The translations under genes and the position numbers were made by a program. A stretch of DNA of 41,078 nt. Source: an uncultured Thiotrichales bacterium. GTDB taxonomy: Bacteria; Pseudomonadota; Gammaproteobacteria; CAZUMV01. The stretch covers positions 1 to 41,078 of the forward strand of contig CAZUMV010000003.1 in NCBI GenBank assembly GCA_964621435.1, in the 5' to 3' direction. How positions within the stretch are numbered: the first letter of the stretch is position 1; every line of letters begins with the position of its first letter. Positions 1-41,078 of the stretch are shown here, in pieces. The notes beneath the pieces were generated by a model. It did not search any database, was not told the DNA's origin, and saw only the letters and a program-made list of their open reading frames with translations.

Positions 1-1
1 A

Positions 2-1060
2 CAATACATTTCACTGTTATACATTCCGAGCAAAGCGCCTTTCGATTTAAACGAGCCGGTACAACGACAAGGCATCAAGCTTTATATCCAACGCGTTTTT
101 GTTATGGAAGAGACTGAAAAATTGATGCCGCGTTATCTGCGCTTTGTGCGTGGTTTGGTCGACTCAAGTGACTTGCCACTTAACGTTTCGCGAGAAATAT
201 TGCAGGACAATAAACTCATTCAAGGTATTCGCTCGGCGTCGGTTAAGAAAATTCTTGGCTTGTTGGAAAAACTTGCCGATAAAGAGCCAGAAAAGTATGC
301 GTCTTTTTGGGAGACATTTGGTCCGACCATGAAAGAAGGGCCGGTCGAGGACTTTGCCAACCGCGAACAGATTTTAAAGTTGCTACGTTTTTCCAGCTCA
401 ACAACGGACGAGCAGAAACAAACGGTATCTTTGGAAGACTATGTTGCTAATATGCAGCCGGGGCAGGAAAAAATTTATTACATTACGGCTGATACTTTTT
501 CTGCAGCCAAGAATAGCCCGCATCTGGAAATCTTTCGCAAGAAAGGAATTGAAGTACTATTGATGTCAGATCGTGTTGATGAATGGGCGATGGGTCAGGT
601 GCAAGAGTTCGATGGCAAGCAGTTCCAGTCGGTTGCTAAAGGTGAACTCGAACTCGATAATATTGCCAGCAAAAAAGGCGATAAAAACGAAGCATCGGCG
701 GAGCTTGATGATGCAATACTTAGCTCGATAAAGTCCTCACTGGAGGAAAAAGTTGAAGATGTGAAAGTATCGGCACGGCTAACGACATCGCCGTCCTGTA
801 TCGTCTTAAACCAGCAGGATATGGCTTTATATATGCAGCAACTATTGCAACAAGCGGGCCAGGACATGCCAGTTAGCAAGCCGATACTCGAGGTCAATCC
901 GGATCATGAAATTCTCAAAAAAATGACTGCAGAAAAAGACCAGGAGCGTCTCAGTGATTGGTCTGAGCTTTTGTTTGATCAAGCTATTTTATGCGAGGGC
1001 GGCCGACTTGAAGACCCGGCGGGTGCCGTAGCACGTATGAACCGGCTGATGTTGTCATGA
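2..1060 (+). CDS. htpG: Molecular chaperone HtpG (Hsp90), C-terminal part; the 5' end lies outside the window
   Basis: The frame is open from nt 2. The translation 'GIKLYIQRVFVMEETEKLMPRYLRFVRGLVDSSDLPLNVSREILQDN' is the conserved Hsp90 middle-domain signature, and the ORF continues to the stop at 1060. Confidence 0.9.
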   Translation, partial: QYISLLYIPSKAPFDLNEPVQRQGIKLYIQRVFVMEETEKLMPRYLRFVRGLVDSSDLPLNVSREILQDNKLIQGIRSASVKKILGLLEKLADKEPEKYASFWETFGPTMKEGPVEDFANREQILKLLRFSSSTTDEQKQTVSLEDYVANMQPGQEKIYYITADTFSAAKNSPHLEIFRKKGIEVLLMSDRVDEWAMGQVQEFDGKQFQSVAKGELELDNIASKKGDKNEASAELDDAILSSIKSSLEEKVEDVKVSARLTTSPSCIVLNQQDMALYMQQLLQQAGQDMPVSKPILEVNPDHEILKKMTAEKDQERLSDWSELLFDQAILCEGGRLEDPAGAVARMNRLMLS

Positions 1061-1198
1061 GTTAGAGCGCGTTTAATATTAAAGCTTACTCGCTGAACGT
1101 TAAAAAATCGTTGCCGTCAAGCACCGACTATCAGCATTTATGCTATTCTTGTCGGGATAATCAACAATTATTTGATCCAGTGCCCATAATAGTACGCT

Positions 1199-2167
1199 AT
1201 GGACGGAACAAGTAATCTCTCGCTAAGAGATTTAATGGAAGAAACTAGTAGTCAGCAGATAATTGAGCGCGAGCTCACGGTGATGTTTGCCGATATCGTC
1301 GGCAGCACACGTTTGTATGATCGCCTCGGTGACATAGAGGCGCGCTTTGTTATTTCCCAATCTCTAGATGTTGCAACAGACATCGTTAACAAATCCAACG
1401 GCAAAGTCATTAAGTCGGCTGGTGACGATATTATGTGCGTGTTTGAGGATCCTAACGATGCTTTGCATGCGGCCTGTGATATTCAGGATAATTTCCTGGA
1501 CAAGATGGTCTTCAATGAGGTTGTAATTTCATTTCATATTGGTATTCATACCGGCAAAGGCATTATCACCGAAGATGATATTTTTGGTGACACCGTTAAT
1601 ATTGCAGCACGTTTGACCGATGCGGCAAAATCCGGTCAAGTACTGGCTAGCGAATATACGGTGCATCATTTAAGCTCTAGTCTTAAGAATATGGCGCGTC
1701 GTTATGACAGCGTAAAAGTTAAAGGTAAAAAAGAAAAAGTTGATATGTATGACTTTGTCTGGAATACCACCGGTGAAGAAACTGGTTTAATAGAGTTTCT
1801 GGGCTGGAACGACACAATGTCAACCCTGCAACTTTCCATGCAAAAAAATAGTTTAAGTATTCCTCCGGAAAGCAACTCGGTATTTTTAGGTCGTGATCAA
1901 AACGTTGGCTTGAAAGTAGTCGGAAATATGGTTTCCAGAAAACACGCAGTTGTTGATTATCGGCATGGCAAGTTCGTGTTGCGCGATCAAAGCACTAACG
2001 GCACTTATGTCAAAATTGGCGAAGGTGAGGAAGTGTTTATCAAGAACGAGGAGTTTCCGCTCTCTGGCTCTGGCATTATAAGTCTCGGAAAAATGATCGA
2101 CGACCACCCGAATCTGAACATACATTTCAAACATTTGCAGCCCAACGATCCTCCGACATTGTCGTAA
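1199..2167 (+). CDS. Class III adenylate/guanylate cyclase catalytic domain fused to a C-terminal FHA domain
   Basis: Cyclase motifs are 'LTVMFADIVGSTRL', 'KSAGDDIMCVF' and 'FGDTVNIAARL'. The C-terminus 'FLGRDQNVGLKV..VSRKHAVVDYRHGKFVLRDQSTNGTYV' matches the FHA pattern (G-R ... S-x-x-H ... N-G-T). Confidence 0.8.
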   Translation: MDGTSNLSLRDLMEETSSQQIIERELTVMFADIVGSTRLYDRLGDIEARFVISQSLDVATDIVNKSNGKVIKSAGDDIMCVFEDPNDALHAACDIQDNFLDKMVFNEVVISFHIGIHTGKGIITEDDIFGDTVNIAARLTDAAKSGQVLASEYTVHHLSSSLKNMARRYDSVKVKGKKEKVDMYDFVWNTTGEETGLIEFLGWNDTMSTLQLSMQKNSLSIPPESNSVFLGRDQNVGLKVVGNMVSRKHAVVDYRHGKFVLRDQSTNGTYVKIGEGEEVFIKNEEFPLSGSGIISLGKMIDDHPNLNIHFKHLQPNDPPTLS

Positions 2168-2229
2168 GCCTGATCCCCTGGCGTTCGGACAACTGTCCTA
2201 CCTCTGCCAACAACCGAGATTAGAAGTGT

Positions 2230-2290
2230 AAAAAAAGACCGCGTCAGACGCGGTCTTAAAACTCAGGAGGAGTGTACCCAAACAGGTACC
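2230..2290 (-). ncRNA. Candidate small RNA A (~60 nt): 5-bp hairpin, ACUCCUCCUGAG core, intrinsic terminator
   Basis: On the minus strand the order is GGTAC/GTACC hairpin (2274-2289), then the 12-mer ACTCCTCCTGAG (2262-2273). A 9-bp GC-rich stem (2235-2257) and a T7 run (2230-2236) follow. A TATAAA -10-like box sits at 2296-2301. No minus-strand CDS is present for this terminator to serve. Confidence 0.35.
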
Positions 2291-2381
2291 TCTCTTTTAT
2301 ACCGGCAATTCTATTTAAAATCGTTCTAAACCGACCGATTTTGTTTCAACTGTGAGCCAAGTCACATAAACTTCTTAGGGC

Positions 2382-2445
2382 AAAAAAAAGGCCGCTTAAA
2401 AAAGCGGCCGAATCTCAGGAGGAGTCACGTCCTATGAAAGGACAC
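2382..2445 (-). ncRNA. Candidate small RNA B (~64 nt), paralogous to candidate A
   Basis: On the minus strand the order is GTCCT/AGGAC hairpin (2429-2443), then the identical 12-mer ACTCCTCCTGAG (2414-2425). An 8-bp stem GGCCGCTT/AAGCGGCC (2390-2409) and a T8 run (2382-2389) follow. A TACTAT/TATATA -10-like box sits at 2447-2455. Confidence 0.35.
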
Positions 2446-2578
2446 ATATATAGTAGGCCAACGAGTGGTATAGGTCACCAAAGCCTATCCAGTACAATTG
2501 ACCGTTCATCGCCGATTCGCGGGCTTATGTCACAAAAAACTTTTATTTACAGCAAGATCTCCATCACTGATAGCTGCT

Positions 2579-3619
2579 ATGCGTAGCAAGCAAGCTGTAG
2601 TTCGGCTGGATATTGTTTTTCCAAACCTTTTTTCCAGCTATTTGCGTTGGCAAGAGGAAATTGGTGATCTTGGGCAGGCTCCGGCTCTGGCGAGCTACTT
2701 GAGCAATGCTCGAGTTAGCAAAAGGTCCAGTACGTCCCCTGAGGCATTGTTATTTTCTTTAGTATCTGGCGTTAAAGGCGAAGCTACTCCGATGGCAGCA
2801 ATCCGGGTCAGCGCGGACGATCTTTTGATCATAAATGACAGGACAGTGCTATGTGCTGACCCGGTCTCTATTAGCGCGGGTATGAACGATCTCTCCGTTG
2901 AACCGATTGCGTTAGCGGACGAAGAACAGGATTCTTTTGTTGAGCTAATTAATGAGCATTTGTATGAGCATGACTTGTCGTTTGAACTACGAGATGCCCA
3001 AACCGGTTTGTGCTCGGGCTTCAAAGATTTGGAAGTTAACACCAAGCCACTCTCGGCCGCGCAAGCACACGGGCTTCGATCAACACTTCCCGATGGCCCA
3101 TCTGCCGGGTTCTTACAATCGTTGTCGACCGAAATACAAATGCTGTTGTTTGATGCGCCATTTAATCGGCACCGCGAGGCTCAGGGTTTGCCGCCAATTA
3201 ATGGCTTGTGGTTTTGGGGCGAAGGCTCGTTACCGAAGCTCAGCCCACCATATCAAATGTTAAGTGGCGGTAGTTTTGTCGCTGATCTGGCGCGAGTTGC
3301 CGACATAGAGTACGAGCGCGTAACTCCCGATCAGGTTTTGAGCGATAAATTGATAAGAAATAAAGCGGCCGCGCTGTTCGAGTTAGCCGGCTTGGATCAG
3401 CTCGACTACCTGGATTGGGCTGCGGCCATGACCGGGTATGAGCAAAATTTATTCGTGCCGCTATTAAAATTACTAAAGAAGAATCCTGAGTGGGAGGTGC
3501 GAGTGTTTGATGATCAGCAGCGTTGTTTTACGTGGCAGCGTAAAAAGTGGTTTAGCTTTTTTAATAAAACCAAGCCCCTCGAGCACTGGCTAAACTATGG
3601 GCAGGGTGCCGATGAGTGA
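2579..3619 (+). CDS. Conserved hypothetical protein (acidic, ~346 aa) immediately upstream of recJ
   Basis: This is a long ORF with no competing frame. I prefer the start at ATG 2579 (MRSKQAVVRLDIVFPNLF) because the track start at 2498 would run into the sRNA/terminator region. I recognised no domain. Confidence 0.55.
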   Translation: MRSKQAVVRLDIVFPNLFSSYLRWQEEIGDLGQAPALASYLSNARVSKRSSTSPEALLFSLVSGVKGEATPMAAIRVSADDLLIINDRTVLCADPVSISAGMNDLSVEPIALADEEQDSFVELINEHLYEHDLSFELRDAQTGLCSGFKDLEVNTKPLSAAQAHGLRSTLPDGPSAGFLQSLSTEIQMLLFDAPFNRHREAQGLPPINGLWFWGEGSLPKLSPPYQMLSGGSFVADLARVADIEYERVTPDQVLSDKLIRNKAAALFELAGLDQLDYLDWAAAMTGYEQNLFVPLLKLLKKNPEWEVRVFDDQQRCFTWQRKKWFSFFNKTKPLEHWLNYGQGADE

Positions 3620-5342
3620 AATCAAGTTAGAGCGCCGTAAACTGGCAAGCCCAAAACCGGATTTAAGGGCGTTACCGGATTTGGTGGCACAGATATATGC
3701 CGCACGCGGCGTCGAAAAAATCGAAGACGTTGGTTATACCCTGAAACATCTCGCATCCGCTTCAACCTTGTCTAACATCAATCGGGTTGCTCACCGGCTT
3801 GCGGATGCCGTAATTAAGCAGCAAAAAATTCTCATGGTCGGAGATTACGATGCCGACGGCGCAACCAGCACTGCGGTTGCGATTCGCGGATTCAAATTGT
3901 TGGGCACCGAGCAAGTTTCGTACTTGGTGCCGAATCGGTTTGAATATGGCTATGGACTAACCCCCGAATTAATTGCTGCAGCGGTCAAGGAAGGATTGAG
4001 TGCGGACTTAATTATTACCGTCGATAACGGTATTAGCAATCATGCTGGAGTTGAGGCTGCGAATGCGACCGGCGCAGATGTGATCATTACGGATCATCAT
4101 TTACCGGGCAAGAGCCTGCCCGCGGCTTACGCGATTGTAAACCCGAACCTTGCGGATGATGCTTTTCCAAGTAAAGCGCTCGCCGGGGTCGGGGTTATGT
4201 TTTACGTGTTGGTGGCGTTACGCCAGGAGCTACAGGAGCGCGAGTGGTTTGCGGCGCGCGATACCGCGTTGCCAAAACTCGCTGACTTACTAGACCTGGT
4301 TGCACTCGGTACGGTGGCAGACGTGGTCCCGCTAGACCAAAACAATCGAATTCTGGTTGAACAGGGCTTGCGCCGAATTCGGTCCGGCAAGGCGGCGCCC
4401 GGCATATTGGAGATATTAAAAGTTGCGGGTAAGCACAACGAACGCGTGACCGCGACCGACTTGGGTTTTGCTGCGGGACCACGATTAAATGCTGCCGGGA
4501 GGCTTGAAGATATGGCGCTAGGAATCGAGTGTCTGCTTACAGATGATCAAGCTCGCGCACAAGCATTGGCAGCGCAACTCGATGCCTTGAATATGGAGCG
4601 CCGAGATATTGAGTCGGGTATGCAGCAACAAGCGGAGAAAATTTTACAAGATAATCAGGATTTGACCGCAGAGAATAAACTCTCGTTGTGTCTCTACGAT
4701 AGTGAATGGCATCAAGGTGTCATTGGTATTGTTGCGGCGCGCTTAAAAGAAAAAGTACATCGGCCGGTTATCGTTTTCGCCGATGAAAATGATGACCATA
4801 TCAAGGGCTCGGCAAGGTCTATTCCGGGCTTGCATATTCGTGATGTGCTGCAGCGCGTTGATGCTCGCCATCCGGATTTGATCGTTAAATATGGTGGGCA
4901 TGCGATGGCCGCAGGATTGACTTTGCTGCCGGAGGATCTGGATATATTTGAGCGGGCCTTTGAAAAGGCTATTAAAGATACGGTTAATCCGCAGGTCTTC
5001 CAGCAGACTATATTAAGTGATGGCATTCTTGGAGATGCCGATTTGAGTCTCGAAACCGGAGCAGCGATAAGGCAAGCGGGTCCGTGGGGGCAACAGTTTC
5101 CGGAACCTGTTTTCGATGGCGAGTTTTCGGTGATATCGTCTCGTTTATTAAAAGAAAAGTATTTCAAATTAGTGTTGTCGCCACCCGACAGGCCGGAAAT
5201 GTTTTTGGATGCCATCGCCTTTCGTTGTGATCCCGCTAAACTACCATCTCCAAATGACACGGTGAAAATTGCTTATAAGCTCGATGTGAATTATTTTAGA
5301 GGGCAAGAGAGTCTGCAGATGATGATCGAACATATATTCTGA
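3612..5342 (+). CDS. recJ: Single-stranded-DNA-specific exonuclease RecJ
   Basis: DHH-family motifs are 'MVGDYDADGATSTAV', 'ITVDNGIS' and 'VIITDHHLP'. The DHHA1 motif 'GGHAMAAGL' is also present, and the ~576-aa length is typical. ATG 3612 has a purine-rich stretch upstream; ATG 3597 is an alternative start. Confidence 0.92.
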   Translation: MSEIKLERRKLASPKPDLRALPDLVAQIYAARGVEKIEDVGYTLKHLASASTLSNINRVAHRLADAVIKQQKILMVGDYDADGATSTAVAIRGFKLLGTEQVSYLVPNRFEYGYGLTPELIAAAVKEGLSADLIITVDNGISNHAGVEAANATGADVIITDHHLPGKSLPAAYAIVNPNLADDAFPSKALAGVGVMFYVLVALRQELQEREWFAARDTALPKLADLLDLVALGTVADVVPLDQNNRILVEQGLRRIRSGKAAPGILEILKVAGKHNERVTATDLGFAAGPRLNAAGRLEDMALGIECLLTDDQARAQALAAQLDALNMERRDIESGMQQQAEKILQDNQDLTAENKLSLCLYDSEWHQGVIGIVAARLKEKVHRPVIVFADENDDHIKGSARSIPGLHIRDVLQRVDARHPDLIVKYGGHAMAAGLTLLPEDLDIFERAFEKAIKDTVNPQVFQQTILSDGILGDADLSLETGAAIRQAGPWGQQFPEPVFDGEFSVISSRLLKEKYFKLVLSPPDRPEMFLDAIAFRCDPAKLPSPNDTVKIAYKLDVNYFRGQESLQMMIEHIF

Positions 5343-5408
5343 ACTCAAAGTGTGTAAAATCTAAAGACCACATTAAGTAAATTTGGCGAGCGACTTGGGA
5401 GGGAGTTT

Positions 5409-8300
5409 GTGATTTCGAATGTGAATGGATGGTTGAGGGAGCAATTCACGGTTAGGCCGGTTAGCTTGACTGTAGTTCTTGTTTGTATCTTTAGTTTACT
5501 TGGCGCGCCCGCTTTCGCGGAAGATCAGTATACGGTCTTTGAATATCGGCTTAGTGCTCTTGATTTTCCGCAAGTCTCTAACCCTTATGATCCCGATCAA
5601 TTACGGGTTGATCTACGAGTTACGTCGCCAAGCGGGACGCAGCTTGTACCCGCTTTTTTTGAAGGTGCCGGAGCCGAACCGTTTCCCCAAGCTGGTTTTT
5701 GGGTTGGCCGATATTATTTGCTCGATAGCGGAACCCATACGGCACAGTTTATGGTCAATGGCGTTCCATCTGGTCCGGTCAAAACGTTTCAGTCTCTGGC
5801 TCAGCCTGCTAGCACGGATCGTCGCTTGCAGTTGTCACGCGTGCATAGCAATTTCCTTGCGCGTGGCGATCAGCCCTTTTTGCTGAAGGGGCACAATCAT
5901 CCATTTTTCGGTGGCGCAGAGCCATTACAGTCATCACTGGAGTATTTGCCTGAATTGGCGAGCAACAGTGCGAACACGCTGCGGGTTTGGCTTGATATGG
6001 AATTTTCACTGGCACTGGAAGCCAAGTTCCCATGGCCAACCAATCAGTTTGAAGGGGTTAACCGGTATAACCAACAGCGCGCTAAAAGACTCGATCAAAT
6101 ATTGGCAGCGTTTGAAGAAAACGACGTTTATCTCATGCTCGCTGTTTTTACTCATTGTGCGTGGACAAATAATCCGATTGATTGCACGCAATGGACCAAA
6201 AGTGCTTATAACGCGAATAATTACACCGACGCTCAAATTCAGGCAACCCCCGGTTTGTTATTCAATTCAATGGATGTCTGGACTAATCCTGACACCCGTA
6301 GATTGATGCAAAAGAAAGTGCGTTACGTCATGGCGCGTTGGGGTGCGTATCCACACTTTGGTATTTTTGAGCTCTGGAATGAAGCAGATAATTACGGATT
6401 GTTTCCACGCGAACGGCATAATAACAACCAGAACGAAGCGGACGCTGTGCGTTGTAATCAGTGGTTAGAAACGCGTCGATTTAAAACTGATATGGCATCC
6501 TGGCACAACGATATGTATCAATATGCCAAGAGTCTGCGGCCGAACAAACTGGTCACCACCAGCCTCGCGCTTTTGGATCATGCCAGAGACGCGGCCGAGC
6601 ACAACTTGTGGAAGCCACCATCGGCCTTGGAAGAAACATTACCATCGTACTGCCCACCAGGTACCCAACTTACTTCGCCCAGAGAAGCAATCCGTGTTGA
6701 TCTACATGGTGCCCACCAATACGCCGGTAGGTTGTACAACGATGATGGTGTTAGTGAGCGACCGGAAATGCTAAGCGAGTGGCAGGTTCAGATGGTTGAT
6801 GCGGTGCCGCAGCGGACTAATGTCGTACCAGACCAGCCGCTATTTTTTGCTGAAGCCGGAATGGGCGGTCGTATCCAGCTGGAAGAAGATTCGAATTATG
6901 ACTTCTTTCGTTCCGTCACGTGGCTTCCGGTTTTTCATTATCATACTGGCGCCACCTCTTTCACCTGGGACGTTGCCTATGAACGCGCCGGAGGAGCCCG
7001 GCAGTTTCACTTTGAGTGGCCGGAACAATACGCCGCAATTCTGCGTACTTTTAGTGATTTGACTGATGGTTTTCCGCAACAGAATAACTTACAGGCTATA
7101 CAAACCCGTAATTTGAATAATTCGGTGCGCGTCGGTGGGTACACGTCGGATTCAGAGGCGTTGCTGTATTTTCTAAATCAACGATTTTATCCGACCATCT
7201 CGTCAACCATGCTGGGTATTACCGATCCGGTGAATATGAATCTCTTGTTAAGGCGCGCCAGCGCTTATTCTGTTACCTGCCATGCTCCGGGTACTGGTGC
7301 AGTGGTTTATCAAAATAGTCAGTTAGCGTTTAGTTTAATGGGCGGGTCCGCTGCTAGCGTAACGATTCCGGTGCCAGCTTTTACCAGCGATCTATTTTGC
7401 CGGGTAGGAATTGATCATTCTGCACCACCAGCGATTGAGATATGCAATCAATCCGGTGATGAAGATGGCAACGGCTTAGCTGACTGTGCTGATCCGGCAT
7501 GCGCTGCCAGTTGTAGTGATACCTGCCCGGCTGTATGTGGTGATGTCGACGGTAATGGTATTGTTAACGGCACCGATCCGGCGGCACTGGAAACTTATAT
7601 CCAATCTTCAATTCCTGCCTGCGTGGCACCTTTTGCCGACGTGCAATATCCGCAAGGCGTTATTAGTCAGGCAGATGCGGACAAAATCGCTAACGCGGTT
7701 TTGGGTGGTTGGGCCCAGTGGCTCAGTTGTAGTGATGTTCCGGCACCGAACCCTGAGCCAGAACCAGAACCAGATCCAGAACCTGAACCAGAACCGATAC
7801 CAGATCCAGAACCTTCGGATTGCCCTGTTATGTGTGGCGACGCGGATGCCAATGGTAACGTCGATAGCGCTGATGTGAGTTATCTCGAAACCGCGCTAAC
7901 AAATGCCGGTGTACCTGCATGTGTCTTGCCGTTGGTTGATGTGCAGTGGCCGGAAGGTAGTGTCGATAGTGCGGATGTTGCCAAGATTTCCCAAGCAGTT
8001 ACCGAAGGCTGGGCGCAATGGCTTGATTGCCCAAATAGCTCTACGCCGCAACCTGAACCTGATCCAGACCCTGAACCAGTAACGTGTTCAACGATATGCG
8101 GTGATATTAATGCCGATAACGTGGTTACAGCGGCTGACGTCACCTTGTTGCGAGAGCAGCTAAACAACACAGCAGTTTCAGCATGTAGCCTCAGTATTGG
8201 TGATGTCGAATGGCCTTTTGCGGTAGTTGATAGTCGCGATGCCAATAAAATTGAAGATGCTGTCAATGACGGTTGGGCACAATGGTTAAGTTGTCAGTAG
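5409..8300 (+). CDS. Secreted GH5-like (cellulase-superfamily) glycoside hydrolase with three C-terminal dockerin-like modules joined by PEPEPD linkers
   Basis: The GTG start is preceded by GGGAGGGAG, and the signal peptide ends 'GAPAFA-EDQ'. The catalytic region carries 'FELWNEADNY' (acid/base NE) and 'LFFAEAGMGG' (candidate nucleophile Glu). The C-terminus has three copies of 'CGD(V/A/I)(D/N)..N..V...D' loops. Confidence 0.72.
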   Translation: MISNVNGWLREQFTVRPVSLTVVLVCIFSLLGAPAFAEDQYTVFEYRLSALDFPQVSNPYDPDQLRVDLRVTSPSGTQLVPAFFEGAGAEPFPQAGFWVGRYYLLDSGTHTAQFMVNGVPSGPVKTFQSLAQPASTDRRLQLSRVHSNFLARGDQPFLLKGHNHPFFGGAEPLQSSLEYLPELASNSANTLRVWLDMEFSLALEAKFPWPTNQFEGVNRYNQQRAKRLDQILAAFEENDVYLMLAVFTHCAWTNNPIDCTQWTKSAYNANNYTDAQIQATPGLLFNSMDVWTNPDTRRLMQKKVRYVMARWGAYPHFGIFELWNEADNYGLFPRERHNNNQNEADAVRCNQWLETRRFKTDMASWHNDMYQYAKSLRPNKLVTTSLALLDHARDAAEHNLWKPPSALEETLPSYCPPGTQLTSPREAIRVDLHGAHQYAGRLYNDDGVSERPEMLSEWQVQMVDAVPQRTNVVPDQPLFFAEAGMGGRIQLEEDSNYDFFRSVTWLPVFHYHTGATSFTWDVAYERAGGARQFHFEWPEQYAAILRTFSDLTDGFPQQNNLQAIQTRNLNNSVRVGGYTSDSEALLYFLNQRFYPTISSTMLGITDPVNMNLLLRRASAYSVTCHAPGTGAVVYQNSQLAFSLMGGSAASVTIPVPAFTSDLFCRVGIDHSAPPAIEICNQSGDEDGNGLADCADPACAASCSDTCPAVCGDVDGNGIVNGTDPAALETYIQSSIPACVAPFADVQYPQGVISQADADKIANAVLGGWAQWLSCSDVPAPNPEPEPEPDPEPEPEPIPDPEPSDCPVMCGDADANGNVDSADVSYLETALTNAGVPACVLPLVDVQWPEGSVDSADVAKISQAVTEGWAQWLDCPNSSTPQPEPDPDPEPVTCSTICGDINADNVVTAADVTLLREQLNNTAVSACSLSIGDVEWPFAVVDSRDANKIEDAVNDGWAQWLSCQ
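7524..8294 (+). repeat. Three tandem ~70-aa Cys-bracketed dockerin-like modules (7524-7730, 7821-8030, 8085-8294) separated by Pro/Glu/Asp linkers
   Basis: All three modules align as C-x2-(I/M/V)-C-G-D-x-D/N-x-N/D-x-x-V-x-x-x-D ... A-C ... D-V-(Q/E)-(Y/W)-P ... D-x-x-K-I ... G-W-A-Q-W-L-(S/D)-C. The linkers are encoded by cc(t/a)ga(a/t)cc-type repeats at 7731-7820 and 8031-8084. Confidence 0.75.
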
Positions 8301-8449
8301 CTAGGGCAACTTGAGAAGCAGTCAATTTGGGTAGTTGTAAGCGATGGCTAATTGTCCCGGTTCTCGATCCAGCCAGAATTTTTCAGCTAATCTTCATCAT
8401 ATTGGGCACAAAAGACGGTAGAATACGCGCTGCTGAAAAGGGCTTGATC

Positions 8450-9545
8450 ATGGAACTGAATCCACTGTTTAATAAAATTGAAGACCTTAAGGTGCGCACC
8501 GACGCGCTTAGGGGGTATCTTTGACTATGAGGCCAAAGCAGAGGCGCTAGAAGAGGTTAGCCGCGAACTAGAAGCTCCGGATATTTGGAACGATCCTGAA
8601 AAAGCGCAAGCGATGGGGAAAAAGCGCGCGACGCTGGAAGCCATCGTTAAAACCATTACCAATCTTGATGGCGGTCTGGCAGACGCCAAAGACTTACTCG
8701 ACATGGCCCAGGAAGAAGCTGATCAGGAAACTGCAGATTCTGTTGCCGCTGATCTTGCTGAGTTTGAGCAACATGTAGCCGGGCTCGAGTTTCGTCGAAT
8801 GTTTTCCGGTGAAATGGATCAGGCGAGTGCGTTTTTGGATATCCAGTCTGGTTCTGGTGGTACTGAAGCGCAAGATTGGGCGGAAATGATTTTAAGAATG
8901 TATTTGCGCTGGGCCGAACAGCAAGGTTTTAAAGCTGAATTAATGGAAGCATCCGCAGGCGACGTCGCTGGAATTAAAAGTGCAACCATAAAGGTTGAGG
9001 GCGAGTATGCGTTCGGTTGGCTGCGGACAGAAACCGGCGTGCATCGTCTGGTTAGAAAGTCTCCGTTTGATTCGGGTAATCGGCGCCATACTTCCTTTGC
9101 AGCCGTTTTTGTCTCTCCAGAGGTTGATGACGATATCGAAATTGAAATCGATCCATCGGATCTACGTATTGACGTCTATCGAGCTTCGGGTGCTGGCGGG
9201 CAGCATGTTAATAAAACCGAATCTGCAGTGCGTATTACGCACCTGCCTACCAACACGGTAACGCAGTGTCAGAATGGTCGCTCGCAACATAAAAATAAAG
9301 ACATGGCGATGAAGCAATTAAAGGCCAAGCTGTACGAGCTTGAGATGAAAAAACGCATGGAAGATCAACAAGCAGTAGAAGAAGGTAAGTCTGATATTGG
9401 CTGGGGTAGTCAAATACGCTCTTATGTATTGGATCAATCTCGAATAAAGGATTTACGTACTGGCGTGGAAACAGGAAATACACAGGCTGTGCTCGATGGT
9501 GGTCTTAATCAATTTATTGAGGCGAGCCTCAAATCAGGGCTTTAA
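8450..9545 (+). CDS. prfB: Peptide chain release factor 2, expressed through programmed +1 frameshift: join(8450..8521,8523..9545)
   Basis: Frame 0 reads '[24 protein letters not shown]' and stops at TGA 8522-8524. The +1 frame continues '[12 protein letters not shown]...' and contains '[21 protein letters not shown]' (GGQ motif) and an SPF motif ('[16 protein letters not shown]'). Confidence 0.95.
8510..8525 (+). promoter_or_regulatory. prfB autoregulatory +1 frameshift site: internal SD-like AGGGGG, then TAT CTT TGA C
   Basis: The sequence AGGGGGTATCTTTGAC has the same layout as the classical E. coli prfB recoding site. It has an SD-like element, a 3-nt spacer, a slippery CTT, and an in-frame TGA followed by C. 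Confidence 0.9.
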
Positions 9546-9557
9546 AAGGTAAGAAAT

Positions 9558-11042
9558 ATGTCAAACGATGATGAAAATAAACTTATTGCCGAGCGTCGCG
9601 AAAAATTAAACAAGTTACGTGAACGTGGACAGGCCTATCCGAATCACTTTAAGCGTAAAGATATCGCGGCTGATTTACACACAGCTTACGGTGACAAAGA
9701 TCGTGAGTGGTTTGATGACAACACCGTGCAGGCTACAGTCGCCGGCCGCATGATGTTAAAGCGAGTTATGGGTAAGGCTAGCTTTGCTTCCTTGCAAGAC
9801 CGTAGTGAGCGAATTCAAATTTATGTCAAGCGCGATGATTTGGCCGATGGCGTCTATATGGATTTTAAAAGCTGGGATATTGGTGATCATCTCGGTGTGA
9901 GCGGAAGACTATTTAAAACTCAAAAGGGTGAGTTATCGGTGCATGCCGAAGGTATCGAAATTCTGTCCAAGGCGTTGCGGCCGTTACCCGAAAAATTCCA
10001 TGGCTTGACGAATACGGAACAACGTTATCGACAAAGATATGTGGATCTGATTGTCAATGATGATGTGCGCGCAACATTTCGTATGCGATCAGCGATTATT
10101 AGTTATATAAGAAAGTTCATGGAAGAGCGTGCATTTCTGGAAGTCGAAACACCTATGATGCAAGTCATTCCCGGTGGTGCTACGGCACGACCCTTTGTGA
10201 CCCACCATAATGCCCTCGACATGGATCTATATCTCAGGATTGCACCAGAGTTGTACCTAAAGCGATTGATCGTTGGCGGTTTGGAGCGTGTATTCGAGAT
10301 TAATCGTAATTTTCGTAACGAAGGTCTATCGACGCGCCATAATCCTGAATTCACGATGATCGAGTTTTACGAGGCATATGCTACTTATGAAGATCATATG
10401 GATTTGACCGAAGAAATGTTTCGCGGTATTGCCAATGAAGTCTTGGCGACTGAACAATTTACCAGTCAAGGAGTTGATTATGATTTTTCTAATCCGTTTC
10501 AAAGGCTTACGGTTAAAGAATCAATTTTGCAATATAACCCTGAAGTAACAGCGGATATGTTGGATGATGTGGCGCAAGCGAAAACACTCGCAGAGTCTTT
10601 AAAAATTCCCCTTAAAGAAAGCTACGGGCTCGGGAAAATTCAAATCGAAATTTTTGAAAAGACCGTTGAGGAAAAGTTATTGCAACCAACATTTATTACT
10701 GCCTATCCGGCAGAGGTGTCACCGTTGGCGCGCCGTAATGATGAGGATGAATTTATTACAGACCGCTATGAGTTCTTTATCGGCGGCAAAGAAATAGCGA
10801 ATGGTTTTTCTGAATTGAATGACCCCGAGGATCAGGCGAATCGATTCCACGAACAGGTTGCGCATAAAGATGCGGGCGATGATGAGGCAATGCATTTTGA
10901 TGATGACTATATTCGAGCGTTAGAATACGGTATGCCGCCCACGGCCGGCGAAGGAATTGGCATTGATCGGTTGGTCATGTTGTTTACAGACTCTCCTTCG
11001 ATTCGCGATGTTTTGCTCTTTCCGCACATGAAACCCGAATAA
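9558..11042 (+). CDS. lysS: Lysyl-tRNA synthetase (class II)
   Basis: Supporting sequence includes '[10 protein letters not shown]', '[25 protein letters not shown]' and '[20 protein letters not shown]'. The conserved prfB-lysS pairing is also present. Confidence 0.95.
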
Positions 11043-11185
11043 ATGCCGCAGTAGCGTTGTTTATACGGCCGTATAACCCTAGTAAACGAATGGGATTGGG
11101 TATAGACTGTAACTGGATCGGTTGGTGAGTACGAGTCATCAGCTTTTTTGGATGCCAGTTAATTGGCCATAATTACGAGAATAAA

Positions 11186-11395
11186 ATGTCAGAAGAAGTC
11201 GAAGGAACCGTAAAATGGTTTAACGATGAAAAGGGATTTGGTTTCATCGAGAGAGAAGGTGAAAAGGATGTTTTCGTTCATCATAGTTGTATCAATGGGG
11301 ATGGCTTTAAAACGTTGAAAGAAGGCCAGCGCGTAAGCATGAATGTGGTTGACGGTCAAAAAGGCCCGCAAGCGGAAAACGTAACGCCGTTATAG
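11186..11395 (+). CDS. Cold-shock protein, CspA family
   Basis: '[18 protein letters not shown]' (RNP1) and 'DVFVHHS' (RNP2) are present in a 69-aa product. A ~140-nt upstream leader is consistent with a csp 5'UTR. Confidence 0.9.
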
Positions 11396-11474
11396 TTTGT
11401 TTGGTTGTCCCAAGGTACGCGGGCGGAGGCAAATTTGCTGAAGCCAAAACAGAATCCTGCGTGATACTACTGAG

Positions 11475-12260
11475 CTAGTTGTTGGACAGTAGTACTTGAC
11501 CAGCGTCATGATCAACCACGACGCCCTCATTTGTAATCCTCGAGATAGTGAATTCGCTGCCTTGCAGCGTGTCGCCTTCGCGATATTTCTTCATATTAAT
11601 CAATACAAAACTGCGACTGGCATCGCTACTGTTGAAAATGTGCGTATTGATTTCATAATTAGACAACTGTTCTGCCAATCCTGCATTATTTAGTTCTTTC
11701 AGCGTAACCGGGTTTTCGGGGACTGGCGCCGGTTTAATCTCTTCTGTTTCGATCATGGCGAAATCAGCAGGTACCGCGGGTGCCGCGTTTGCGAGCACCG
11801 CAGAAGTGTTGCTATCGGTAGTGCTATTGTCATATGCGGCCTGTGCAGATTGTGGTTTCGCTAAAAGCTCCTCTGCCAGGGCTGTAGCAGCTTTGACCTC
11901 TCTCGGTGGCGGCATTTCCGCTCTGGTAGGCATTTCTAAGGTCAGCCGCGGGCCAGAATTTACCACTTGCTCTGGTTGACTTTGACCGGATGTATTTGTG
12001 TTGCTCACTACAGTATTTACCACGGTCCTTTCTACTTCATTGGCGTCGTTTGTTACCGGAACAGTATTATTCGATTTCAGGATAACTGCTAAAATTGCAA
12101 GATTAACGACCACGGCCGCGATTAGAAAAGGCAACCACGGTATGCTTTTGCGGGTGTCATTGCCGGTGTTAATACCCGAGGTGACCAGCGAATTTGCGTC
12201 TTGAGTTTTTGCTATGCGCTCGGATTCCGATCTTTTCAGCGCGTCAAGAATTAAGGACAT
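11475..12260 (-). CDS. gspB: GspB/ExeB-like type II secretion assembly protein
   Basis: The N-terminus 'MSLILDALKRSESER' is followed by a single TM segment. The gene sits directly downstream of, and is co-oriented with, the ExeA-like ATPase gene. Confidence 0.7.
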   Translation of the reverse strand: MSLILDALKRSESERIAKTQDANSLVTSGINTGNDTRKSIPWLPFLIAAVVVNLAILAVILKSNNTVPVTNDANEVERTVVNTVVSNTNTSGQSQPEQVVNSGPRLTLEMPTRAEMPPPREVKAATALAEELLAKPQSAQAAYDNSTTDSNTSAVLANAAPAVPADFAMIETEEIKPAPVPENPVTLKELNNAGLAEQLSNYEINTHIFNSSDASRSFVLINMKKYREGDTLQGSEFTISRITNEGVVVDHDAGQVLLSNN

Positions 12261-12264
12261 GGTC

Positions 12265-13992
12265 TTATCTAATCAGGGTGGGGGTTTGCTGAGGATCGAG
12301 ATCGCCAGCTAATTTGATCAGTGTTATCGGGTCAGCTTTACCACTGGCATTGATACCTCGTTCATACTGATATTGTATAAGACGTTGTTCGAGGTTTTCA
12401 TTAAACACATCACCATATTCGGTTGGTTCAAGCCCTTCGAGCTGATCGAGTCTCCCGGCTAACCACATAACGTCTTGATTTTTCATGCCTACTTGCAGTT
12501 CTTTGGAGCCCGCTGGTGGTAGTCGCCAAAACAATGCAAAGCTCCCTTTCCAACGTTCCTGCAGTTCAGTTAGGGATATCGAATGCAGGTTTCCAGAGAA
12601 ATCCAGAGTGATGCTGTTTTCCTCTATCTCCAGCGCGACCGCCATACGTTTTTTTCCAAAGTCGTCAATAAGTTCGAGCACCGCCGGGCGGTTATAACTG
12701 ATTAGTTTTTCCAGATCACCATTTTCATAAATACACGCGAGGCCGTTGTTTTCCGCAATCAGACAAGAGCTTTGTTCATTGTCTACCGCACTAGGTAAAC
12801 CCCACAGGTTAAATAACGTACCAAAGGCAATTTTTGTTTCACCATATTCATCCAGCAAGCTTTGTAGGTCATTGGTAACTGTTAATGCTGCAAAGTCCTC
12901 TGCGGGCAAGTCATCGCTAACGGGTACTACTGCCGTGGAAACCGTGTCAGTGCTAGTCGCTGATTCAGCGGTGCTCATAGCGCCGTTTGCAATTGTGTTA
13001 GTGCTACTTATGGGTGCCTCGATGCTGACAGTTTCTTCTATTGGTATCGCCGCGTTGGCGGTCTCTATTGGTATGACTGCATCCTGGCGGAAGAAGCTAA
13101 TCCCGGTAATCAGCAGCGCCAGCAATGCCATACTCAAACTGGTCGCGAGCAAGTAGCCGGGCATATTAAGTTTGGCTTTGCCGCCGCGCCCTAATACTTC
13201 AGCCATCGCTTTGCGGATTAAGGGGCGAGTAATTTTGCGTTCGCCATTCGCATACGCACCCAGCAGGGCGCGCTCGGCGATAACGTTAATAACCCGCGGT
13301 ATGCCGCCGGCTTGTTTAAATAACTCATCTTTGGCGCGCCGATCAAAAATCTCCCCGGTAGCGCCGGCGACTGACATGCGGTGTTCTATATATTGTCCGG
13401 TCTCTTTTTGGTTCAACGGCGGTAAGTGGTATCTGGCAGTAACACGTTGCGCTAACTGTGTTAGCGAGGAGTCTTCGAGTAATTCGCGTAACTCCGGTTG
13501 TCCCAACAGAATTATTTTTAACAATTTATGTTCGCCGGTTTCCAGGTTGGTTAGCAGGCGAATCTGTTCCAAAGTCGGGATATCCAAATTTTGCGCTTCA
13601 TCAATAATCAGCACCGAGCGTTCGCCACGGCTATGTACACCCAATAGGTATTTGTTGAGCGCATCAAACAGCGGTTTTCTGCTTTGTGGGTTTTCCGGGT
13701 AAGTGATATTAAATTCGTCGCAGATGGTTGCTAACAATTCAACCGGAGTAAGCAGTGGGTTTAATATTAGAGCAAGGTTGATATCAGCAGGTGCTTGTTC
13801 CAGTAAAGTGCGACAAAGTGTGGTTTTGCCGGTTCCTACTTCGCCGGTTAATAGTGCGAAGCTACCGCTTTCATCGGTGCCGTAGACCAGATGAGCAAGG
13901 CCTTCTTTATGTTGGTCACTCAAATACAAAAACCGCGGGTTGGGGGTTATGGAAAACGGTTTTTCTTTTAAACCAAAAAACTCTTTATACAT
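12265..13992 (-). CDS. gspA: GspA/ExeA-like AAA ATPase with C-terminal peptidoglycan-binding domain
   Basis: 'FFGLKEKPFSITPNPRFLYLSDQHKEGLAHL' is followed by the Walker A 'GEVGTGKTT' and the Walker B 'VLIIDEAQ'. There is a central TM segment. The C-terminus 'LEQRLIQYQYERGINASGKADPITL' looks like a PG-binding repeat. Confidence 0.85.
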   Translation of the reverse strand: MYKEFFGLKEKPFSITPNPRFLYLSDQHKEGLAHLVYGTDESGSFALLTGEVGTGKTTLCRTLLEQAPADINLALILNPLLTPVELLATICDEFNITYPENPQSRKPLFDALNKYLLGVHSRGERSVLIIDEAQNLDIPTLEQIRLLTNLETGEHKLLKIILLGQPELRELLEDSSLTQLAQRVTARYHLPPLNQKETGQYIEHRMSVAGATGEIFDRRAKDELFKQAGGIPRVINVIAERALLGAYANGERKITRPLIRKAMAEVLGRGGKAKLNMPGYLLATSLSMALLALLITGISFFRQDAVIPIETANAAIPIEETVSIEAPISSTNTIANGAMSTAESATSTDTVSTAVVPVSDDLPAEDFAALTVTNDLQSLLDEYGETKIAFGTLFNLWGLPSAVDNEQSSCLIAENNGLACIYENGDLEKLISYNRPAVLELIDDFGKKRMAVALEIEENSITLDFSGNLHSISLTELQERWKGSFALFWRLPPAGSKELQVGMKNQDVMWLAGRLDQLEGLEPTEYGDVFNENLEQRLIQYQYERGINASGKADPITLIKLAGDLDPQQTPTLIR

Positions 13993-14010
13993 GATTTTTA
14001 TTCTTTGTTG

Positions 14011-15063
14011 TTAAACGTCAAAGCCGTACGGTGGCGGTGAAACTTCCAACTGTGCGGTGCTGTTACCATCTAGTTGTAACGCGGAACCTTCGTCCACAAC
14101 TTTAATGCGTAAAACAGCCAGACCTTCTATTCTACCGCCGACATTCGGTGCTGAGTACACAATTGTGCCAACTGGTTCACCATTTTTGTTGTCTTCGCTA
14201 TAAATTTGGGTGCCAACCTCGGCATTTTTGTCAGCAGACCAGCTAACCCGGTACATGCGGCGTTTTTGTTTTCCGAGGTAATGGGTTCTAGCAACAATTT
14301 CCTGTCCGGGATAACAGCCTTTGTCGAAACTCAAAGCACCCAATTGTTCGAGGTTAACCATCTGCGGCACATAAGTGTCGACGGAAACAGGCGAAAAGGT
14401 CGGGATGCCGGATAAAACCTTCAACAACTGTGCAGCGCTATGACCAACGGGAGCGGCGTGCACGTTGAGTCGCTCCCATATTTTAATGGCTTGTTTTAAT
14501 TCCGCGATAATCATAAAGCGCGGATTAATGCCGTGTACCCGCAATAAGGTTGCGCCCGCTTCGTTACTCGCCTCGTTCGGCACGCGCGGGATATTATCAA
14601 AAATTTCCGCTAGTTCTTTTTCAATATCAGGGCCAGCAGCACCAAAAGTAATGAGTTCTTGTGCAACAGCAAGTTCTACTTTTGCCATCATGACAAACAT
14701 TTGTAATCGTTTGATAGTTTGTTCATGCAGTGATTTAGGTAAGATCAAGTAGTATTGGTTATCTCTAAGCAATACTCTCGTCAATGCCAAAACCCTGCCT
14801 TTAGGTGAGCAATATGCACTGAGCTGACTGTGTCCCTCGGTAACCAGGTTAAAGTCATTGCTGAGTTGACCTTGCATAAAACTACTGGCATCGTCGCCGC
14901 TAACCCGCACTAACACGTTTTCCGATAAATCAAAAAATGCGCTGCCATTCAGTATCAGGCGGGATTCCAGTTCCGGGTTACCAAAATGATCAATTTGATG
15001 GTCAACAGCGACATTAAATACAGCGCCAGCCTTAACCAAGTGTTCTTGCCATTCAATGTTCAT
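14011..15063 (-). CDS. ygfZ: Folate-binding tRNA-modification/Fe-S repair protein YgfZ
   Basis: The YgfZ signature 'KGCYPGQEIVARTHYLGKQKRR' lies in an aminomethyltransferase-like fold of ~350 aa. Confidence 0.85.
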   Translation of the reverse strand: MNIEWQEHLVKAGAVFNVAVDHQIDHFGNPELESRLILNGSAFFDLSENVLVRVSGDDASSFMQGQLSNDFNLVTEGHSQLSAYCSPKGRVLALTRVLLRDNQYYLILPKSLHEQTIKRLQMFVMMAKVELAVAQELITFGAAGPDIEKELAEIFDNIPRVPNEASNEAGATLLRVHGINPRFMIIAELKQAIKIWERLNVHAAPVGHSAAQLLKVLSGIPTFSPVSVDTYVPQMVNLEQLGALSFDKGCYPGQEIVARTHYLGKQKRRMYRVSWSADKNAEVGTQIYSEDNKNGEPVGTIVYSAPNVGGRIEGLAVLRIKVVDEGSALQLDGNSTAQLEVSPPPYGFDV

Positions 15064-15196
15064 AAATAATAAGCTTTCCAGGGTATGCGGCCATTTTACA
15101 CGGGCAGCAGCCGTTTAGTGAGATTGACCGGCAATTTCGGACAAATGGCCGCGGTTTTGGCTTTATTTTCCGCTCTACTAAAGATTAAATACCCTC

Positions 15197-16243
15197 ATGA
15201 TCGATGCTTTGGCGTATTTGAATCCGGATCCGGAAAGTCGACCGACTGCGGTCATCCGGCAAGTGCCTGGCGATTTTCAGGTAACCGAGATTCCGTTAGT
15301 CACGCCATCCGGATCTGGCGAGCATCTATGGTTGGAGGTCGCTAAAACAGGTCTGAACACTCAAGACGTTGCTGCGCGTTTGGCGCGTGTGCTAAAAATC
15401 CCTGTCAGAAGTGTGAGTTTTGCCGGTATGAAGGATCGGCGCGCCAAGACCATACAATGGTTCAGTGCCTGGATGCCCGGCAAGCCTGATCCGGAAGATT
15501 TGCATCTCGCAGAAGGTGTGCAAGTGCTGCAGATGACCCGTCACCAAAAAAAATTGCAACGTGGGCATTTGCGCGGCAATCATTTCGAGTTGCTCATACG
15601 GGACTGTTCGCATCTCGGAACCGGGTTGCAAAACGCGCTGCGCGAGCTAGGTCAAACAGGTGTGCCGAATTACTTTGGCGAACAACGATTTGGTCGGAAT
15701 TTCGCCAACCTACCGCGTTCTCTTGAATTTTTTTCGGGCACCTATAAGCCTCATAGCCGACATGAGCGTGGCCTGCTTATCTCGAGTGCGCGCGCCTATT
15801 TGTTCAATCACTATGTAGATCAACGCTTACAAGATCAGCTCTGGGACGTCGTGCTGGATGGCGATGTGCTTAATCTCGCTGGTAGCCAAAGCGTCTTTGT
15901 GGCTGATTTCGCAGATGCTGCATTACAGACCCGTTACCAGGATCGGGATATCCATATTACCGGACCCTTGTATGGTGGTGGAGAATCAATGGCCGATGGC
16001 GCGGCGCTGAAGATGGAGTTACAACTTGCGCGGCAGCACCGGGAATATTTTTCCGGTTTGGAAGGTGTTAACGCAAAGTACGCTCGACGCGCAATGCGAG
16101 TGATACCCTGGGATATCGAGTTTTCTGTGCCGGATGAAAAAACGCTCCGGCTGGCATTTAGCTTGCCAGCCGGAGCGTATGCTACTTCGGTGTTACGAGA
16201 ATTTTTTGATTACTCGGTAGCAATCCCCGAGGGCGCTACTTGA
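15197..16243 (+). CDS. truD: tRNA pseudouridine(13) synthase TruD
   Basis: 'GEHLWLEVAKTGLNTQDVA..VSFAGMKDRRAKTIQWFS' matches the TruD catalytic region, including the Asp in GMKD. Confidence 0.9.
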   Translation: MIDALAYLNPDPESRPTAVIRQVPGDFQVTEIPLVTPSGSGEHLWLEVAKTGLNTQDVAARLARVLKIPVRSVSFAGMKDRRAKTIQWFSAWMPGKPDPEDLHLAEGVQVLQMTRHQKKLQRGHLRGNHFELLIRDCSHLGTGLQNALRELGQTGVPNYFGEQRFGRNFANLPRSLEFFSGTYKPHSRHERGLLISSARAYLFNHYVDQRLQDQLWDVVLDGDVLNLAGSQSVFVADFADAALQTRYQDRDIHITGPLYGGGESMADGAALKMELQLARQHREYFSGLEGVNAKYARRAMRVIPWDIEFSVPDEKTLRLAFSLPAGAYATSVLREFFDYSVAIPEGAT

Positions 16244-17285
16244 TCTCAAGCAATTCTACGGTGAATAGTAATACCGAGTTAGCCGGAATGCCCGGCCGAC
16301 CTTGCGGTCCATAAGCCATATCACTAGGTATTACGAAGTCAGTTGTGCCGCCAACCTTCATCAGCTGGAGACCTTCAGTCCAACCAGAGATGACACCATT
16401 CAGTGGGAACTCGGCGGGCTGATTGCGATCATATGAGCTGTCAAATTGCGTGCCATCGATCAATGTTCCCTTATAGTGAACTTTGACTGTTTGTTCGGCA
16501 GTTGGCGATGCGCCAGTACCTTCGGTAACAGTTTTGTATTGCAAGCCGCTGGCAGTTTCAGTCCAGCCATCTGTGCTTTTATTGGCGGTTAAGTAAGCAG
16601 CACCCGCGGCAATGTTTTCAGCGCTTAGTGCATCCTGTTCGGCTTGTTGTGCAGCTTGTGCCGCTGCCAGTGTGCTTTGAATATCTTCCTCGGACAATTT
16701 AATTTCCTGCTTCGTCAAGACGTCGTTAATGCCATTAATCGCCGCCGCTGTATTCAGGTTTTCGGATTGTTGCGCTAATACCTGACCAAGCTGGCCAGCT
16801 AAAAAAGCGCCCAGCGCATAACCGAACTTATCTTTGTCGATGCCGGTAATCGGGGTTGCTCCGCCTTCGGTAGTTGGTTCAGTCGCTGCTTGCTGTGCCG
16901 CCTGCATCGCTGCTTGTCCTTCTTGCAGGGTGTTTTGAATTTCAACGTCGGTCATTTGCAGGTCATTATTTGCCAGGACATCGTTGATCCCCTTAATGGC
17001 TTCGCTGCTGGTAAGGTTGCCGCTTTGCTGGCCGATTACCTGATCAATCTGCGTTGCCAAATATGCGCCAAGCGCATAACCGAACTTGTTTTTATCATTA
17101 GTAAGGTCGTTGGCATCTACGGTACTAGCGCTGGCCGTTGTGCTTGGCGCAGCAGTGCTTGTATCTGCGGCCGTGCTGGTGGTCGTTTCTACGGTGCTGG
17201 TATCAGTGCTTGCCGGTTGATTGCAGCCGAGAACTAAACCGAAAACGGCGAGGATTAATATACTGGTTTTGAAAGAATTGGACAT
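16236..17285 (-). CDS. FKBP-type peptidyl-prolyl cis-trans isomerase lipoprotein with duplicated FKBP N-terminal (dimerisation) domain
   Basis: The lipobox is 'LVLGC'. The FKBP core is 'VKVHYKGTLIDGTQFDSSYDRNQPAEFPLNGVISGWTEGLQLMKVGG..LLFTVELLE'. Two copies of 'DK.KFGYALGA.LA.Q..QV..QQS.NL....AI.GINDVL' precede it. Confidence 0.85.
   Translation of the reverse strand: MSNSFKTSILILAVFGLVLGCNQPASTDTSTVETTTSTAADTSTAAPSTTASASTVDANDLTNDKNKFGYALGAYLATQIDQVIGQQSGNLTSSEAIKGINDVLANNDLQMTDVEIQNTLQEGQAAMQAAQQAATEPTTEGGATPITGIDKDKFGYALGAFLAGQLGQVLAQQSENLNTAAAINGINDVLTKQEIKLSEEDIQSTLAAAQAAQQAEQDALSAENIAAGAAYLTANKSTDGWTETASGLQYKTVTEGTGASPTAEQTVKVHYKGTLIDGTQFDSSYDRNQPAEFPLNGVISGWTEGLQLMKVGGTTDFVIPSDMAYGPQGRPGIPANSVLLFTVELLEIK
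16638..17096 (-). repeat. Internal tandem duplication (~70 aa x2) of the FKBP N-terminal helical domain
   Basis: Residues ~64-133 and ~150-216 of the FKBP ORF align along their length. At nucleotide level they share runs such as gcgcataaccgaactt. Confidence 0.7.
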
Positions 17286-17374
17286 TTGGTGTACCTATTG
17301 TTGAACTCCGAGAGCAGGGGATTCTAGCTATATTGTGGCCAGCAAACAAATATTTGTGGCTTAAATTGTAAGAT

Positions 17375-17920
17375 TTAGCGCTTCGCTGCTTTAAGGAGGA
17401 CGTAAACAGCGCCGGTGCCACCGTCCTCGGGTCGTGCTGAATGGAACGCTAGAACCTCGTCACGTTGCAGCAACCAGTGATTTACAAGGCCTTTTAGGAC
17501 GGGTCCGCGGTTCGAAGAACGGAGTCCTTTACCATGAATGATGCGAATGCAGCGCCAGTCATTTTCCATGGCCTCCGCTAAAAATGACTGTACATAGAGG
17601 CGTGCGTCTTGCGCCCGCATACCGTGCAGGTCAAACTCCGCGTCCATACGAAATTTCCCGCTACGTAGTTTCTTGAAAACGGTTTTCTGAACGCCGGGAC
17701 GTACAAAGCTCAGAATATCTCCCGGTTGGAGTTCTGAAGTCAGGTATTCGTCGCTTAACATATCTACCAGGACCTGCTTTTCGTCCGCAATCAACTGCCG
17801 TGGTTTCGCATCCAGCTTGGGTTGTTCCGGTGCGATGCGATCATTTTTAATCGGGCGTACTTTTCCAACTGTGGAGCGAAATAATTCTCGATCACTGGAT
17901 TTGTCTGATTTGTCGTTCAT
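17375..17920 (-). CDS. Smr (MutS2-like small endonuclease) domain protein
   Basis: The C-terminal region 'LHGMRAQDARLYVQSFL..IRIIHGKGLRS..GPVLKGLVNHWL' is an Smr domain. Confidence 0.8.
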   Translation of the reverse strand: MNDKSDKSSDRELFRSTVGKVRPIKNDRIAPEQPKLDAKPRQLIADEKQVLVDMLSDEYLTSELQPGDILSFVRPGVQKTVFKKLRSGKFRMDAEFDLHGMRAQDARLYVQSFLAEAMENDWRCIRIIHGKGLRSSNRGPVLKGLVNHWLLQRDEVLAFHSARPEDGGTGAVYVLLKAAKR

Positions 17921-17993
17921 GTCCGGATATTCGCAAATATTGGTACTTTAAATCCAGTATCATATCGCAAAACGAAATCTTGACTGGATTATC

Positions 17994-18758
17994 ATGCATA
18001 TATTGGTCAGCAATGACGATGGCTACGAGTCGCCATGGCTACAGCATTTAGTGGATGCGCTAGAGCCATTCGGAAAAATTAGTGTGGTCGCGCCGCGCCA
18101 TGACCAAAGTGGGGTTAGTAGCGCTTTAACGCTAGGGCGACCGCTGCGGGCGACCACCATGCCAAATGGATTTATACACGTTGATGGTACTCCGGCAGAT
18201 TGCGCGCATTTGGGCATCACCGGTTTGTTGGATGAAATGCCGGATATTGTAATTTCCGGCATTAACAAGGGCGCTAATCTGGGTGATGATGTGCTTTACT
18301 CGGGTACTGTAGGCGCGGCGATGGAAGGGCGGTTTCTCGATTTACCAGCGTTGGCGTTTTCTATGCTCAACTATGAGGCGGCCCATGTTGCAACCGCCAA
18401 AGCTGTGGTTCGCACAATAATGCAAGGTCTGGCACGACAACGATTACCGCAACACGCAATGTTAAATATCAATATTCCCGATATCCCGCTCGAGCATTGT
18501 AAGGGTCTGGCCGCAACCCGCTTGGGACACCGACATATTGCCGCCGATTTAAATAAAACCACTGATCCCTATGGCAAACCAATTTATTGGATTGGACCAG
18601 CAGGCGCGCCGAAAGATGCTGGTGCCGGAACCGATTTTCATGCCGTCAAAAACAACTGGGTTTCAGTGACGCCACTGCGGGCGGACCTTAGCGACCAAAG
18701 TAATCTAGACGATTTATCTGCATGGTTACAGGCTGTGGCACCCCTTGAGCAGTCTTAA
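17994..18758 (+). CDS. surE: 5'/3'-nucleotidase SurE
   Basis: The N-terminus is 'MHILVSNDDGYESP' and 'GINKGANLGDDVLYSGTVGAAMEG' is present. The gene sits in truD...surE-pcm-nlpD synteny. Confidence 0.95.
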   Translation: MHILVSNDDGYESPWLQHLVDALEPFGKISVVAPRHDQSGVSSALTLGRPLRATTMPNGFIHVDGTPADCAHLGITGLLDEMPDIVISGINKGANLGDDVLYSGTVGAAMEGRFLDLPALAFSMLNYEAAHVATAKAVVRTIMQGLARQRLPQHAMLNINIPDIPLEHCKGLAATRLGHRHIAADLNKTTDPYGKPIYWIGPAGAPKDAGAGTDFHAVKNNWVSVTPLRADLSDQSNLDDLSAWLQAVAPLEQS

Positions 18759-18759
18759 G

Positions 18760-19425
18760 ATGTCCGGCAGACACGGCGCAGGTTTAACTTCACAACGGGC
18801 GCGCGACCGTTTAGTAAAGGTGCTAATAGAAAAGGGCATCGCAAATGAACGCGTTTTAGCGGCAATGCAAACCGTGCCGAGACACTTGTTTATTAGTTCT
18901 GCGCTTGCGGGTCGCGCCTATGAGGATACCGCCTTACCCATCGATGCTGGTCAGACTATTTCACAGCCGTATACGGTCGCTAGAATGACTGAGTTAGTCC
19001 TTGAGAATGGTCCGGTAAGCAGGGTTCTGGAAGTGGGTACTGGGTCCGGATATCAATGCGCGATACTGGCAGAGTTGGTAGAGCGGGTGTATAGCGTGGA
19101 GCGAATTGAGCCGTTATTTAAACAAGCCCATCGCAGATTGTTATCGGAGTTAGGTTATCGAAACATTCGTCTGCGATACACCGATGGTAGTTGGGGCTGG
19201 CTGGAATCGGCGCCTTATGAAGTAATCATTGTAACGGCAGCGCCGAATTATATTCCAGAGGTGTTGTTGGAGCAGCTAGCGGACCTCGGGCGCTTGATTA
19301 TTCCGGTCGGACAGACAGGGCAACCGCAGCGTTTGTTGCGCATCACTCGTAAAGGTGATCAGTTCCATGAGGAGGAAATCGAAAAAGTGCAGTTTGTACC
19401 AATGTTATCCGGGCAGGTGAAATGA
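18760..19425 (+). CDS. pcm: Protein-L-isoaspartate O-methyltransferase
   Basis: 'TISQPYTVARM' and the SAM motif 'VLEVGTGSGYQCAILA' are present. ATG 18760 lies 1 nt after the surE stop, whereas the track start 18745 is a TTG inside surE. Confidence 0.93.
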   Translation: MSGRHGAGLTSQRARDRLVKVLIEKGIANERVLAAMQTVPRHLFISSALAGRAYEDTALPIDAGQTISQPYTVARMTELVLENGPVSRVLEVGTGSGYQCAILAELVERVYSVERIEPLFKQAHRRLLSELGYRNIRLRYTDGSWGWLESAPYEVIIVTAAPNYIPEVLLEQLADLGRLIIPVGQTGQPQRLLRITRKGDQFHEEEIEKVQFVPMLSGQVK

Positions 19426-19997
19426 ATATCTTCGGTAGCTTATATGACCTGGTTATGGGCTGGGCGAAACATCGCTATGCAGAGAGATATTTGGCCGCAG
19501 TTAGCTTTGCTGAATCGATTATATTTCCGGTTCCGGTGGCGCTGATGTTGTTGCCCATGACCCTGGCACAACAAGACCGGGCCTGGCGCTTGGCATTGAT
19601 TACCCTGATTTTTTCCGTATTAGGCGGGGCGGTAGGTTATTTTATTGGCTGGGGCGCATTTGAAGTTATCGCGCCATACGTATCGCAGCATGCTGACAAA
19701 CTCCAGACCGCCAAGGATTGGTTCGCCGAATACGGGGTCTGGATTGTGTTGATGGCGGGTTTTTCGCCAGTGCCATATAAAATCTTTACGTTAACGGCTG
19801 GCAGCTTGGGCATGCCGTTTATACCGTTCCTGATCGCCTCAATTATTGGTCGCGCCTCGCAGTTTTATTTGATCGCTTTTTTGGCGAAAAAGTTGGGTCC
19901 AAGTATGGAACCGAAAATCAGACAGTATGTCGAAATACTAGGCTGGTTTTGCGTGGTACTAATTCTATTGCTTTTGGCGTATCTGCACTTCAGGTAA
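19422..19997 (+). CDS. YqaA/DedA-like inner-membrane protein
   Basis: The product has four or five hydrophobic segments. 'FAESIIFPVPV' and 'FSPVPYKIFTLTAG' resemble the YqaA/SNARE-associated family. The ATG overlaps the pcm stop (ATGA). Confidence 0.7.
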   Translation: MNIFGSLYDLVMGWAKHRYAERYLAAVSFAESIIFPVPVALMLLPMTLAQQDRAWRLALITLIFSVLGGAVGYFIGWGAFEVIAPYVSQHADKLQTAKDWFAEYGVWIVLMAGFSPVPYKIFTLTAGSLGMPFIPFLIASIIGRASQFYLIAFLAKKLGPSMEPKIRQYVEILGWFCVVLILLLLAYLHFR

Positions 19998-19999
19998 TC

Positions 20000-20842
20000 A
20001 TGAAAATATTGATCGGCATAATGTTGGGAGTAACACTGGTCTCTTGTACAGTAACTCACCATGTGCCGCGCGCGGAATGGGAGCGTTCTCGTGCCGCCGC
20101 TAGTCCCAGCCCGACCCCGGGGTCAAATGTCAGGCATCGGTCGACGACTCCATCGACCGGTTATCACCACGTGGTAAAGGGCGATACTTTGTATGCGATA
20201 TCCTGGCGCTATCGGCTTGATTACAAGCAACTGGCGTGGTGGAATCAGATTCGTTCGCCGTATCGAATCGGTATCGGCCAAAGGATTCGTTTGAGCCCGC
20301 AGCCAGGTCAAAGTGTGTTGCCACCAACGGCGAATAGAACCGTGGTGCGGCCGGTTGAGCCGAGCGCTAGGCCTGCGCCGTCGCCAACGGTGTCAACCAC
20401 ACCGCCAAAGCCGGCGATTATAAAGCCGACTGAACCGCAGAACACCGGAGTAGTATCGGCGCCGTCGAATAGTGTTAACACGGTAGAGTTAAAATGGCGC
20501 TGGCCGGTCAAAGGTGAGTTGCTTGATCGGTTTGGCATTAATCCGGGCATTGATATCGCTGGAAAATATGGTCAGGCGGTGCTTGCCAGTGAGGCTGGCA
20601 AGGTTGTCTATAGTGGGCGTGGCTTGAAGGGCTACGGTGATTTGATCATCATCAAACACAACGATACTTACCTGTCTGCCTATGCTCATAATAGTCGCTT
20701 GTTGGTTAAGGAAGGTCAGCGAGTTTACGCTGGGCAATCGATTGCCCAGCTCGGCAAGGTTGCAGAAATTGCGCTGTTGCATTTTGAGATTCGCGTGCAG
20801 GGCGAGCCGGTCGACCCACTTACATTTTTACCCAAAAACTAG
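20000..20842 (+). CDS. nlpD: Murein hydrolase activator lipoprotein NlpD (LysM + M23 peptidase domain)
   Basis: The lipobox is 'TLVSC'. The LysM motif is 'HVVKGDTLYAISWRY', followed by a Pro-rich linker. The M23 region is 'GIDIAGKYGQAVLASEAGKVVYSG....YGDLIIIKHND.YLSAYAHN'. Confidence 0.87.
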   Translation: MKILIGIMLGVTLVSCTVTHHVPRAEWERSRAAASPSPTPGSNVRHRSTTPSTGYHHVVKGDTLYAISWRYRLDYKQLAWWNQIRSPYRIGIGQRIRLSPQPGQSVLPPTANRTVVRPVEPSARPAPSPTVSTTPPKPAIIKPTEPQNTGVVSAPSNSVNTVELKWRWPVKGELLDRFGINPGIDIAGKYGQAVLASEAGKVVYSGRGLKGYGDLIIIKHNDTYLSAYAHNSRLLVKEGQRVYAGQSIAQLGKVAEIALLHFEIRVQGEPVDPLTFLPKN

Positions 20843-20843
20843 T

Positions 20844-21221
20844 TTAAGTTTTTTCCAGCAACAAGCATGCTGCCACGCGTCGATTTTCGTGGGTTAGCAA
20901 GTTGTAGGTGCGGCAGGCCGCGGCCGTGGTCATCGCTTCGCAACCGACATTGTTCTGCAAAAAATACGACATAATTTTCATGTCCGGGATGTGATGGCGG
21001 GTACCGGTGCCGATAAGGATAATTTCCACAGCTTTGTCGTTGAGGACTTCGAGATTCGCAATAGCGATATCGGAAAAACGCGATACTGGCCAGTCTTGTA
21101 TGATCTCATCGGGTAGTACCATGAGACTGTCTTTGTAGCTGGTGCCATCGATGGCAATAGCTTCTTCCGAGTGTGCCGTAACGGTATGGTTGCCGTCCGC
21201 TATTTCTTGTGTGAACTTCAA
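20844..21221 (-). CDS. Mth938-like / DUF498 domain protein
   Basis: The 125-aa product contains 'EIILIGTGTRHHIPD' and 'GCEAMTTAAACRTYNLL', typical of the Mth938/NDUFAF3-like family. Confidence 0.65.
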   Translation of the reverse strand: MKFTQEIADGNHTVTAHSEEAIAIDGTSYKDSLMVLPDEIIQDWPVSRFSDIAIANLEVLNDKAVEIILIGTGTRHHIPDMKIMSYFLQNNVGCEAMTTAAACRTYNLLTHENRRVAACLLLEKT

Positions 21222-21371
21222 TGTAAATCCTTTGTTGTTGTGATCATGCTAGCATACTCGGCACTCTGGATTTTAAATTCCCATTTTATCGTTGACGCTT
21301 CAATGCCGCCCGTTTAAGCTCAAAAAAAGGACGTATTTAAAGCAATTTCAATTAAGGAAGACCTGAACCTG

Positions 21372-22589
21372 ATGAACAATCAATTTCCACGTATCGAGCG
21401 TCTGCCGCCATACGTCTTTAATATTGTTAATGAACTTAAAGCAGCGGCGAGATCTCGTGGCGAAGATATCGTTGATTTTGGTATGGGTAACCCTGACCAA
21501 CCAACCCCGCCGCATATTGTTGAAAAGTTGGTCGAAGCGGCGCGCCGTGGCGACACCCATCGCTACTCGATGTCTCGCGGTATTCCGAGACTCAGGAGAG
21601 CCGTCGCCGGTTGGTATAAATCCAAATACGATGTCGACATAGACCCGGAGAAAGAAGCGATCGTTACGATTGGTTCAAAGGAAGGTCTGGCGCACTTATT
21701 GCTCGCGACTTTGAGCTCAAGAGACGTGGTTTTGGTGCCGAACCCCGCCTACCCGATACATCCCTATGGCTGCGTGATTGCCGGGGCCGATATTCGGCAT
21801 GTGCCGTTGACACCTGAAACAGATTTTTTTGAGGAATTGGAAAGAGCTATTGTAGACACTTGGCCAAAACCAAAAATGTTAATAATTAGTTTCCCTGCTA
21901 ACCCTACAGGCGAATGCGTCGAACTCGAATTTTTTGAGCGGGTCGTTGCGGTTGCCAGACAACATGAAATCTATGTTGTGCATGATTTGGCCTACGCTGA
22001 AATAGTCTTTGATGGATATGAAGCGCCATCCATCTTTCAAGTCAAGGGAGCCAAAGACGTAGCAGTTGAGTTCTATTCTTTATCCAAGACTTACAATATG
22101 CCCGGGTGGCGAGTAGGATTTATGTGTGGCAACCAAAAATTGGTGTATGCCTTGGGGCGTTTGAAGTCATATTTGGACTACGGCATGTTTACGCCTATTC
22201 AGGTTGCGTCGATCGCCGCGTTGGAGGGTGATCAATCTTGCGTGCAAGAAATCAGAGATATGTATTGCAAGCGTCGCAATGTGTTATGTGAAGGGTTGGC
22301 AGCGATCGGGTGGCAGGTTCCCAAACCTAAAGCGACCATGTTTGTATGGGCCCAGATACCAACTCATTATCGAACTATGGGCTCGCTCGAGTTTTCAAAA
22401 AAACTGCTGAACGACGCAAAGGTCGCGGTGTCGCCAGGGGTCGGGTTTGGTAATTATGGTGACGAGTATGTGCGTTTTGGCTTGATCGAAAATGAACACC
22501 GCACGCGACAAGCAATCCGCGGGATAAGAAAAATGTTTATTGATGACGGGCTTGATGTTTCTGGCGACTACGGAGCGGGTGAGGCATGA
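21372..22589 (+). CDS. Class I/II PLP-dependent aminotransferase (AlaC/AspC-like)
   Basis: '[37 protein letters not shown]' and '[16 protein letters not shown]' (PLP-binding Lys) are present. The gene is translationally coupled to hom. Confidence 0.85.
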
Positions 22590-23896
22590 GTGTTGTTCGG
22601 ATAGGTTTATTAGGCTTGGGCACAGTAGGTCAGGGCGTGGCCGAAGTACTACTGCAAAATGCACAGGAAATCACCAGGCGCGCCGGACGTGAGGTAGAGA
22701 TTAGCCACGTGTGTAGCAGTAACCGCGAGATGTTTGCACAGTTGGGTTTGAATTGTCAGCTAAGTACGGATCCGTTTGCAGTAGTAAATGATAATGACGT
22801 GGACATTGTTGTTGAAGTTTTCGGCGGCGATGAGCCAGCCCGCGAATTACTGCTGCGCGCAATTGAAAATGGCAAGCACGTCGTCACTGCAAATAAAGGT
22901 TTGATCGCAGGCTTTGGTAATGAAATTTTTTCTGCTGCAACGCAGCAAAACGTAATGGTGGGTTTTGAAGCTGCCGTTGCTGGGGGTATCCCGATCATAA
23001 AAACCATTCGTGAAGGTTTGGCAGCAAATCGTATCGAGTGGTTGGCTGGTATTATCAATGGCACCACCAATTTTATTCTTACCGAAATGGAGGAAAAGGG
23101 TGCTGAGTTTTCCGCCGTACTTAAGCAGGCACAGGAGCTTGGGTATGCCGAGGCGGATCCGACCTTTGATGTGGAAGGTGTTGATGCTGCGCACAAGCTC
23201 ACGATTCTGGCATCGATCGCATTTGGGATTCCACTGCAGTTTTCGCACGTTCAGGTAGAAGGTATTACCGGTATTACGCCGGCAGACATTGCGAATGCTG
23301 ATGAACTCGGTTACCGCTTTAAACACTTAGGTATTGCAAAAAAGACTGCGCACGGTATCGAGTTGAGAGTGCATCCGACTCTGATCCCCAAGAAACGGTT
23401 AATCGCAAATGTTAACGGGGTAATGAATGCCATTGTCGTAAAGGGAAATGCGGTCGGGGCAACGTTGCATTATGGGGCTGGCGCTGGATCCTTGGCGACC
23501 GCATCCTCGGTTGTCGCTGATATTATCGATGTTGCCCGGGGACAGAATGTTGATGCGGTTGGCAGAGTGCCGCACCTGGCTTTTCAGGCAGAACAGCTGG
23601 AAGATTTGCCGATTGTGTCGGCGGCTAACGTTCAGTCTGCATATTACCTGCGATTGCGGGCTCGAGATGAATCAGGGGTGTTGGCGAAGATCACTACGGC
23701 GCTCGCTGATCACAACATCAGTATCGAAGCATTTTTACAAAAGGAGCCAGCTACAGCGGGCGACGATGTGGATATCGTCCTAATAACGAATGTCGTATCA
23801 AAGCAACAGGTTACAGATTCAATAGCAGAATTAGAGGCATTGAGTAGCGTTCCGGAAAAAGTCGCAAGCTTTCACGTGGAGACTTTTTCGGACTAA
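22586..23896 (+). CDS. hom: Homoserine dehydrogenase with C-terminal ACT domain
   Basis: The NAD-binding N-terminus is '[13 protein letters not shown]'. 'VVTANK' and '[13 protein letters not shown]' are also present. The start overlaps the upstream stop (ATGA). Confidence 0.93.
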
Positions 23897-23923
23897 CTGT
23901 TGTTTTGATCAAAAGTATGTGCG

Positions 23924-23958
23924 AAAAAAAGCCCTGCGAATATTCGCAGGGCTTTTTT
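23924..23958. terminator. Bidirectional rho-independent terminator between convergent hom and gltA
   Basis: A perfect 22-nt palindrome GCCCTGCGAATATTCGCAGGGC (23931-23952) is flanked by A7 upstream and T6 downstream. Confidence 0.85.
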
Positions 23959-23977
23959 GATTTGCAAGAATCAATGA

Positions 23978-25270
23978 CTACCGGTTTTTGATATCAACGT
24001 AGTCGCGAATTGTTTCGCCTTCATACACCTGTCGTGGACGTCCAATTCTAAACTCGTCATCAGTAAGCATTTCACGCCAATGTGCAATCCAGCCAACAGT
24101 TCTGGCCATGGCGAAAATAACTGTAAACATATCCAGCGGTATGCCGAGGCGTCTAAGAATAATGCCTGAGTAGAAGTCGACGTTAGGATACAGGTTGCGT
24201 TGTTTAAAGTAGTCGTCTTCAAGCGCGATTCGCTCGAGTTCCAAAGCGGTATCGAGCAACGGGCTTGATTCGCCCATCTCGTTAAGCAGCTCGTGGCACA
24301 TATCCCGAATAAGATTGGCGCGCGGATCGAAGTTCTTATAGACGCGATGTCCAAAGCCCATTAGGCGAACTCCGCTATTTTTATCCTTGGCTAACTCAAC
24401 ATAGTCTTGTACCGTTTTGTCCGATTCGGTGATGTCTGTCAGCATACGAATCACTTTCTCGTTAGCGCCGCCATGCGATGGACCCCACAAAGATGAAATA
24501 CCAGCAGAGATAGCGGCATATGGATTAGTTTCCGAGCTACCCGCCAGGCGTACCGTTGAGGTTGAAGCGTTTTGTTCGTGATCAGCATGCAAAATGAGCA
24601 TGAGATCTAACGCTTTAACATGCAGTGGATCTGGAACGTATTCCTCGGTTGGGAAAGCAAACATCATATGCAGATAATTTTCTACATAGCTCAAATCATT
24701 TTTCGGATAGATAAATGGCAGGCCTTGAGAGTGTTTGTAGCTCCATGCCGAAATAGTCGGAATTTTTGCTAACAAACGATAGGTGGCACGCTCTCGTACG
24801 GCGGCGTCATGCACCATACTCGCACTAGGGTAAAAAGACGAAAGCGCACCAACCGAACCAACCAACATCGCCATTGGGTGGGCGTCGTGATTAAAGCCAT
24901 TGATAAAACGTCGCATCCCTTCATGCAAAAGCGTGTGATCAGTAATACTGTGATCAAAATCTGCTTGCTGTTGCGCGCTAGGAAGTTCACCGTGTAGCAG
25001 CAGGTAACAGACTTCGGTAAAGGTGCTTTTTTCGGCTAATTGCTCAATAGGTATACCGCGGTATCTGAGTATGCCTTCGTTGCCGTCGATAAACGTAATG
25101 TCGCTGGCGCAGCTGCAAGTTGCTATAAAGCCCGGATCATAGGTATACATTCCGAGTTCTTTGTGCAGGGTTTTAATGTTGATTCCAGGAGAGCCTTCAG
25201 AGCTTTCCCGGACCGGTAGCTCAACTTGTTTGCCAGTGGCGTTGTCTGTGATGGTAACTGTGCGGCCCAA
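23978..25270 (-). CDS. gltA: Type II citrate synthase
   Basis: 'GFGHRVYKNFDPR' and 'LHADHEQNASTSTVR' are present in a ~430-aa product. The TTG start is preceded by AAGGAG. Confidence 0.93.
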   Translation of the reverse strand: MGRTVTITDNATGKQVELPVRESSEGSPGINIKTLHKELGMYTYDPGFIATCSCASDITFIDGNEGILRYRGIPIEQLAEKSTFTEVCYLLLHGELPSAQQQADFDHSITDHTLLHEGMRRFINGFNHDAHPMAMLVGSVGALSSFYPSASMVHDAAVRERATYRLLAKIPTISAWSYKHSQGLPFIYPKNDLSYVENYLHMMFAFPTEEYVPDPLHVKALDLMLILHADHEQNASTSTVRLAGSSETNPYAAISAGISSLWGPSHGGANEKVIRMLTDITESDKTVQDYVELAKDKNSGVRLMGFGHRVYKNFDPRANLIRDMCHELLNEMGESSPLLDTALELERIALEDDYFKQRNLYPNVDFYSGIILRRLGIPLDMFTVIFAMARTVGWIAHWREMLTDDEFRIGRPRQVYEGETIRDYVDIKNR

Positions 25271-25684
25271 TGTTCTTCTCCTTGATGCTAATTTTTATGC
25301 GGTTGAGTGTGTTTCCAGCCTCGATTAGAACCGGGCATTGTGATCAAATCCGCGATTTTTCTGCAATTCGACTTGGTTTACTTGAACATTTGTATCAAAT
25401 GTTTTGCTAAAAGCGATAACAACGGCTTAATATGAACGCGGCAGTCGCGCAGAACCGATGCCGCATAGTATAGCTCGCGTTGGCGCTTCTCTCTAGTAGA
25501 ATTGAGCTGCTTAAGCGGTAAATACTAGGCATTGTGGTAATAGATTTCCTTCAAGTGCGCTACTTTTACCGCTGATCCAATTTGATCTAGGTAGGAATGT
25601 GAACTGTTTGGCAATATAGGGTTCGTAGAAAGGTCAGTGGCGATTAATACCCGCAGAATGCTTCCTATGTGTACATTTCGGTAA

Positions 25685-26716
25685 ATGAACATCATGTTGA
25701 AAACAATGTTAGCCCTAATATTACTGTCGATATCCGGCGTCGTATCTGCGGCTTGGTATGAAGAAAAGGCCGAGATCATGGGTACGGATATTCGAGTGTA
25801 TTTGTGGCACGACGACGAATCCAAAGGGAAACGGGCAGTCACTGATGTTATGTCCGAATTTCGCCGTATCGATGCTTTGATGAGTACCTATTTGGAGTCG
25901 TCAGAATTGTCGTTAATAAATCGTCGCGCGGCGCACCAACCGGTTGCGGTGTCGGATGAGTTGTTACAGCTGATTATGCAAGCATTAGAGCTGTCAGAGC
26001 GCACTGACGGTGCTTTTGATATTACGTATGCTAGCGTTGGGTATCTTTATGACTATCGAAATGCTGTCCGACCTGATGACGCGACCATCGGCCAACGCCT
26101 TAAAGCGGTAAATTTTCGTCATGTGCGGGTAGATCAGAACAAAAGAACCATTGAATTTAATCATCCGGATGTGCGTATTGATCTCGGTGGTATCGCAAAA
26201 GGTTACGCAGTCGATCGGGCGATCACGAAGTTAACAGGGCTTGCGGTTGAACACGCAATTGTTACTGCCGGTGGTGATACGCGGGTATTGGGTCAGCATC
26301 GTGATCGACCATGGGTGGTCGGTATTCAAGACCCGCGTCTGAATGACAAAGTAGTAGCCTTGATTCCGTTGGTTGATGAGTCCATTTCAACTTCCGGAGA
26401 TTACGAAAGATACTTTGATGATAATGGGATCAGGTACCACCATATCATCGATCCGCAAACCGGCGATTCAGCGAGAGCGGTGCGGAGTGTGTCGATTTTA
26501 GGTGCCACGAGCACTTTGGCTGATGCTTTATCGACAAGTTTGTTTGTGCTTGGACTGGATGATGGTATTGAGGTAATCAATAAGATTGAAGGTTACGAAG
26601 CTATCGTGGTCGACCAGCAGGGAAAGTTGCACTACTCAACCGGGTTACAGCAGCCGGAGAAACCGGAGGGTACGGCAAAACATCAGGTGGGTGGCGTATT
26701 GTCACCGGCCAAATGA
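25685..26716 (+). CDS. apbE: FAD:protein FMN transferase (ApbE family), periplasmic
   Basis: The product has a signal peptide, 'FDITYASVGYLY', 'DLGGIAKGYAVDRA' and 'HIIDPQTG'. Confidence 0.9.
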   Translation: MNIMLKTMLALILLSISGVVSAAWYEEKAEIMGTDIRVYLWHDDESKGKRAVTDVMSEFRRIDALMSTYLESSELSLINRRAAHQPVAVSDELLQLIMQALELSERTDGAFDITYASVGYLYDYRNAVRPDDATIGQRLKAVNFRHVRVDQNKRTIEFNHPDVRIDLGGIAKGYAVDRAITKLTGLAVEHAIVTAGGDTRVLGQHRDRPWVVGIQDPRLNDKVVALIPLVDESISTSGDYERYFDDNGIRYHHIIDPQTGDSARAVRSVSILGATSTLADALSTSLFVLGLDDGIEVINKIEGYEAIVVDQQGKLHYSTGLQQPEKPEGTAKHQVGGVLSPAK

Positions 26717-26728
26717 TTAGAGGTGGTA

Positions 26729-29524
26729 ATGAAAATGCATAAATTTAAATTCACCGTATTGGTATTGTTGCAGATCGGATTGATTGCGTGTACTGCAGGT
26801 GGCAATGACAATGATGATCAAGCGGGCATAGATGGTAGCGGAGTTGAATCCAGCGACCTGGGCAGCGCTAGTTTGGTTAATGCAAATTTCTCGATCGTGT
26901 ATGTTGACCGATCGGTGGAGTCTGCTGGAAATCCTACTGACGGGATACGGTTTACGCCCGGCGGCGATCTGTATATCAAGAGCCTCGCTTCGCCGAGCGC
27001 TGAAGCTTTGAATATTACCGGAGTCTATACCGAAGGTCTTGGTGACGTCTCGGATCCGGAGGTTTCATATGATGGTAGAAGAGTGGTCTTTAGCATGCGC
27101 GGACCCGAAGACGAGACCTGGAATCTGTGGGAGTACGATAGTGACGCCGCAACTATCAGGCGCCTCATTAATAACCCTGATTTAACTGATGAGGGTGATG
27201 ATGTTGATCCTGCGTATTTGCCGGATGGTCGGATTATTTTTAGTTCAAACCGTCAGGAAAAAAGCCAGCGTTTGTTAGCCGCCGAAAACAAAGAGCCGTA
27301 CGCGTATTTAGACGAGTACGAGCGCGAGCGCACGATTGCATTGCATGTTCTCAGCAGGGATGGTGACGAGGTTTCGCAAATCTCGTTTAACCAAAGCCAT
27401 GATCGAAATCCAACAGTATTGAGCAGCGGCGCGATAATGTACGCCCGTTGGGACCACTTGGGTAACCGCAACCATTTTCCACTGTTTTTCACCAATCCTG
27501 ATGGTACCAACTTGTTTGTTCTTTATGGTGCCTTTAGTCCCGGCAACTCATTTTTGCATCCACGCGAAATGCCCGATGGAAAGGTAATATCGTCCTTAAT
27601 GCCACTTTCGGGAACCGGAGAAGGTGGTGCGCTGGTAATCATTGACGTCGAAAATTTTTCGGAAAATGATCAGCCGGCGCCAGGTCATACGGACACGGAA
27701 GTTGGGCAGCTCGGAGCAACCTTGCAAGAGATCCCCATCGATGACACGGCATCCGAGTTTGGTCGGTATACCACGCCGTTCCCGTTGTGGGATGGCACCA
27801 ACCGTGTTTTGGTTTCCTGGTCCGCCGCGCAAGCGCCTGATGAAGATAACCCCATGATGGGCGAAGATGGACCGCCACGCTATGGTATTCATATGCTCAA
27901 TCTCGATGATCAGTCATTACGCCCCATTGAGCTTGCTGCTCCCGGTAGAATTTTAACCGACCCGGTCGCGATGTTTCCACGCGCTTTGCCAAACATCATT
28001 GCAGACACTCCGGGCGACGCTGGTTTGGCCGCAGCGGGTCGAGGTATTCTCAACGTAAAAAGTGTGTATGACACCGATGATCTGGACATTATGGGTGATC
28101 GGGTTTTAATAGCGGGTGAATCGATTCCGGAAATTGACGGCGTGGCAGATGTGTTGTCGCTTAAGCAAGCGCGTGCCAACGATCGTCCGGCACGATTTGT
28201 ACGAGTCACTCGGGCGGTGCCAACACCGCCGGGCGTGACCACAGATAACGTCGGCTCCAATGACATGGAGATGCAGGAACTGCTGGGTTATTCCCGCGTC
28301 GCGCCCGATGGCTCGATTAGAATCGAGGTGCCGGCGGATACGCCACTCGCTTTGACCGTGGTTGATGCCAACGGGCGAGCGTTGCAAACGCACACAAATT
28401 GGCTGCAGGTTCGTCCTGGCGAGACCCGTACCTGTAATGGCTGTCATTCACCTCGACGTGGTAGCGCGATTAATGCCGCGCCGATTGCCGGTGACCATAG
28501 TAATACCGAGTTAGCAGGGGTTGTTGAGCCAGGTGAAAGCATGGCTGAAACTAACACCCGAATTAATCCGTCGGCGCTGAGTTTGACATCGGACATCGAG
28601 TTCGAAGACATATGGACTCTGGCTGCGAACGGGCCGGACCTGCCATTTAGTATTACCTACGCAGACCTATCTACTTTAGCGCCGACTGACGGCATTATTA
28701 ATTACCCGGAACACATCCAGCCGCTTTGGGAGCTGCATAATTGTGTTGGTTGTCATAATGGCGCAGCTGGATCGTTGGATTTAGGTAGCACGACCGCAGC
28801 GACCGGGCGTTTAACATCCTACGAACAACTCACCCTTGGTGAACCTGTTCTGGACGCGCAGGGATTGCCAATAACGTTTACTGTAAATGGCGAAGTGTTG
28901 GTGCAGCGTGAACCCGCTTTGGTTGAAATGGGATCAGCAATTAACAGCTCGCGCACCAGTCATTTAATCGAAAAGCTTTATCAAACAGAGTTGCTGGCGG
29001 ACCGAAGTTTAGCGCCGACGACGGTTAACCATAATGGTATTTTGAATGCGTCAGAACTTCGTTTGTTACAGGAGTGGATAGATCTCGGCGCACAATATTT
29101 CAATAGCCCTTATGAGAGTAATGCGGGCGATGATGGTTTTTATGCGCTTGGCGAGATTCGAAGCTTCCCGGCAGGTCTGAGCGAAGATGTGTTTGCAGAG
29201 AGTGTACAACCGGTGTTGTTGCAGCGTTGCGGTAGTTGTCATGGTGCTGTTGGTGATGATGGTGAGGCGAATGGTGGTTTTTCCGCCAAGCGATTCGTGC
29301 TGACAGGCGCGTTAGAAGGGGATTTCAATATAACCAGAGCAATGGTTAGCAATATTTGTGACGCAGAGAGTTCCCTGTTGTTGACAATGCCCAGTATCAT
29401 TCAGCAGGGAAATATTGCCCATCCGGCGATCAATGGACAACCGGTATTACAGAGTACAGATAATGACTTTCAAACGATTTTTACGTGGATTACAGCGGCA
29501 GCAGCTAGTAACAACTGTCCCTAA
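26729..29524 (+). CDS. Large lipoprotein: TolB/PD40-like beta-propeller N-terminal half plus a C-terminal half with three CXXCH motifs in PSCyt1-like domains
   Basis: The lipobox is 'GLIAC'. PD40-like blades include 'PEVSYDGRRVVFSMRG' and 'PAYLPDGRIIFSSNR'. The motifs are CNGCH (28433-28447), CVGCH (28742-28756) and CGSCH (29228-29242). The last two lie in 'P.L...C..CH ... L...E...L..WI' contexts. Confidence 0.7.
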   Translation: MKMHKFKFTVLVLLQIGLIACTAGGNDNDDQAGIDGSGVESSDLGSASLVNANFSIVYVDRSVESAGNPTDGIRFTPGGDLYIKSLASPSAEALNITGVYTEGLGDVSDPEVSYDGRRVVFSMRGPEDETWNLWEYDSDAATIRRLINNPDLTDEGDDVDPAYLPDGRIIFSSNRQEKSQRLLAAENKEPYAYLDEYERERTIALHVLSRDGDEVSQISFNQSHDRNPTVLSSGAIMYARWDHLGNRNHFPLFFTNPDGTNLFVLYGAFSPGNSFLHPREMPDGKVISSLMPLSGTGEGGALVIIDVENFSENDQPAPGHTDTEVGQLGATLQEIPIDDTASEFGRYTTPFPLWDGTNRVLVSWSAAQAPDEDNPMMGEDGPPRYGIHMLNLDDQSLRPIELAAPGRILTDPVAMFPRALPNIIADTPGDAGLAAAGRGILNVKSVYDTDDLDIMGDRVLIAGESIPEIDGVADVLSLKQARANDRPARFVRVTRAVPTPPGVTTDNVGSNDMEMQELLGYSRVAPDGSIRIEVPADTPLALTVVDANGRALQTHTNWLQVRPGETRTCNGCHSPRRGSAINAAPIAGDHSNTELAGVVEPGESMAETNTRINPSALSLTSDIEFEDIWTLAANGPDLPFSITYADLSTLAPTDGIINYPEHIQPLWELHNCVGCHNGAAGSLDLGSTTAATGRLTSYEQLTLGEPVLDAQGLPITFTVNGEVLVQREPALVEMGSAINSSRTSHLIEKLYQTELLADRSLAPTTVNHNGILNASELRLLQEWIDLGAQYFNSPYESNAGDDGFYALGEIRSFPAGLSEDVFAESVQPVLLQRCGSCHGAVGDDGEANGGFSAKRFVLTGALEGDFNITRAMVSNICDAESSLLLTMPSIIQQGNIAHPAINGQPVLQSTDNDFQTIFTWITAAAASNNCP

Positions 29525-30032
29525 ATTTTTATATGTGATTTGTATCGCTTTTGTGTTGCTCGCTTGTGACCCGGTAGATCCGGTAGGTGAAAATACCGCA
29601 TTCGCCGGACGCAGCTTATGTTTTGAGAACTATCAGTTTTGCATAGATCCGATTTTTCACGCCAATTTACTTGGCAGTGCCGGGAGCGTTAACTGTTCTT
29701 CTAGCGGGTGCCATGATACCAATGCCGGGTCCGGTGGTGGTTTTAAAGTATTTTTATCGCCGGCATTGAATTCAGAAGAAATGCTGTCCAATTTTTATAC
29801 AGCTCAAGCGTTCGCTAACTTTAGCACACCATCTGATTCAAAGCTTTTGCTCGAACCACTTACTGGAACGTTTTCTGTAACAGGTAGTCACGCTGGCGGA
29901 GATATATTATTCAACCGGTCAGATCCTTGTTATTTAGCCATAATCGACTGGATTAATGAGCAGGTAAATGACGAAAACAGCAGTAGTTGTGGGCTATGCA
30001 CGCCGCCAACTCTGAGTGCCTGCGGCTATTAG
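29463..30032 (+). CDS. Small lipoprotein paralogous to the C-terminal domain of the preceding protein (CX4CH variant)
   Basis: The lipobox is 'VLLAC'. 'CSSSGCHDTNAGSGGGFKVF...SKLLLEP...IIDWI' aligns with 'CGSCHGAVGDDGEANGGFSAKRFVL...SSLLLTMP...IFTWI' in the upstream ORF. The start is uncertain, with 29463 ATG preferred. Confidence 0.5.
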   Translation: MTFKRFLRGLQRQQLVTTVPKFLYVICIAFVLLACDPVDPVGENTAFAGRSLCFENYQFCIDPIFHANLLGSAGSVNCSSSGCHDTNAGSGGGFKVFLSPALNSEEMLSNFYTAQAFANFSTPSDSKLLLEPLTGTFSVTGSHAGGDILFNRSDPCYLAIIDWINEQVNDENSSSCGLCTPPTLSACGY

Positions 30033-30083
30033 TCTGCAGTAGATTCAAGTAGAATTGACAGTTATCCAAAGGGACTTGTAGTC

Positions 30084-30836
30084 GTGATAAAAACTTGCCC
30101 GCGAGCATCAATTCTACTAATTGCGTTGTTATTCTGTGCTGACGGCTCTATTGCCGCGGACACACAGCTATTGCGCGTGCAAGTTACCGAACCGTATCTG
30201 GAGATGTACACGGGTCCAGGCCGGGGTTTTCCGGTGTTCCATGCAGTTGAGCGAGGCGCCTGGGTAGAAATTGTAAAGCGGCGAACAGATTGGTTTGAAG
30301 TTCGGACAAGACGCGGCAAAACTGGTTGGGTAAAACGTAGTGCACTTGAAAAAACCCGGTCAATGACTGGTTCACAATTGGTTTTTGATGGCGCCGGAAA
30401 AGGAGATTTATTCGGCCGGCCTCTGGAAATAGGGTTGGTCGGCGGCGCTTTGGAAAGTGATCCTTTGTTAGGTGCGCGGCTTGGGTATTATCTGACCGAA
30501 AGCATTTCGGTAGAACTCGTACTGAATCATGTGCCGGGAAAGTTTTCGCGCTCAATAATTTATGGCGGAAATATACAAGTACATCCGTGGCCGCAATGGC
30601 GCATATCGCCATATTTTTCATTGGGGTCAGGGGTTATTAGAAATGAGCCGAAAGCAACTTTGGTTGGTGTGAACAATGTTGATGCGACAGTTTGGAGTGC
30701 GGCCGCCGGTGCGCGTTATCGAATCAATGAAAAATTCATGTTTCGGGTTGAGGTTCGGGATCACCAGGCATTGGTAAATGACGCTAATACGCAGAACCTG
30801 CTGGAGATAACGGCCGGGTTTTCGTTTTTTTATTAG
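30084..30836 (+). CDS. Outer-membrane beta-barrel protein with an N-terminal bacterial SH3 domain
   Basis: A signal peptide is followed by the SH3b-like 'LEMYTGPGRGFPVFHAVERGAWVEIVKRRTDWFEVRTRRGKTGWVKRSAL'. Alternating amphipathic strands follow, ending in 'AGFSFFY' with an aromatic C-terminus. Confidence 0.62.
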   Translation: MIKTCPRASILLIALLFCADGSIAADTQLLRVQVTEPYLEMYTGPGRGFPVFHAVERGAWVEIVKRRTDWFEVRTRRGKTGWVKRSALEKTRSMTGSQLVFDGAGKGDLFGRPLEIGLVGGALESDPLLGARLGYYLTESISVELVLNHVPGKFSRSIIYGGNIQVHPWPQWRISPYFSLGSGVIRNEPKATLVGVNNVDATVWSAAAGARYRINEKFMFRVEVRDHQALVNDANTQNLLEITAGFSFFY

Positions 30837-30837
30837 G

Positions 30838-31494
30838 ATGATGGGAATGATTAATAACACAATAAAAATAATTTTGATCGTAGCTGGCTTTTCGCTAAGT
30901 AGCGTGCCCGCCGCTGAAGAAGTCGAAGACTCGCTTGCCGATGTTGAGCAGGTGGTAGTGCCGGAGGTTTACCGGCGCACGGTGAAAGCGCCAAAAATAG
31001 ATGCGCGAGACTTTGAGTTGACTTTATATGGTGGCGTGCTTGGTATGGAAAATTTTAGCTCCAGTCCGGTTGGTGGCGTGCGGCTGGCATATCATATTAC
31101 CGAAGATTTTTTCCTCGAGGCCGGGGTCGCGGCTTCGACAATCAACGATGAAGCGTTTCGACAATTCGGCTTGAATTTGTTTCCTGCAGAAGATGAAAGT
31201 CTGATTTATTATGATCTGGCGGTTGGCTATAACGTGCTCCCGGGTGAATTCTTTTGGGGCGAGAACTATGCAATTCCAACTCATCTGTACGTTATTGCAG
31301 GGGTAGGGAGTATCACTATTGTTGATGAAGATTTTTTTAGTGTTAATTTCGGCGCCGGGGTGCGCATGTTAGTAAGTGAGCGTTTCACCTTGCACCTTGA
31401 TGTACGTGACCGGATTTTTGAAAATACCCTGTTGGGTAGTGAGGACCTTACCAATAATCTTGAATTAACTGTTGGTGTTGGATTGCAATTTTAG
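30838..31494 (+). CDS. Small outer-membrane beta-barrel protein
   Basis: The product has a signal peptide and alternating hydrophobic strands, and it ends 'LTVGVGLQF'. It starts 1 nt after the upstream stop. Confidence 0.58.
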   Translation: MMGMINNTIKIILIVAGFSLSSVPAAEEVEDSLADVEQVVVPEVYRRTVKAPKIDARDFELTLYGGVLGMENFSSSPVGGVRLAYHITEDFFLEAGVAASTINDEAFRQFGLNLFPAEDESLIYYDLAVGYNVLPGEFFWGENYAIPTHLYVIAGVGSITIVDEDFFSVNFGAGVRMLVSERFTLHLDVRDRIFENTLLGSEDLTNNLELTVGVGLQF

Positions 31495-31505
31495 GAAGCT
31501 ATTAT

Positions 31506-32018
31506 ATGAGTCTTATAAGCAAACGCGTTGTAGTACTAATGTGCTTGTTGGCACTGCCGGCCTTGGCGGTTGGTAAATCAAGCATCGTAGGAAAAACTGC
31601 TCCGAATTTCAGGGCGCTTGGCCTGGATGGGTTTGGCTACAGTCTCGATCAATTTCAAGGCAAGGTTATTATGTTGAACTTCTGGGCGAGTTGGTGTGGT
31701 CCGTGTCGACAAGAAATGCCACCGCTGGAGAATCTTTATCGACAGTACCGTGGTCTCGGGTTTGTGGTTGTGGGGGTTAATGTCGATGAAACTCTAGAGC
31801 CAGCAAAGAAAATGATCGCCAAGCTTGCCGTTAGTTATCCAAACCTTTACGACAGTGATAAAAACATTAGTCGGGGTTATAACGTCAGCACGATGCCAAT
31901 GACGGTGATTATTGATGGCACGGGTAAAGTTCGTTATGTGCATCATGGCTATAAGTCGGGTTATATGGAAAAGTATCAGCGCGAGGTGCGTCAACTTTTA
32001 GCGGAGCTGGGTCGATGA
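31506..32018 (+). CDS. Periplasmic TlpA/ResA-like thiol:disulfide oxidoreductase
   Basis: The product has a signal peptide, and the active site is 'FWASWCGPCRQEMP' (WCGPC at 31692-31706). Confidence 0.85.
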   Translation: MSLISKRVVVLMCLLALPALAVGKSSIVGKTAPNFRALGLDGFGYSLDQFQGKVIMLNFWASWCGPCRQEMPPLENLYRQYRGLGFVVVGVNVDETLEPAKKMIAKLAVSYPNLYDSDKNISRGYNVSTMPMTVIIDGTGKVRYVHHGYKSGYMEKYQREVRQLLAELGR

Positions 32019-32251
32019 AAAATTTAGCAGTATTACTCTCAATATTACTTATGACTGGTTGTAGCAGCATCGAAAAGGTGCTTTCTCCAGAGCCCTGGGT
32101 TCCGCCCTATGAGCGCGGTGAGCTAGCTCAGCCAATCATGCAGTTTAGCCGCAACCCGTTGTCGGATAAATTTCGTCAGCATGTTTTAGATACCCGCGAA
32201 GGGGCTCGAGGTGCAACCGTGACTAAAGGTGGTGGGTGTGGTTGTAATTAG
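32015..32251 (+). CDS. DUF4266-like small lipoprotein ending in GGGCGCN
   Basis: The lipobox is 'LMTGCSS' and the product is 78 aa. 'PWVPPYERGELA' and the C-terminal 'KGGGCGCN' match my recollection of the DUF4266 family. The start overlaps the TlpA stop. Confidence 0.72.
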   Translation: MKNLAVLLSILLMTGCSSIEKVLSPEPWVPPYERGELAQPIMQFSRNPLSDKFRQHVLDTREGARGATVTKGGGCGCN

Positions 32252-33332
32252 TCGTTTAATGGTTGTTGTGATGCTGGTAATAGTCGGGCAGGCCGGAGCT
32301 GAAACTCTGCCAGAAGACCGGATCCAGGTTATGTACCACAGTTATGATGGTGGCGGGGTTACCGTTGACGGTCCGGCTGTTTTAGTGCGCAAAGAGCTTA
32401 AAGATCAATATTCCGTGAACGTGGGCTATTACCGGGACTCTATTAGTGGTGCCTCACCGGATGTAATCGCTACCGCGAGCCCGTACACTGAAAATCGCGA
32501 TGAGTTATCAATTGGTCTCGACGCGCTCCTGGGTAGCAGCTTGGTGTCGCTTACCTACATTAAAAGCGAAGAAAACGATTACGATGGCAATACCGTGCAG
32601 TTCGGAATTTCACAAAGCTTCTTTTCCCAGATGAGCACCTTGAGTCTAGGCTACTCGGTCGGCAATGACACGGTTGAACGAGTGGATAATGATTTTTCCG
32701 AAGATCTTAAGCGCTATCAATTTAGTGTCGGTTTAACGCAAGTTTTAACCAGCACCATGTTAATGAATCTAAGTGTCGAGGGTATTACTGACGAAGGATT
32801 TTTGAGCAATCCGTATCGCTCTGTTCGTATATTTGGTTCTTTCGCCGGGCCTGAGGTTTACCCCGATACTAGAACGAGCGCGGCGTATGCGATTCGGGTT
32901 AAGAAACTATTGTGGGGCGATGATGTCGTAACACTGGGTTACCGTTTCTATGACGACAGTTGGAGTATCACCGCGCATACCGGTGAAGTTGGCTTCACTC
33001 GAACCATGTCGGATCGATTGGTGCTCGATCTGGATTACCGTTTTTACGATCAATCCAGCGCGTCATTCTTCAGTAGCGATTTTCAAGGTTTGTTTCGCTT
33101 CATGGCCAGCGATAAAGAGCTGAGTTCATATCAGAGTCATACCGTGGGACTTGGTCTCACTTATGAGCTTTTTAACAATTATTTTTATGGTTTTGACCGT
33201 GGTGAGCTGGGCTTAACATATGATTTCAGGATCAATGAATATGATAACTACTTCGCACCGAACGCTAGTACTTCGGAGCTGTACGAGTTTGACGCAAATG
33301 TTTTCAATATTAACCTCTCGTTGTTTTACTAA
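32229..33332 (+). CDS. DUF3570-like predicted outer-membrane beta-barrel protein carrying an ApbE-type flavinylation motif
   Basis: A signal peptide is followed by 'IQVMYHSYDGGGVTVDGPAVLV', then beta-rich sequence ending 'INLSLFY'. The motif D-S-I-S-G-A-S lies at 32436-32456. The start is uncertain, either GTG 32229 or ATG 32259. Confidence 0.68.
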   Translation: MVGVVVISRLMVVVMLVIVGQAGAETLPEDRIQVMYHSYDGGGVTVDGPAVLVRKELKDQYSVNVGYYRDSISGASPDVIATASPYTENRDELSIGLDALLGSSLVSLTYIKSEENDYDGNTVQFGISQSFFSQMSTLSLGYSVGNDTVERVDNDFSEDLKRYQFSVGLTQVLTSTMLMNLSVEGITDEGFLSNPYRSVRIFGSFAGPEVYPDTRTSAAYAIRVKKLLWGDDVVTLGYRFYDDSWSITAHTGEVGFTRTMSDRLVLDLDYRFYDQSSASFFSSDFQGLFRFMASDKELSSYQSHTVGLGLTYELFNNYFYGFDRGELGLTYDFRINEYDNYFAPNASTSELYEFDANVFNINLSLFY

Positions 33333-33361
33333 CGAGATACGGAAATACGGAGATTTCAAAA

Positions 33362-34105
33362 ATGGTTGGCGTTAAAAAACCACTGATAATTTTATTCACA
33401 CTTTGTTTTTCGGCCGTTGTGTTTGCCGCTGAAGGCGAATCAACGACGACCGACATCGGTGATGAGGATAGTTCTTACACTATATTCGAAGGTGATACCG
33501 AGAGCTTGCGAGATGGCGAGTTAACAGCAGAGGGCGAGGCTGCGCTGCGCGAAGCACAAGCTAATGATGCCAATCAAACTACCTCAACCTTGCGTCCCGC
33601 AGAAAGTGATATCGGGCAGCCGAGTCAGGTTGATCTTGATAATGCCGACGAGCTATTAGCGGCGCAAGGTCTGGATGCAAATATTCAGTCATTGAAAGAA
33701 GAAGTTCTCGTGTTGAATCGTGAGCTCTTTTCGTTAGAAGAGGAATTGCTGTTCCCCTCGAACACCCAGTTTGCGGTATACGTGTCCATTGATGTGGGTG
33801 AATTTTTTGATATGGAATCGGTACGGGTTATTCTGGACAATAAGCCGGTTGCAAGCTATCTCTACACCAAGCGTGAGTCAGATGCGTTAATGCGGGGTGG
33901 AGTGCATCGTATTTACATGGGCAACCTGACGGCCGGATCGCACGAGTTGGTAGCGTACTATACCGGTCGCGGACCGCGCGGCCGCGATTTCAAGCGTGCC
34001 ACCAAACGTACCGTTAATAAAGAAATTGGCCCTAAATATGTCGAGCTCAAAATTTCTGATCGCGCTGGAAAAAAGCAATCCGAATTTATAGTTAAAGAGT
34101 GGTAG
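33362..34105 (+). CDS. Secreted protein with acidic N-terminal region, coiled coil and beta-rich C-terminal domain; unknown function
   Basis: GGAG lies 9 nt upstream of the start, and the signal peptide ends 'VVFA-AEG'. A heptad-like stretch 'IQSLKEEVLVLNRELFSLEEELL' is present. Confidence 0.55.
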   Translation: MVGVKKPLIILFTLCFSAVVFAAEGESTTTDIGDEDSSYTIFEGDTESLRDGELTAEGEAALREAQANDANQTTSTLRPAESDIGQPSQVDLDNADELLAAQGLDANIQSLKEEVLVLNRELFSLEEELLFPSNTQFAVYVSIDVGEFFDMESVRVILDNKPVASYLYTKRESDALMRGGVHRIYMGNLTAGSHELVAYYTGRGPRGRDFKRATKRTVNKEIGPKYVELKISDRAGKKQSEFIVKEW

Positions 34106-34129
34106 CGATCTAATCGTCGCCCGATTCCC

Positions 34130-36031
34130 ATGAGAACTTTCCAATCCATCGCTTTGCTCGTGTGCTTATTAAGCGTGAGCGCCTGGCAAGTTGTCTCGGC
34201 GGAGGCGAGCGAAGGAGATATTATTCGAGATCTCCCGTATGGAGAAGTGTTGTTCGATTTTTACCAGCAAAATTATTTTTTGTCGTTGGTGAATTTGATC
34301 AAAGCGCAAAATGACAATAGCGTGCCGCAGCACGCCGGTGAGGCCGAACTACTGCGCGGAGGTTTATACTTATCCTATGGTATGCGCACTCGCGCCGAAA
34401 ACATTTTCGAACAAGTGCTGGCAACCGAACAAAGTCCGGAAGTGAAGAATCGTGCTTATTATTATCTGGCGCGAATAGCCTACCAACGGGGGTTACTCGA
34501 TGATGCCTTGCTAAATTTGGCGAAAATTCGTGGCGATCTGCCGCAAACACTACGTGGTCGAGATGCACTCATGGCAGCGATTATAGAGATCAAACAAGAA
34601 AAGTATCGTGATGCTTTTACTCGTTTAGATGGCTGGCAAGGTGAAGCGGATATCCGTCACTATGTTGCTTATAACAAGGGCATCGCTGCATTGCGCCTGG
34701 GGCAAACTGACACCGGTACTGATTTGCTGGACTTGTTGGGGCGCGAAAACTTTCGCTCCGAGGAAACCGAACTACTGGCGCTTAAGGATCGGGCAAACCT
34801 TGCGATCGGGTTACATTTTTTGCGCCAGGATAGTGCGTCAGAGGCAAAACCATTTCTGGATCGGGTGCGACTGTCAGGTCCCTATTCTAGCAAGGCCTTG
34901 TTAGCGGCGGGTTGGTCGGATGCCCGTAATGAGTTTTACCAGCCCGCGTTAATTCCCTGGAACGAGTTAGCGGGGCGCAATTTGCTTGATCCGGCGGTGC
35001 AAGAATCTTTATTCGCGATACCGTATGCGCTTGCCAATGCTGGCGGTCTAAAGCAAGCTGCAGAAGCTTATCAAGATGCGCTCGATGTTTTCAAACAAGA
35101 GAAGGCAAACTTGATAGCGGCTATCGAGGGGCTAGAAGATAGTAACTATCTCGAGGTGTTATTGAGTAGCGCGCAAGATATTGAACTGGGTTGGTTCAGA
35201 GAATTGCAGGTCGTGGAAGACGCACCACACCCGTGGTATCTCGATGAGCTACTAGCTTCACACCGCGTCCAAGAATCCTTGAAGAATTATCGAGATCTGT
35301 TGTTTCTGGATCTTAACCTTAAAACGTGGGAAGAATCGATGGATTCTTTCACTAATATGGTCGAATTGCGCCGCGAAAAGCACGCCGCCGTGGCGCCGCG
35401 TGCACAGGCAGTGCTGCAAGCGGGTGAGCAAAATAATCTCCAGAATAAATTTGCCAAGCTCAGCGAAGTATATTTAAGTGCCGACGAAAAACAAAAACTG
35501 CGCTTGCTGGCAACACCAGCAGAGCTCGAGAAGCTACAGCGCATGGATAAATTGCAGACCATGATCGCGGCACATCCTAATGCTAAAGCGCACGACTATC
35601 TGCTCCGCCGGGTAGATTTTTTAAAAGGGATTTTGTTTTGGGAAATTTACAATACGCTCGATAATCGCAGCCAACGTTCTGGTAAAGAGCTGGCCGCTTT
35701 GGAGGCCGAGTTCGAGCAAAGTCGCGACTTTATAGACAGTATCAATAATTTGTTGCGCGAATTGCCAAATGGTTTTTCCGGTTTTGCTGAAAAAATACAA
35801 TCCAAGCGCGCGGGTATTGGTGCTACCAGAGTCAAGGTTGATCAGGTTTTGGCGGAACAAAAAGGACAGCTAACACAGCGTATCGTGGCGGAGTTGCAAG
35901 GGCATAAAAAGCGCATAGAAGAATTACAAATTCAGGCGGCTTTTGCGCTGGCGCAGATTTATGATAAAGATAGCGAAAAAGAACCGGATGAACAGGAAGA
36001 GCAACCACGCAACCGCGGGGTCGCGAGATGA
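34130..36031 (+). CDS. Periplasmic TPR-like / coiled-coil protein (633 aa); unknown function
   Basis: The signal peptide ends 'VVSA-EAS'. TPR-like helical repeats include 'AELLRGGLYLSYGMRTRAENIFEQVL' and 'YYLARIAYQRGLLDDAL'. The C-terminal region is a long coiled coil. Confidence 0.6.
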   Translation: MRTFQSIALLVCLLSVSAWQVVSAEASEGDIIRDLPYGEVLFDFYQQNYFLSLVNLIKAQNDNSVPQHAGEAELLRGGLYLSYGMRTRAENIFEQVLATEQSPEVKNRAYYYLARIAYQRGLLDDALLNLAKIRGDLPQTLRGRDALMAAIIEIKQEKYRDAFTRLDGWQGEADIRHYVAYNKGIAALRLGQTDTGTDLLDLLGRENFRSEETELLALKDRANLAIGLHFLRQDSASEAKPFLDRVRLSGPYSSKALLAAGWSDARNEFYQPALIPWNELAGRNLLDPAVQESLFAIPYALANAGGLKQAAEAYQDALDVFKQEKANLIAAIEGLEDSNYLEVLLSSAQDIELGWFRELQVVEDAPHPWYLDELLASHRVQESLKNYRDLLFLDLNLKTWEESMDSFTNMVELRREKHAAVAPRAQAVLQAGEQNNLQNKFAKLSEVYLSADEKQKLRLLATPAELEKLQRMDKLQTMIAAHPNAKAHDYLLRRVDFLKGILFWEIYNTLDNRSQRSGKELAALEAEFEQSRDFIDSINNLLRELPNGFSGFAEKIQSKRAGIGATRVKVDQVLAEQKGQLTQRIVAELQGHKKRIEELQIQAAFALAQIYDKDSEKEPDEQEEQPRNRGVAR

Positions 36032-38808
36032 CTATTAAGTTAAATCTCAAACAAATCTTTGTGCCGGTGTTACCGTTGGTTTTAATGGGGTGTGCGTTCG
36101 AAAAAGGTGACCGGGCGGCAACTTTAAGCGACTTGTATGACCGACCGATTCCGATAATCGATGAGCAGCCAATGGCGAAAAGCCTGGAGTTGGCGGAGCA
36201 GTCTTATCGTCAGATGCTTGATCTGGATTCGAGTTCGGAGATGCGGCCCGAAGCATTGCGGCGTTTGGCTGATATTGTCTCCGACGTTGATAACATCATA
36301 AATGACAACGACGAAGTTGATCAAGAAGCACTCACAGCGGCGACCGAGCTGTATCAAGAGGCGCTGGATGATTATCCAAAGTACCGTTCTCGTGATCATA
36401 TTCTCTATCAACTTGCACGAATCCAGGACCAGAATGGCAAGCCCGACGAGTCGTATTTGCTGTTGGATGAATTAATAAGTAAACATCCCGACTCGGAATT
36501 TTTTCAAGAAGCGCAGTTTCGTCGTGCCGAATATTTGTTTATTGAAAAAGAATATGAGCAAGCGCAAACCGCCTATGCAGCGGTAATCGCCACAGACGCG
36601 GATGAGAAATTTATTGAGCCAGCCATATACAAAAAGGGTTGGTCATTGTTTAAGCAAAATGAATACGAGCTGGCAGTAAACGAGTTTACTACCCTGTTGG
36701 ATGAACGTGTTGTTGAAGGCGCACGGGATCTTGAAAAACTGTCGCGGGCTGAACGGGAACGTATTGATGATTCTCTGCGCGGAATTAGTTTGAGTTTTGT
36801 CTATCAGGAAGGTGTTGATTCGGCGTTGGCGTATTTCGACAAACGTGGTGCCCGTAAATACGAAGATCTTGTTTATACCCATCTGGCTGAATATTACATC
36901 GACAAAGAGCGTTTTACCGATGGTGCGGATACCTTTGCTGGATTCTTGTACCGCAATCCTTGGCATGAGAATGCTGCCGATTTTCAAGCGCGACGCATTG
37001 CGACTTTGAAAAAAGGCGATTTTCCCAGCCTTGAGTTAGAGGCGCGGAAAGAATTTGTTGCCTTGTTTGATGTCGACTCAGAGTATTGGGAATACTATCC
37101 GGTCGCGGACAATCAGCATATTGTCGACGAAGTAAAGATCCACGTGGTCGATTTGGCCAACCATTATCAGTCCTTGGCGCAGGTCGATAATAAAACTGAA
37201 AATTATCAGGAAGCCGAAGTTTGGTATAAGCGCTTTCTAACGTCATTTCCGAAAGATGAAAAGGCGCCGGAGATCAATTATTTATTGGCCGAGTCCTACT
37301 ATCAAAACGGGCGCTTCCGTGATTCTGCGAAAGCCTATGAAGCAGTGGCTTATGACTATGATGCCCATCCAAAATCTGCCGAAGCCGGTTATGCAGCGTT
37401 ACTTGCCTATCAGCAGGTCATTGATGCTAACGCGGGTGACGATGCGGCTGCCAGCGGTAAAGAATTCACCGCAAGTGCAGTGCAGTTCGAAAAAGCATTT
37501 CCCAAGCACCCAAAGGCCAATCAGGTTTTGGTGAGCGTCGCACAAAACCAGTTTGATCAACGTAATTATGATGAAGCGATGGCGCTGGCTGAACGGTTAA
37601 TCGAAAAACAACCACCAACCGGCGAAGCCGAAAGGGGTGTCGCCTGGACCATTCTAGCCAACTCCAATTTTGAGCAAGATGCATTTGTGGCGGCGGAAAA
37701 GGCCTATGTCGAAGCGTTAGCCTTGGTACCGGCTGGTGATGTATTGCGCAACGACTTAACCGAAAACCTCTCAATTGCGGTTTATCGACAAGCAGAGCAA
37801 GCCAAAGAAAAAGGTGATACGGCAGGTGCTATTGCAGCATTCTTGCGGGTCAATGAAGTTGCCCCGGGTACCGAGGTAGCGGTAACCGCGCAATATGATG
37901 CCGCTGCATTATATATCGCTGATGCCAAATGGCAGCCGGCAATTCCGATTTTAGAGCGGTTCCGAGCGTCCTATCCGAGCCATGAGCTGCAAAAGGAAGT
38001 CGATAAAAATTTGGCCACTGCCTACTTGAAAACGAATCAACCAACCAAGGCGGCGGCAGAGTTCCAGCGTCTGGCGGTGTCAGGCGAGTCCGCGGAAATC
38101 CGTCGAGAAGCGATTTTGCAGGCATCTGATTTATATGCTGATGGAGGTGATCAAAATCGTTCCATCGCGATGCTGGAACAATTCGTTCAGGATTTTCCGT
38201 CGCCAGCGGAGCCGGCCATGGAAGCGGCGGCAAAGTTAGCGACACATTATGAACGGTTGTTTGGTGTGGAAGGTGCCTATACCTGGCACGAAAAAGTTGT
38301 GGCGCTTAATCCTGGAAGTGGTGGTAATGATCGAACGCGCTTCTTGGCGGCGAAATCCAGCCTTTCGCTCGTAAAACCATCGGTTGAGGCTTATCAACGG
38401 GTACAGCTTGTGACACCATTGAAAGAGACCTTGCGCGAGAAAAAGCAATTAATGGAAGCGGCATTAGATAAATATGCAGAGTTATCGGCCTACGGAATTG
38501 CCGAGATTTCAACCGAGGCCGCCTATCAAACCGGTTTTATCTATGATGATTTCGCCGAAGCCATTATGGATTCGGAGCGCCCGGCCGAGCTTGATGCGGA
38601 CGCCTTGGAAGAATATGAAATCTTGCTTGAAGAGCAGGCGGATCCATTTCTTGAAAAAGCCATCGATGCGCATGAGGTCAATGTTGGTCGCATTAATCAG
38701 GATGTCTACGATGAATGGGTTAAGCGCAGCTTGGTTGATCTGCAAGCGCTGCTGCCGGCCCGTTACAATAAACAGGAGCGCATCAATGCTGTTACGCGTA
38801 TTCATTAG
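36028..38808 (+). CDS. Large TPR-repeat lipoprotein (926 aa), YbgF/BamD-like repeats
   Basis: The lipobox is 'VLMGC'. There are many TPR units, for example 'ILYQLARIQDQNGKPDESYLLLDELISKHPDSEF' and 'INYLLAESYYQNGRFRDSAKAYEAV'. The start overlaps the upstream stop. Confidence 0.7.
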   Translation: MTIKLNLKQIFVPVLPLVLMGCAFEKGDRAATLSDLYDRPIPIIDEQPMAKSLELAEQSYRQMLDLDSSSEMRPEALRRLADIVSDVDNIINDNDEVDQEALTAATELYQEALDDYPKYRSRDHILYQLARIQDQNGKPDESYLLLDELISKHPDSEFFQEAQFRRAEYLFIEKEYEQAQTAYAAVIATDADEKFIEPAIYKKGWSLFKQNEYELAVNEFTTLLDERVVEGARDLEKLSRAERERIDDSLRGISLSFVYQEGVDSALAYFDKRGARKYEDLVYTHLAEYYIDKERFTDGADTFAGFLYRNPWHENAADFQARRIATLKKGDFPSLELEARKEFVALFDVDSEYWEYYPVADNQHIVDEVKIHVVDLANHYQSLAQVDNKTENYQEAEVWYKRFLTSFPKDEKAPEINYLLAESYYQNGRFRDSAKAYEAVAYDYDAHPKSAEAGYAALLAYQQVIDANAGDDAAASGKEFTASAVQFEKAFPKHPKANQVLVSVAQNQFDQRNYDEAMALAERLIEKQPPTGEAERGVAWTILANSNFEQDAFVAAEKAYVEALALVPAGDVLRNDLTENLSIAVYRQAEQAKEKGDTAGAIAAFLRVNEVAPGTEVAVTAQYDAAALYIADAKWQPAIPILERFRASYPSHELQKEVDKNLATAYLKTNQPTKAAAEFQRLAVSGESAEIRREAILQASDLYADGGDQNRSIAMLEQFVQDFPSPAEPAMEAAAKLATHYERLFGVEGAYTWHEKVVALNPGSGGNDRTRFLAAKSSLSLVKPSVEAYQRVQLVTPLKETLREKKQLMEAALDKYAELSAYGIAEISTEAAYQTGFIYDDFAEAIMDSERPAELDADALEEYEILLEEQADPFLEKAIDAHEVNVGRINQDVYDEWVKRSLVDLQALLPARYNKQERINAVTRIH

Positions 38809-39421
38809 AGCGCTGGCTGTTTTGTTGCTGATCTTGCTGAGCGCATGTGCGGGCGGGCCGGGCTCCGGTGGTTCAAGTGGTAAAGAAAGCTCGGTAAAGA
38901 TACCTACAGGGCAAAAATCTGCAATGGTTGATGAGGCCGAGTTATCGGCTGCTGACCAAATTGCATTGCAACGTGCAGTGGCAGCCCTTAATGCGGCTGA
39001 TTTTTCCGGTGCTATCGCTGAATTTAAAGGCTTGTCATTACGAAACCCGAAACTCGCTATGCCTTATATCAATCTTGCCATCGCCTATCGTGGCCAAAAC
39101 GATACCGATGCGGCCATGCGGTCGGTAATACAGGCATTGAATTTGTCGCCGAATAGTCCCGAAGCACACAATTTACAAGGCGTACTGTGGCGAGATACTG
39201 GCGAATTTACTAAAGCTAGAGATAGTTATGCCAAGGCCCTCGGTGCAAATGGAGACTGGCCTGATGCGCAGCTAAATCTTGGCATTTTATGTGACTTGTA
39301 TTTACAAGATCTGGCTTGTGCAAAAAAGCATTATGAAGCCTATCTGGATTTATCGGATGAGGAAGATCGCAAAGTGAAAGGTTGGCTGATCGAACTGGAG
39401 CGCAGGATGAAGAAAAAATGA
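38786..39421 (+). CDS. Small TPR lipoprotein (211 aa)
   Basis: ATG 38786 has GGAG 8 nt upstream, and the lipobox is 'LLSAC'. TPR units include 'YINLAIAYRGQNDTDAAMRSVIQALNLSPNSPEAHNLQGVLWRDTGEF'. Confidence 0.7.
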   Translation: MLLRVFIRALAVLLLILLSACAGGPGSGGSSGKESSVKIPTGQKSAMVDEAELSAADQIALQRAVAALNAADFSGAIAEFKGLSLRNPKLAMPYINLAIAYRGQNDTDAAMRSVIQALNLSPNSPEAHNLQGVLWRDTGEFTKARDSYAKALGANGDWPDAQLNLGILCDLYLQDLACAKKHYEAYLDLSDEEDRKVKGWLIELERRMKKK

Positions 39422-39792
39422 TTTTGAGAACTAAGTTACAGACTTTATTGATTATGGTCTTTTTTCTTTTGCTTGGGTCACCGATAATAGGCGGCGCAGC
39501 GGAATCGCCCGCTATTGACGAACCGGGTTCAGAAGAGCCGGCGCAAACCGAGTACTTTGAAGAAGATACTGTGCTCAATATGGATGGCATGGCGGTGACC
39601 GGAAATCAAGAGTTACCCAAATCTCTCATGATCGTGCCGTGGCAAGAGCCCGGTTCTGGTGATTTTTTCGCCAGTGATTTCGAGAGTTTGATAGATGTTG
39701 ACCCAGAAGCTGTTGATCGGCGTGAATTTAAGCGCGAACTTGATTATTACCGGGTACGTGCCGGACAGAAACTTGATGCGAACAGTGAATAA
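39418..39792 (+). CDS. Small secreted acidic protein (124 aa); unknown function
   Basis: The ATG overlaps the upstream stop (ATGA), and a signal peptide 'LLIMVFFLLLGSPIIGGAA' is present. I recognised no domain. Confidence 0.5.
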   Translation: MILRTKLQTLLIMVFFLLLGSPIIGGAAESPAIDEPGSEEPAQTEYFEEDTVLNMDGMAVTGNQELPKSLMIVPWQEPGSGDFFASDFESLIDVDPEAVDRREFKRELDYYRVRAGQKLDANSE

Positions 39793-39830
39793 CACCCGCA
39801 ACGCAGAAAAAAAAGTGGAGAAGAAAGGAT

Positions 39831-40472
39831 ATGTTTGAAACGATAGCTGGTTTTTTTAAAGATGGTGGTACTTTTATGATACCGATCGCCGTCGTATTGG
39901 CACTCGGGTTGGCAATAGCGGGTGAGCGTTGGGTTTATTTAACACGTGCCCGGGTGAGTAATTTGATGCGTTGGAAGAAGCTGCAGCCATTACTTGAAAA
40001 AGGTGAGCTCAGGTCAGCACTAAATACTTCGAACGGATCAAATACGGCCATTGACAAGATTTTGACCTACGGCCTTATGCGCGCGTCTACTTCCAAGAAT
40101 AGTGCCGAAGTCGAAATGGCCATGGAAGAAGGCCTGATGGAAGTCATGCCGCGACTCGAAAAGCGCACGCATTATCTTGCAACATTGGCCAACATTGCCA
40201 CCTTGCTGGGTTTGCTAGGGACCATTATGGGACTTATTAGAGCGTTTACTGCGGTAGGCGAGGCAAATCCTGCGGATAAAGCGGATTTATTGTCAGCAAG
40301 TATCTCGGTGGCCATGAATACCACAGCGTTTGGTTTGATGGCTGGTATTCCTTTGCTGTTATTGCACGCTTATCTAACGACCAAGACCACGACCGTAATA
40401 GATAGTCTTGAAATGGCGACCGTAAGAATCATGAATTTGATTACTGGTCACTCTGTCAAAAAAGCGCAGTAA
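39831..40472 (+). CDS. MotA/TolQ/ExbB-family proton channel protein
   Basis: The product has three TM segments, and 'LATLANIATLLGLLGTIMGLIRAF' and 'AMNTTAFGLMAGIPLLLLHAYL' match the ExbB/TolQ core. Confidence 0.9.
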   Translation: MFETIAGFFKDGGTFMIPIAVVLALGLAIAGERWVYLTRARVSNLMRWKKLQPLLEKGELRSALNTSNGSNTAIDKILTYGLMRASTSKNSAEVEMAMEEGLMEVMPRLEKRTHYLATLANIATLLGLLGTIMGLIRAFTAVGEANPADKADLLSASISVAMNTTAFGLMAGIPLLLLHAYLTTKTTTVIDSLEMATVRIMNLITGHSVKKAQ

Positions 40473-40478
40473 GTTACT

Positions 40479-41030
40479 ATGCTTCGTAAACGCAGGCACT
40501 CCCGCTATAAGCAGGATGCAGAACTCAATATAACTGCCTTCATGAACTTAATGGTGGTGCTGGTGCCGTTTCTGTTGCTGATGGCAGTGTTTACGCGCTT
40601 GACAGTTATTGAGTTGGCGCTGCCGGGCCCACCGTCCGAGTTGGAAGAACTGCCTGAAGAGCCACCAATTGAACTTGAGCTAGTGCTGCGCGAAAATCGT
40701 ATAGATATTCAAGATCGTGGTTCGGCATTAATCGGCGAATATGCAGCAATCGGTGGTAAGGATGACTTCAAATCTGTGACTGCCAAGTTGCGCCAGATAA
40801 AAGCCCAGTTTCCGGAAGTTAAAACCGCTTCGATACTCGCCGAAGACGATGTGCCATATGACCGCATCGTGCAAGTCATGGAGATCATGCGAAATTACAA
40901 TACGACAATTGATGGCGAATTAGTGCAACAGGAAATGTTTCCGGACATCGCGCTCGGAAAGGCTAACGTTGAAAACTTGCCTGAAGGTGCGCGTGACGTG
41001 GTGCAGCCATACGATCAGGTGAGTCAATGA
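40479..41030 (+). CDS. ExbD/TolR-family protein with Asn replacing the conserved TM Asp
   Basis: 'ELNITAFMNLMVVLVPFLLL' aligns with E. coli ExbD 'DINVTPFIDVMLVLLIIF'. The periplasmic domain contains 'ILAEDDVPYDRIVQVMEIM'. Confidence 0.85.
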   Translation: MLRKRRHSRYKQDAELNITAFMNLMVVLVPFLLLMAVFTRLTVIELALPGPPSELEELPEEPPIELELVLRENRIDIQDRGSALIGEYAAIGGKDDFKSVTAKLRQIKAQFPEVKTASILAEDDVPYDRIVQVMEIMRNYNTTIDGELVQQEMFPDIALGKANVENLPEGARDVVQPYDQVSQ

Positions 41031-41078
41031 GGCAATCACGTCGGGCGCGCCGAATGAGCATGCATCATGCGCGGAGCA
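41027..41078 (+). CDS. Start of a second probable ExbD/TolR-family gene (3' end outside the window)
   Basis: The ATG overlaps the upstream stop (ATGA). The Arg-rich N-terminus 'MRQSRRARRMSMHHARS' is typical of ExbD/TolR cytoplasmic tails. Only 17 codons are visible. Confidence 0.4.
   Translation, partial: MRQSRRARRMSMHHARS

Follow-up and report, generated by a model that had tools for sequence, protein, structure and literature searches.

The stretch of DNA analysed here (41,078 nucleotides, hereafter the window) carries, from position 25685 to its edge, a block of 16 plus-strand genes in which two previously described modules are brought together, namely, an outer-membrane (OM)-centred redox set containing a flavinylation cluster (25.7-33.3 kb) and a motor of the Agl-Glt core-complex type (33.4 kb to the window edge). 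That the locus represents one conserved gene neighbourhood of these two modules is well supported by gene content and order in related genomes, and no earlier report of a linkage between the core complex and the redox module was found. The genes, established by an ORF listing and inspection of start codons, and the region upstream of them are as follows.

25271..25684, no strand: intergenic region of 414 nt, flanked by apbE and the divergently oriented gene for citrate synthase
25685..26716, plus strand: ApbE, periplasmic FAD:protein FMN transferase (Pfam ApbE, 280 bits; signal peptide by eye)
26729..29524, plus strand: HZS-like lipoprotein: beta-propeller, middle domain resembling the hydrazine synthase alpha subunit, and three haem motifs of the CxxCH type (Pfam)
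29463 (or 29535)..30032, plus strand: c205, small lipoprotein with a conserved C-x4-CH and a Cys-rich C-terminus (alignment of five homologues)
30084..30836, plus strand: SH3-OMP, SH3 domain in the periplasm, then a small OM beta-barrel (SH3_4, SH3_3, OMP_b-brl)
30838..31494, plus strand: OMP2, small OM beta-barrel of the OMP_myx_plus family (TIGR04565, 132.7 bits vs a cut-off of 60)
31506..32018, plus strand: Trx, periplasmic TlpA/ResA-like thioredoxin, WCGPC (Redoxin 97.6 bits; ResA subfamily 114.8 bits)
32015..32251, plus strand: DUF4266 lipoprotein with a C-terminal GCGCN (CXC motif; Pfam DUF4266, 75.5 bits)
32238..33332, plus strand: DUF3570, modelled 16-stranded OM barrel with an ApbE target motif (Pfam DUF3570, 136.6 bits)
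33362..34105, plus strand: p247, secreted; acidic N-terminal part of variable sequence, long helix, C-terminal beta-sandwich (conserved)
34130..36031, plus strand: GltC-position protein, 633 aa, secreted, weak TPR and helical (assigned by order and length)
36028..38808, plus strand: GltD-position TPR lipoprotein, 926 aa (many TPR families; YbgF-type TPR, 114.9 bits)
38786..39421, plus strand: GltE-position TPR lipoprotein, about 211 aa (TPR families)
39418..39792, plus strand: small secreted protein, 124 aa, in the 'additional gene' position (locus position)
39831..40472, plus strand: ExbB/TolQ/AglR-type proton channel (MotA_ExbB, 95.6 bits)
40479..41030, plus strand: ExbD1, first ExbD/TolR-type protein, AglQ position (ExbD, 57.5 bits)
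41027..41078, plus strand: start of ExbD2, AglS position, cut at the window end (match to relatives)

The initial annotation had described 16 co-directional genes with a largest gap of about 51 nt, at least six overlaps and 13 products bearing a signal peptide or lipobox, and the ORF listing agrees with it. The widest intergenic gap, from 30032 to 30084, measures 51 nt, six or seven junctions overlap, and inspection by eye attributes an N-terminal signal peptide or a lipobox (LIAC, LLAC, MTGC, LMGC or LSAC) to 13 of the 16 products. The overlapping pairs are Trx/DUF4266, DUF4266/DUF3570, GltC/GltD, GltD/GltE, GltE/small gene and ExbD1/ExbD2, HZS/c205 being a seventh if c205 starts at the ATG in 29463 and not at the alternative start in 29535. 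The view of the block as operon-like and free of internal terminators is compatible with these data but undemonstrated: terminator-like sites occur at chance level (21 observed vs 17.3 +/- 4.3 expected) and, as they are not enriched, the absence of an internal terminator fits an operon without proving one. The promoter scan gave no matches above chance in the window, and no Rfam family matched anywhere in its 41 kb; the 414-nt region between the citrate synthase gene and apbE is likely to be the promoter region of the locus. A single operon of 16 genes is not a conserved feature, since the two halves form divergent transcription units in most relatives.

With regard to the first half, family models and motifs support well its reading as an OM-centred set holding the ApbE/DUF3570/Trx/DUF4266 flavinylation cluster. 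Such clusters, comprising ApbE, DUF3570, a thioredoxin-like protein and DUF4266, with or without DsbD, were described by Méheust et al. in 2021, together with the experimental proof that a DUF3570 member is flavinylated and a description of the DUF4266 CXC motif (PMC8238504); the redox part was therefore already on record. All four cluster genes are present here, adjacent, and conservation extends to the [S/T]GA[S/T] target motif and to the CXC motif. The target motif of DUF3570 reads D67-S-I-S-G-A-S73 and contains a single SGAS site (S70-G-A-S73), whereas the Chlorobium DUF3570 protein has two motifs (PMC8238504). Residues D67, A72 and S73 are invariant across 35 homologues, many relatives carry S-S-A-S at the target site, and the GCGCN C-terminus of DUF4266 is identical in 14 out of 14 homologues. 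The AF2 model of DUF3570 (pLDDT 87.9) is a 16-stranded barrel, matched in the PDB by the barrels PelB, PgaA, OmpG and FadL. Neither DsbD nor another inner-membrane electron donor was found in the 41-kb window; DsbD occurs in 227 of the 543 reported DUF3570 clusters and is hence optional (PMC8238504). Here, the flavinylation cluster always occurs together with two small barrels and a cytochrome resembling HZS-alpha, and is linked to an ExbBD/TonB-like complex, whereas ExbB/TonB-like partners are unmentioned for the DUF3570 clusters of other genomes (PMC8238504).

Among the other products of this half, the HZS-like protein matches Pfam HZS_alpha with 73 bits and PD40 weakly, its CxxCH motifs lying at residues 571, 674 and 836. 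The c205 protein gave no Pfam or NCBIfam match and is present in type-A relatives only. The Pfam OMP_b-brl domain was found twice, in SH3-OMP and in OMP2; SH3-OMP reaches 45 bits on the OMP_myx_plus model, under its cut-off, and OMP2 carries a conserved N-terminal extension with the motif QV[IV]xPE[IV]ERRE.

The second half is well supported, by gene order, protein lengths and domain content, as a gammaproteobacterial core complex of the Agl-Glt type. Luciano et al. reported in 2011 that this 'core complex' is present in Gamma- and Betaproteobacteria, Geobacter and Fibrobacter, its function being unknown (PMC3169522). The Agl-Glt lead of the initial annotation was borne out by the order and length of the genes: read from the window and from the relative L001, the lengths of 633, 926, about 211, 124, 213, 183, 168 and 326 aa follow the order GltC, GltD, GltE, gap, AglR, AglQ, AglS and GltG of the published complex (PMC3169522). 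In the comparison genomes of its Table S3 (Methylibium, Cellvibrio, Saccharophagus, Marinobacter, Shewanella, Hahella and Teredinibacter), the homologues measure 550-692 aa for GltC, 933-1016 aa for GltD and 162-263 aa for GltE (PMC3169522). The GltC, GltD and GltE genes of the window agree with this table in order and length, the sequence signal consisting of TPR content and a sub-threshold GltE match. The core feature of adjacent genes for one TolQ/ExbB-like and two TolR/ExbD-like proteins is also found, the second ExbD being complete in L001. Orthology to the M. xanthus proteins is suggested by the literature tables, a domain model and the sub-threshold matches of GltE and GltG. A full-text literature search on neighbouring locus tags (Maqu_1603, Sde_2962 and others) returned nothing.

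The first gene of the core block is always p247, for which homologues were retrieved from 1334 representatives and at least 593 GTDB species. Its C-terminal 145 residues share 55-66% identity across orders, but neither sequence nor fold gave a match in Pfam, NCBIfam or the PDB; its structure model has a pLDDT of 66.5, a moderate level of confidence, and gave as best matches generic beta-sandwiches with E >= 0.1. Homologues of p247 are annotated as AraC regulators, which is an annotation error. The GltC-position protein is found in all 55 p247-anchored loci with enough downstream sequence. The GltD-like protein has 2357 homologues at E<=1e-10; the search matches stand at about 40% identity, and they gave no connection to any genome listed in the work of Luciano et al. 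A tblastn search with p247 and the GltD-like protein against plasmids gave nothing. The GltE-position protein matches the NCBIfam model gliding_GltE weakly (32.6 bits vs a cut-off of 225), and NCBIfam searches at E <= 10 with p247, GltC, ExbB, ExbD and the product of the small gene brought no further gliding-specific match.

Between gltE and exbB, a 124-aa small gene is present in 52 of the 55 loci, and its product has no family match in Pfam or NCBIfam. The non-deltaproteobacterial core complexes possess an additional gene, seen as a gap in locus tags between gltE and aglR, that is without Myxococcales homologue (PMC3169522). The tiny secreted protein sits in this 'additional gene' position, and its proposed equivalence to GltF of the Agl-Glt/Nfs systems was consequently rejected, the additional gene having no counterpart in Myxococcales according to Luciano et al. 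(PMC3169522).

As for the motor proper, the nearest solved relatives of the ExbB-like channel are TolQ (E 2e-8) and ExbB (E 2e-6), and its score on the ExbB equivalog model is 40 vs a cut-off of 206; no AglR/Q/S or Glt protein is available in the PDB. The lineage of the window has Asn in place of the transmembrane Asp of ExbD1, this column being Asp in 41 homologues and Asn in 20. In ExbD2, the transmembrane Asp is kept in 60 out of 60 homologues, and the 17 residues encoded before the window end agree without exception with the N-terminus of the L001 ExbD, a protein of 168 aa. An exact-sequence look-up of the window ExbD gave zero records. The initial annotation had predicted a TonB/GltG-like gene after the second exbD, and such a gene does follow in relatives (L001, L003 and 55 out of 55 loci), outside the window. 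It codes for a single-pass GltG-type protein of about 326 aa, in which a transmembrane helix is joined by a Pro-rich linker and an AgmX/PglI C-terminal domain (66.9 bits vs a cut-off of 40); the protein also scores 31.5 bits on TonB_Cterm and 21.9 on the GltG model (cut-off 650).

The linkage of the two halves was examined in related loci anchored on p247, SH3-OMP or DUF3570, the samples being the 80 best matches to window-like proteins, with the genomes of the Luciano et al. study outside the set; the sampling therefore leans to one gammaproteobacterial lineage. Informative p247 loci were defined as GTDB species loci with at least 9 kb of upstream sequence (n=60). First-half genes are present in all 60 (HZS, 52 loci; Trx, 53; SH3-OMP, 45), and the full core is present in each of the 55 p247-anchored loci that have enough downstream sequence. 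In 55 of 80 loci, the gene that immediately precedes p247 is Trx. In metagenome loci anchored on SH3-OMP, the series HZS-SH3OMP-OMP2-Trx-DUF4266-DUF3570 is always present, and the core is in view in 21 of 21 informative cases, the other 59 being truncated, with no counter-example. Two genomes anchored on DUF3570 carry the whole gene set at 44-48% identity. The linkage is kept across at least three arrangements, including the divergent orientation and a two-gene insertion, while the flanking genes vary, as illustrated by the gene downstream of gltG, which belongs to 31 families in 55 loci. The initial annotation was to be refuted if the halves never co-occurred elsewhere; in fact, they hold together in every informative related locus, whether the sampling starts from p247 or from genes of the first half. 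The relatives also harbour a haem/LamG/Tat trio, a further conserved and unannotated set of components.

To account for this association, we propose a proton-driven, TonB-like machine that acts on a cofactor-bearing OM platform and is built of the core complex and the redox module, a reading in which we place a little more credence than doubt. Proton flow through an ExbB/ExbD1/ExbD2 stator would drive the TonB-like protein, which, braced by the TPR lipoproteins and p247, would reach the OM and do mechanical work on the barrel platform. A parallel exists in Myxococcus, where AglRQS-GltG/J is proposed to act on GltA/B/H. This work may gate the cofactor-bearing components or alter their exposure, the flavin barrel and the haem lipoprotein being the candidates. 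Electrons could pass from the thioredoxin via the DUF4266 CXC motif to the flavin, and also through the haems. On this reading, the motor and redox proteins would be physically coupled; each module also exists without the other, and Myxococcus Agl-Glt is without reported redox partners. A bolder version, which we hold as tentative and would not expect to prevail, is that the gammaproteobacterial core complex is the motor of a new trans-envelope class that mechanically controls an OM redox platform of flavin barrel, multihaem propeller and small barrels. If true, electron transfer at the OM or across it would be linked to membrane energy, and the ancestral job from which the gliding and spore-coat machines of Myxococcus evolved would be identified.

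The two halves might, on the other hand, be independent envelope systems, a Ton/Tol-like motor and a redox pathway, which are neighbours through shared ancestry or regulation and remain uncoupled. Their divergent transcription in most relatives, the occurrence of each module alone in other phyla and the restriction of the sampled loci to one broad gammaproteobacterial group all speak for such independence, which we nevertheless regard as unlikely: the linkage holds in all 60 and all 21 informative loci, outlasts inversion, reordering and insertion while the flanks change, and persists although orthologues share only about 40-60% identity. Moreover, the Trx copy directly upstream of p247, seen in 55 of 80 loci, is there even where another copy lies in the redox operon. 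A coupled system could also serve energised uptake, the TonB-like protein opening the DUF3570 or OMP2 barrel for a metal or another solute and redox chemistry taking place at the envelope, as in reductive iron assimilation. The TonB-like architecture with ExbB/ExbD, the 25 DUF3570 clusters that adjoin VIT1 iron transporters (PMC8238504), the similarity of the DUF3570 model to transport barrels and the conserved N-terminal extension of OMP2, a possible docking strand, would suit this function. We consider it distinctly unlikely, as the locus is devoid of a plug-domain receptor, an inner-membrane transporter and a periplasmic binding protein, no Fur-type or riboswitch signal was found, and a large TPR scaffold is atypical of uptake systems.

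Surface exposure or secretion is another conceivable role, in which the haem lipoprotein, matured with the help of the flavin and thiol proteins, would be flipped or released to the cell surface by the motor and barrels, much as the exposure of CglB, also a lipoprotein, is under the control of the Glt OM platform. According to a proposal by Islam et al., the exposure of lipoproteins is regulated by GltA/B/H/K, and protein secretion might need no more than the core complex; in addition, the HZS-like lipoprotein is always first in the redox operon, and a ResA-like thioredoxin suits cytochrome c maturation. DUF3570, however, is itself a flavoprotein and no obvious maturation factor, and this role appears very unlikely to us. 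Finally, a Tol-Pal-like system for envelope integrity or division, with accessory repair of oxidative damage, is hardly credible. It is true that TolQ and TolR are the models on which the ExbB and ExbD proteins score highest, that the GltD-like protein clears the cut-off for YbgF-type TPR and that a propeller protein is encoded in the locus, but the scores are far under the curated cut-offs (TolQ 59 vs 221, TolR 27 vs 127, TolB 21 vs 343), and TolA and an OmpA-like Pal are absent. The description of the locus as mirroring Tol-Pal part for part was accordingly abandoned.

The proton-driven machine acting on a redox platform remains our preferred reading, and the linkage on which it is built concerns two fields. 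What the ancestral core complex underlying Myxococcus gliding does has been a question since 2011, and the same holds for the DUF3570 flavinylation system since 2021; their apparently obligate linkage in hundreds of gammaproteobacterial species hands each field a concrete set of partners and points to a proton-energised OM redox device. Three conserved, unannotated sets of components are newly added to these partners: p247 and its family, the pair formed by SH3-barrel and OMP2, and the haem/LamG/Tat trio of the relatives.

Compared with known systems, the locus shares with Tol-Pal and TonB-ExbBD a channel of the MotA/ExbB family, ExbD/TolR partners, a Pro-rich transducer of the TonB type and YbgF-type TPR repeats. 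Unlike them, it has two different ExbD paralogues and very large TPR proteins, and is without plug-domain receptor. TonB-dependent nutrient uptake found no TonB_dep_Rec or Plug match in the locus or its relatives. Hydrazine synthase was likewise considered and discarded: the score on NCBIfam hydrazine_alpha is 71 vs a cut-off of 800, the genes for the beta and gamma subunits are absent, and the aromatic residues that follow the motif are missing, CNGCHS standing in place of CSGCHYGSY, of which one tyrosine presumably serves as a haem ligand in the enzyme. The resemblance to the anammox alpha subunit extends to the propeller, the middle domain and the C-terminal haem domain, all of which align (PDB 5c2v_A, E 4e-13), and the middle-domain CxxCH is conserved; no reported function was found for the HZS-alpha-like homologues. 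Tol-Pal, TonB nutrient uptake and hydrazine synthase were thus rejected because their defining features were looked for and are lacking.

The likeness to the Agl-Glt/Agl-Nfs machinery of Myxococcus xanthus lies in a TolQR-like motor, a TonB-like transducer, a periplasmic TPR scaffold and small OM barrels, OMP2 belonging to a family that NCBIfam names OMP_myx_plus. The AglZ/MglA platform and CglB are absent here, no gene was recognised as GltF, H, I, J or K, and Pfam and NCBIfam models detected no GltI-, GltJ- or GltK-like gene in the locus; the two small barrels, likened to GltA/B in the initial annotation, may or may not be related to GltA/B/H. Conversely, the redox proteins have no counterpart in the Myxococcus machinery, and the organisms that carry the locus are not known gliders. 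Neither p247 nor the linked haem/flavin/thiol/OM-barrel module figures in the 2011 description of the core complex (PMC3169522).

Porin-cytochrome trans-OM conduits such as MtrCAB combine an OM barrel with lipoprotein or periplasmic redox cofactors, a description that would also fit the present set. Unlike in MtrCAB, the predicted cofactor of the barrel is here a covalent flavin, and a proton-driven motor would be associated with it.

The interval 25685-41078 holds 16 consecutive plus-strand genes, separated by gaps of 1-51 nt (the widest running from 30032 to 30084), and the co-directional locus proposed in the initial annotation is thus retained as written on the ORF listing, gaps and overlaps. 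Six overlaps are certain, namely, Trx/DUF4266, DUF4266/DUF3570, GltC/GltD, GltD/GltE, GltE/small gene and ExbD1/ExbD2, and a seventh, HZS/c205, is added if c205 begins at the ATG at 29463. As judged by eye, 13 products carry an N-terminal signal peptide or lipobox. A site scan revealed no excess of promoter-like and terminator-like sites over chance, and no Rfam element was found in the window. Upstream of 25685 lie the housekeeping genes htpG, recJ, prfB, lysS and surE-pcm-nlpD, with a divergent citrate synthase. Between recJ and prfB, a 963-aa ORF (5409-8300), with just weak dockerin-type and acidic-repeat matches, may encode a secreted repeat protein. The intervals 1199-2167 and 11475-13992 (minus strand) hold, respectively, an FHA domain fused with an adenylate/guanylate cyclase, and an AAA_22 ATPase adjoining a T2SSB-domain protein, the two resembling an ExeA/ExeB-type pair.

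The second half of the locus starts with p247, and its products are as follows.

Products of the second half (33.4-41.1 kb, plus strand), in gene order, with Pfam/NCBIfam results
p247 (33362-34105): 247 aa, secreted, no family match
GltC-position protein: 633 aa, secreted, weak TPR
GltD-position protein: 926 aa, TPR lipoprotein
GltE-position protein: about 211 aa, TPR lipoprotein
Small protein: 124 aa, secreted
ExbB, ExbD (ExbD1, 40479-41030), then the first 17 codons of a second ExbD (ExbD2)

A TonB/TolA/GltG-like gene had been expected after the second exbD, and it is present in L001, a metagenomic contig with 84-87% identity to the window, where a 168-aa ExbD is followed by a 326-aa TonB-like protein and then by unrelated genes. 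In this protein, an N-terminal transmembrane helix is followed by a linker rich in (E/K)P and by a C-terminal domain. The latter scores 66.9 bits, above the cut-off of 40, with the NCBIfam model of the AgmX/PglI C-terminal domain and also matches TonB_Cterm, the matches to GltJ and GltG being below cut-off. Luciano et al. 2011 (PMC3169522) defined a core complex made of gltC, gltD, gltE, aglR, aglQ, aglS and gltG, which in all non-Deltaproteobacteria occupies one locus with one extra gene, and whose function in Gammaproteobacteria they stated to be unknown. Their Table S3, covering Methylibium, Cellvibrio, Hahella, Marinobacter, Saccharophagus, Shewanella frigidimarina and Teredinibacter, gives lengths of 550-692 aa for GltC, 933-1016 for GltD and 162-263 for GltE, then a one-tag gap, 217-272 for AglR, 169-188 for AglQ, 162-185 for AglS and 321-371 for GltG. 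Since the order and lengths of the products from the window and L001 (633, 926, ~211, 124, 213, 183, 168 and 326 aa) fit this table, the second half is assigned to this core complex, as the Agl-Glt lead of the initial annotation had suggested, an assignment made by gene order and lengths rather than by trees including the M. xanthus proteins.

With regard to the stator, the transmembrane Asp of ExbD2 is invariant (60/60 homologues). Of 61 ExbD1 homologues, 41 have Asp at the corresponding position and 20 have Asn, as does the window protein (FMNLMVV). This Asp is essential in ExbD/TolR proteins. The two distributions suggest, at the level of sequence, that the stator of some lineages pairs one protonatable with one non-protonatable ExbD partner.

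p247 is missing from the core list of Luciano et al. 2011 (PMC3169522). Its C-terminal 145 residues share 55-66% identity across orders, and the family, found in at least 593 GTDB species, comprises 1334 representatives at 50% clustering. No relatives were found in Pfam, NCBIfam or the PDB, and the AlphaFold model (moderate confidence), in which a long helix precedes a beta-sandwich, gave no significant fold match. NCBI labels some homologues (P0064 and P0109) 'AraC family transcriptional regulator'; because these carry a signal peptide, are modelled with the same helix and sandwich, and lack any HTH match, the name is not credible and is probably a propagated misannotation.

In the first half (25.7-33.3 kb), Pfam identified ApbE, a TlpA/ResA-like thioredoxin, DUF4266 and DUF3570, which are the flavinylation cluster described by Méheust et al. 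2021 (PMC8238504). In that study, experiments established that a Chlorobium ApbE flavinylates its DUF3570 at [S/T]GA[S/T] motifs, and the C-terminal CXC of DUF4266 was noted, the function of the cluster being left open. In our set, DUF4266 ends in GCGCN in 14/14 homologues examined. The window DUF3570 has a single target motif, D67-S-I-S-G-A-S73, of which D67, A72 and S73 are invariant among 35 homologues, and many relatives read S-S-A-S at this site. It is modelled as a 16-stranded barrel (pLDDT 87.9, pTM 0.82), with a C-terminal aromatic residue as in outer-membrane proteins, its best solved matches being the PelB and PgaA porins, OmpG, FadL and TonB-dependent receptor barrels. In this model, the target serine starts the loop joining strands 3 and 4, on the longer-loop side, which would be the cell-surface or lumen side. 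In three related loci (L026, L034 and L042), the motif is degenerate (DRVSAAA, DQVRAPD and EQVRESS, respectively) and the surrounding 10 kb showed no ApbE, which would fit a loss of flavinylation in that sublineage. No DsbD was found in the window.

The remaining first-half genes add haems and barrels. The 933-aa HZS-like lipoprotein, which harbours three CxxCH motifs, can be aligned end to end with the alpha subunit of hydrazine synthase (5c2v_A, E 4e-13). It is not a hydrazine synthase: it scores 71 against an equivalog cut-off of 800 and lacks the aromatic residues following the motif in the enzyme. In a 2025 survey, none of the proteins ranking highest in structural similarity to the alpha subunit had an experimentally confirmed function. 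The small lipoprotein c205 (29463-30032), for which no family assignment was found, is restricted to loci that share the window arrangement. It carries conserved CSxSGCH (C-x4-CH) and H-x-GGD motifs, and its C-terminus, SxCGxCxxPxLxxCG[YF], is rich in Cys. SH3-OMP combines a barrel and a periplasmic SH3 domain. OMP2 (30838-31494) is an OMP_myx_plus barrel (132.7 bits vs a cut-off of 60), whose N-terminal extension (residues ~40-70) has a motif, QV[IV]xPE[IV]ERRE[IV]...IDTEDFE, conserved across 92 homologues; the TonB-like protein might dock here.

That the two halves are independent neighbours would have followed had they never co-occurred elsewhere. Among 80 p247-anchored loci from different GTDB species, annotated over 10 kb flanks with the window proteins, the full core is present in 55/55 with sufficient downstream sequence, and first-half genes in 60/60 with sufficient upstream sequence (HZS 52, Trx 53, SH3-OMP 45). 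Three arrangements occur: that of the window (ApbE-HZS-c205-SH3OMP-OMP2-Trx-DUF4266-DUF3570, then p247), a variant in which ApbE stands at the end of this block, and an HZS operon divergent from one finishing in (ApbE)-Trx-p247-core. In the reverse sample, 80 metagenome loci anchored on SH3-OMP, every sufficiently long locus has HZS-SH3OMP-OMP2-Trx-DUF4266-DUF3570; 21 of the 80 loci show the core, the remaining 59 end before its expected place, and no counter-example was found. The halves are thus linked in 60/60 and 21/21 informative loci, each sample being made up of the 80 loci that best match window-like sequences, and the genomes named in 2011 (PMC3169522) lying outside the set inspected. 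Two DUF3570-anchored genomes (44-48% identity) hold the whole set, one in the exact order of the window and the other with a peptidase/LemA insertion between modules. This insertion, on a complete-looking 3.57-Mb contig, is a Peptidase_M48 and LemA pair on the opposite strand between DUF3570 and ApbE-Trx-p247 (L166:11259-13802); this notwithstanding, the modules are still neighbours. Since the gene downstream of gltG belongs to 31 families across 55 loci, the neighbourhood is not kept merely by general synteny, and we consider independent neighbours unlikely. Beside the HZS-like gene, 50/60 GTDB relatives carry a divergent trio (as in L003:3103-8325), encoding a ~375-450-aa protein that has a single CxxCH and weakly resembles PSCyt2/PSD2, a ~820-1000-aa Laminin_G_3 protein bearing two CxxCH motifs, and a ~540-600-aa protein with a twin-arginine signal (RRDFLRQG). 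The trio is absent from the window and was lost or moved in its lineage.

In the reading we favour, with the halves as one system, the ExbB/ExbD stator would drive the TonB-like protein, which, with a scaffold of TPR lipoproteins, GltC-like protein and p247, would act on all three barrels as well as on the haem lipoprotein. Electrons would pass from thioredoxin to the DUF4266 CXC and then to the DUF3570 flavin, and by way of the haems. An AglR-GltG interaction has been reported in Myxococcus (Luciano et al. 2011, PMC3169522). Islam et al. proposed that GltG/J act there on a GltA/B/H outer-membrane platform controlling lipoprotein exposure, and a lipoprotein surface-exposure device is quite improbable here. 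By domain identities, the motor side has a TonB-type architecture; the defining features of TonB nutrient uptake were checked and not found, ruling out that identity, and an energised reductive uptake system seems improbable. The part-for-part likeness to Tol-Pal in the initial annotation did not survive, the defining features of Tol-Pal being likewise absent and this identity ruled out; Tol-like envelope maintenance is highly improbable.

We found no statement that the core complex and the DUF3570 cluster belong together: the passages on DUF3570 consulted, those of PMC8238504 among them, do not link it to ExbB, TonB-like or Glt proteins, and the Glt literature examined (including PMC3169522) does not mention redox partners. 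The locus belongs to the published core-complex class and holds the published DUF3570 cluster. It differs in its core block, which includes p247, and in the target site, two [S/T]GA[S/T] motifs being reported for the Chlorobium DUF3570 (PMC8238504), whereas the window protein has one. The linkage of the halves turns two systems of unknown function into one testable hypothesis.

Follow-up and report, generated by a model that had tools for sequence, protein, structure and literature searches.

An uncultured Thiotrichales bacterium carries, in a stretch of 41,078 nucleotides (GCA_964621435.1 CAZUMV010000003.1:1-41078, hereafter the window), a run of envelope genes at 25685-33332 that encodes an ApbE flavin transferase, a TlpA-type thioredoxin, a DUF4266 lipoprotein and a DUF3570 barrel, together with a haem lipoprotein, its small paralogue and two small outer membrane (OM) barrels. 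What do these proteins do together? An earlier note, based on the sequence alone, considered the first four as a known compact module into which the other four had been inserted, and proposed that all eight serve the same extracytoplasmic electron-transfer pathway. [quoted passage not shown] 2021, eLife, PMC8238504). The reading that we favor, with a probability of about 0.55, is that 25685-33332 encodes an OM-anchored redox assembly, and that this assembly forms the accessory end of a trans-envelope machine of the Glt type, driven by the proton motive force and encoded from 33362 to beyond 41078. The ApbE/DUF3570 module and its flavinylation (2021, eLife) and the core complex of the Glt family (PLoS Genet 2011) are already known; no paper linking the ApbE/DUF3570/HzsA-like redox module to a Glt-like core was found in the literature.

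Limits of the operon

As the earlier note had it, the eight genes are all present, intact and co-oriented on the + strand. From apbE to the DUF3570 gene they form one tight operon, with intergenic spacings of -62 to +51 nt and several overlaps of 4 nt. The divergent intergenic region between a citrate synthase gene (- strand) and apbE (+ strand), at 25271..25684, is the presumed promoter region of this long operon. The same citrate synthase/ApbE junction recurs in the closest relative (L167).

Position 33332 was rejected as the right-hand boundary of the operon, since it cuts a longer one: the + strand operon continues to the window end with a gene referred to here as g247, then homologues of GltC, GltD, GltE, AglR and AglQ. 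A consensus scan of both strands of 25000-41078 gives 21 terminator-like sites, compared to 17.3 ± 4.3 in shuffles; this is not above the shuffles, and the scan is therefore no argument for an internal terminator in that region.

ApbE and the DUF3570 barrel

ApbE (25685..26716) matches PF02424 with 280 bits (cutoff 25.6) over positions 1-265 of the 266 of the profile. It has an N-terminal type I signal peptide, as read from the sequence, and no cysteine. Its score against the E. coli equivalog model NF007774 (132 bits) is below the cutoff of 498, so it is a member of the family, not an ApbE equivalog. The prediction that it is a periplasmic FAD:protein FMN transferase is strongly supported by the profile match and the signal peptide.

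The DUF3570 protein (32229..33332; PF12094, 136.6 bits, cutoff 25) is modelled by AF2 as a barrel (pLDDT 91.8, pTM 0.84) of about 16-18 strands, 17 according to DSSP. The Foldseek matches of the model are OM barrels only, with the PelB barrel (9h80_M) and the polysaccharide secretin barrel 4y25 at the top; the structure also resembles the transport barrels FadL and OmpG and those of TonB-dependent transporters (TBDT). Two tandem ApbE-type sites, D70-S-I-S-G-A-S76 and D78-V-I-A-T-A-S84, lie between strands 3 and 4: the first has a perfect S-G-A-S and the second A-T-A-S, each with D at -6. A motif profile of 99 sequences shows no variation at D70, A75, S76, D78, V79 and S84; A83 is present in 95, and the C-terminal residue is aromatic in 98/99. 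Only 20% of the DUF3570 proteins of this clade contain the strict [S/T]GA[S/T] motif, most having S-S-A-S and T-T-A-S as putative variant sites. The model strongly supports the prediction of an OM β-barrel, and the profile that of two conserved ApbE sites in tandem. Homology to the Chlorobium protein that was tested also makes a strong case for this barrel as the predicted substrate of ApbE, the flavinylation of a DUF3570 protein by ApbE having been shown experimentally (Méheust et al. 2021, eLife, PMC8238504).

The thiol proteins

The DUF4266 protein (32015..32251; PF14086, 75.5 bits) is an OM lipoprotein, with the lipobox LMTGC and the C-terminus GGGCGCN. Its terminal Cys-Gly-Cys is invariant, a CXC occurring within the last 8 residues of 161/161 homologues.

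The gene before it (31506..32018) encodes a periplasmic thiol:disulfide reductase of the TlpA/ResA/CcmG type (Redoxin 97.6 bits, AhpC-TSA 93.7 bits) with an N-terminal hydrophobic segment and the motif WCGPC, which is present in 151 of 201 homologues. The score is 114.8 bits with the ResA model NF002854 and 64 bits with DsbE, every specific equivalog model being below its cutoff. A reducing-type periplasmic thioredoxin is thereby strongly supported as the predicted class. The earlier note had taken this protein for the thioredoxin of the published module, which does not agree with its Pfam matches (Redoxin, AhpC-TSA and Thioredoxin_8, PF13899 not among them). Neither DsbD (PF02683) nor CcdA was detected in the 41-kb window among the gene-like ORFs of at least 150 aa, a scan that excluded ORFs nested in or overlapping longer genes. 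The DsbD-type DUF3570 system (Méheust 2021) was considered for this locus and rejected, as neither DsbD nor a PF13899 thioredoxin-like gene was detected among these ORFs of the window.

The HzsA-like lipoprotein and its paralogue

The gene at 26723..29524, the likely true start of which is the ATG at 26735, encodes a 933-aa OM lipoprotein (lipobox LIAC) with a PD40 β-propeller and a match to HZS_alpha (PF18582, 73 bits). Its three CXXCH motifs are located at aa 571 (HZS_alpha middle domain), aa 674 (C-terminal haem domain) and aa 836 (extra C-terminal module). Among 190 homologues, the lipobox Cys is conserved in 185, the first and second CXXCH in 190 and the third in 133. The sequence aligns with 5c2v_A (phmmer E 4e-13), including the CXXCH of the middle domain, and 5c2v_A is also the top Foldseek match of the AF2 model (pLDDT 81.5) with an E of 7e-32 and a TMt of 0.65, the next fold being at 2e-12. 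The model thus strongly supports the prediction of a lipid-anchored, full-length structural homologue of hydrazine synthase α with two invariant and one optional c-haem motifs.

A function as hydrazine synthase was considered and is ruled out: an Arg is aligned with a Tyr of hydrazine synthase α, genes for the β and γ subunits are absent from the window, and the score against NF052339 is 71 bits for a cutoff of 800. This Tyr is the ligand of haem αI in the HZS structure.

The following gene (29463..30032) encodes a small lipoprotein of 189 aa, paralogous to the additional module at the C-terminus of the HzsA-like protein. It aligns with aa ~810-933 of the latter, with a CX4CH in place of the CXXCH, and this CX4CH is kept in 92 of 96 homologues. 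The TTG at 29415, from the mechanical ORF, was rejected as the start of this gene; the true ATG is at 29463.

Two small barrels

The two remaining genes encode an OM protein in which an SH3 domain at the N-terminus precedes a small OmpA-like β-barrel (30084..30836; SH3_4 38 bits, SH3_3 32 bits, OMP_b-brl 31 bits) and a small OM β-barrel of the TIGR04565 family 'OMP_myx_plus' (30838..31494; 132.7 bits, cutoff 60; OMP_b-brl 37.9 bits). They are paralogues (25% identity, E 5e-7). GltB and GltA are also paralogous OmpA-like barrels; both are binding partners of GltC, and their genes immediately precede gltC (PMC4488436). They are reported only from Myxococcales and Bdellovibrio (Luciano et al. 2011, PMC3169522). 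Here too, two paralogous small OmpA-like barrels are encoded upstream of a gltC-like gene, and by this likeness of position and type, and by the placing of the second in 'OMP_myx_plus', they may be considered as candidate counterparts of Myxococcus GltB/GltA (MXAN_2540, MXAN_2539). Taken together, the eight genes would make up one conserved OM redox unit, in which a barrel predicted to carry flavin is combined with two thiol proteins, a predicted haem lipoprotein and the two small barrels.

The Glt-like core downstream

The product of g247 (33362..34105, + strand like all the following genes) is a secreted protein of no known family. Its N-terminal part is acidic, and its C-terminal ~145 aa form a conserved domain; no match was found in Pfam or NCBIfam, and a profile search of the PDB was also empty.

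The next genes were identified by comparison with those of Thioalkalivibrio HL-EbGr7 (CP001339.1, locus L006), which were matched by length and order to Tgr7_0543, Tgr7_0542, Tgr7_0541 and Tgr7_0539, the homologues of GltC, GltD, GltE and AglR (Luciano et al. 2011 Table S3, PMC3169522). Orthology was therefore computed to the Thioalkalivibrio genes, and the homology to the M. xanthus proteins themselves is taken from Luciano et al. 2011. The GltC-like periplasmic TPR protein (34130..36031) scores 303 bits against the 620-aa Tgr7_0543 (MXAN_2541/GltC homologue). The GltD-like lipoprotein (36028..38808, lipobox LMGC) scores 625 bits against the 922-aa Tgr7_0542 (MXAN_4870/GltD homologue), and the GltE-like lipoprotein of 211 aa (38786..39421, lipobox LLSAC) 95.5 bits against the 190-aa Tgr7_0541 (MXAN_4869/GltE homologue); both have TPR matches in Pfam.

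Between the GltE-like and AglR-like genes, an ORF with a signal peptide (39418..39792) encodes a small secreted protein; a conserved cluster of ORFs occupies this position in 59 loci. It corresponds to the 'additional gene' in the core complex of Gammaproteobacteria; the L006 equivalent (91 aa) is skipped in Luciano's Table S3. The AglR-like MotA/TolQ/ExbB proton channel (39831..40472; PF01618, 95.6 bits) has the 222-aa Tgr7_0539 (MXAN_6862 homologue) as its counterpart, with only 35 bits against an L006 gene that is cut at the locus end. It is followed by an AglQ-like ExbD/TolR (40479..41030; PF02472, 57.5 bits). Five of the seven members of the Agl-Glt core complex (homologues of GltC, GltD, GltE, AglR and AglQ) are therefore inside the window. 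The other two, an AglS-like second ExbD and a GltG-like TonB_C protein, are past its end, relatives carrying ExbD-ExbD and then TonB_C.

Conservation in relatives

Three surveys of 80 loci each, centred on DUF3570, HzsA and GltD, were carried out. As only the 80 closest relatives were kept in each, the frequencies hold for this clade, not for the DUF3570 or GltD families at large. The gene order is the same in essentially every relative examined, from Gamma- and Betaproteobacteria, at 33-72% protein identity. The HzsA-like gene and both barrels are found in 55/55 DUF3570-centred loci with enough flank; inheritance of the six-gene block amounts to 55/55, 54/55 and 46/55 in this survey, and to 60-63/63 in HzsA-centred loci, where DUF3570 is present in 61/63 and DUF4266 in 60/63.

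HzsA-like–SH3/OMP–OMP–TlpA–DUF4266–DUF3570 is a fixed block in this clade, while ApbE is a movable gene. ApbE is directly upstream of the HzsA-like gene in at least 45 of 68 HzsA-centred loci and after DUF3570 in others; it is outside ±10 kb in most DUF3570-centred loci, and behind a LemA/M48 pair in L245. It is thus strongly supported that the HzsA-like, DUF4266, DUF3570 and TlpA proteins, ApbE and the two paralogous barrels are inherited as a block, even if the position of ApbE varies.

The neighbourhood survey that the earlier note had called for shows, within these closest-relative loci, that the supposedly inserted genes regularly accompany DUF3570 and DUF4266, and this synteny strongly supports the shared pathway in which the note had placed the haem and barrel proteins. 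On the other hand, no relative has the compact ApbE-TlpA-DUF4266-DUF3570 order without the four genes, which speaks against an insertion. The module of that note is confirmed and its shared pathway supported, the insertion does not hold, and the Glt-like continuation past 33332 had been missed.

Linkage to the Glt-like genes and alternative explanations

The redox block repeatedly adjoins homologues of g247-GltC-GltD-GltE-x-AglR-AglQ-AglS-GltG, a linkage which is strongly supported. In all 59 HzsA-centred loci with enough flank (tandem, arch A), g247 and the GltC-like and GltD-like genes are present; g247 is also found in 51/53 GltD-centred loci, and is nearly always the gene that immediately precedes the GltC-like one. 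One or more of HzsA-like, ApbE and TlpA lie upstream in 48/53 GltD-centred loci, and none in 5/53. The modules are arranged in tandem with ApbE after DUF3570 (L047, L058, L069), in tandem with the LemA/M48 pair interposed (L245), convergently (L132, L151, L153, L161), or divergently through a cytochrome triad (about 25 Steroidobacteraceae-type loci). Linked modules come from many gammaproteobacterial orders, from Burkholderiales and from one contig binned as Methylomirabilis.

These data bear on a first alternative, close to the narrower reading of the earlier note, that the genes from ApbE to DUF3570, with the haem and barrel proteins, form a self-contained extracytoplasmic electron-transfer pathway, and that the Glt-like genes are separate and merely share the transcript. 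It is consistent with the 42/60 DUF3570-centred loci in which the six-gene block has no Glt core within 10 kb downstream, and with the published DUF3570 modules of other phyla, which are compact and associated with DsbD rather than with Glt genes (PMC8238504). However, the 10-kb flank may be partly responsible for the loci that appear unlinked, many of which are limited by it, and L245 shows such a hidden link. Against it speak the presence of g247 and the GltC- and GltD-like genes in every HzsA-centred locus with enough flank, the redox genes upstream of most GltD-like genes, and an adjacency kept in tandem, convergent and divergent geometries, which is hard to explain without selection for linkage. 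We therefore consider this explanation as possible, but rather unlikely.

A second alternative, which the earlier note had raised as a competing role, concerns TlpA. It could be a dedicated ResA/CcmG-like reductase that serves the HzsA-like protein and its small paralogue by keeping their CXXCH, CX4CH and other cysteines reduced before haem attachment, instead of a partner of DUF4266 and DUF3570. The class of the protein agrees with this role, the odd CX4CH site might require a special helper, and in two loci (L002, L218) TlpA is kept beside the HzsA-like gene and the barrels whereas ApbE, DUF4266 and DUF3570 are absent. These two loci also show that the flavin branch is dispensable for the role of the remaining genes. 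On the contrary, TlpA is undetected in 9/55 blocks that have HzsA-like, DUF4266 and DUF3570; some clusters have two TlpA paralogues, one per module (L144, L160, L245); and a TlpA gene is directly upstream of g247 in 45/53 GltD-centred loci, in several of which no cytochrome gene was detected in the flank. Moreover, general Ccm systems normally serve all c-type cytochromes. We consider a dedicated reductase as unlikely. Its retention without DUF4266 and DUF3570, together with its place beside g247, indicates that TlpA is not simply a DUF3570 partner, and a cytochrome-reductase role is compatible with a role as a relay.

The cluster could also be a TonB-type uptake system, in which a DUF3570 channel is energised by the ExbB, ExbD and TonB_C-like proteins, and the flavin and haems reduce the imported cargo, e.g. 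a ferric chelate or another oxidised metal species. The downstream MotA/ExbB, two ExbD and TonB_C genes (the last ones known from relatives) and the structural likeness of DUF3570 to transport barrels favor this idea, as do the VIT1 iron transporters of 25 DUF3570 clusters, for which iron assimilation was suggested (PMC8238504). But a plug domain is absent from DUF3570, inspection by eye did not reveal a TonB box, the window contains no iron transporter, siderophore gene or Fur-type context, the TonB-like genes are specific AglRQS/GltG orthologues and not those of TonB uptake systems, and the barrel is absent altogether from L002 and L218. This makes uptake an improbable function. Finally, a chance adjacency or hitch-hiking of unrelated envelope genes, with no functional meaning, is hardly credible given an order kept at such protein identities across two proteobacterial classes and rearrangements that preserve the neighbourhood.

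Proposed electron path and role

In the OM redox assembly that we favor, electrons would pass from a thiol pool (CcdA/DsbD being presumably encoded elsewhere) to TlpA, and from TlpA to the Cys-Gly-Cys tail of DUF4266. This tail would reduce the FMNs predicted on a turn of the DUF3570 barrel, which would in turn reduce the haems predicted in the HzsA-like lipoprotein and its CX4CH paralogue; the opposite direction is also conceivable. If strand parity is counted from the C-terminal end of the model, the FMN-bearing turn would be placed at the periplasmic rim, although the 17 DSSP strands make the side of the OM ambiguous, and a substrate might be turned over at the inner or the outer face of the OM. 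By analogy with Glt, the small barrels and the GltC-like protein may dock the redox proteins to the TPR scaffold, and the AglRQS/GltG-like motor may drive a conformational change or an exposure at the cell surface, comparable to the action of Glt on the lipoprotein CglB.

The presence of the redox unit directly before the core complex in many proteobacteria provides a first candidate partner for this complex of unknown function. We tentatively suggest, as no more than a conceivable scenario, that the widespread core complex, as ancestor of the gliding and spore-coat motors of Myxococcus, was originally an energised OM redox machine, in which the motor and the TPR scaffold position, gate or surface-expose an HzsA-related haem lipoprotein fed from periplasmic thiols via a flavinylated OM barrel and a Cys-Gly-Cys lipoprotein. 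If true, the complex would represent a new class of device for electron transfer across the envelope, and the ancestral function of the Glt family would be explained.

Comparison with known systems

The module resembles the 'DsbD systems' of Méheust 2021 in that ApbE, a DUF3570 with two predicted flavinylation sites, a CXC DUF4266 lipoprotein and a thioredoxin-fold protein are encoded together. It differs from them by the absence of DsbD from the window and by a thioredoxin of the TlpA/Redoxin type instead of PF13899. It is also enlarged by the HzsA-like haem lipoprotein, the CX4CH paralogue and the two small barrels, its ApbE gene lies apart from the DUF3570 gene, and it is fused to a Glt-like operon; TPR, ExbB and hydrazine-synthase-like neighbours are not mentioned in that paper.

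The HzsA-like protein has in common with Kuenenia stuttgartiensis hydrazine synthase α (5C2V chain A) the β-propeller, the middle domain with its CXXCH haem and the C-terminal c-haem domain, and the EWIDLGAQ region aligns. Unlike hydrazine synthase α, it is lipid-anchored, has an extra third haem module and is found in aerobic and facultative proteobacteria.

The downstream genes have the same order, GltC-GltD-GltE-x-AglR-AglQ-(AglS-GltG), as the gammaproteobacterial 'core complex' of the Myxococcus Agl-Glt gliding/Agl-Nfs spore-coat machinery (PMC3169522). The upstream redox genes, g247 and TlpA are not reported as part of that unit by Luciano 2011, and none of the cytoplasmic AglZ/MglA, the adhesin CglB or the gliding components is seen here. 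The Tol-Pal and TonB-ExbBD energisers also combine MotA/ExbB, ExbD/TolR, TonB_C, TPR and OmpA-like OM proteins with a TolB-like PD40 propeller, which is here inside the HzsA-like protein and fused to haem domains; their gene set and order are different, and Pal, TolA and TBDT are absent here.

The likeness to the porin-cytochrome conduits of the OM (MtrCAB, PioAB and similar) is limited to the principle, by which one cluster combines an OM β-barrel, a lipoprotein cytochrome of the OM and redox partners in the periplasm. The sequences are unrelated, and no multihaem (deca- or dodecahaem) protein is present here. The input would be thiol-based, and the predicted redox cofactor is FMN bound covalently to the barrel itself.

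Gene Content of the Module

Eight intact, closely spaced genes lie on the + strand at 25685-33332, and profile searches identified all of them, which confirms the gene description of an earlier note on this DNA. The first encodes ApbE (PF02424, 280 bits), and the second a 933-aa lipoprotein (hereafter HzsA-like) which contains PD40 repeats, the hydrazine-synthase-α middle domain PF18582 (73 bits) and three CXXCH motifs. They are followed by the genes of a small lipoprotein, whose true start is the ATG at 29463, a protein with SH3 and OMP_b-brl domains (SH3-OMP), a second OMP_b-brl protein (OMP) that scores as a full TIGR04565 'OMP_myx_plus' member (132.7 bits), a TlpA/ResA-type redoxin with a WCGPC motif, a DUF4266 protein (75.5 bits) and a DUF3570 protein (136.6 bits). 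The small lipoprotein is paralogous to the C-terminal ~120 residues of HzsA-like, with CX4CH replacing CXXCH (the CX4CH is present in 92 of 96 homologues), and the two barrels are mutually paralogous (25% identity, E 5e-7). It is very likely that the eight genes form a single functional unit.

The rest of the window begins with an HtpG (Hsp90) gene truncated by the window start (104-1060, +) and a 322-aa fusion of an adenylate/guanylate cyclase domain and an FHA domain (1199-2167, +). A 963-aa secreted protein (5409-8300, +) has weak matches to GH5 cellulase, a Pro/Glu-rich linker and dockerin-type repeats. Taken with a GC content of ~48% and citrate synthase synteny with the locus L167 of a relative, this protein points to a gammaproteobacterium that is Thiotrichales-like or a marine degrader of polysaccharides. 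At 8510-8525, prfB (8478-9545, +) has an exact copy of the programmed +1 frameshift site that is canonical for release factor 2 (AGGGGGTATCTTTGAC: SD-like element, spacer, CTT TGA C), which is why the mechanical ORF begins at an internal TTG. Accessory genes of type II secretion, which have no relation to the module, lie at 11475-13992 (-); they encode an ExeA/GspA-like AAA ATPase (575 aa, C-terminal peptidoglycan-binding domain) and, after it, a GspB-like protein with a T2SSB domain.

The Conserved Unit and the Variable Position of ApbE

The gene order of the window recurs in five close relatives of the 933-aa protein, including an Oxalobacteraceae (β) genome and Agaribacter, and in the complete genome of Thioalkalivibrio sulfidiphilus HL-EbGr7, as read from precomputed Pfam labels. 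Three surveys of one-genome-per-species contigs were made, each anchored on another gene, and the loci were annotated with the window proteins and iterative HMM searches against all stop-to-stop ORFs. Each survey comprises the best 80 of >430-600 matches, so that the frequencies hold for this clade and not for every DUF3570 protein.

Among the best 80 DUF3570-centred loci, 55 have at least 6.5 kb of upstream sequence; all 55 encode HzsA-like, SH3-OMP and OMP, 54 encode DUF4266 and 46 TlpA. Likewise, the 63 HzsA-centred loci with at least 4.5 kb downstream (among the best 80) contain SH3-OMP and OMP in every case, TlpA in 62, the small paralogue and DUF3570 in 61 each, and DUF4266 in 60. The position of ApbE is variable: its gene is immediately 5' of the HzsA-like gene in at least 45 of 68 loci, right behind DUF3570 in three (L047, L058, L069) and preceded by a LemA/M48 pair in L245, and none was found within ±10 kb in most of the best 80 DUF3570-centred loci. 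The conserved unit is thus HzsA-like–(small)–SH3/OMP–OMP–TlpA–DUF4266–DUF3570, which ApbE joins at varying places. The earlier note had proposed that four genes were inserted between ApbE and its TlpA, DUF4266 and DUF3570 partners. The ApbE module it recognized is real and published, and the DUF3570 neighbourhoods bear out the linkage, but the insertion has to be abandoned, since ApbE is the gene that moves. The module as a block-inherited set of outer membrane-associated redox proteins is strongly supported.

Two loci from Pseudomonadales MAGs (L002 and L218) lack ApbE, the small paralogue, DUF4266 and DUF3570, and have the order HzsA-like–SH3/OMP–OMP–TlpA–g247–Glt core (g247 and the core are described below); in L002 this variant cluster is immediately 3' of the type II secretion genes gspK-L-M-N. 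Because HzsA-like, the barrels and TlpA are retained there before the core, the flavin branch is optional.

Continuation of the Operon into a Glt-Like Core

The operon runs on unbroken past 33332 up to the window end. The next gene, g247 (33362-34105, +), encodes a secreted protein of no known family. It precedes three TPR proteins, the last two of which are lipoproteins (34130-36031, 36028-38808 and 38786-39421, all +), a small secreted protein (39418-39792, +), a MotA/ExbB protein (39831-40472, +) and an ExbD protein (40479-41030, +) which extends to the window end. The last genes of the cluster in relatives encode a second ExbD and then a TonB_C protein. The g247 profile matched no PDB sequence, and g247, the small genes and two proteins of the triad described below gave only noise-level matches to Pfam at E≤10.

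The Thioalkalivibrio counterparts of the three TPR, small and MotA/ExbB genes encode 620, 922, 190, 91 and 222 aa, and the window TPR proteins match the first three with 303, 625 and 95 bits. Luciano et al. 2011 (PMC3169522, Table S3) list Tgr7_0543 (620 aa), 0542 (922 aa), 0541 (190 aa) and 0539 (222 aa) as homologues of M. xanthus GltC, GltD, GltE and AglR, and Tgr7_0538, 0537 and 0536 as those of AglQ, AglS and GltG. Judged by sequence similarity, gene length and gene order, the window genes 3' of g247 correspond to their 'core complex', clusters of which they found in Gammaproteobacteria, one betaproteobacterium, Geobacter and Fibrobacter. That a single operon holds both the module and a Glt-like motor and scaffold is strongly supported.

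Linkage of the Module with the Core

g247, GltC-like and GltD-like genes are present in every one of the 59 HzsA-centred loci whose downstream sequence reaches 8 kb or more (among the best 80). Conversely, 53 of the best 80 GltD-centred loci extend 9.4 kb or more upstream; of these, 51 have g247, 45 TlpA, 31 HzsA-like and 18 ApbE, and only five lack TlpA, HzsA-like and ApbE altogether.

Around 80 of the first 166 loci also have a conserved triad of genes, not found in the window, on the divergent flank of the HzsA-like gene or 5' of TlpA-g247-core (for example L005 3911-9333, -; L015 1308-6710, +; L245 1-5057, -). One of its products, of 410-430 aa, weakly resembles PSD2/PSCyt3 and has a single CXXCH; another is a lipoprotein of 820-910 aa in which Laminin_G_3 is combined with two CXXCH motifs, and the third (530-550 aa) has a Tat signal. 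The triad is a further sign of extracytoplasmic redox chemistry in this neighbourhood.

Module and core are linked in several geometries: tandem as in the window, tandem with ApbE displaced, convergent (L132, L151, L153, L161), and divergent in ~25 Steroidobacteraceae-type loci, where the HzsA-like gene is directed away from the triad, itself followed by TlpA-g247-core. No overlap of GltD-centred with DUF3570-centred loci that would physically join the divergent architecture was found. L245, from a 3.6-Mb genome, carries the triad (-) opposite HzsA-like–SH3–OMP–TlpA–DUF4266–DUF3570, then M48 (-) and LemA (-), then ApbE–TlpA2–g176–GltC–GltD–GltE, so that the DUF3570 block sits just past the flank of the ApbE-TlpA-g247-core part. 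A search for D..[ST][GSA]A[ST] in 17 ApbE-TlpA-g247-core loci without DUF3570 gave no conserved site and two isolated matches in unassigned ORFs; the lack of a flavinylation motif in such Woeseiaceae loci can be explained by a DUF3570 block beyond the flank, as in L245.

The neighbourhood survives these rearrangements at 33-72% protein identity and in two proteobacterial classes, which argues for a functional coupling of module and core. It is somewhat more likely than not that the eight genes work together with the Glt-like core. Parts of the supercluster also occur on contigs binned outside the Gamma- and Betaproteobacteria (L125, Candidatus Methylomirabilis; L098, Rhodospirillales MAG; L062, Gemmatimonadota MAG; L074, Desulfuromonadales MAG), which could reflect horizontal transfer or mis-binning.

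DUF3570, DUF4266 and the HzsA-Like Protein

In 99 clade members, DUF3570 has the segment D70-x-[IV]-[ST]-[SG]-A75-S76-x-D78-V79-x-[TAS]-[TS]-A83-S84, that is, two tandem ApbE-type Dxx[ST]xA[ST] sites whose Asp residues and A-S pairs show little or no variation; 98 of the 99 proteins end in an aromatic residue. The DUF3570 of Chlorobium luteolum is flavinylated by its own ApbE at two [S/T]GA[S/T] motifs (PMC8238504); most clade proteins have S-S-A-S, versus the S-G-A-S tested experimentally. By homology with the Chlorobium protein, it is strongly predicted that ApbE can load FMN onto the DUF3570 barrel. An AlphaFold2 model from 80 sequences is all-β and confident (pLDDT 91.8, pTM 0.84), with ~17 long strands and the tandem motif between strands 3 and 4. 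Foldseek returned only outer membrane barrels, with top TM-scores for two 16-stranded structures, 9h80_M (PelB barrel) and 4y25 (polysaccharide secretin barrel). The FMN loop would be a periplasmic turn if strands are counted back from the C-terminal β-signal of the model, for which the DSSP count is odd.

DUF4266 ends in GGGCGCN in all 161 sequences. Woycechowsky and Raines reportedly found in 2003 that a Cys-Gly-Cys peptide disulfide has a PDI-like potential, and DUF4266 therefore fits a tethered thiol shuttle.

The lipobox cysteine of HzsA-like is present in 185 of 190 homologues, and the first and second CXXCH in all 190; the third is conserved in 133, its module being absent from the other 57. 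A subgroup of 1050-1096 aa (P0084, P0093, P0101, P0102, P0106, P0109, P0114) has added Big_9/cadherin-like domains (PF17963, PF17892). In an alignment of 871 columns, the model (pLDDT 81.5) matches hydrazine synthase α (E 7e-32, TMt 0.65), with TolB propellers as the next-best fold (E 2e-12). A literal hydrazine synthase is rejected, since an Arg is aligned with the Tyr that ligates haem αI and genes of the β and γ subunits are absent. Outside anammox bacteria, no function of an HZS_alpha-domain protein has been confirmed by experiment (PMC12758564). Haft 2023 (bioRxiv 10.1101/2023.06.07.544157) described, in a few species, full-length homologous JDVT-CTERM proteins beside DUF4266/DUF3570/TlpA; the window protein is not one of them, because its C-terminus (…SNNCP) has neither a transmembrane helix nor an Arg cluster.

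Possible Mechanism and Role of TlpA

Electrons might pass from a thiol pool to TlpA, to the CGC tail of DUF4266 and to the FMNs on DUF3570, and from there to the haems of the HzsA-like lipoprotein and its CX4CH paralogue; the flow could also be reversed. This specific path is tentative. Against it stand the absence of a DsbD or CcdA gene nearby, the S-S-A-S of most clade proteins and the optional flavin branch seen in L002 and L218. The paralogous small barrels may be the counterparts of GltB and GltA. In Myxococcus, these two OmpA-like barrels are paralogues, interact with each other and with GltC, and have their genes immediately 5' of gltC (PMC4488436); a literature search on TIGR04565, GltA and GltB yielded nothing relevant. 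By analogy with the Myxococcus lipoprotein CglB, whose surface exposure is Glt-dependent, the AglRQS/GltG-like motor may power a conformational or exposure step.

The earlier note had also envisaged TlpA as an apocytochrome reductase. TlpA follows g247 and the core at least as closely as it follows DUF3570, and TlpA-g247 is the most constant upstream pair in the GltD-centred loci (45 of the 53 with at least 9.4 kb upstream, among the best 80). L144, L160, L148 and L245 have two TlpA paralogues, one in the DUF3570 block and one directly 5' of g247 (9273-9791 and 15139-15654 in L245); the window has one. The faithful association with the core and the duplicate genes keep this role alive beside that of an electron donor to DUF4266.

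Comparison with Known Systems

[quoted passage not shown] No report of its association with the module was found in the literature searched, in which few publications mention DUF3570 or DUF4266. What is new here is that the module is expanded to include HzsA-like and is systematically associated with the Glt-like core complex. Two systems hitherto treated separately, the ApbE/DUF3570/DUF4266/thioredoxin module (2021) and the gammaproteobacterial Glt 'core complex' (2011), belong in this clade to one conserved neighbourhood of up to about 30 kb, which also encodes a lipid-anchored protein related to hydrazine synthase α. The core complex gains a concrete candidate partner, and DUF3570 gains a model-based location, as an outer membrane barrel, and candidate redox partners, the haem proteins. 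Both systems can be tested in cultivable non-gliders such as Thioalkalivibrio, Litoribacillus, Ideonella, Panacagrimonas, Alcanivorax, Porticoccus and Gilvimarinus.

Méheust et al. 2021 (PMC8238504) described clusters of ApbE, DUF3570, a thioredoxin-like protein and DUF4266, a secreted CXC protein (227 with DsbD and 316 without), and left their function open. TPR, ExbB and hydrazine-synthase-like neighbours are not mentioned there.

Follow-up and report, generated by a model that had tools for sequence, protein, structure and literature searches.

A predicted outer-membrane barrel of the DUF3570 family with tandem candidate flavinylation sites in a Thiotrichales gene cluster

An ApbE-type flavinylation motif in a predicted outer-membrane barrel raises two questions: does the protein carry covalent flavin, and what would a flavin do at that location? 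The locus lies in a 41,078-nucleotide stretch of DNA from an uncultured Thiotrichales bacterium, here called the window (Table 1). The explanation that we consider best, and judge to be probable, is that the protein is a Sec-exported outer-membrane barrel that is flavinylated by the ApbE of its own operon and works with thiol partners.

Table 1. Features of the DUF3570 locus, with positions in the window
Feature	Position	Strand	Details
ApbE FAD:protein FMN transferase	25685..26716	+	Pfam ApbE E 2.5e-83, profile positions 1-265 of 266; first gene of cluster
Tri-haem lipoprotein (HZS-like), 933 aa	26723..29524	+	PD40 repeat; Pfam HZS_alpha E 2.5e-20; three CxxCH haem c sites (571, 674, 836)
Small Cx4CH protein (CSSSGCH)	29415..30032	+	no family match; gene calls in L081, L083
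SH3 domain and small outer-membrane beta-barrel protein	30084..30836	+	Pfam SH3_4, SH3_3, OMP_b-brl; syntenic in 69/80 loci
Small outer-membrane beta-barrel protein	30838..31494	+	Pfam OMP_b-brl; NCBIfam TIGR04565, 132.7 bits vs cutoff 60; syntenic in 72/80 loci
TlpA/ResA-like thiol:disulfide oxidoreductase, secreted	31506..32018	+	Pfam Redoxin, AhpC-TSA; WCGPC active site
DUF4266 lipoprotein, 78 aa	32015..32251	+	Pfam DUF4266 E 6.5e-21; lipobox LMTG/C; tail GGGCGCN with CxC
DUF3570 protein, 367 aa	32229..33332	+	Pfam PF12094; GTG start
Flavinylation site 1 (candidate), D70-S-I-S-G-A-S76	32436..32456	+	canonical ApbE motif; predicted FMN acceptor S76
Flavinylation site 2 (candidate), D78-V-I-A-T-A-S84	32460..32480	+	relaxed motif; predicted second FMN acceptor S84
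Secreted 247-aa protein	33362..34105	+	directly 3' of DUF3570; syntenic in 30/80 loci
Three TPR-repeat proteins	34130..39421	+	34130-36031; 36028-38808; third ends at 39421, true start probably near 38800
ExbB	39831..40472	+	Pfam MotA_ExbB; gene order as in L081, L083
ExbD	40479..41030	+	Pfam ExbD; gene order as in L081, L083

The DUF3570 protein and its tandem motifs

The open reading frame belongs to the DUF3570 family. Its match to PF12094 scores 136.6 bits (E 1.4e-39), above the family's gathering threshold of 25, and the same domain is found in all 120 of its nearest homologues. The Pfam scan returned DUF3570 only, and FMN_bind (PF04205) is absent. A word index yielded 2882 homologues, and 3666 representative clusters at 50% identity were found at E ≤ 1e-3. 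The NCBIfam search returned no model for the DUF3570, DUF4266, 205-aa or 247-aa proteins, and a search of PDB sequences with the family profile gave no relative at E ≤ 1. The database gene call for this frame is 364 aa long. Residues 1-24 are predicted to form a Sec signal peptide (boundary GQAGA/E, judged by eye). The original prediction had described a beta-rich, DUF3570-like protein ending in LSLFY, and each part of that description agrees with what we found: the Pfam match, the C-terminus, and an AF2 model that is nearly all beta.

The frame includes 'YYRDSISGASPDV', and its motif peptide reads YYRDSISGASPDVIATASPY. The codons gac tct att agt ggt gcc tca specify D-S-I-S-G-A-S at residues 70-76, some 70 residues from the N-terminus as had been claimed, and this site satisfies the strict seven-residue consensus D-x-x-[S/T]-G-A-[S/T]. 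One residue further on begins a second site, D-V-I-A-T-A-S (residues 78-84), which fails the strict consensus: Ala and Thr replace [S/T] and Gly, with the Asp, the second Ala and the acceptor Ser kept. The original prediction was thus right about a canonical ApbE-type site, but overlooked the tandem one, so that there are two sites and not one. The protein carries two conserved flavinylation motifs, the second in relaxed form only.

A seven-residue motif is short, and it could in principle match by chance in an ordinary porin. The expectation is not zero, as residue shuffles of the 16 locus proteins predict 0.0385 occurrences of the strict motif. For the DUF3570 protein alone, however, the corresponding P is 0.0034, and the tandem arrangement appeared in none of 200,000 shuffles. 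Moreover, the key residues are present in 120 of 120 close homologues, and the family includes a proven ApbE substrate. On the strength of the shuffles and the conservation, we rejected a chance match, to which we give almost no credence. Translated in all six frames, the window contains the strict motif just once, and the earlier claim that no other protein of the locus carries one is borne out for the 16 locus proteins even when relaxed patterns are used.

ApbE recognition and conservation of the sites

Modification of DUF3570 proteins by ApbE is not a new finding, having been published in 2021. Méheust et al. (eLife 10:e66878, PMC8238504) co-expressed the DUF3570 protein of Chlorobium luteolum (ABB24424.1) with its cognate ApbE (ABB24423.1) in E. 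coli and obtained a UV-fluorescent band. This is the same type of experiment that the original prediction had suggested, and it supports the view of DUF3570 as an ApbE substrate. The C. luteolum protein contains two [S/T]GA[S/T] sites, and fluorescence was abolished only when both were changed from Ser to Ala (PMC8238504). It was flavinylated despite ending up insoluble (PMC8238504), which is compatible with ApbE acting on an unfolded chain. More generally, ApbE recognises D-x-x-[S/T]-G-A-[S/T], and a seven-residue tag suffices (PMC12052999).

The system in the window resembles that of C. luteolum in several respects: both barrel proteins belong to PF12094 and have two motifs, and both clusters encode ApbE, a DUF4266 protein with a CxC and a thioredoxin-like protein. 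The two motifs that the paper presents in one logo probably correspond to the tandem sites described here. The two systems differ at site 2, which is DVIATAS here and [S/T]GA[S/T] in C. luteolum. We infer that the protein in the window is flavinylated and that site 2 is occupied.

The ApbE of the window has an N-terminal signal peptide (read by eye); its NCBIfam match falls below the equivalog cutoff. Its position in the cluster matches that in the related loci L081-L084. The gene had been called adjacent to the DUF3570 gene. It does belong to the same co-directional cluster, but it lies six genes, or about 5.5 kb, upstream.

Conservation was assessed in two sets, comprising the 120 closest homologues and 126 diverse representatives clustered at 50% identity. 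Among the closest homologues, D70, A75 and S76 of site 1 and D78, V79 and S84 of site 2 are each present in 120 of 120 sequences, and A83 in 119. The original prediction had accepted that it would fall if the motif were not conserved across DUF3570 homologues, and by this measure it survives. In the diverse set, site 1 retains its Ala in 117 of 126 sequences and a Ser or Thr acceptor in 121; site 2 retains its Asp in 122, has Ala in 105 and Gly in 12 at the following conserved position, and has a Ser or Thr acceptor in 112. Acceptor conservation across the two sites is therefore 89-96%. Only a minority of sequences in either set have the canonical Gly at site 1 (23/120 and 32/126); Ser is the residue seen most often there.

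These patterns could also mean that in this lineage the tandem D-x-x-S-x-A-S / D-V-x-x-x-A-S is kept for structure or ligand binding, and is not flavinylated or only partly so, for example at Ser76 alone with DVIATAS as a relic. We regard this as improbable. The strict [S/T]GA[S/T] is missing from 94 of the 120 closest homologues, but the positions that are invariant are the acceptor Ser, the Ala and the Asp, as ApbE recognition predicts, and a Gly-to-Ala change in the ApbE motif merely lowers flavinylation without abolishing it (PMC12052999). The departure of site 2 from the strict consensus likewise has to be set against the C. luteolum result, in which fluorescence was lost only with both sites mutated. 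Gene context gives this alternative some weight, since most related loci have no ApbE inside 10 kb; among loci with full flanks, ApbE adjoins 4 of 5 Gly variants vs 4 of 33 Ser variants, which hints that the variants are unequal as substrates. Site 1 is also degenerate in fused DUF4266-DUF3570 forms. The protein in the window, however, has a canonical site 1 and an ApbE in its operon. Because most homologues have Ser at site 1 and just 20 of 80 related loci have an ApbE gene no more than 10 kb away, we treat flavinylation across the whole family as an assumption.

Barrel fold and placement of the sites

The AF2 model of the DUF3570 protein has a mean pLDDT of 94.1 and a pTM of 0.85, and is almost wholly beta. 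Every top Foldseek match in the PDB is an outer-membrane barrel, and the protein ends in a beta-signal-like F-N-I-N-L-S-L-F-Y, in agreement with the outer-membrane barrel of the original prediction. The best matches (TM 0.55) are PelB (9h80_M) and PgaA (4y25), which are 16-strand barrels of similar size with 7-11% sequence identity. Both are polysaccharide export barrels without redox motifs, so that the match is to the generic barrel fold only.

We took the strand count and the membrane side from the DSSP string of the AF2 model, and read residues 198-208 as a mini-hairpin that belongs to one of the loops. A count of 17 was rejected because bacterial outer-membrane barrels are even-stranded, and a count of 18 because it would make a hairpin of 4-5-residue strands (198-201/204-208) cross the membrane. 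We favour 16 strands because the long conserved connections then share one face and because the best TM matches are 16-stranded. In this reading, all four long connections (11, 23, 25 and 14 residues) come after odd-numbered strands, whereas those that follow even-numbered strands span 2-8 residues. The predicted signal peptide, the even strand number, the asymmetry of turns and loops in the model, and the aromatic C-terminus all support an outer-membrane beta-barrel.

Of the 34 invariant residues, 31 map to the face with the long loops (P < 1e-5). In the AF2 model, site 1 is at the far end of strand beta3, and site 2 is modelled as a short helix (77-82) within loop L2. By strand parity, with the count starting from an N-terminus taken as periplasmic, both sites would be in the L2 region, on the face opposite the termini.

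This arrangement sets the DUF3570 protein apart from the FMN_bind substrates of ApbE (NqrC, RnfG, NosR, PceC, PplA, and the urocanate and fumarate reductases). They have in common the transferase, the motif, an FMN phosphoester on Ser or Thr and an extracytosolic site. The FMN_bind domains, however, are small and of alpha/beta type, and are either soluble or tethered to the inner membrane. DUF3570 has an unrelated fold, that of a membrane beta-barrel, and would have two sites eight residues apart in one loop. Neither the barrel fold nor the outer membrane is discussed in PMC8238504, whose authors termed the function of DUF3570 uncertain. A literature search for further work on DUF3570, DUF4266 or a flavinylated outer-membrane barrel turned up only that eLife paper, a preprint by Haft on sorting signals that mentions the DUF4266/DUF3570/TlpA neighbourhood in passing, and an unrelated algal study; a 2024 AlphaFold survey of flavinylated domains omits DUF3570. 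Relative to the literature searched, what would be new here is the modelled identity of a flavinylated protein as an outer-membrane barrel, with its flavin sites predicted to face away from the periplasm.

The conserved neighbourhood and possible roles of the flavins

[quoted passage not shown] The window encodes all of these components, and among its scanned open reading frames we found neither DsbD (PF02683) nor another inner-membrane electron donor, which matches the 316 clusters without a co-localised DsbD. The thioredoxin-like partner differs, being of the Redoxin/TlpA type here vs PF13899 in the published clusters (PMC8238504). The cluster in the window also contains genes that go unmentioned in the text of that paper, namely those for the tri-haem HZS-like lipoprotein, the Cx4CH protein, two small outer-membrane proteins, TPR proteins, and ExbB and ExbD.

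Several of these additions are conserved. The order HZS-like lipoprotein, SH3 outer-membrane protein, small outer-membrane protein, TlpA, DUF4266, DUF3570 recurs in 60-76 of 80 related loci. The HZS-like lipoprotein, with its hydrazine-synthase-alpha domain in the middle and PD40 as a propeller repeat, is syntenic in 60 of 80, and 57 of its 63 homologues have at least two CxxCH motifs. The TlpA-like protein is syntenic in 70 of 80 loci, and WCxPC is found in 68 of 72 homologues; its ResA/TlpA-like NCBIfam matches are under their cutoffs. DUF4266 is syntenic in 76 of 80 loci, 75 of which retain the tail G-C-G-C-N-stop. In the window, the end of the DUF4266 gene, stop codon included, overlaps the start of the DUF3570 gene by 23 nt, and in one natural fusion (P0213) a DUF4266-like domain is placed at the N-terminus of the barrel. 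The conserved module is larger than the published one, with the tri-haem lipoprotein, two small outer-membrane proteins, TlpA and DUF4266.

In this lineage, the module also takes in TPR proteins and ExbB/ExbD. The TPR proteins match Pfam TPR families, are syntenic in 23-27 of 80 loci and have gene calls in L081 and L083. In relatives, the operon goes on to a second ExbD and a TonB_C protein (TonB_C in L031); the window stops earlier. The Cx4CH protein has no Pfam or NCBIfam match, its Cx4CH is kept in 15 of 17 homologues, and its true start is probably further downstream because the homologues are 171-172 aa long. The 247-aa protein has no significant Pfam match.

How might these components act together? 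The operon's ApbE would take FAD and link FMN by a phosphoester to Ser76, and very probably to Ser84 as well, in the periplasm before the barrel folds into the outer membrane. The invariant residues of the far face would probably create a pocket for the flavins, either inside the barrel lumen or above it. The likely partners are the co-transcribed TlpA-like thioredoxin (WCGPC) and DUF4266 lipoprotein (CxC in the invariant, glycine-rich tail GGGCGCN). Together with the barrel, these would relay electrons from thiols to flavins at the outer membrane. Electrons would presumably be supplied by a DsbD or CcdA encoded elsewhere, and the tri-haem lipoprotein may be tied into the relay. The outer-membrane location, the topology of the sites, the sequence of carriers and the direction in which electrons move, and their ultimate acceptor or donor are given here as we infer them, and a role as the endpoint where electrons leave or enter across the outer membrane is speculation.

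Two more specific readings of this relay bear on where its electrons go. One is a flavin conduit through the outer membrane. The 16-strand barrel would hold two FMNs eight residues apart on L2, placed in or above the lumen along with the other conserved loops of the far face. The GGGCGCN tail of the translationally coupled DUF4266 would thread in from the periplasm as a plug in the barrel and pass on electrons from the TlpA-like protein, and the flavins would act as reductant or oxidant of a substrate outside the cell or on its surface, with the HZS-like lipoprotein and ExbBD/TonB as lineage-specific accessories. We find this rather doubtful. Such a conduit would be the counterpart, without haem, of the MtrAB porin-cytochrome. 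In MtrAB, the haems are on a separate protein that is threaded through a 26-strand barrel. The DUF3570 barrel would have about 16 strands, its cofactor would be covalently attached to the barrel itself, and there is no sequence relationship; it contains no CxxCH haem motif and so does not resemble an MtrAB-type conduit in that respect. With MtrA/MtrB/MtrC of Shewanella, PioAB and MtoAB it would share the concept only, that of a redox-cofactor outer-membrane barrel paired with a periplasmic or lipoprotein cytochrome.

The other reading, which we hold tentatively as a possible but not a favoured one, involves no electron transfer across the outer membrane. L2 and the conserved loops would fold into the lumen, and the flavinylated barrel would perform a periplasm-facing redox task on a small substrate or metal, or would sense redox state, with TlpA, DUF4266 and ExbB/ExbD/TonB-like proteins. 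By their signal peptides and lipoboxes, ApbE, the TlpA-like protein, DUF4266 and the haem lipoprotein are all periplasmic or periplasm-facing. Strand parity, however, puts the sites at the barrel end farthest from the periplasm, although the long loops have pLDDT values of 93-98 (71-90, 271-300), which fits packing into the lumen and not a floppy surface. The presence of ExbB/ExbD/TonB_C genes further downstream points to a process of the uptake type, but the barrel has no plug domain and no TonB box, and the ExbBD/TPR genes are present in only about one quarter to one third of related loci. The 25 DUF3570 clusters that are linked to a VIT1 iron transporter (PMC8238504) also speak for this reading.

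Should flavins indeed join the thiol chemistry of the periplasm to the cell surface, the 3666 clusters would make this a widespread haem-free electron route across the outer membrane. It would have a bearing on metal cycling and on symbiont physiology, since Thiodiazotropha and other marine Gammaproteobacteria account for many of the 80 loci. Four of these loci are from named genomes that are not MAGs (Gilvimarinus chinensis DSM 19667, Alcanivorax sp. DSM 26293, Porticoccus sp. W117 and Aliikangiella maris GXAS 306), and these offer possible entry points for experiments.

Tandem flavinylation motifs in a DUF3570 protein

The original prediction placed an ApbE-type motif, D-S-I-S-G-A-S, about 70 residues from the N-terminus of a DUF3570-like outer-membrane barrel ending in LSLFY, and this observation is confirmed: the motif is encoded by gac tct att agt ggt gcc tca in the context YYRDSISGASPDV, and the C-terminal end reads as described. 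The ORF, for which the public gene call is 364 aa, belongs to DUF3570 (Pfam PF12094; 136.6 bits against a cutoff of 25). The one motif claimed (site 1) stands, but the count does not, as a second site, D78-V-I-A-T-A-S84 (site 2), was overlooked. The family yielded 2,882 matches among the candidates of a word-index search and 3,666 clusters (50% identity, E ≤ 1e-3) in an exhaustive search. A sequence search of the PDB returned no DUF3570 relative with a solved structure, and NCBIfam holds no DUF3570 model.

The strict pattern D..[ST]GA[ST] has a single match in the six-frame translation of the entire window, and the claim that no other protein of the locus carries the motif holds even for relaxed patterns (16 locus proteins checked). 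When residues were shuffled within each of these 16 proteins, 0.0385 matches were expected (P = 0.0034 for the DUF3570 protein alone), and the tandem arrangement of the two sites arose in 0 of 200,000 shuffles. Among the 120 nearest homologues, D70, A75, S76, D78, V79 and S84 are invariant and A83 is found in 119. Gly74 is a minority state there (23/120); because Ser is usual at this position (93/120), strict [ST]GA[ST] is missing from 94 of the 120. We also examined 150 representatives clustered at 50% identity, 126 of which cover the motif region. At site 1, Ala is present in 117 of these, the acceptor is Ser in 116 and Thr in 5, and the Gly position is occupied by S (63), G (32), N (13), A (7) or D (7); at site 2, Asp is present in 122, the Ala position is Ala in 105 and Gly in 12, and the acceptor is Ser in 107 and Thr in 5. 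The conserved Asp, Ala and acceptor Ser/Thr are fixed positions of the ApbE consensus, D-x-x-[S/T]-G-A-[S/T] (PMC12052999). Since they are conserved in homologues and representatives alike, the lack of conservation that was to have counted against the original prediction is not seen, and the probability that the motif is a chance match appears negligible.

The accompanying interpretation is supported, and its central point, that ApbE flavinylates DUF3570, has been in print since 2021. Méheust et al. (2021, eLife 10:e66878, PMC8238504) reported DUF2271 and DUF3570 as ApbE substrates, with two conserved [S/T]GA[S/T] motifs in 228 ApbE-associated DUF3570 proteins. The co-expression test proposed with the original prediction was already positive for a homologue: C. 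luteolum DUF3570, expressed in E. coli with its cognate ApbE, gave a UV-fluorescent band that was abolished only when both serines were changed to alanine, and the protein was recovered in the insoluble fraction (PMC8238504). A seven-residue tag is enough for ApbE, and Gly-to-Ala or Ala-to-Val changes merely lower the yield (PMC12052999), so flavinylation of DVIATAS and of SSAS variants (Ser in place of Gly74) is plausible but unproven. Of the full-flank loci, 4 of 5 with Gly at site 1 and 4 of 33 with Ser have ApbE no more than 10 kb away, counts that are uncorrected for phylogeny. We consider it improbable that flavinylation is partial or absent in this lineage.

The eLife text contains neither "barrel" nor "porin", and its single mention of "outer membrane" concerns siderophore receptors (PMC8238504). 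Our literature search on DUF3570, PF12094, DUF4266 and flavinylated outer-membrane protein returned nothing beyond that study and one other publication, which mentions in passing DUF4266, DUF3570 and TlpA genes as neighbours. The present analysis adds two points, both resting on prediction: the reading as an outer-membrane barrel and the far-face flavin sites. The residual interest lies in the function of the family, in the predicted outer-membrane far-face site of two flavins, and in a larger conserved gene module.

Predicted barrel and position of the flavin sites

The AlphaFold2 model (65-sequence alignment; mean pLDDT 94.1, pTM 0.85) is almost purely beta after an N-terminal helix at residues 5-19, which corresponds to the signal peptide. 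All top Foldseek matches in the PDB are outer-membrane barrels, the best (TM scores of 0.55) being the 16-stranded barrels of PelB and PgaA, so the model agrees with the beta-rich, OMP-like protein originally described. Taking the 198-201/204-208 hairpin of the DSSP string as part of a loop, we read 16 transmembrane strands in the model. In this reading, 2-8 residues connect an even-numbered strand to the next, and each of the four long connections (11, 23, 25 and 14 residues) comes after an odd-numbered one. A barrel inserted by BAM keeps its termini in the periplasm, and the mature N-terminus lies about six residues ahead of strand 1; the long-loop face therefore points away from the periplasm in the model. 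By strand parity, both predicted acceptors are on this far face: strand 3 ends just before S76, and in loop L2 a short helix (77-82) precedes S84. The family alignment has 34 invariant columns, 31 of which map to the loops of this face or to the outermost third of the strands, where 48.5% would be expected (permutation P < 1e-5); the predicted functional centre of the family is thus on the side of the barrel that bears the motifs.

Gene cluster and related loci

The genes from ApbE to DUF3570 run in one direction in the order tabulated, and those downstream continue likewise to the end of the window. ApbE, which had been called adjacent to the DUF3570 ORF, lies six genes upstream in the same co-directional cluster.

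Features of the window discussed in the text
Feature	Position	Strand	Details
ApbE	25685-26716
HZS-like lipoprotein	26723-29524	+	933 aa; PD40 propeller repeat, hydrazine-synthase-alpha middle domain, three CxxCH haem sites
Small Cx4CH protein	29415-30032	+	CSSSGCH, rare motif; no family assignment
SH3-plus-barrel OMP			between Cx4CH protein and small OMP genes
Small OMP			between SH3-plus-barrel OMP and TlpA-like genes
TlpA-like thioredoxin			active site WCGPC
DUF4266 lipoprotein	32015-32251	+	lipobox; C-terminal tail GGGCGCN
DUF3570 ORF	32229-33332	+	GTG start, 367 aa
Site 1	32436-32456	+	residues 70-76
Site 2	32460-32480	+	relaxed motif; begins one residue past site 1
247-aa protein, three TPR proteins, ExbB, ExbD	33362-41030	+
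963-aa ORF	5409-8300	+
prfB	8450-9545	+	release factor 2

The annotated start of the Cx4CH ORF is probably too far upstream, as its homologues are 171-172 aa long. The DUF3570 start codon lies inside the DUF4266 gene (23-nt overlap), which makes translational coupling of the two likely. [quoted passage not shown] No DsbD was found among the ORFs of the window.

We compared 80 loci from representative genomes, all ≤47% identical and nearly all from Gammaproteobacteria. DUF4266 is present in 76, the small OMP in 72, a TlpA-like protein in 70, the SH3-OMP in 69, the HZS-like protein in 60, the 247-aa protein in 30, TPR proteins in 23-27, ApbE in 20 and ExbB in 19. Redox motifs of the partner proteins are retained as well: the "GCGCN-stop" tail of DUF4266 (75/80 loci), WCxPC of the TlpA-like protein (68/72 homologues), at least two CxxCH in the HZS-like protein (57/63) and Cx4CH of the small protein (15/17). 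Two architectures are apparent. The first resembles the window, with ApbE and TPR/ExbBD genes; the 247-aa/TPR/ExbBD block accompanies DUF3570 in about 1/4 to 1/3 of related loci. The window is cut before this block ends: relatives at 79% and 47% identity have two more operon genes, the first of which encodes a second ExbD; loci L081 and L083 show the full downstream operon, and in L031 the gene after the second ExbD carries a TonB_C domain. The second architecture (about 37-41 of 80 loci, including L008, L009, L014 and L062) has three divergent genes upstream of the HZS-like gene, encoding a PSD2/DUF1585-like protein with CxxCH, an 829-aa LamG-plus-CxxCH lipoprotein and a 364-aa unassigned protein; these loci lack ApbE within 10 kb and nearly always have SSAS at site 1.

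In the distant representative P0213 (419 aa), a DUF4266-like lipoprotein segment is fused to the N-terminus of DUF3570 (pairwise E 2e-8), and P0190 and P0242 appear by eye to be of the same type. These fused forms have no CxC tail and a degenerate site 1. Such natural fusions suggest a docking position for DUF4266 at the barrel's periplasmic end.

A proposed route for flavins and electrons

In the account best supported here, the DUF3570 protein would be exported via Sec and, before it folds, receive FMN from the operon's periplasmic ApbE on Ser76 and probably also on Ser84. BAM would then fold it into the outer membrane, and the loop that carries the flavins would come to lie at the far end of the barrel, either on it or inside it. 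The published flavinylated protein, which ended up insoluble, and the use of short tags by ApbE both fit modification of an unfolded chain. The +2 residue of the DUF4266 lipoprotein is Ser, which signals outer-membrane retention in E. coli-type Lol sorting. This residue, the 23-nt overlap and the P0213 fusion suggest that lipoprotein and barrel form a stoichiometric pair in which DUF4266 occupies the periplasmic mouth.

Electrons would presumably be supplied or removed by the adjacent thiol proteins, along a chain from DsbD or CcdA encoded elsewhere through the TlpA-like protein and the DUF4266 CxC to the flavins, with the co-conserved haem lipoprotein as a possible second partner. From the flavins they might leave the cell, reduce a target within the barrel or run inward. 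Méheust et al. proposed a DsbD-fed hybrid thioredoxin/flavin relay and call the function uncertain (PMC8238504). A redox function oriented to the periplasm, with no trans-membrane conduit, is possible, if somewhat unlikely.

Two further features lie elsewhere in the window. prfB, which is unrelated to the DUF3570 finding, has a programmed +1 frameshift, in which a short ORF stops at AGGGGGTATCTTTGAC (8510-8525) and the PCRF/RF-1 ORF resumes in the +1 frame, the textbook arrangement for this gene. The 963-aa ORF has weak dockerin, cellulase-like and proline-rich-repeat matches and possibly encodes a secreted glycoside hydrolase.
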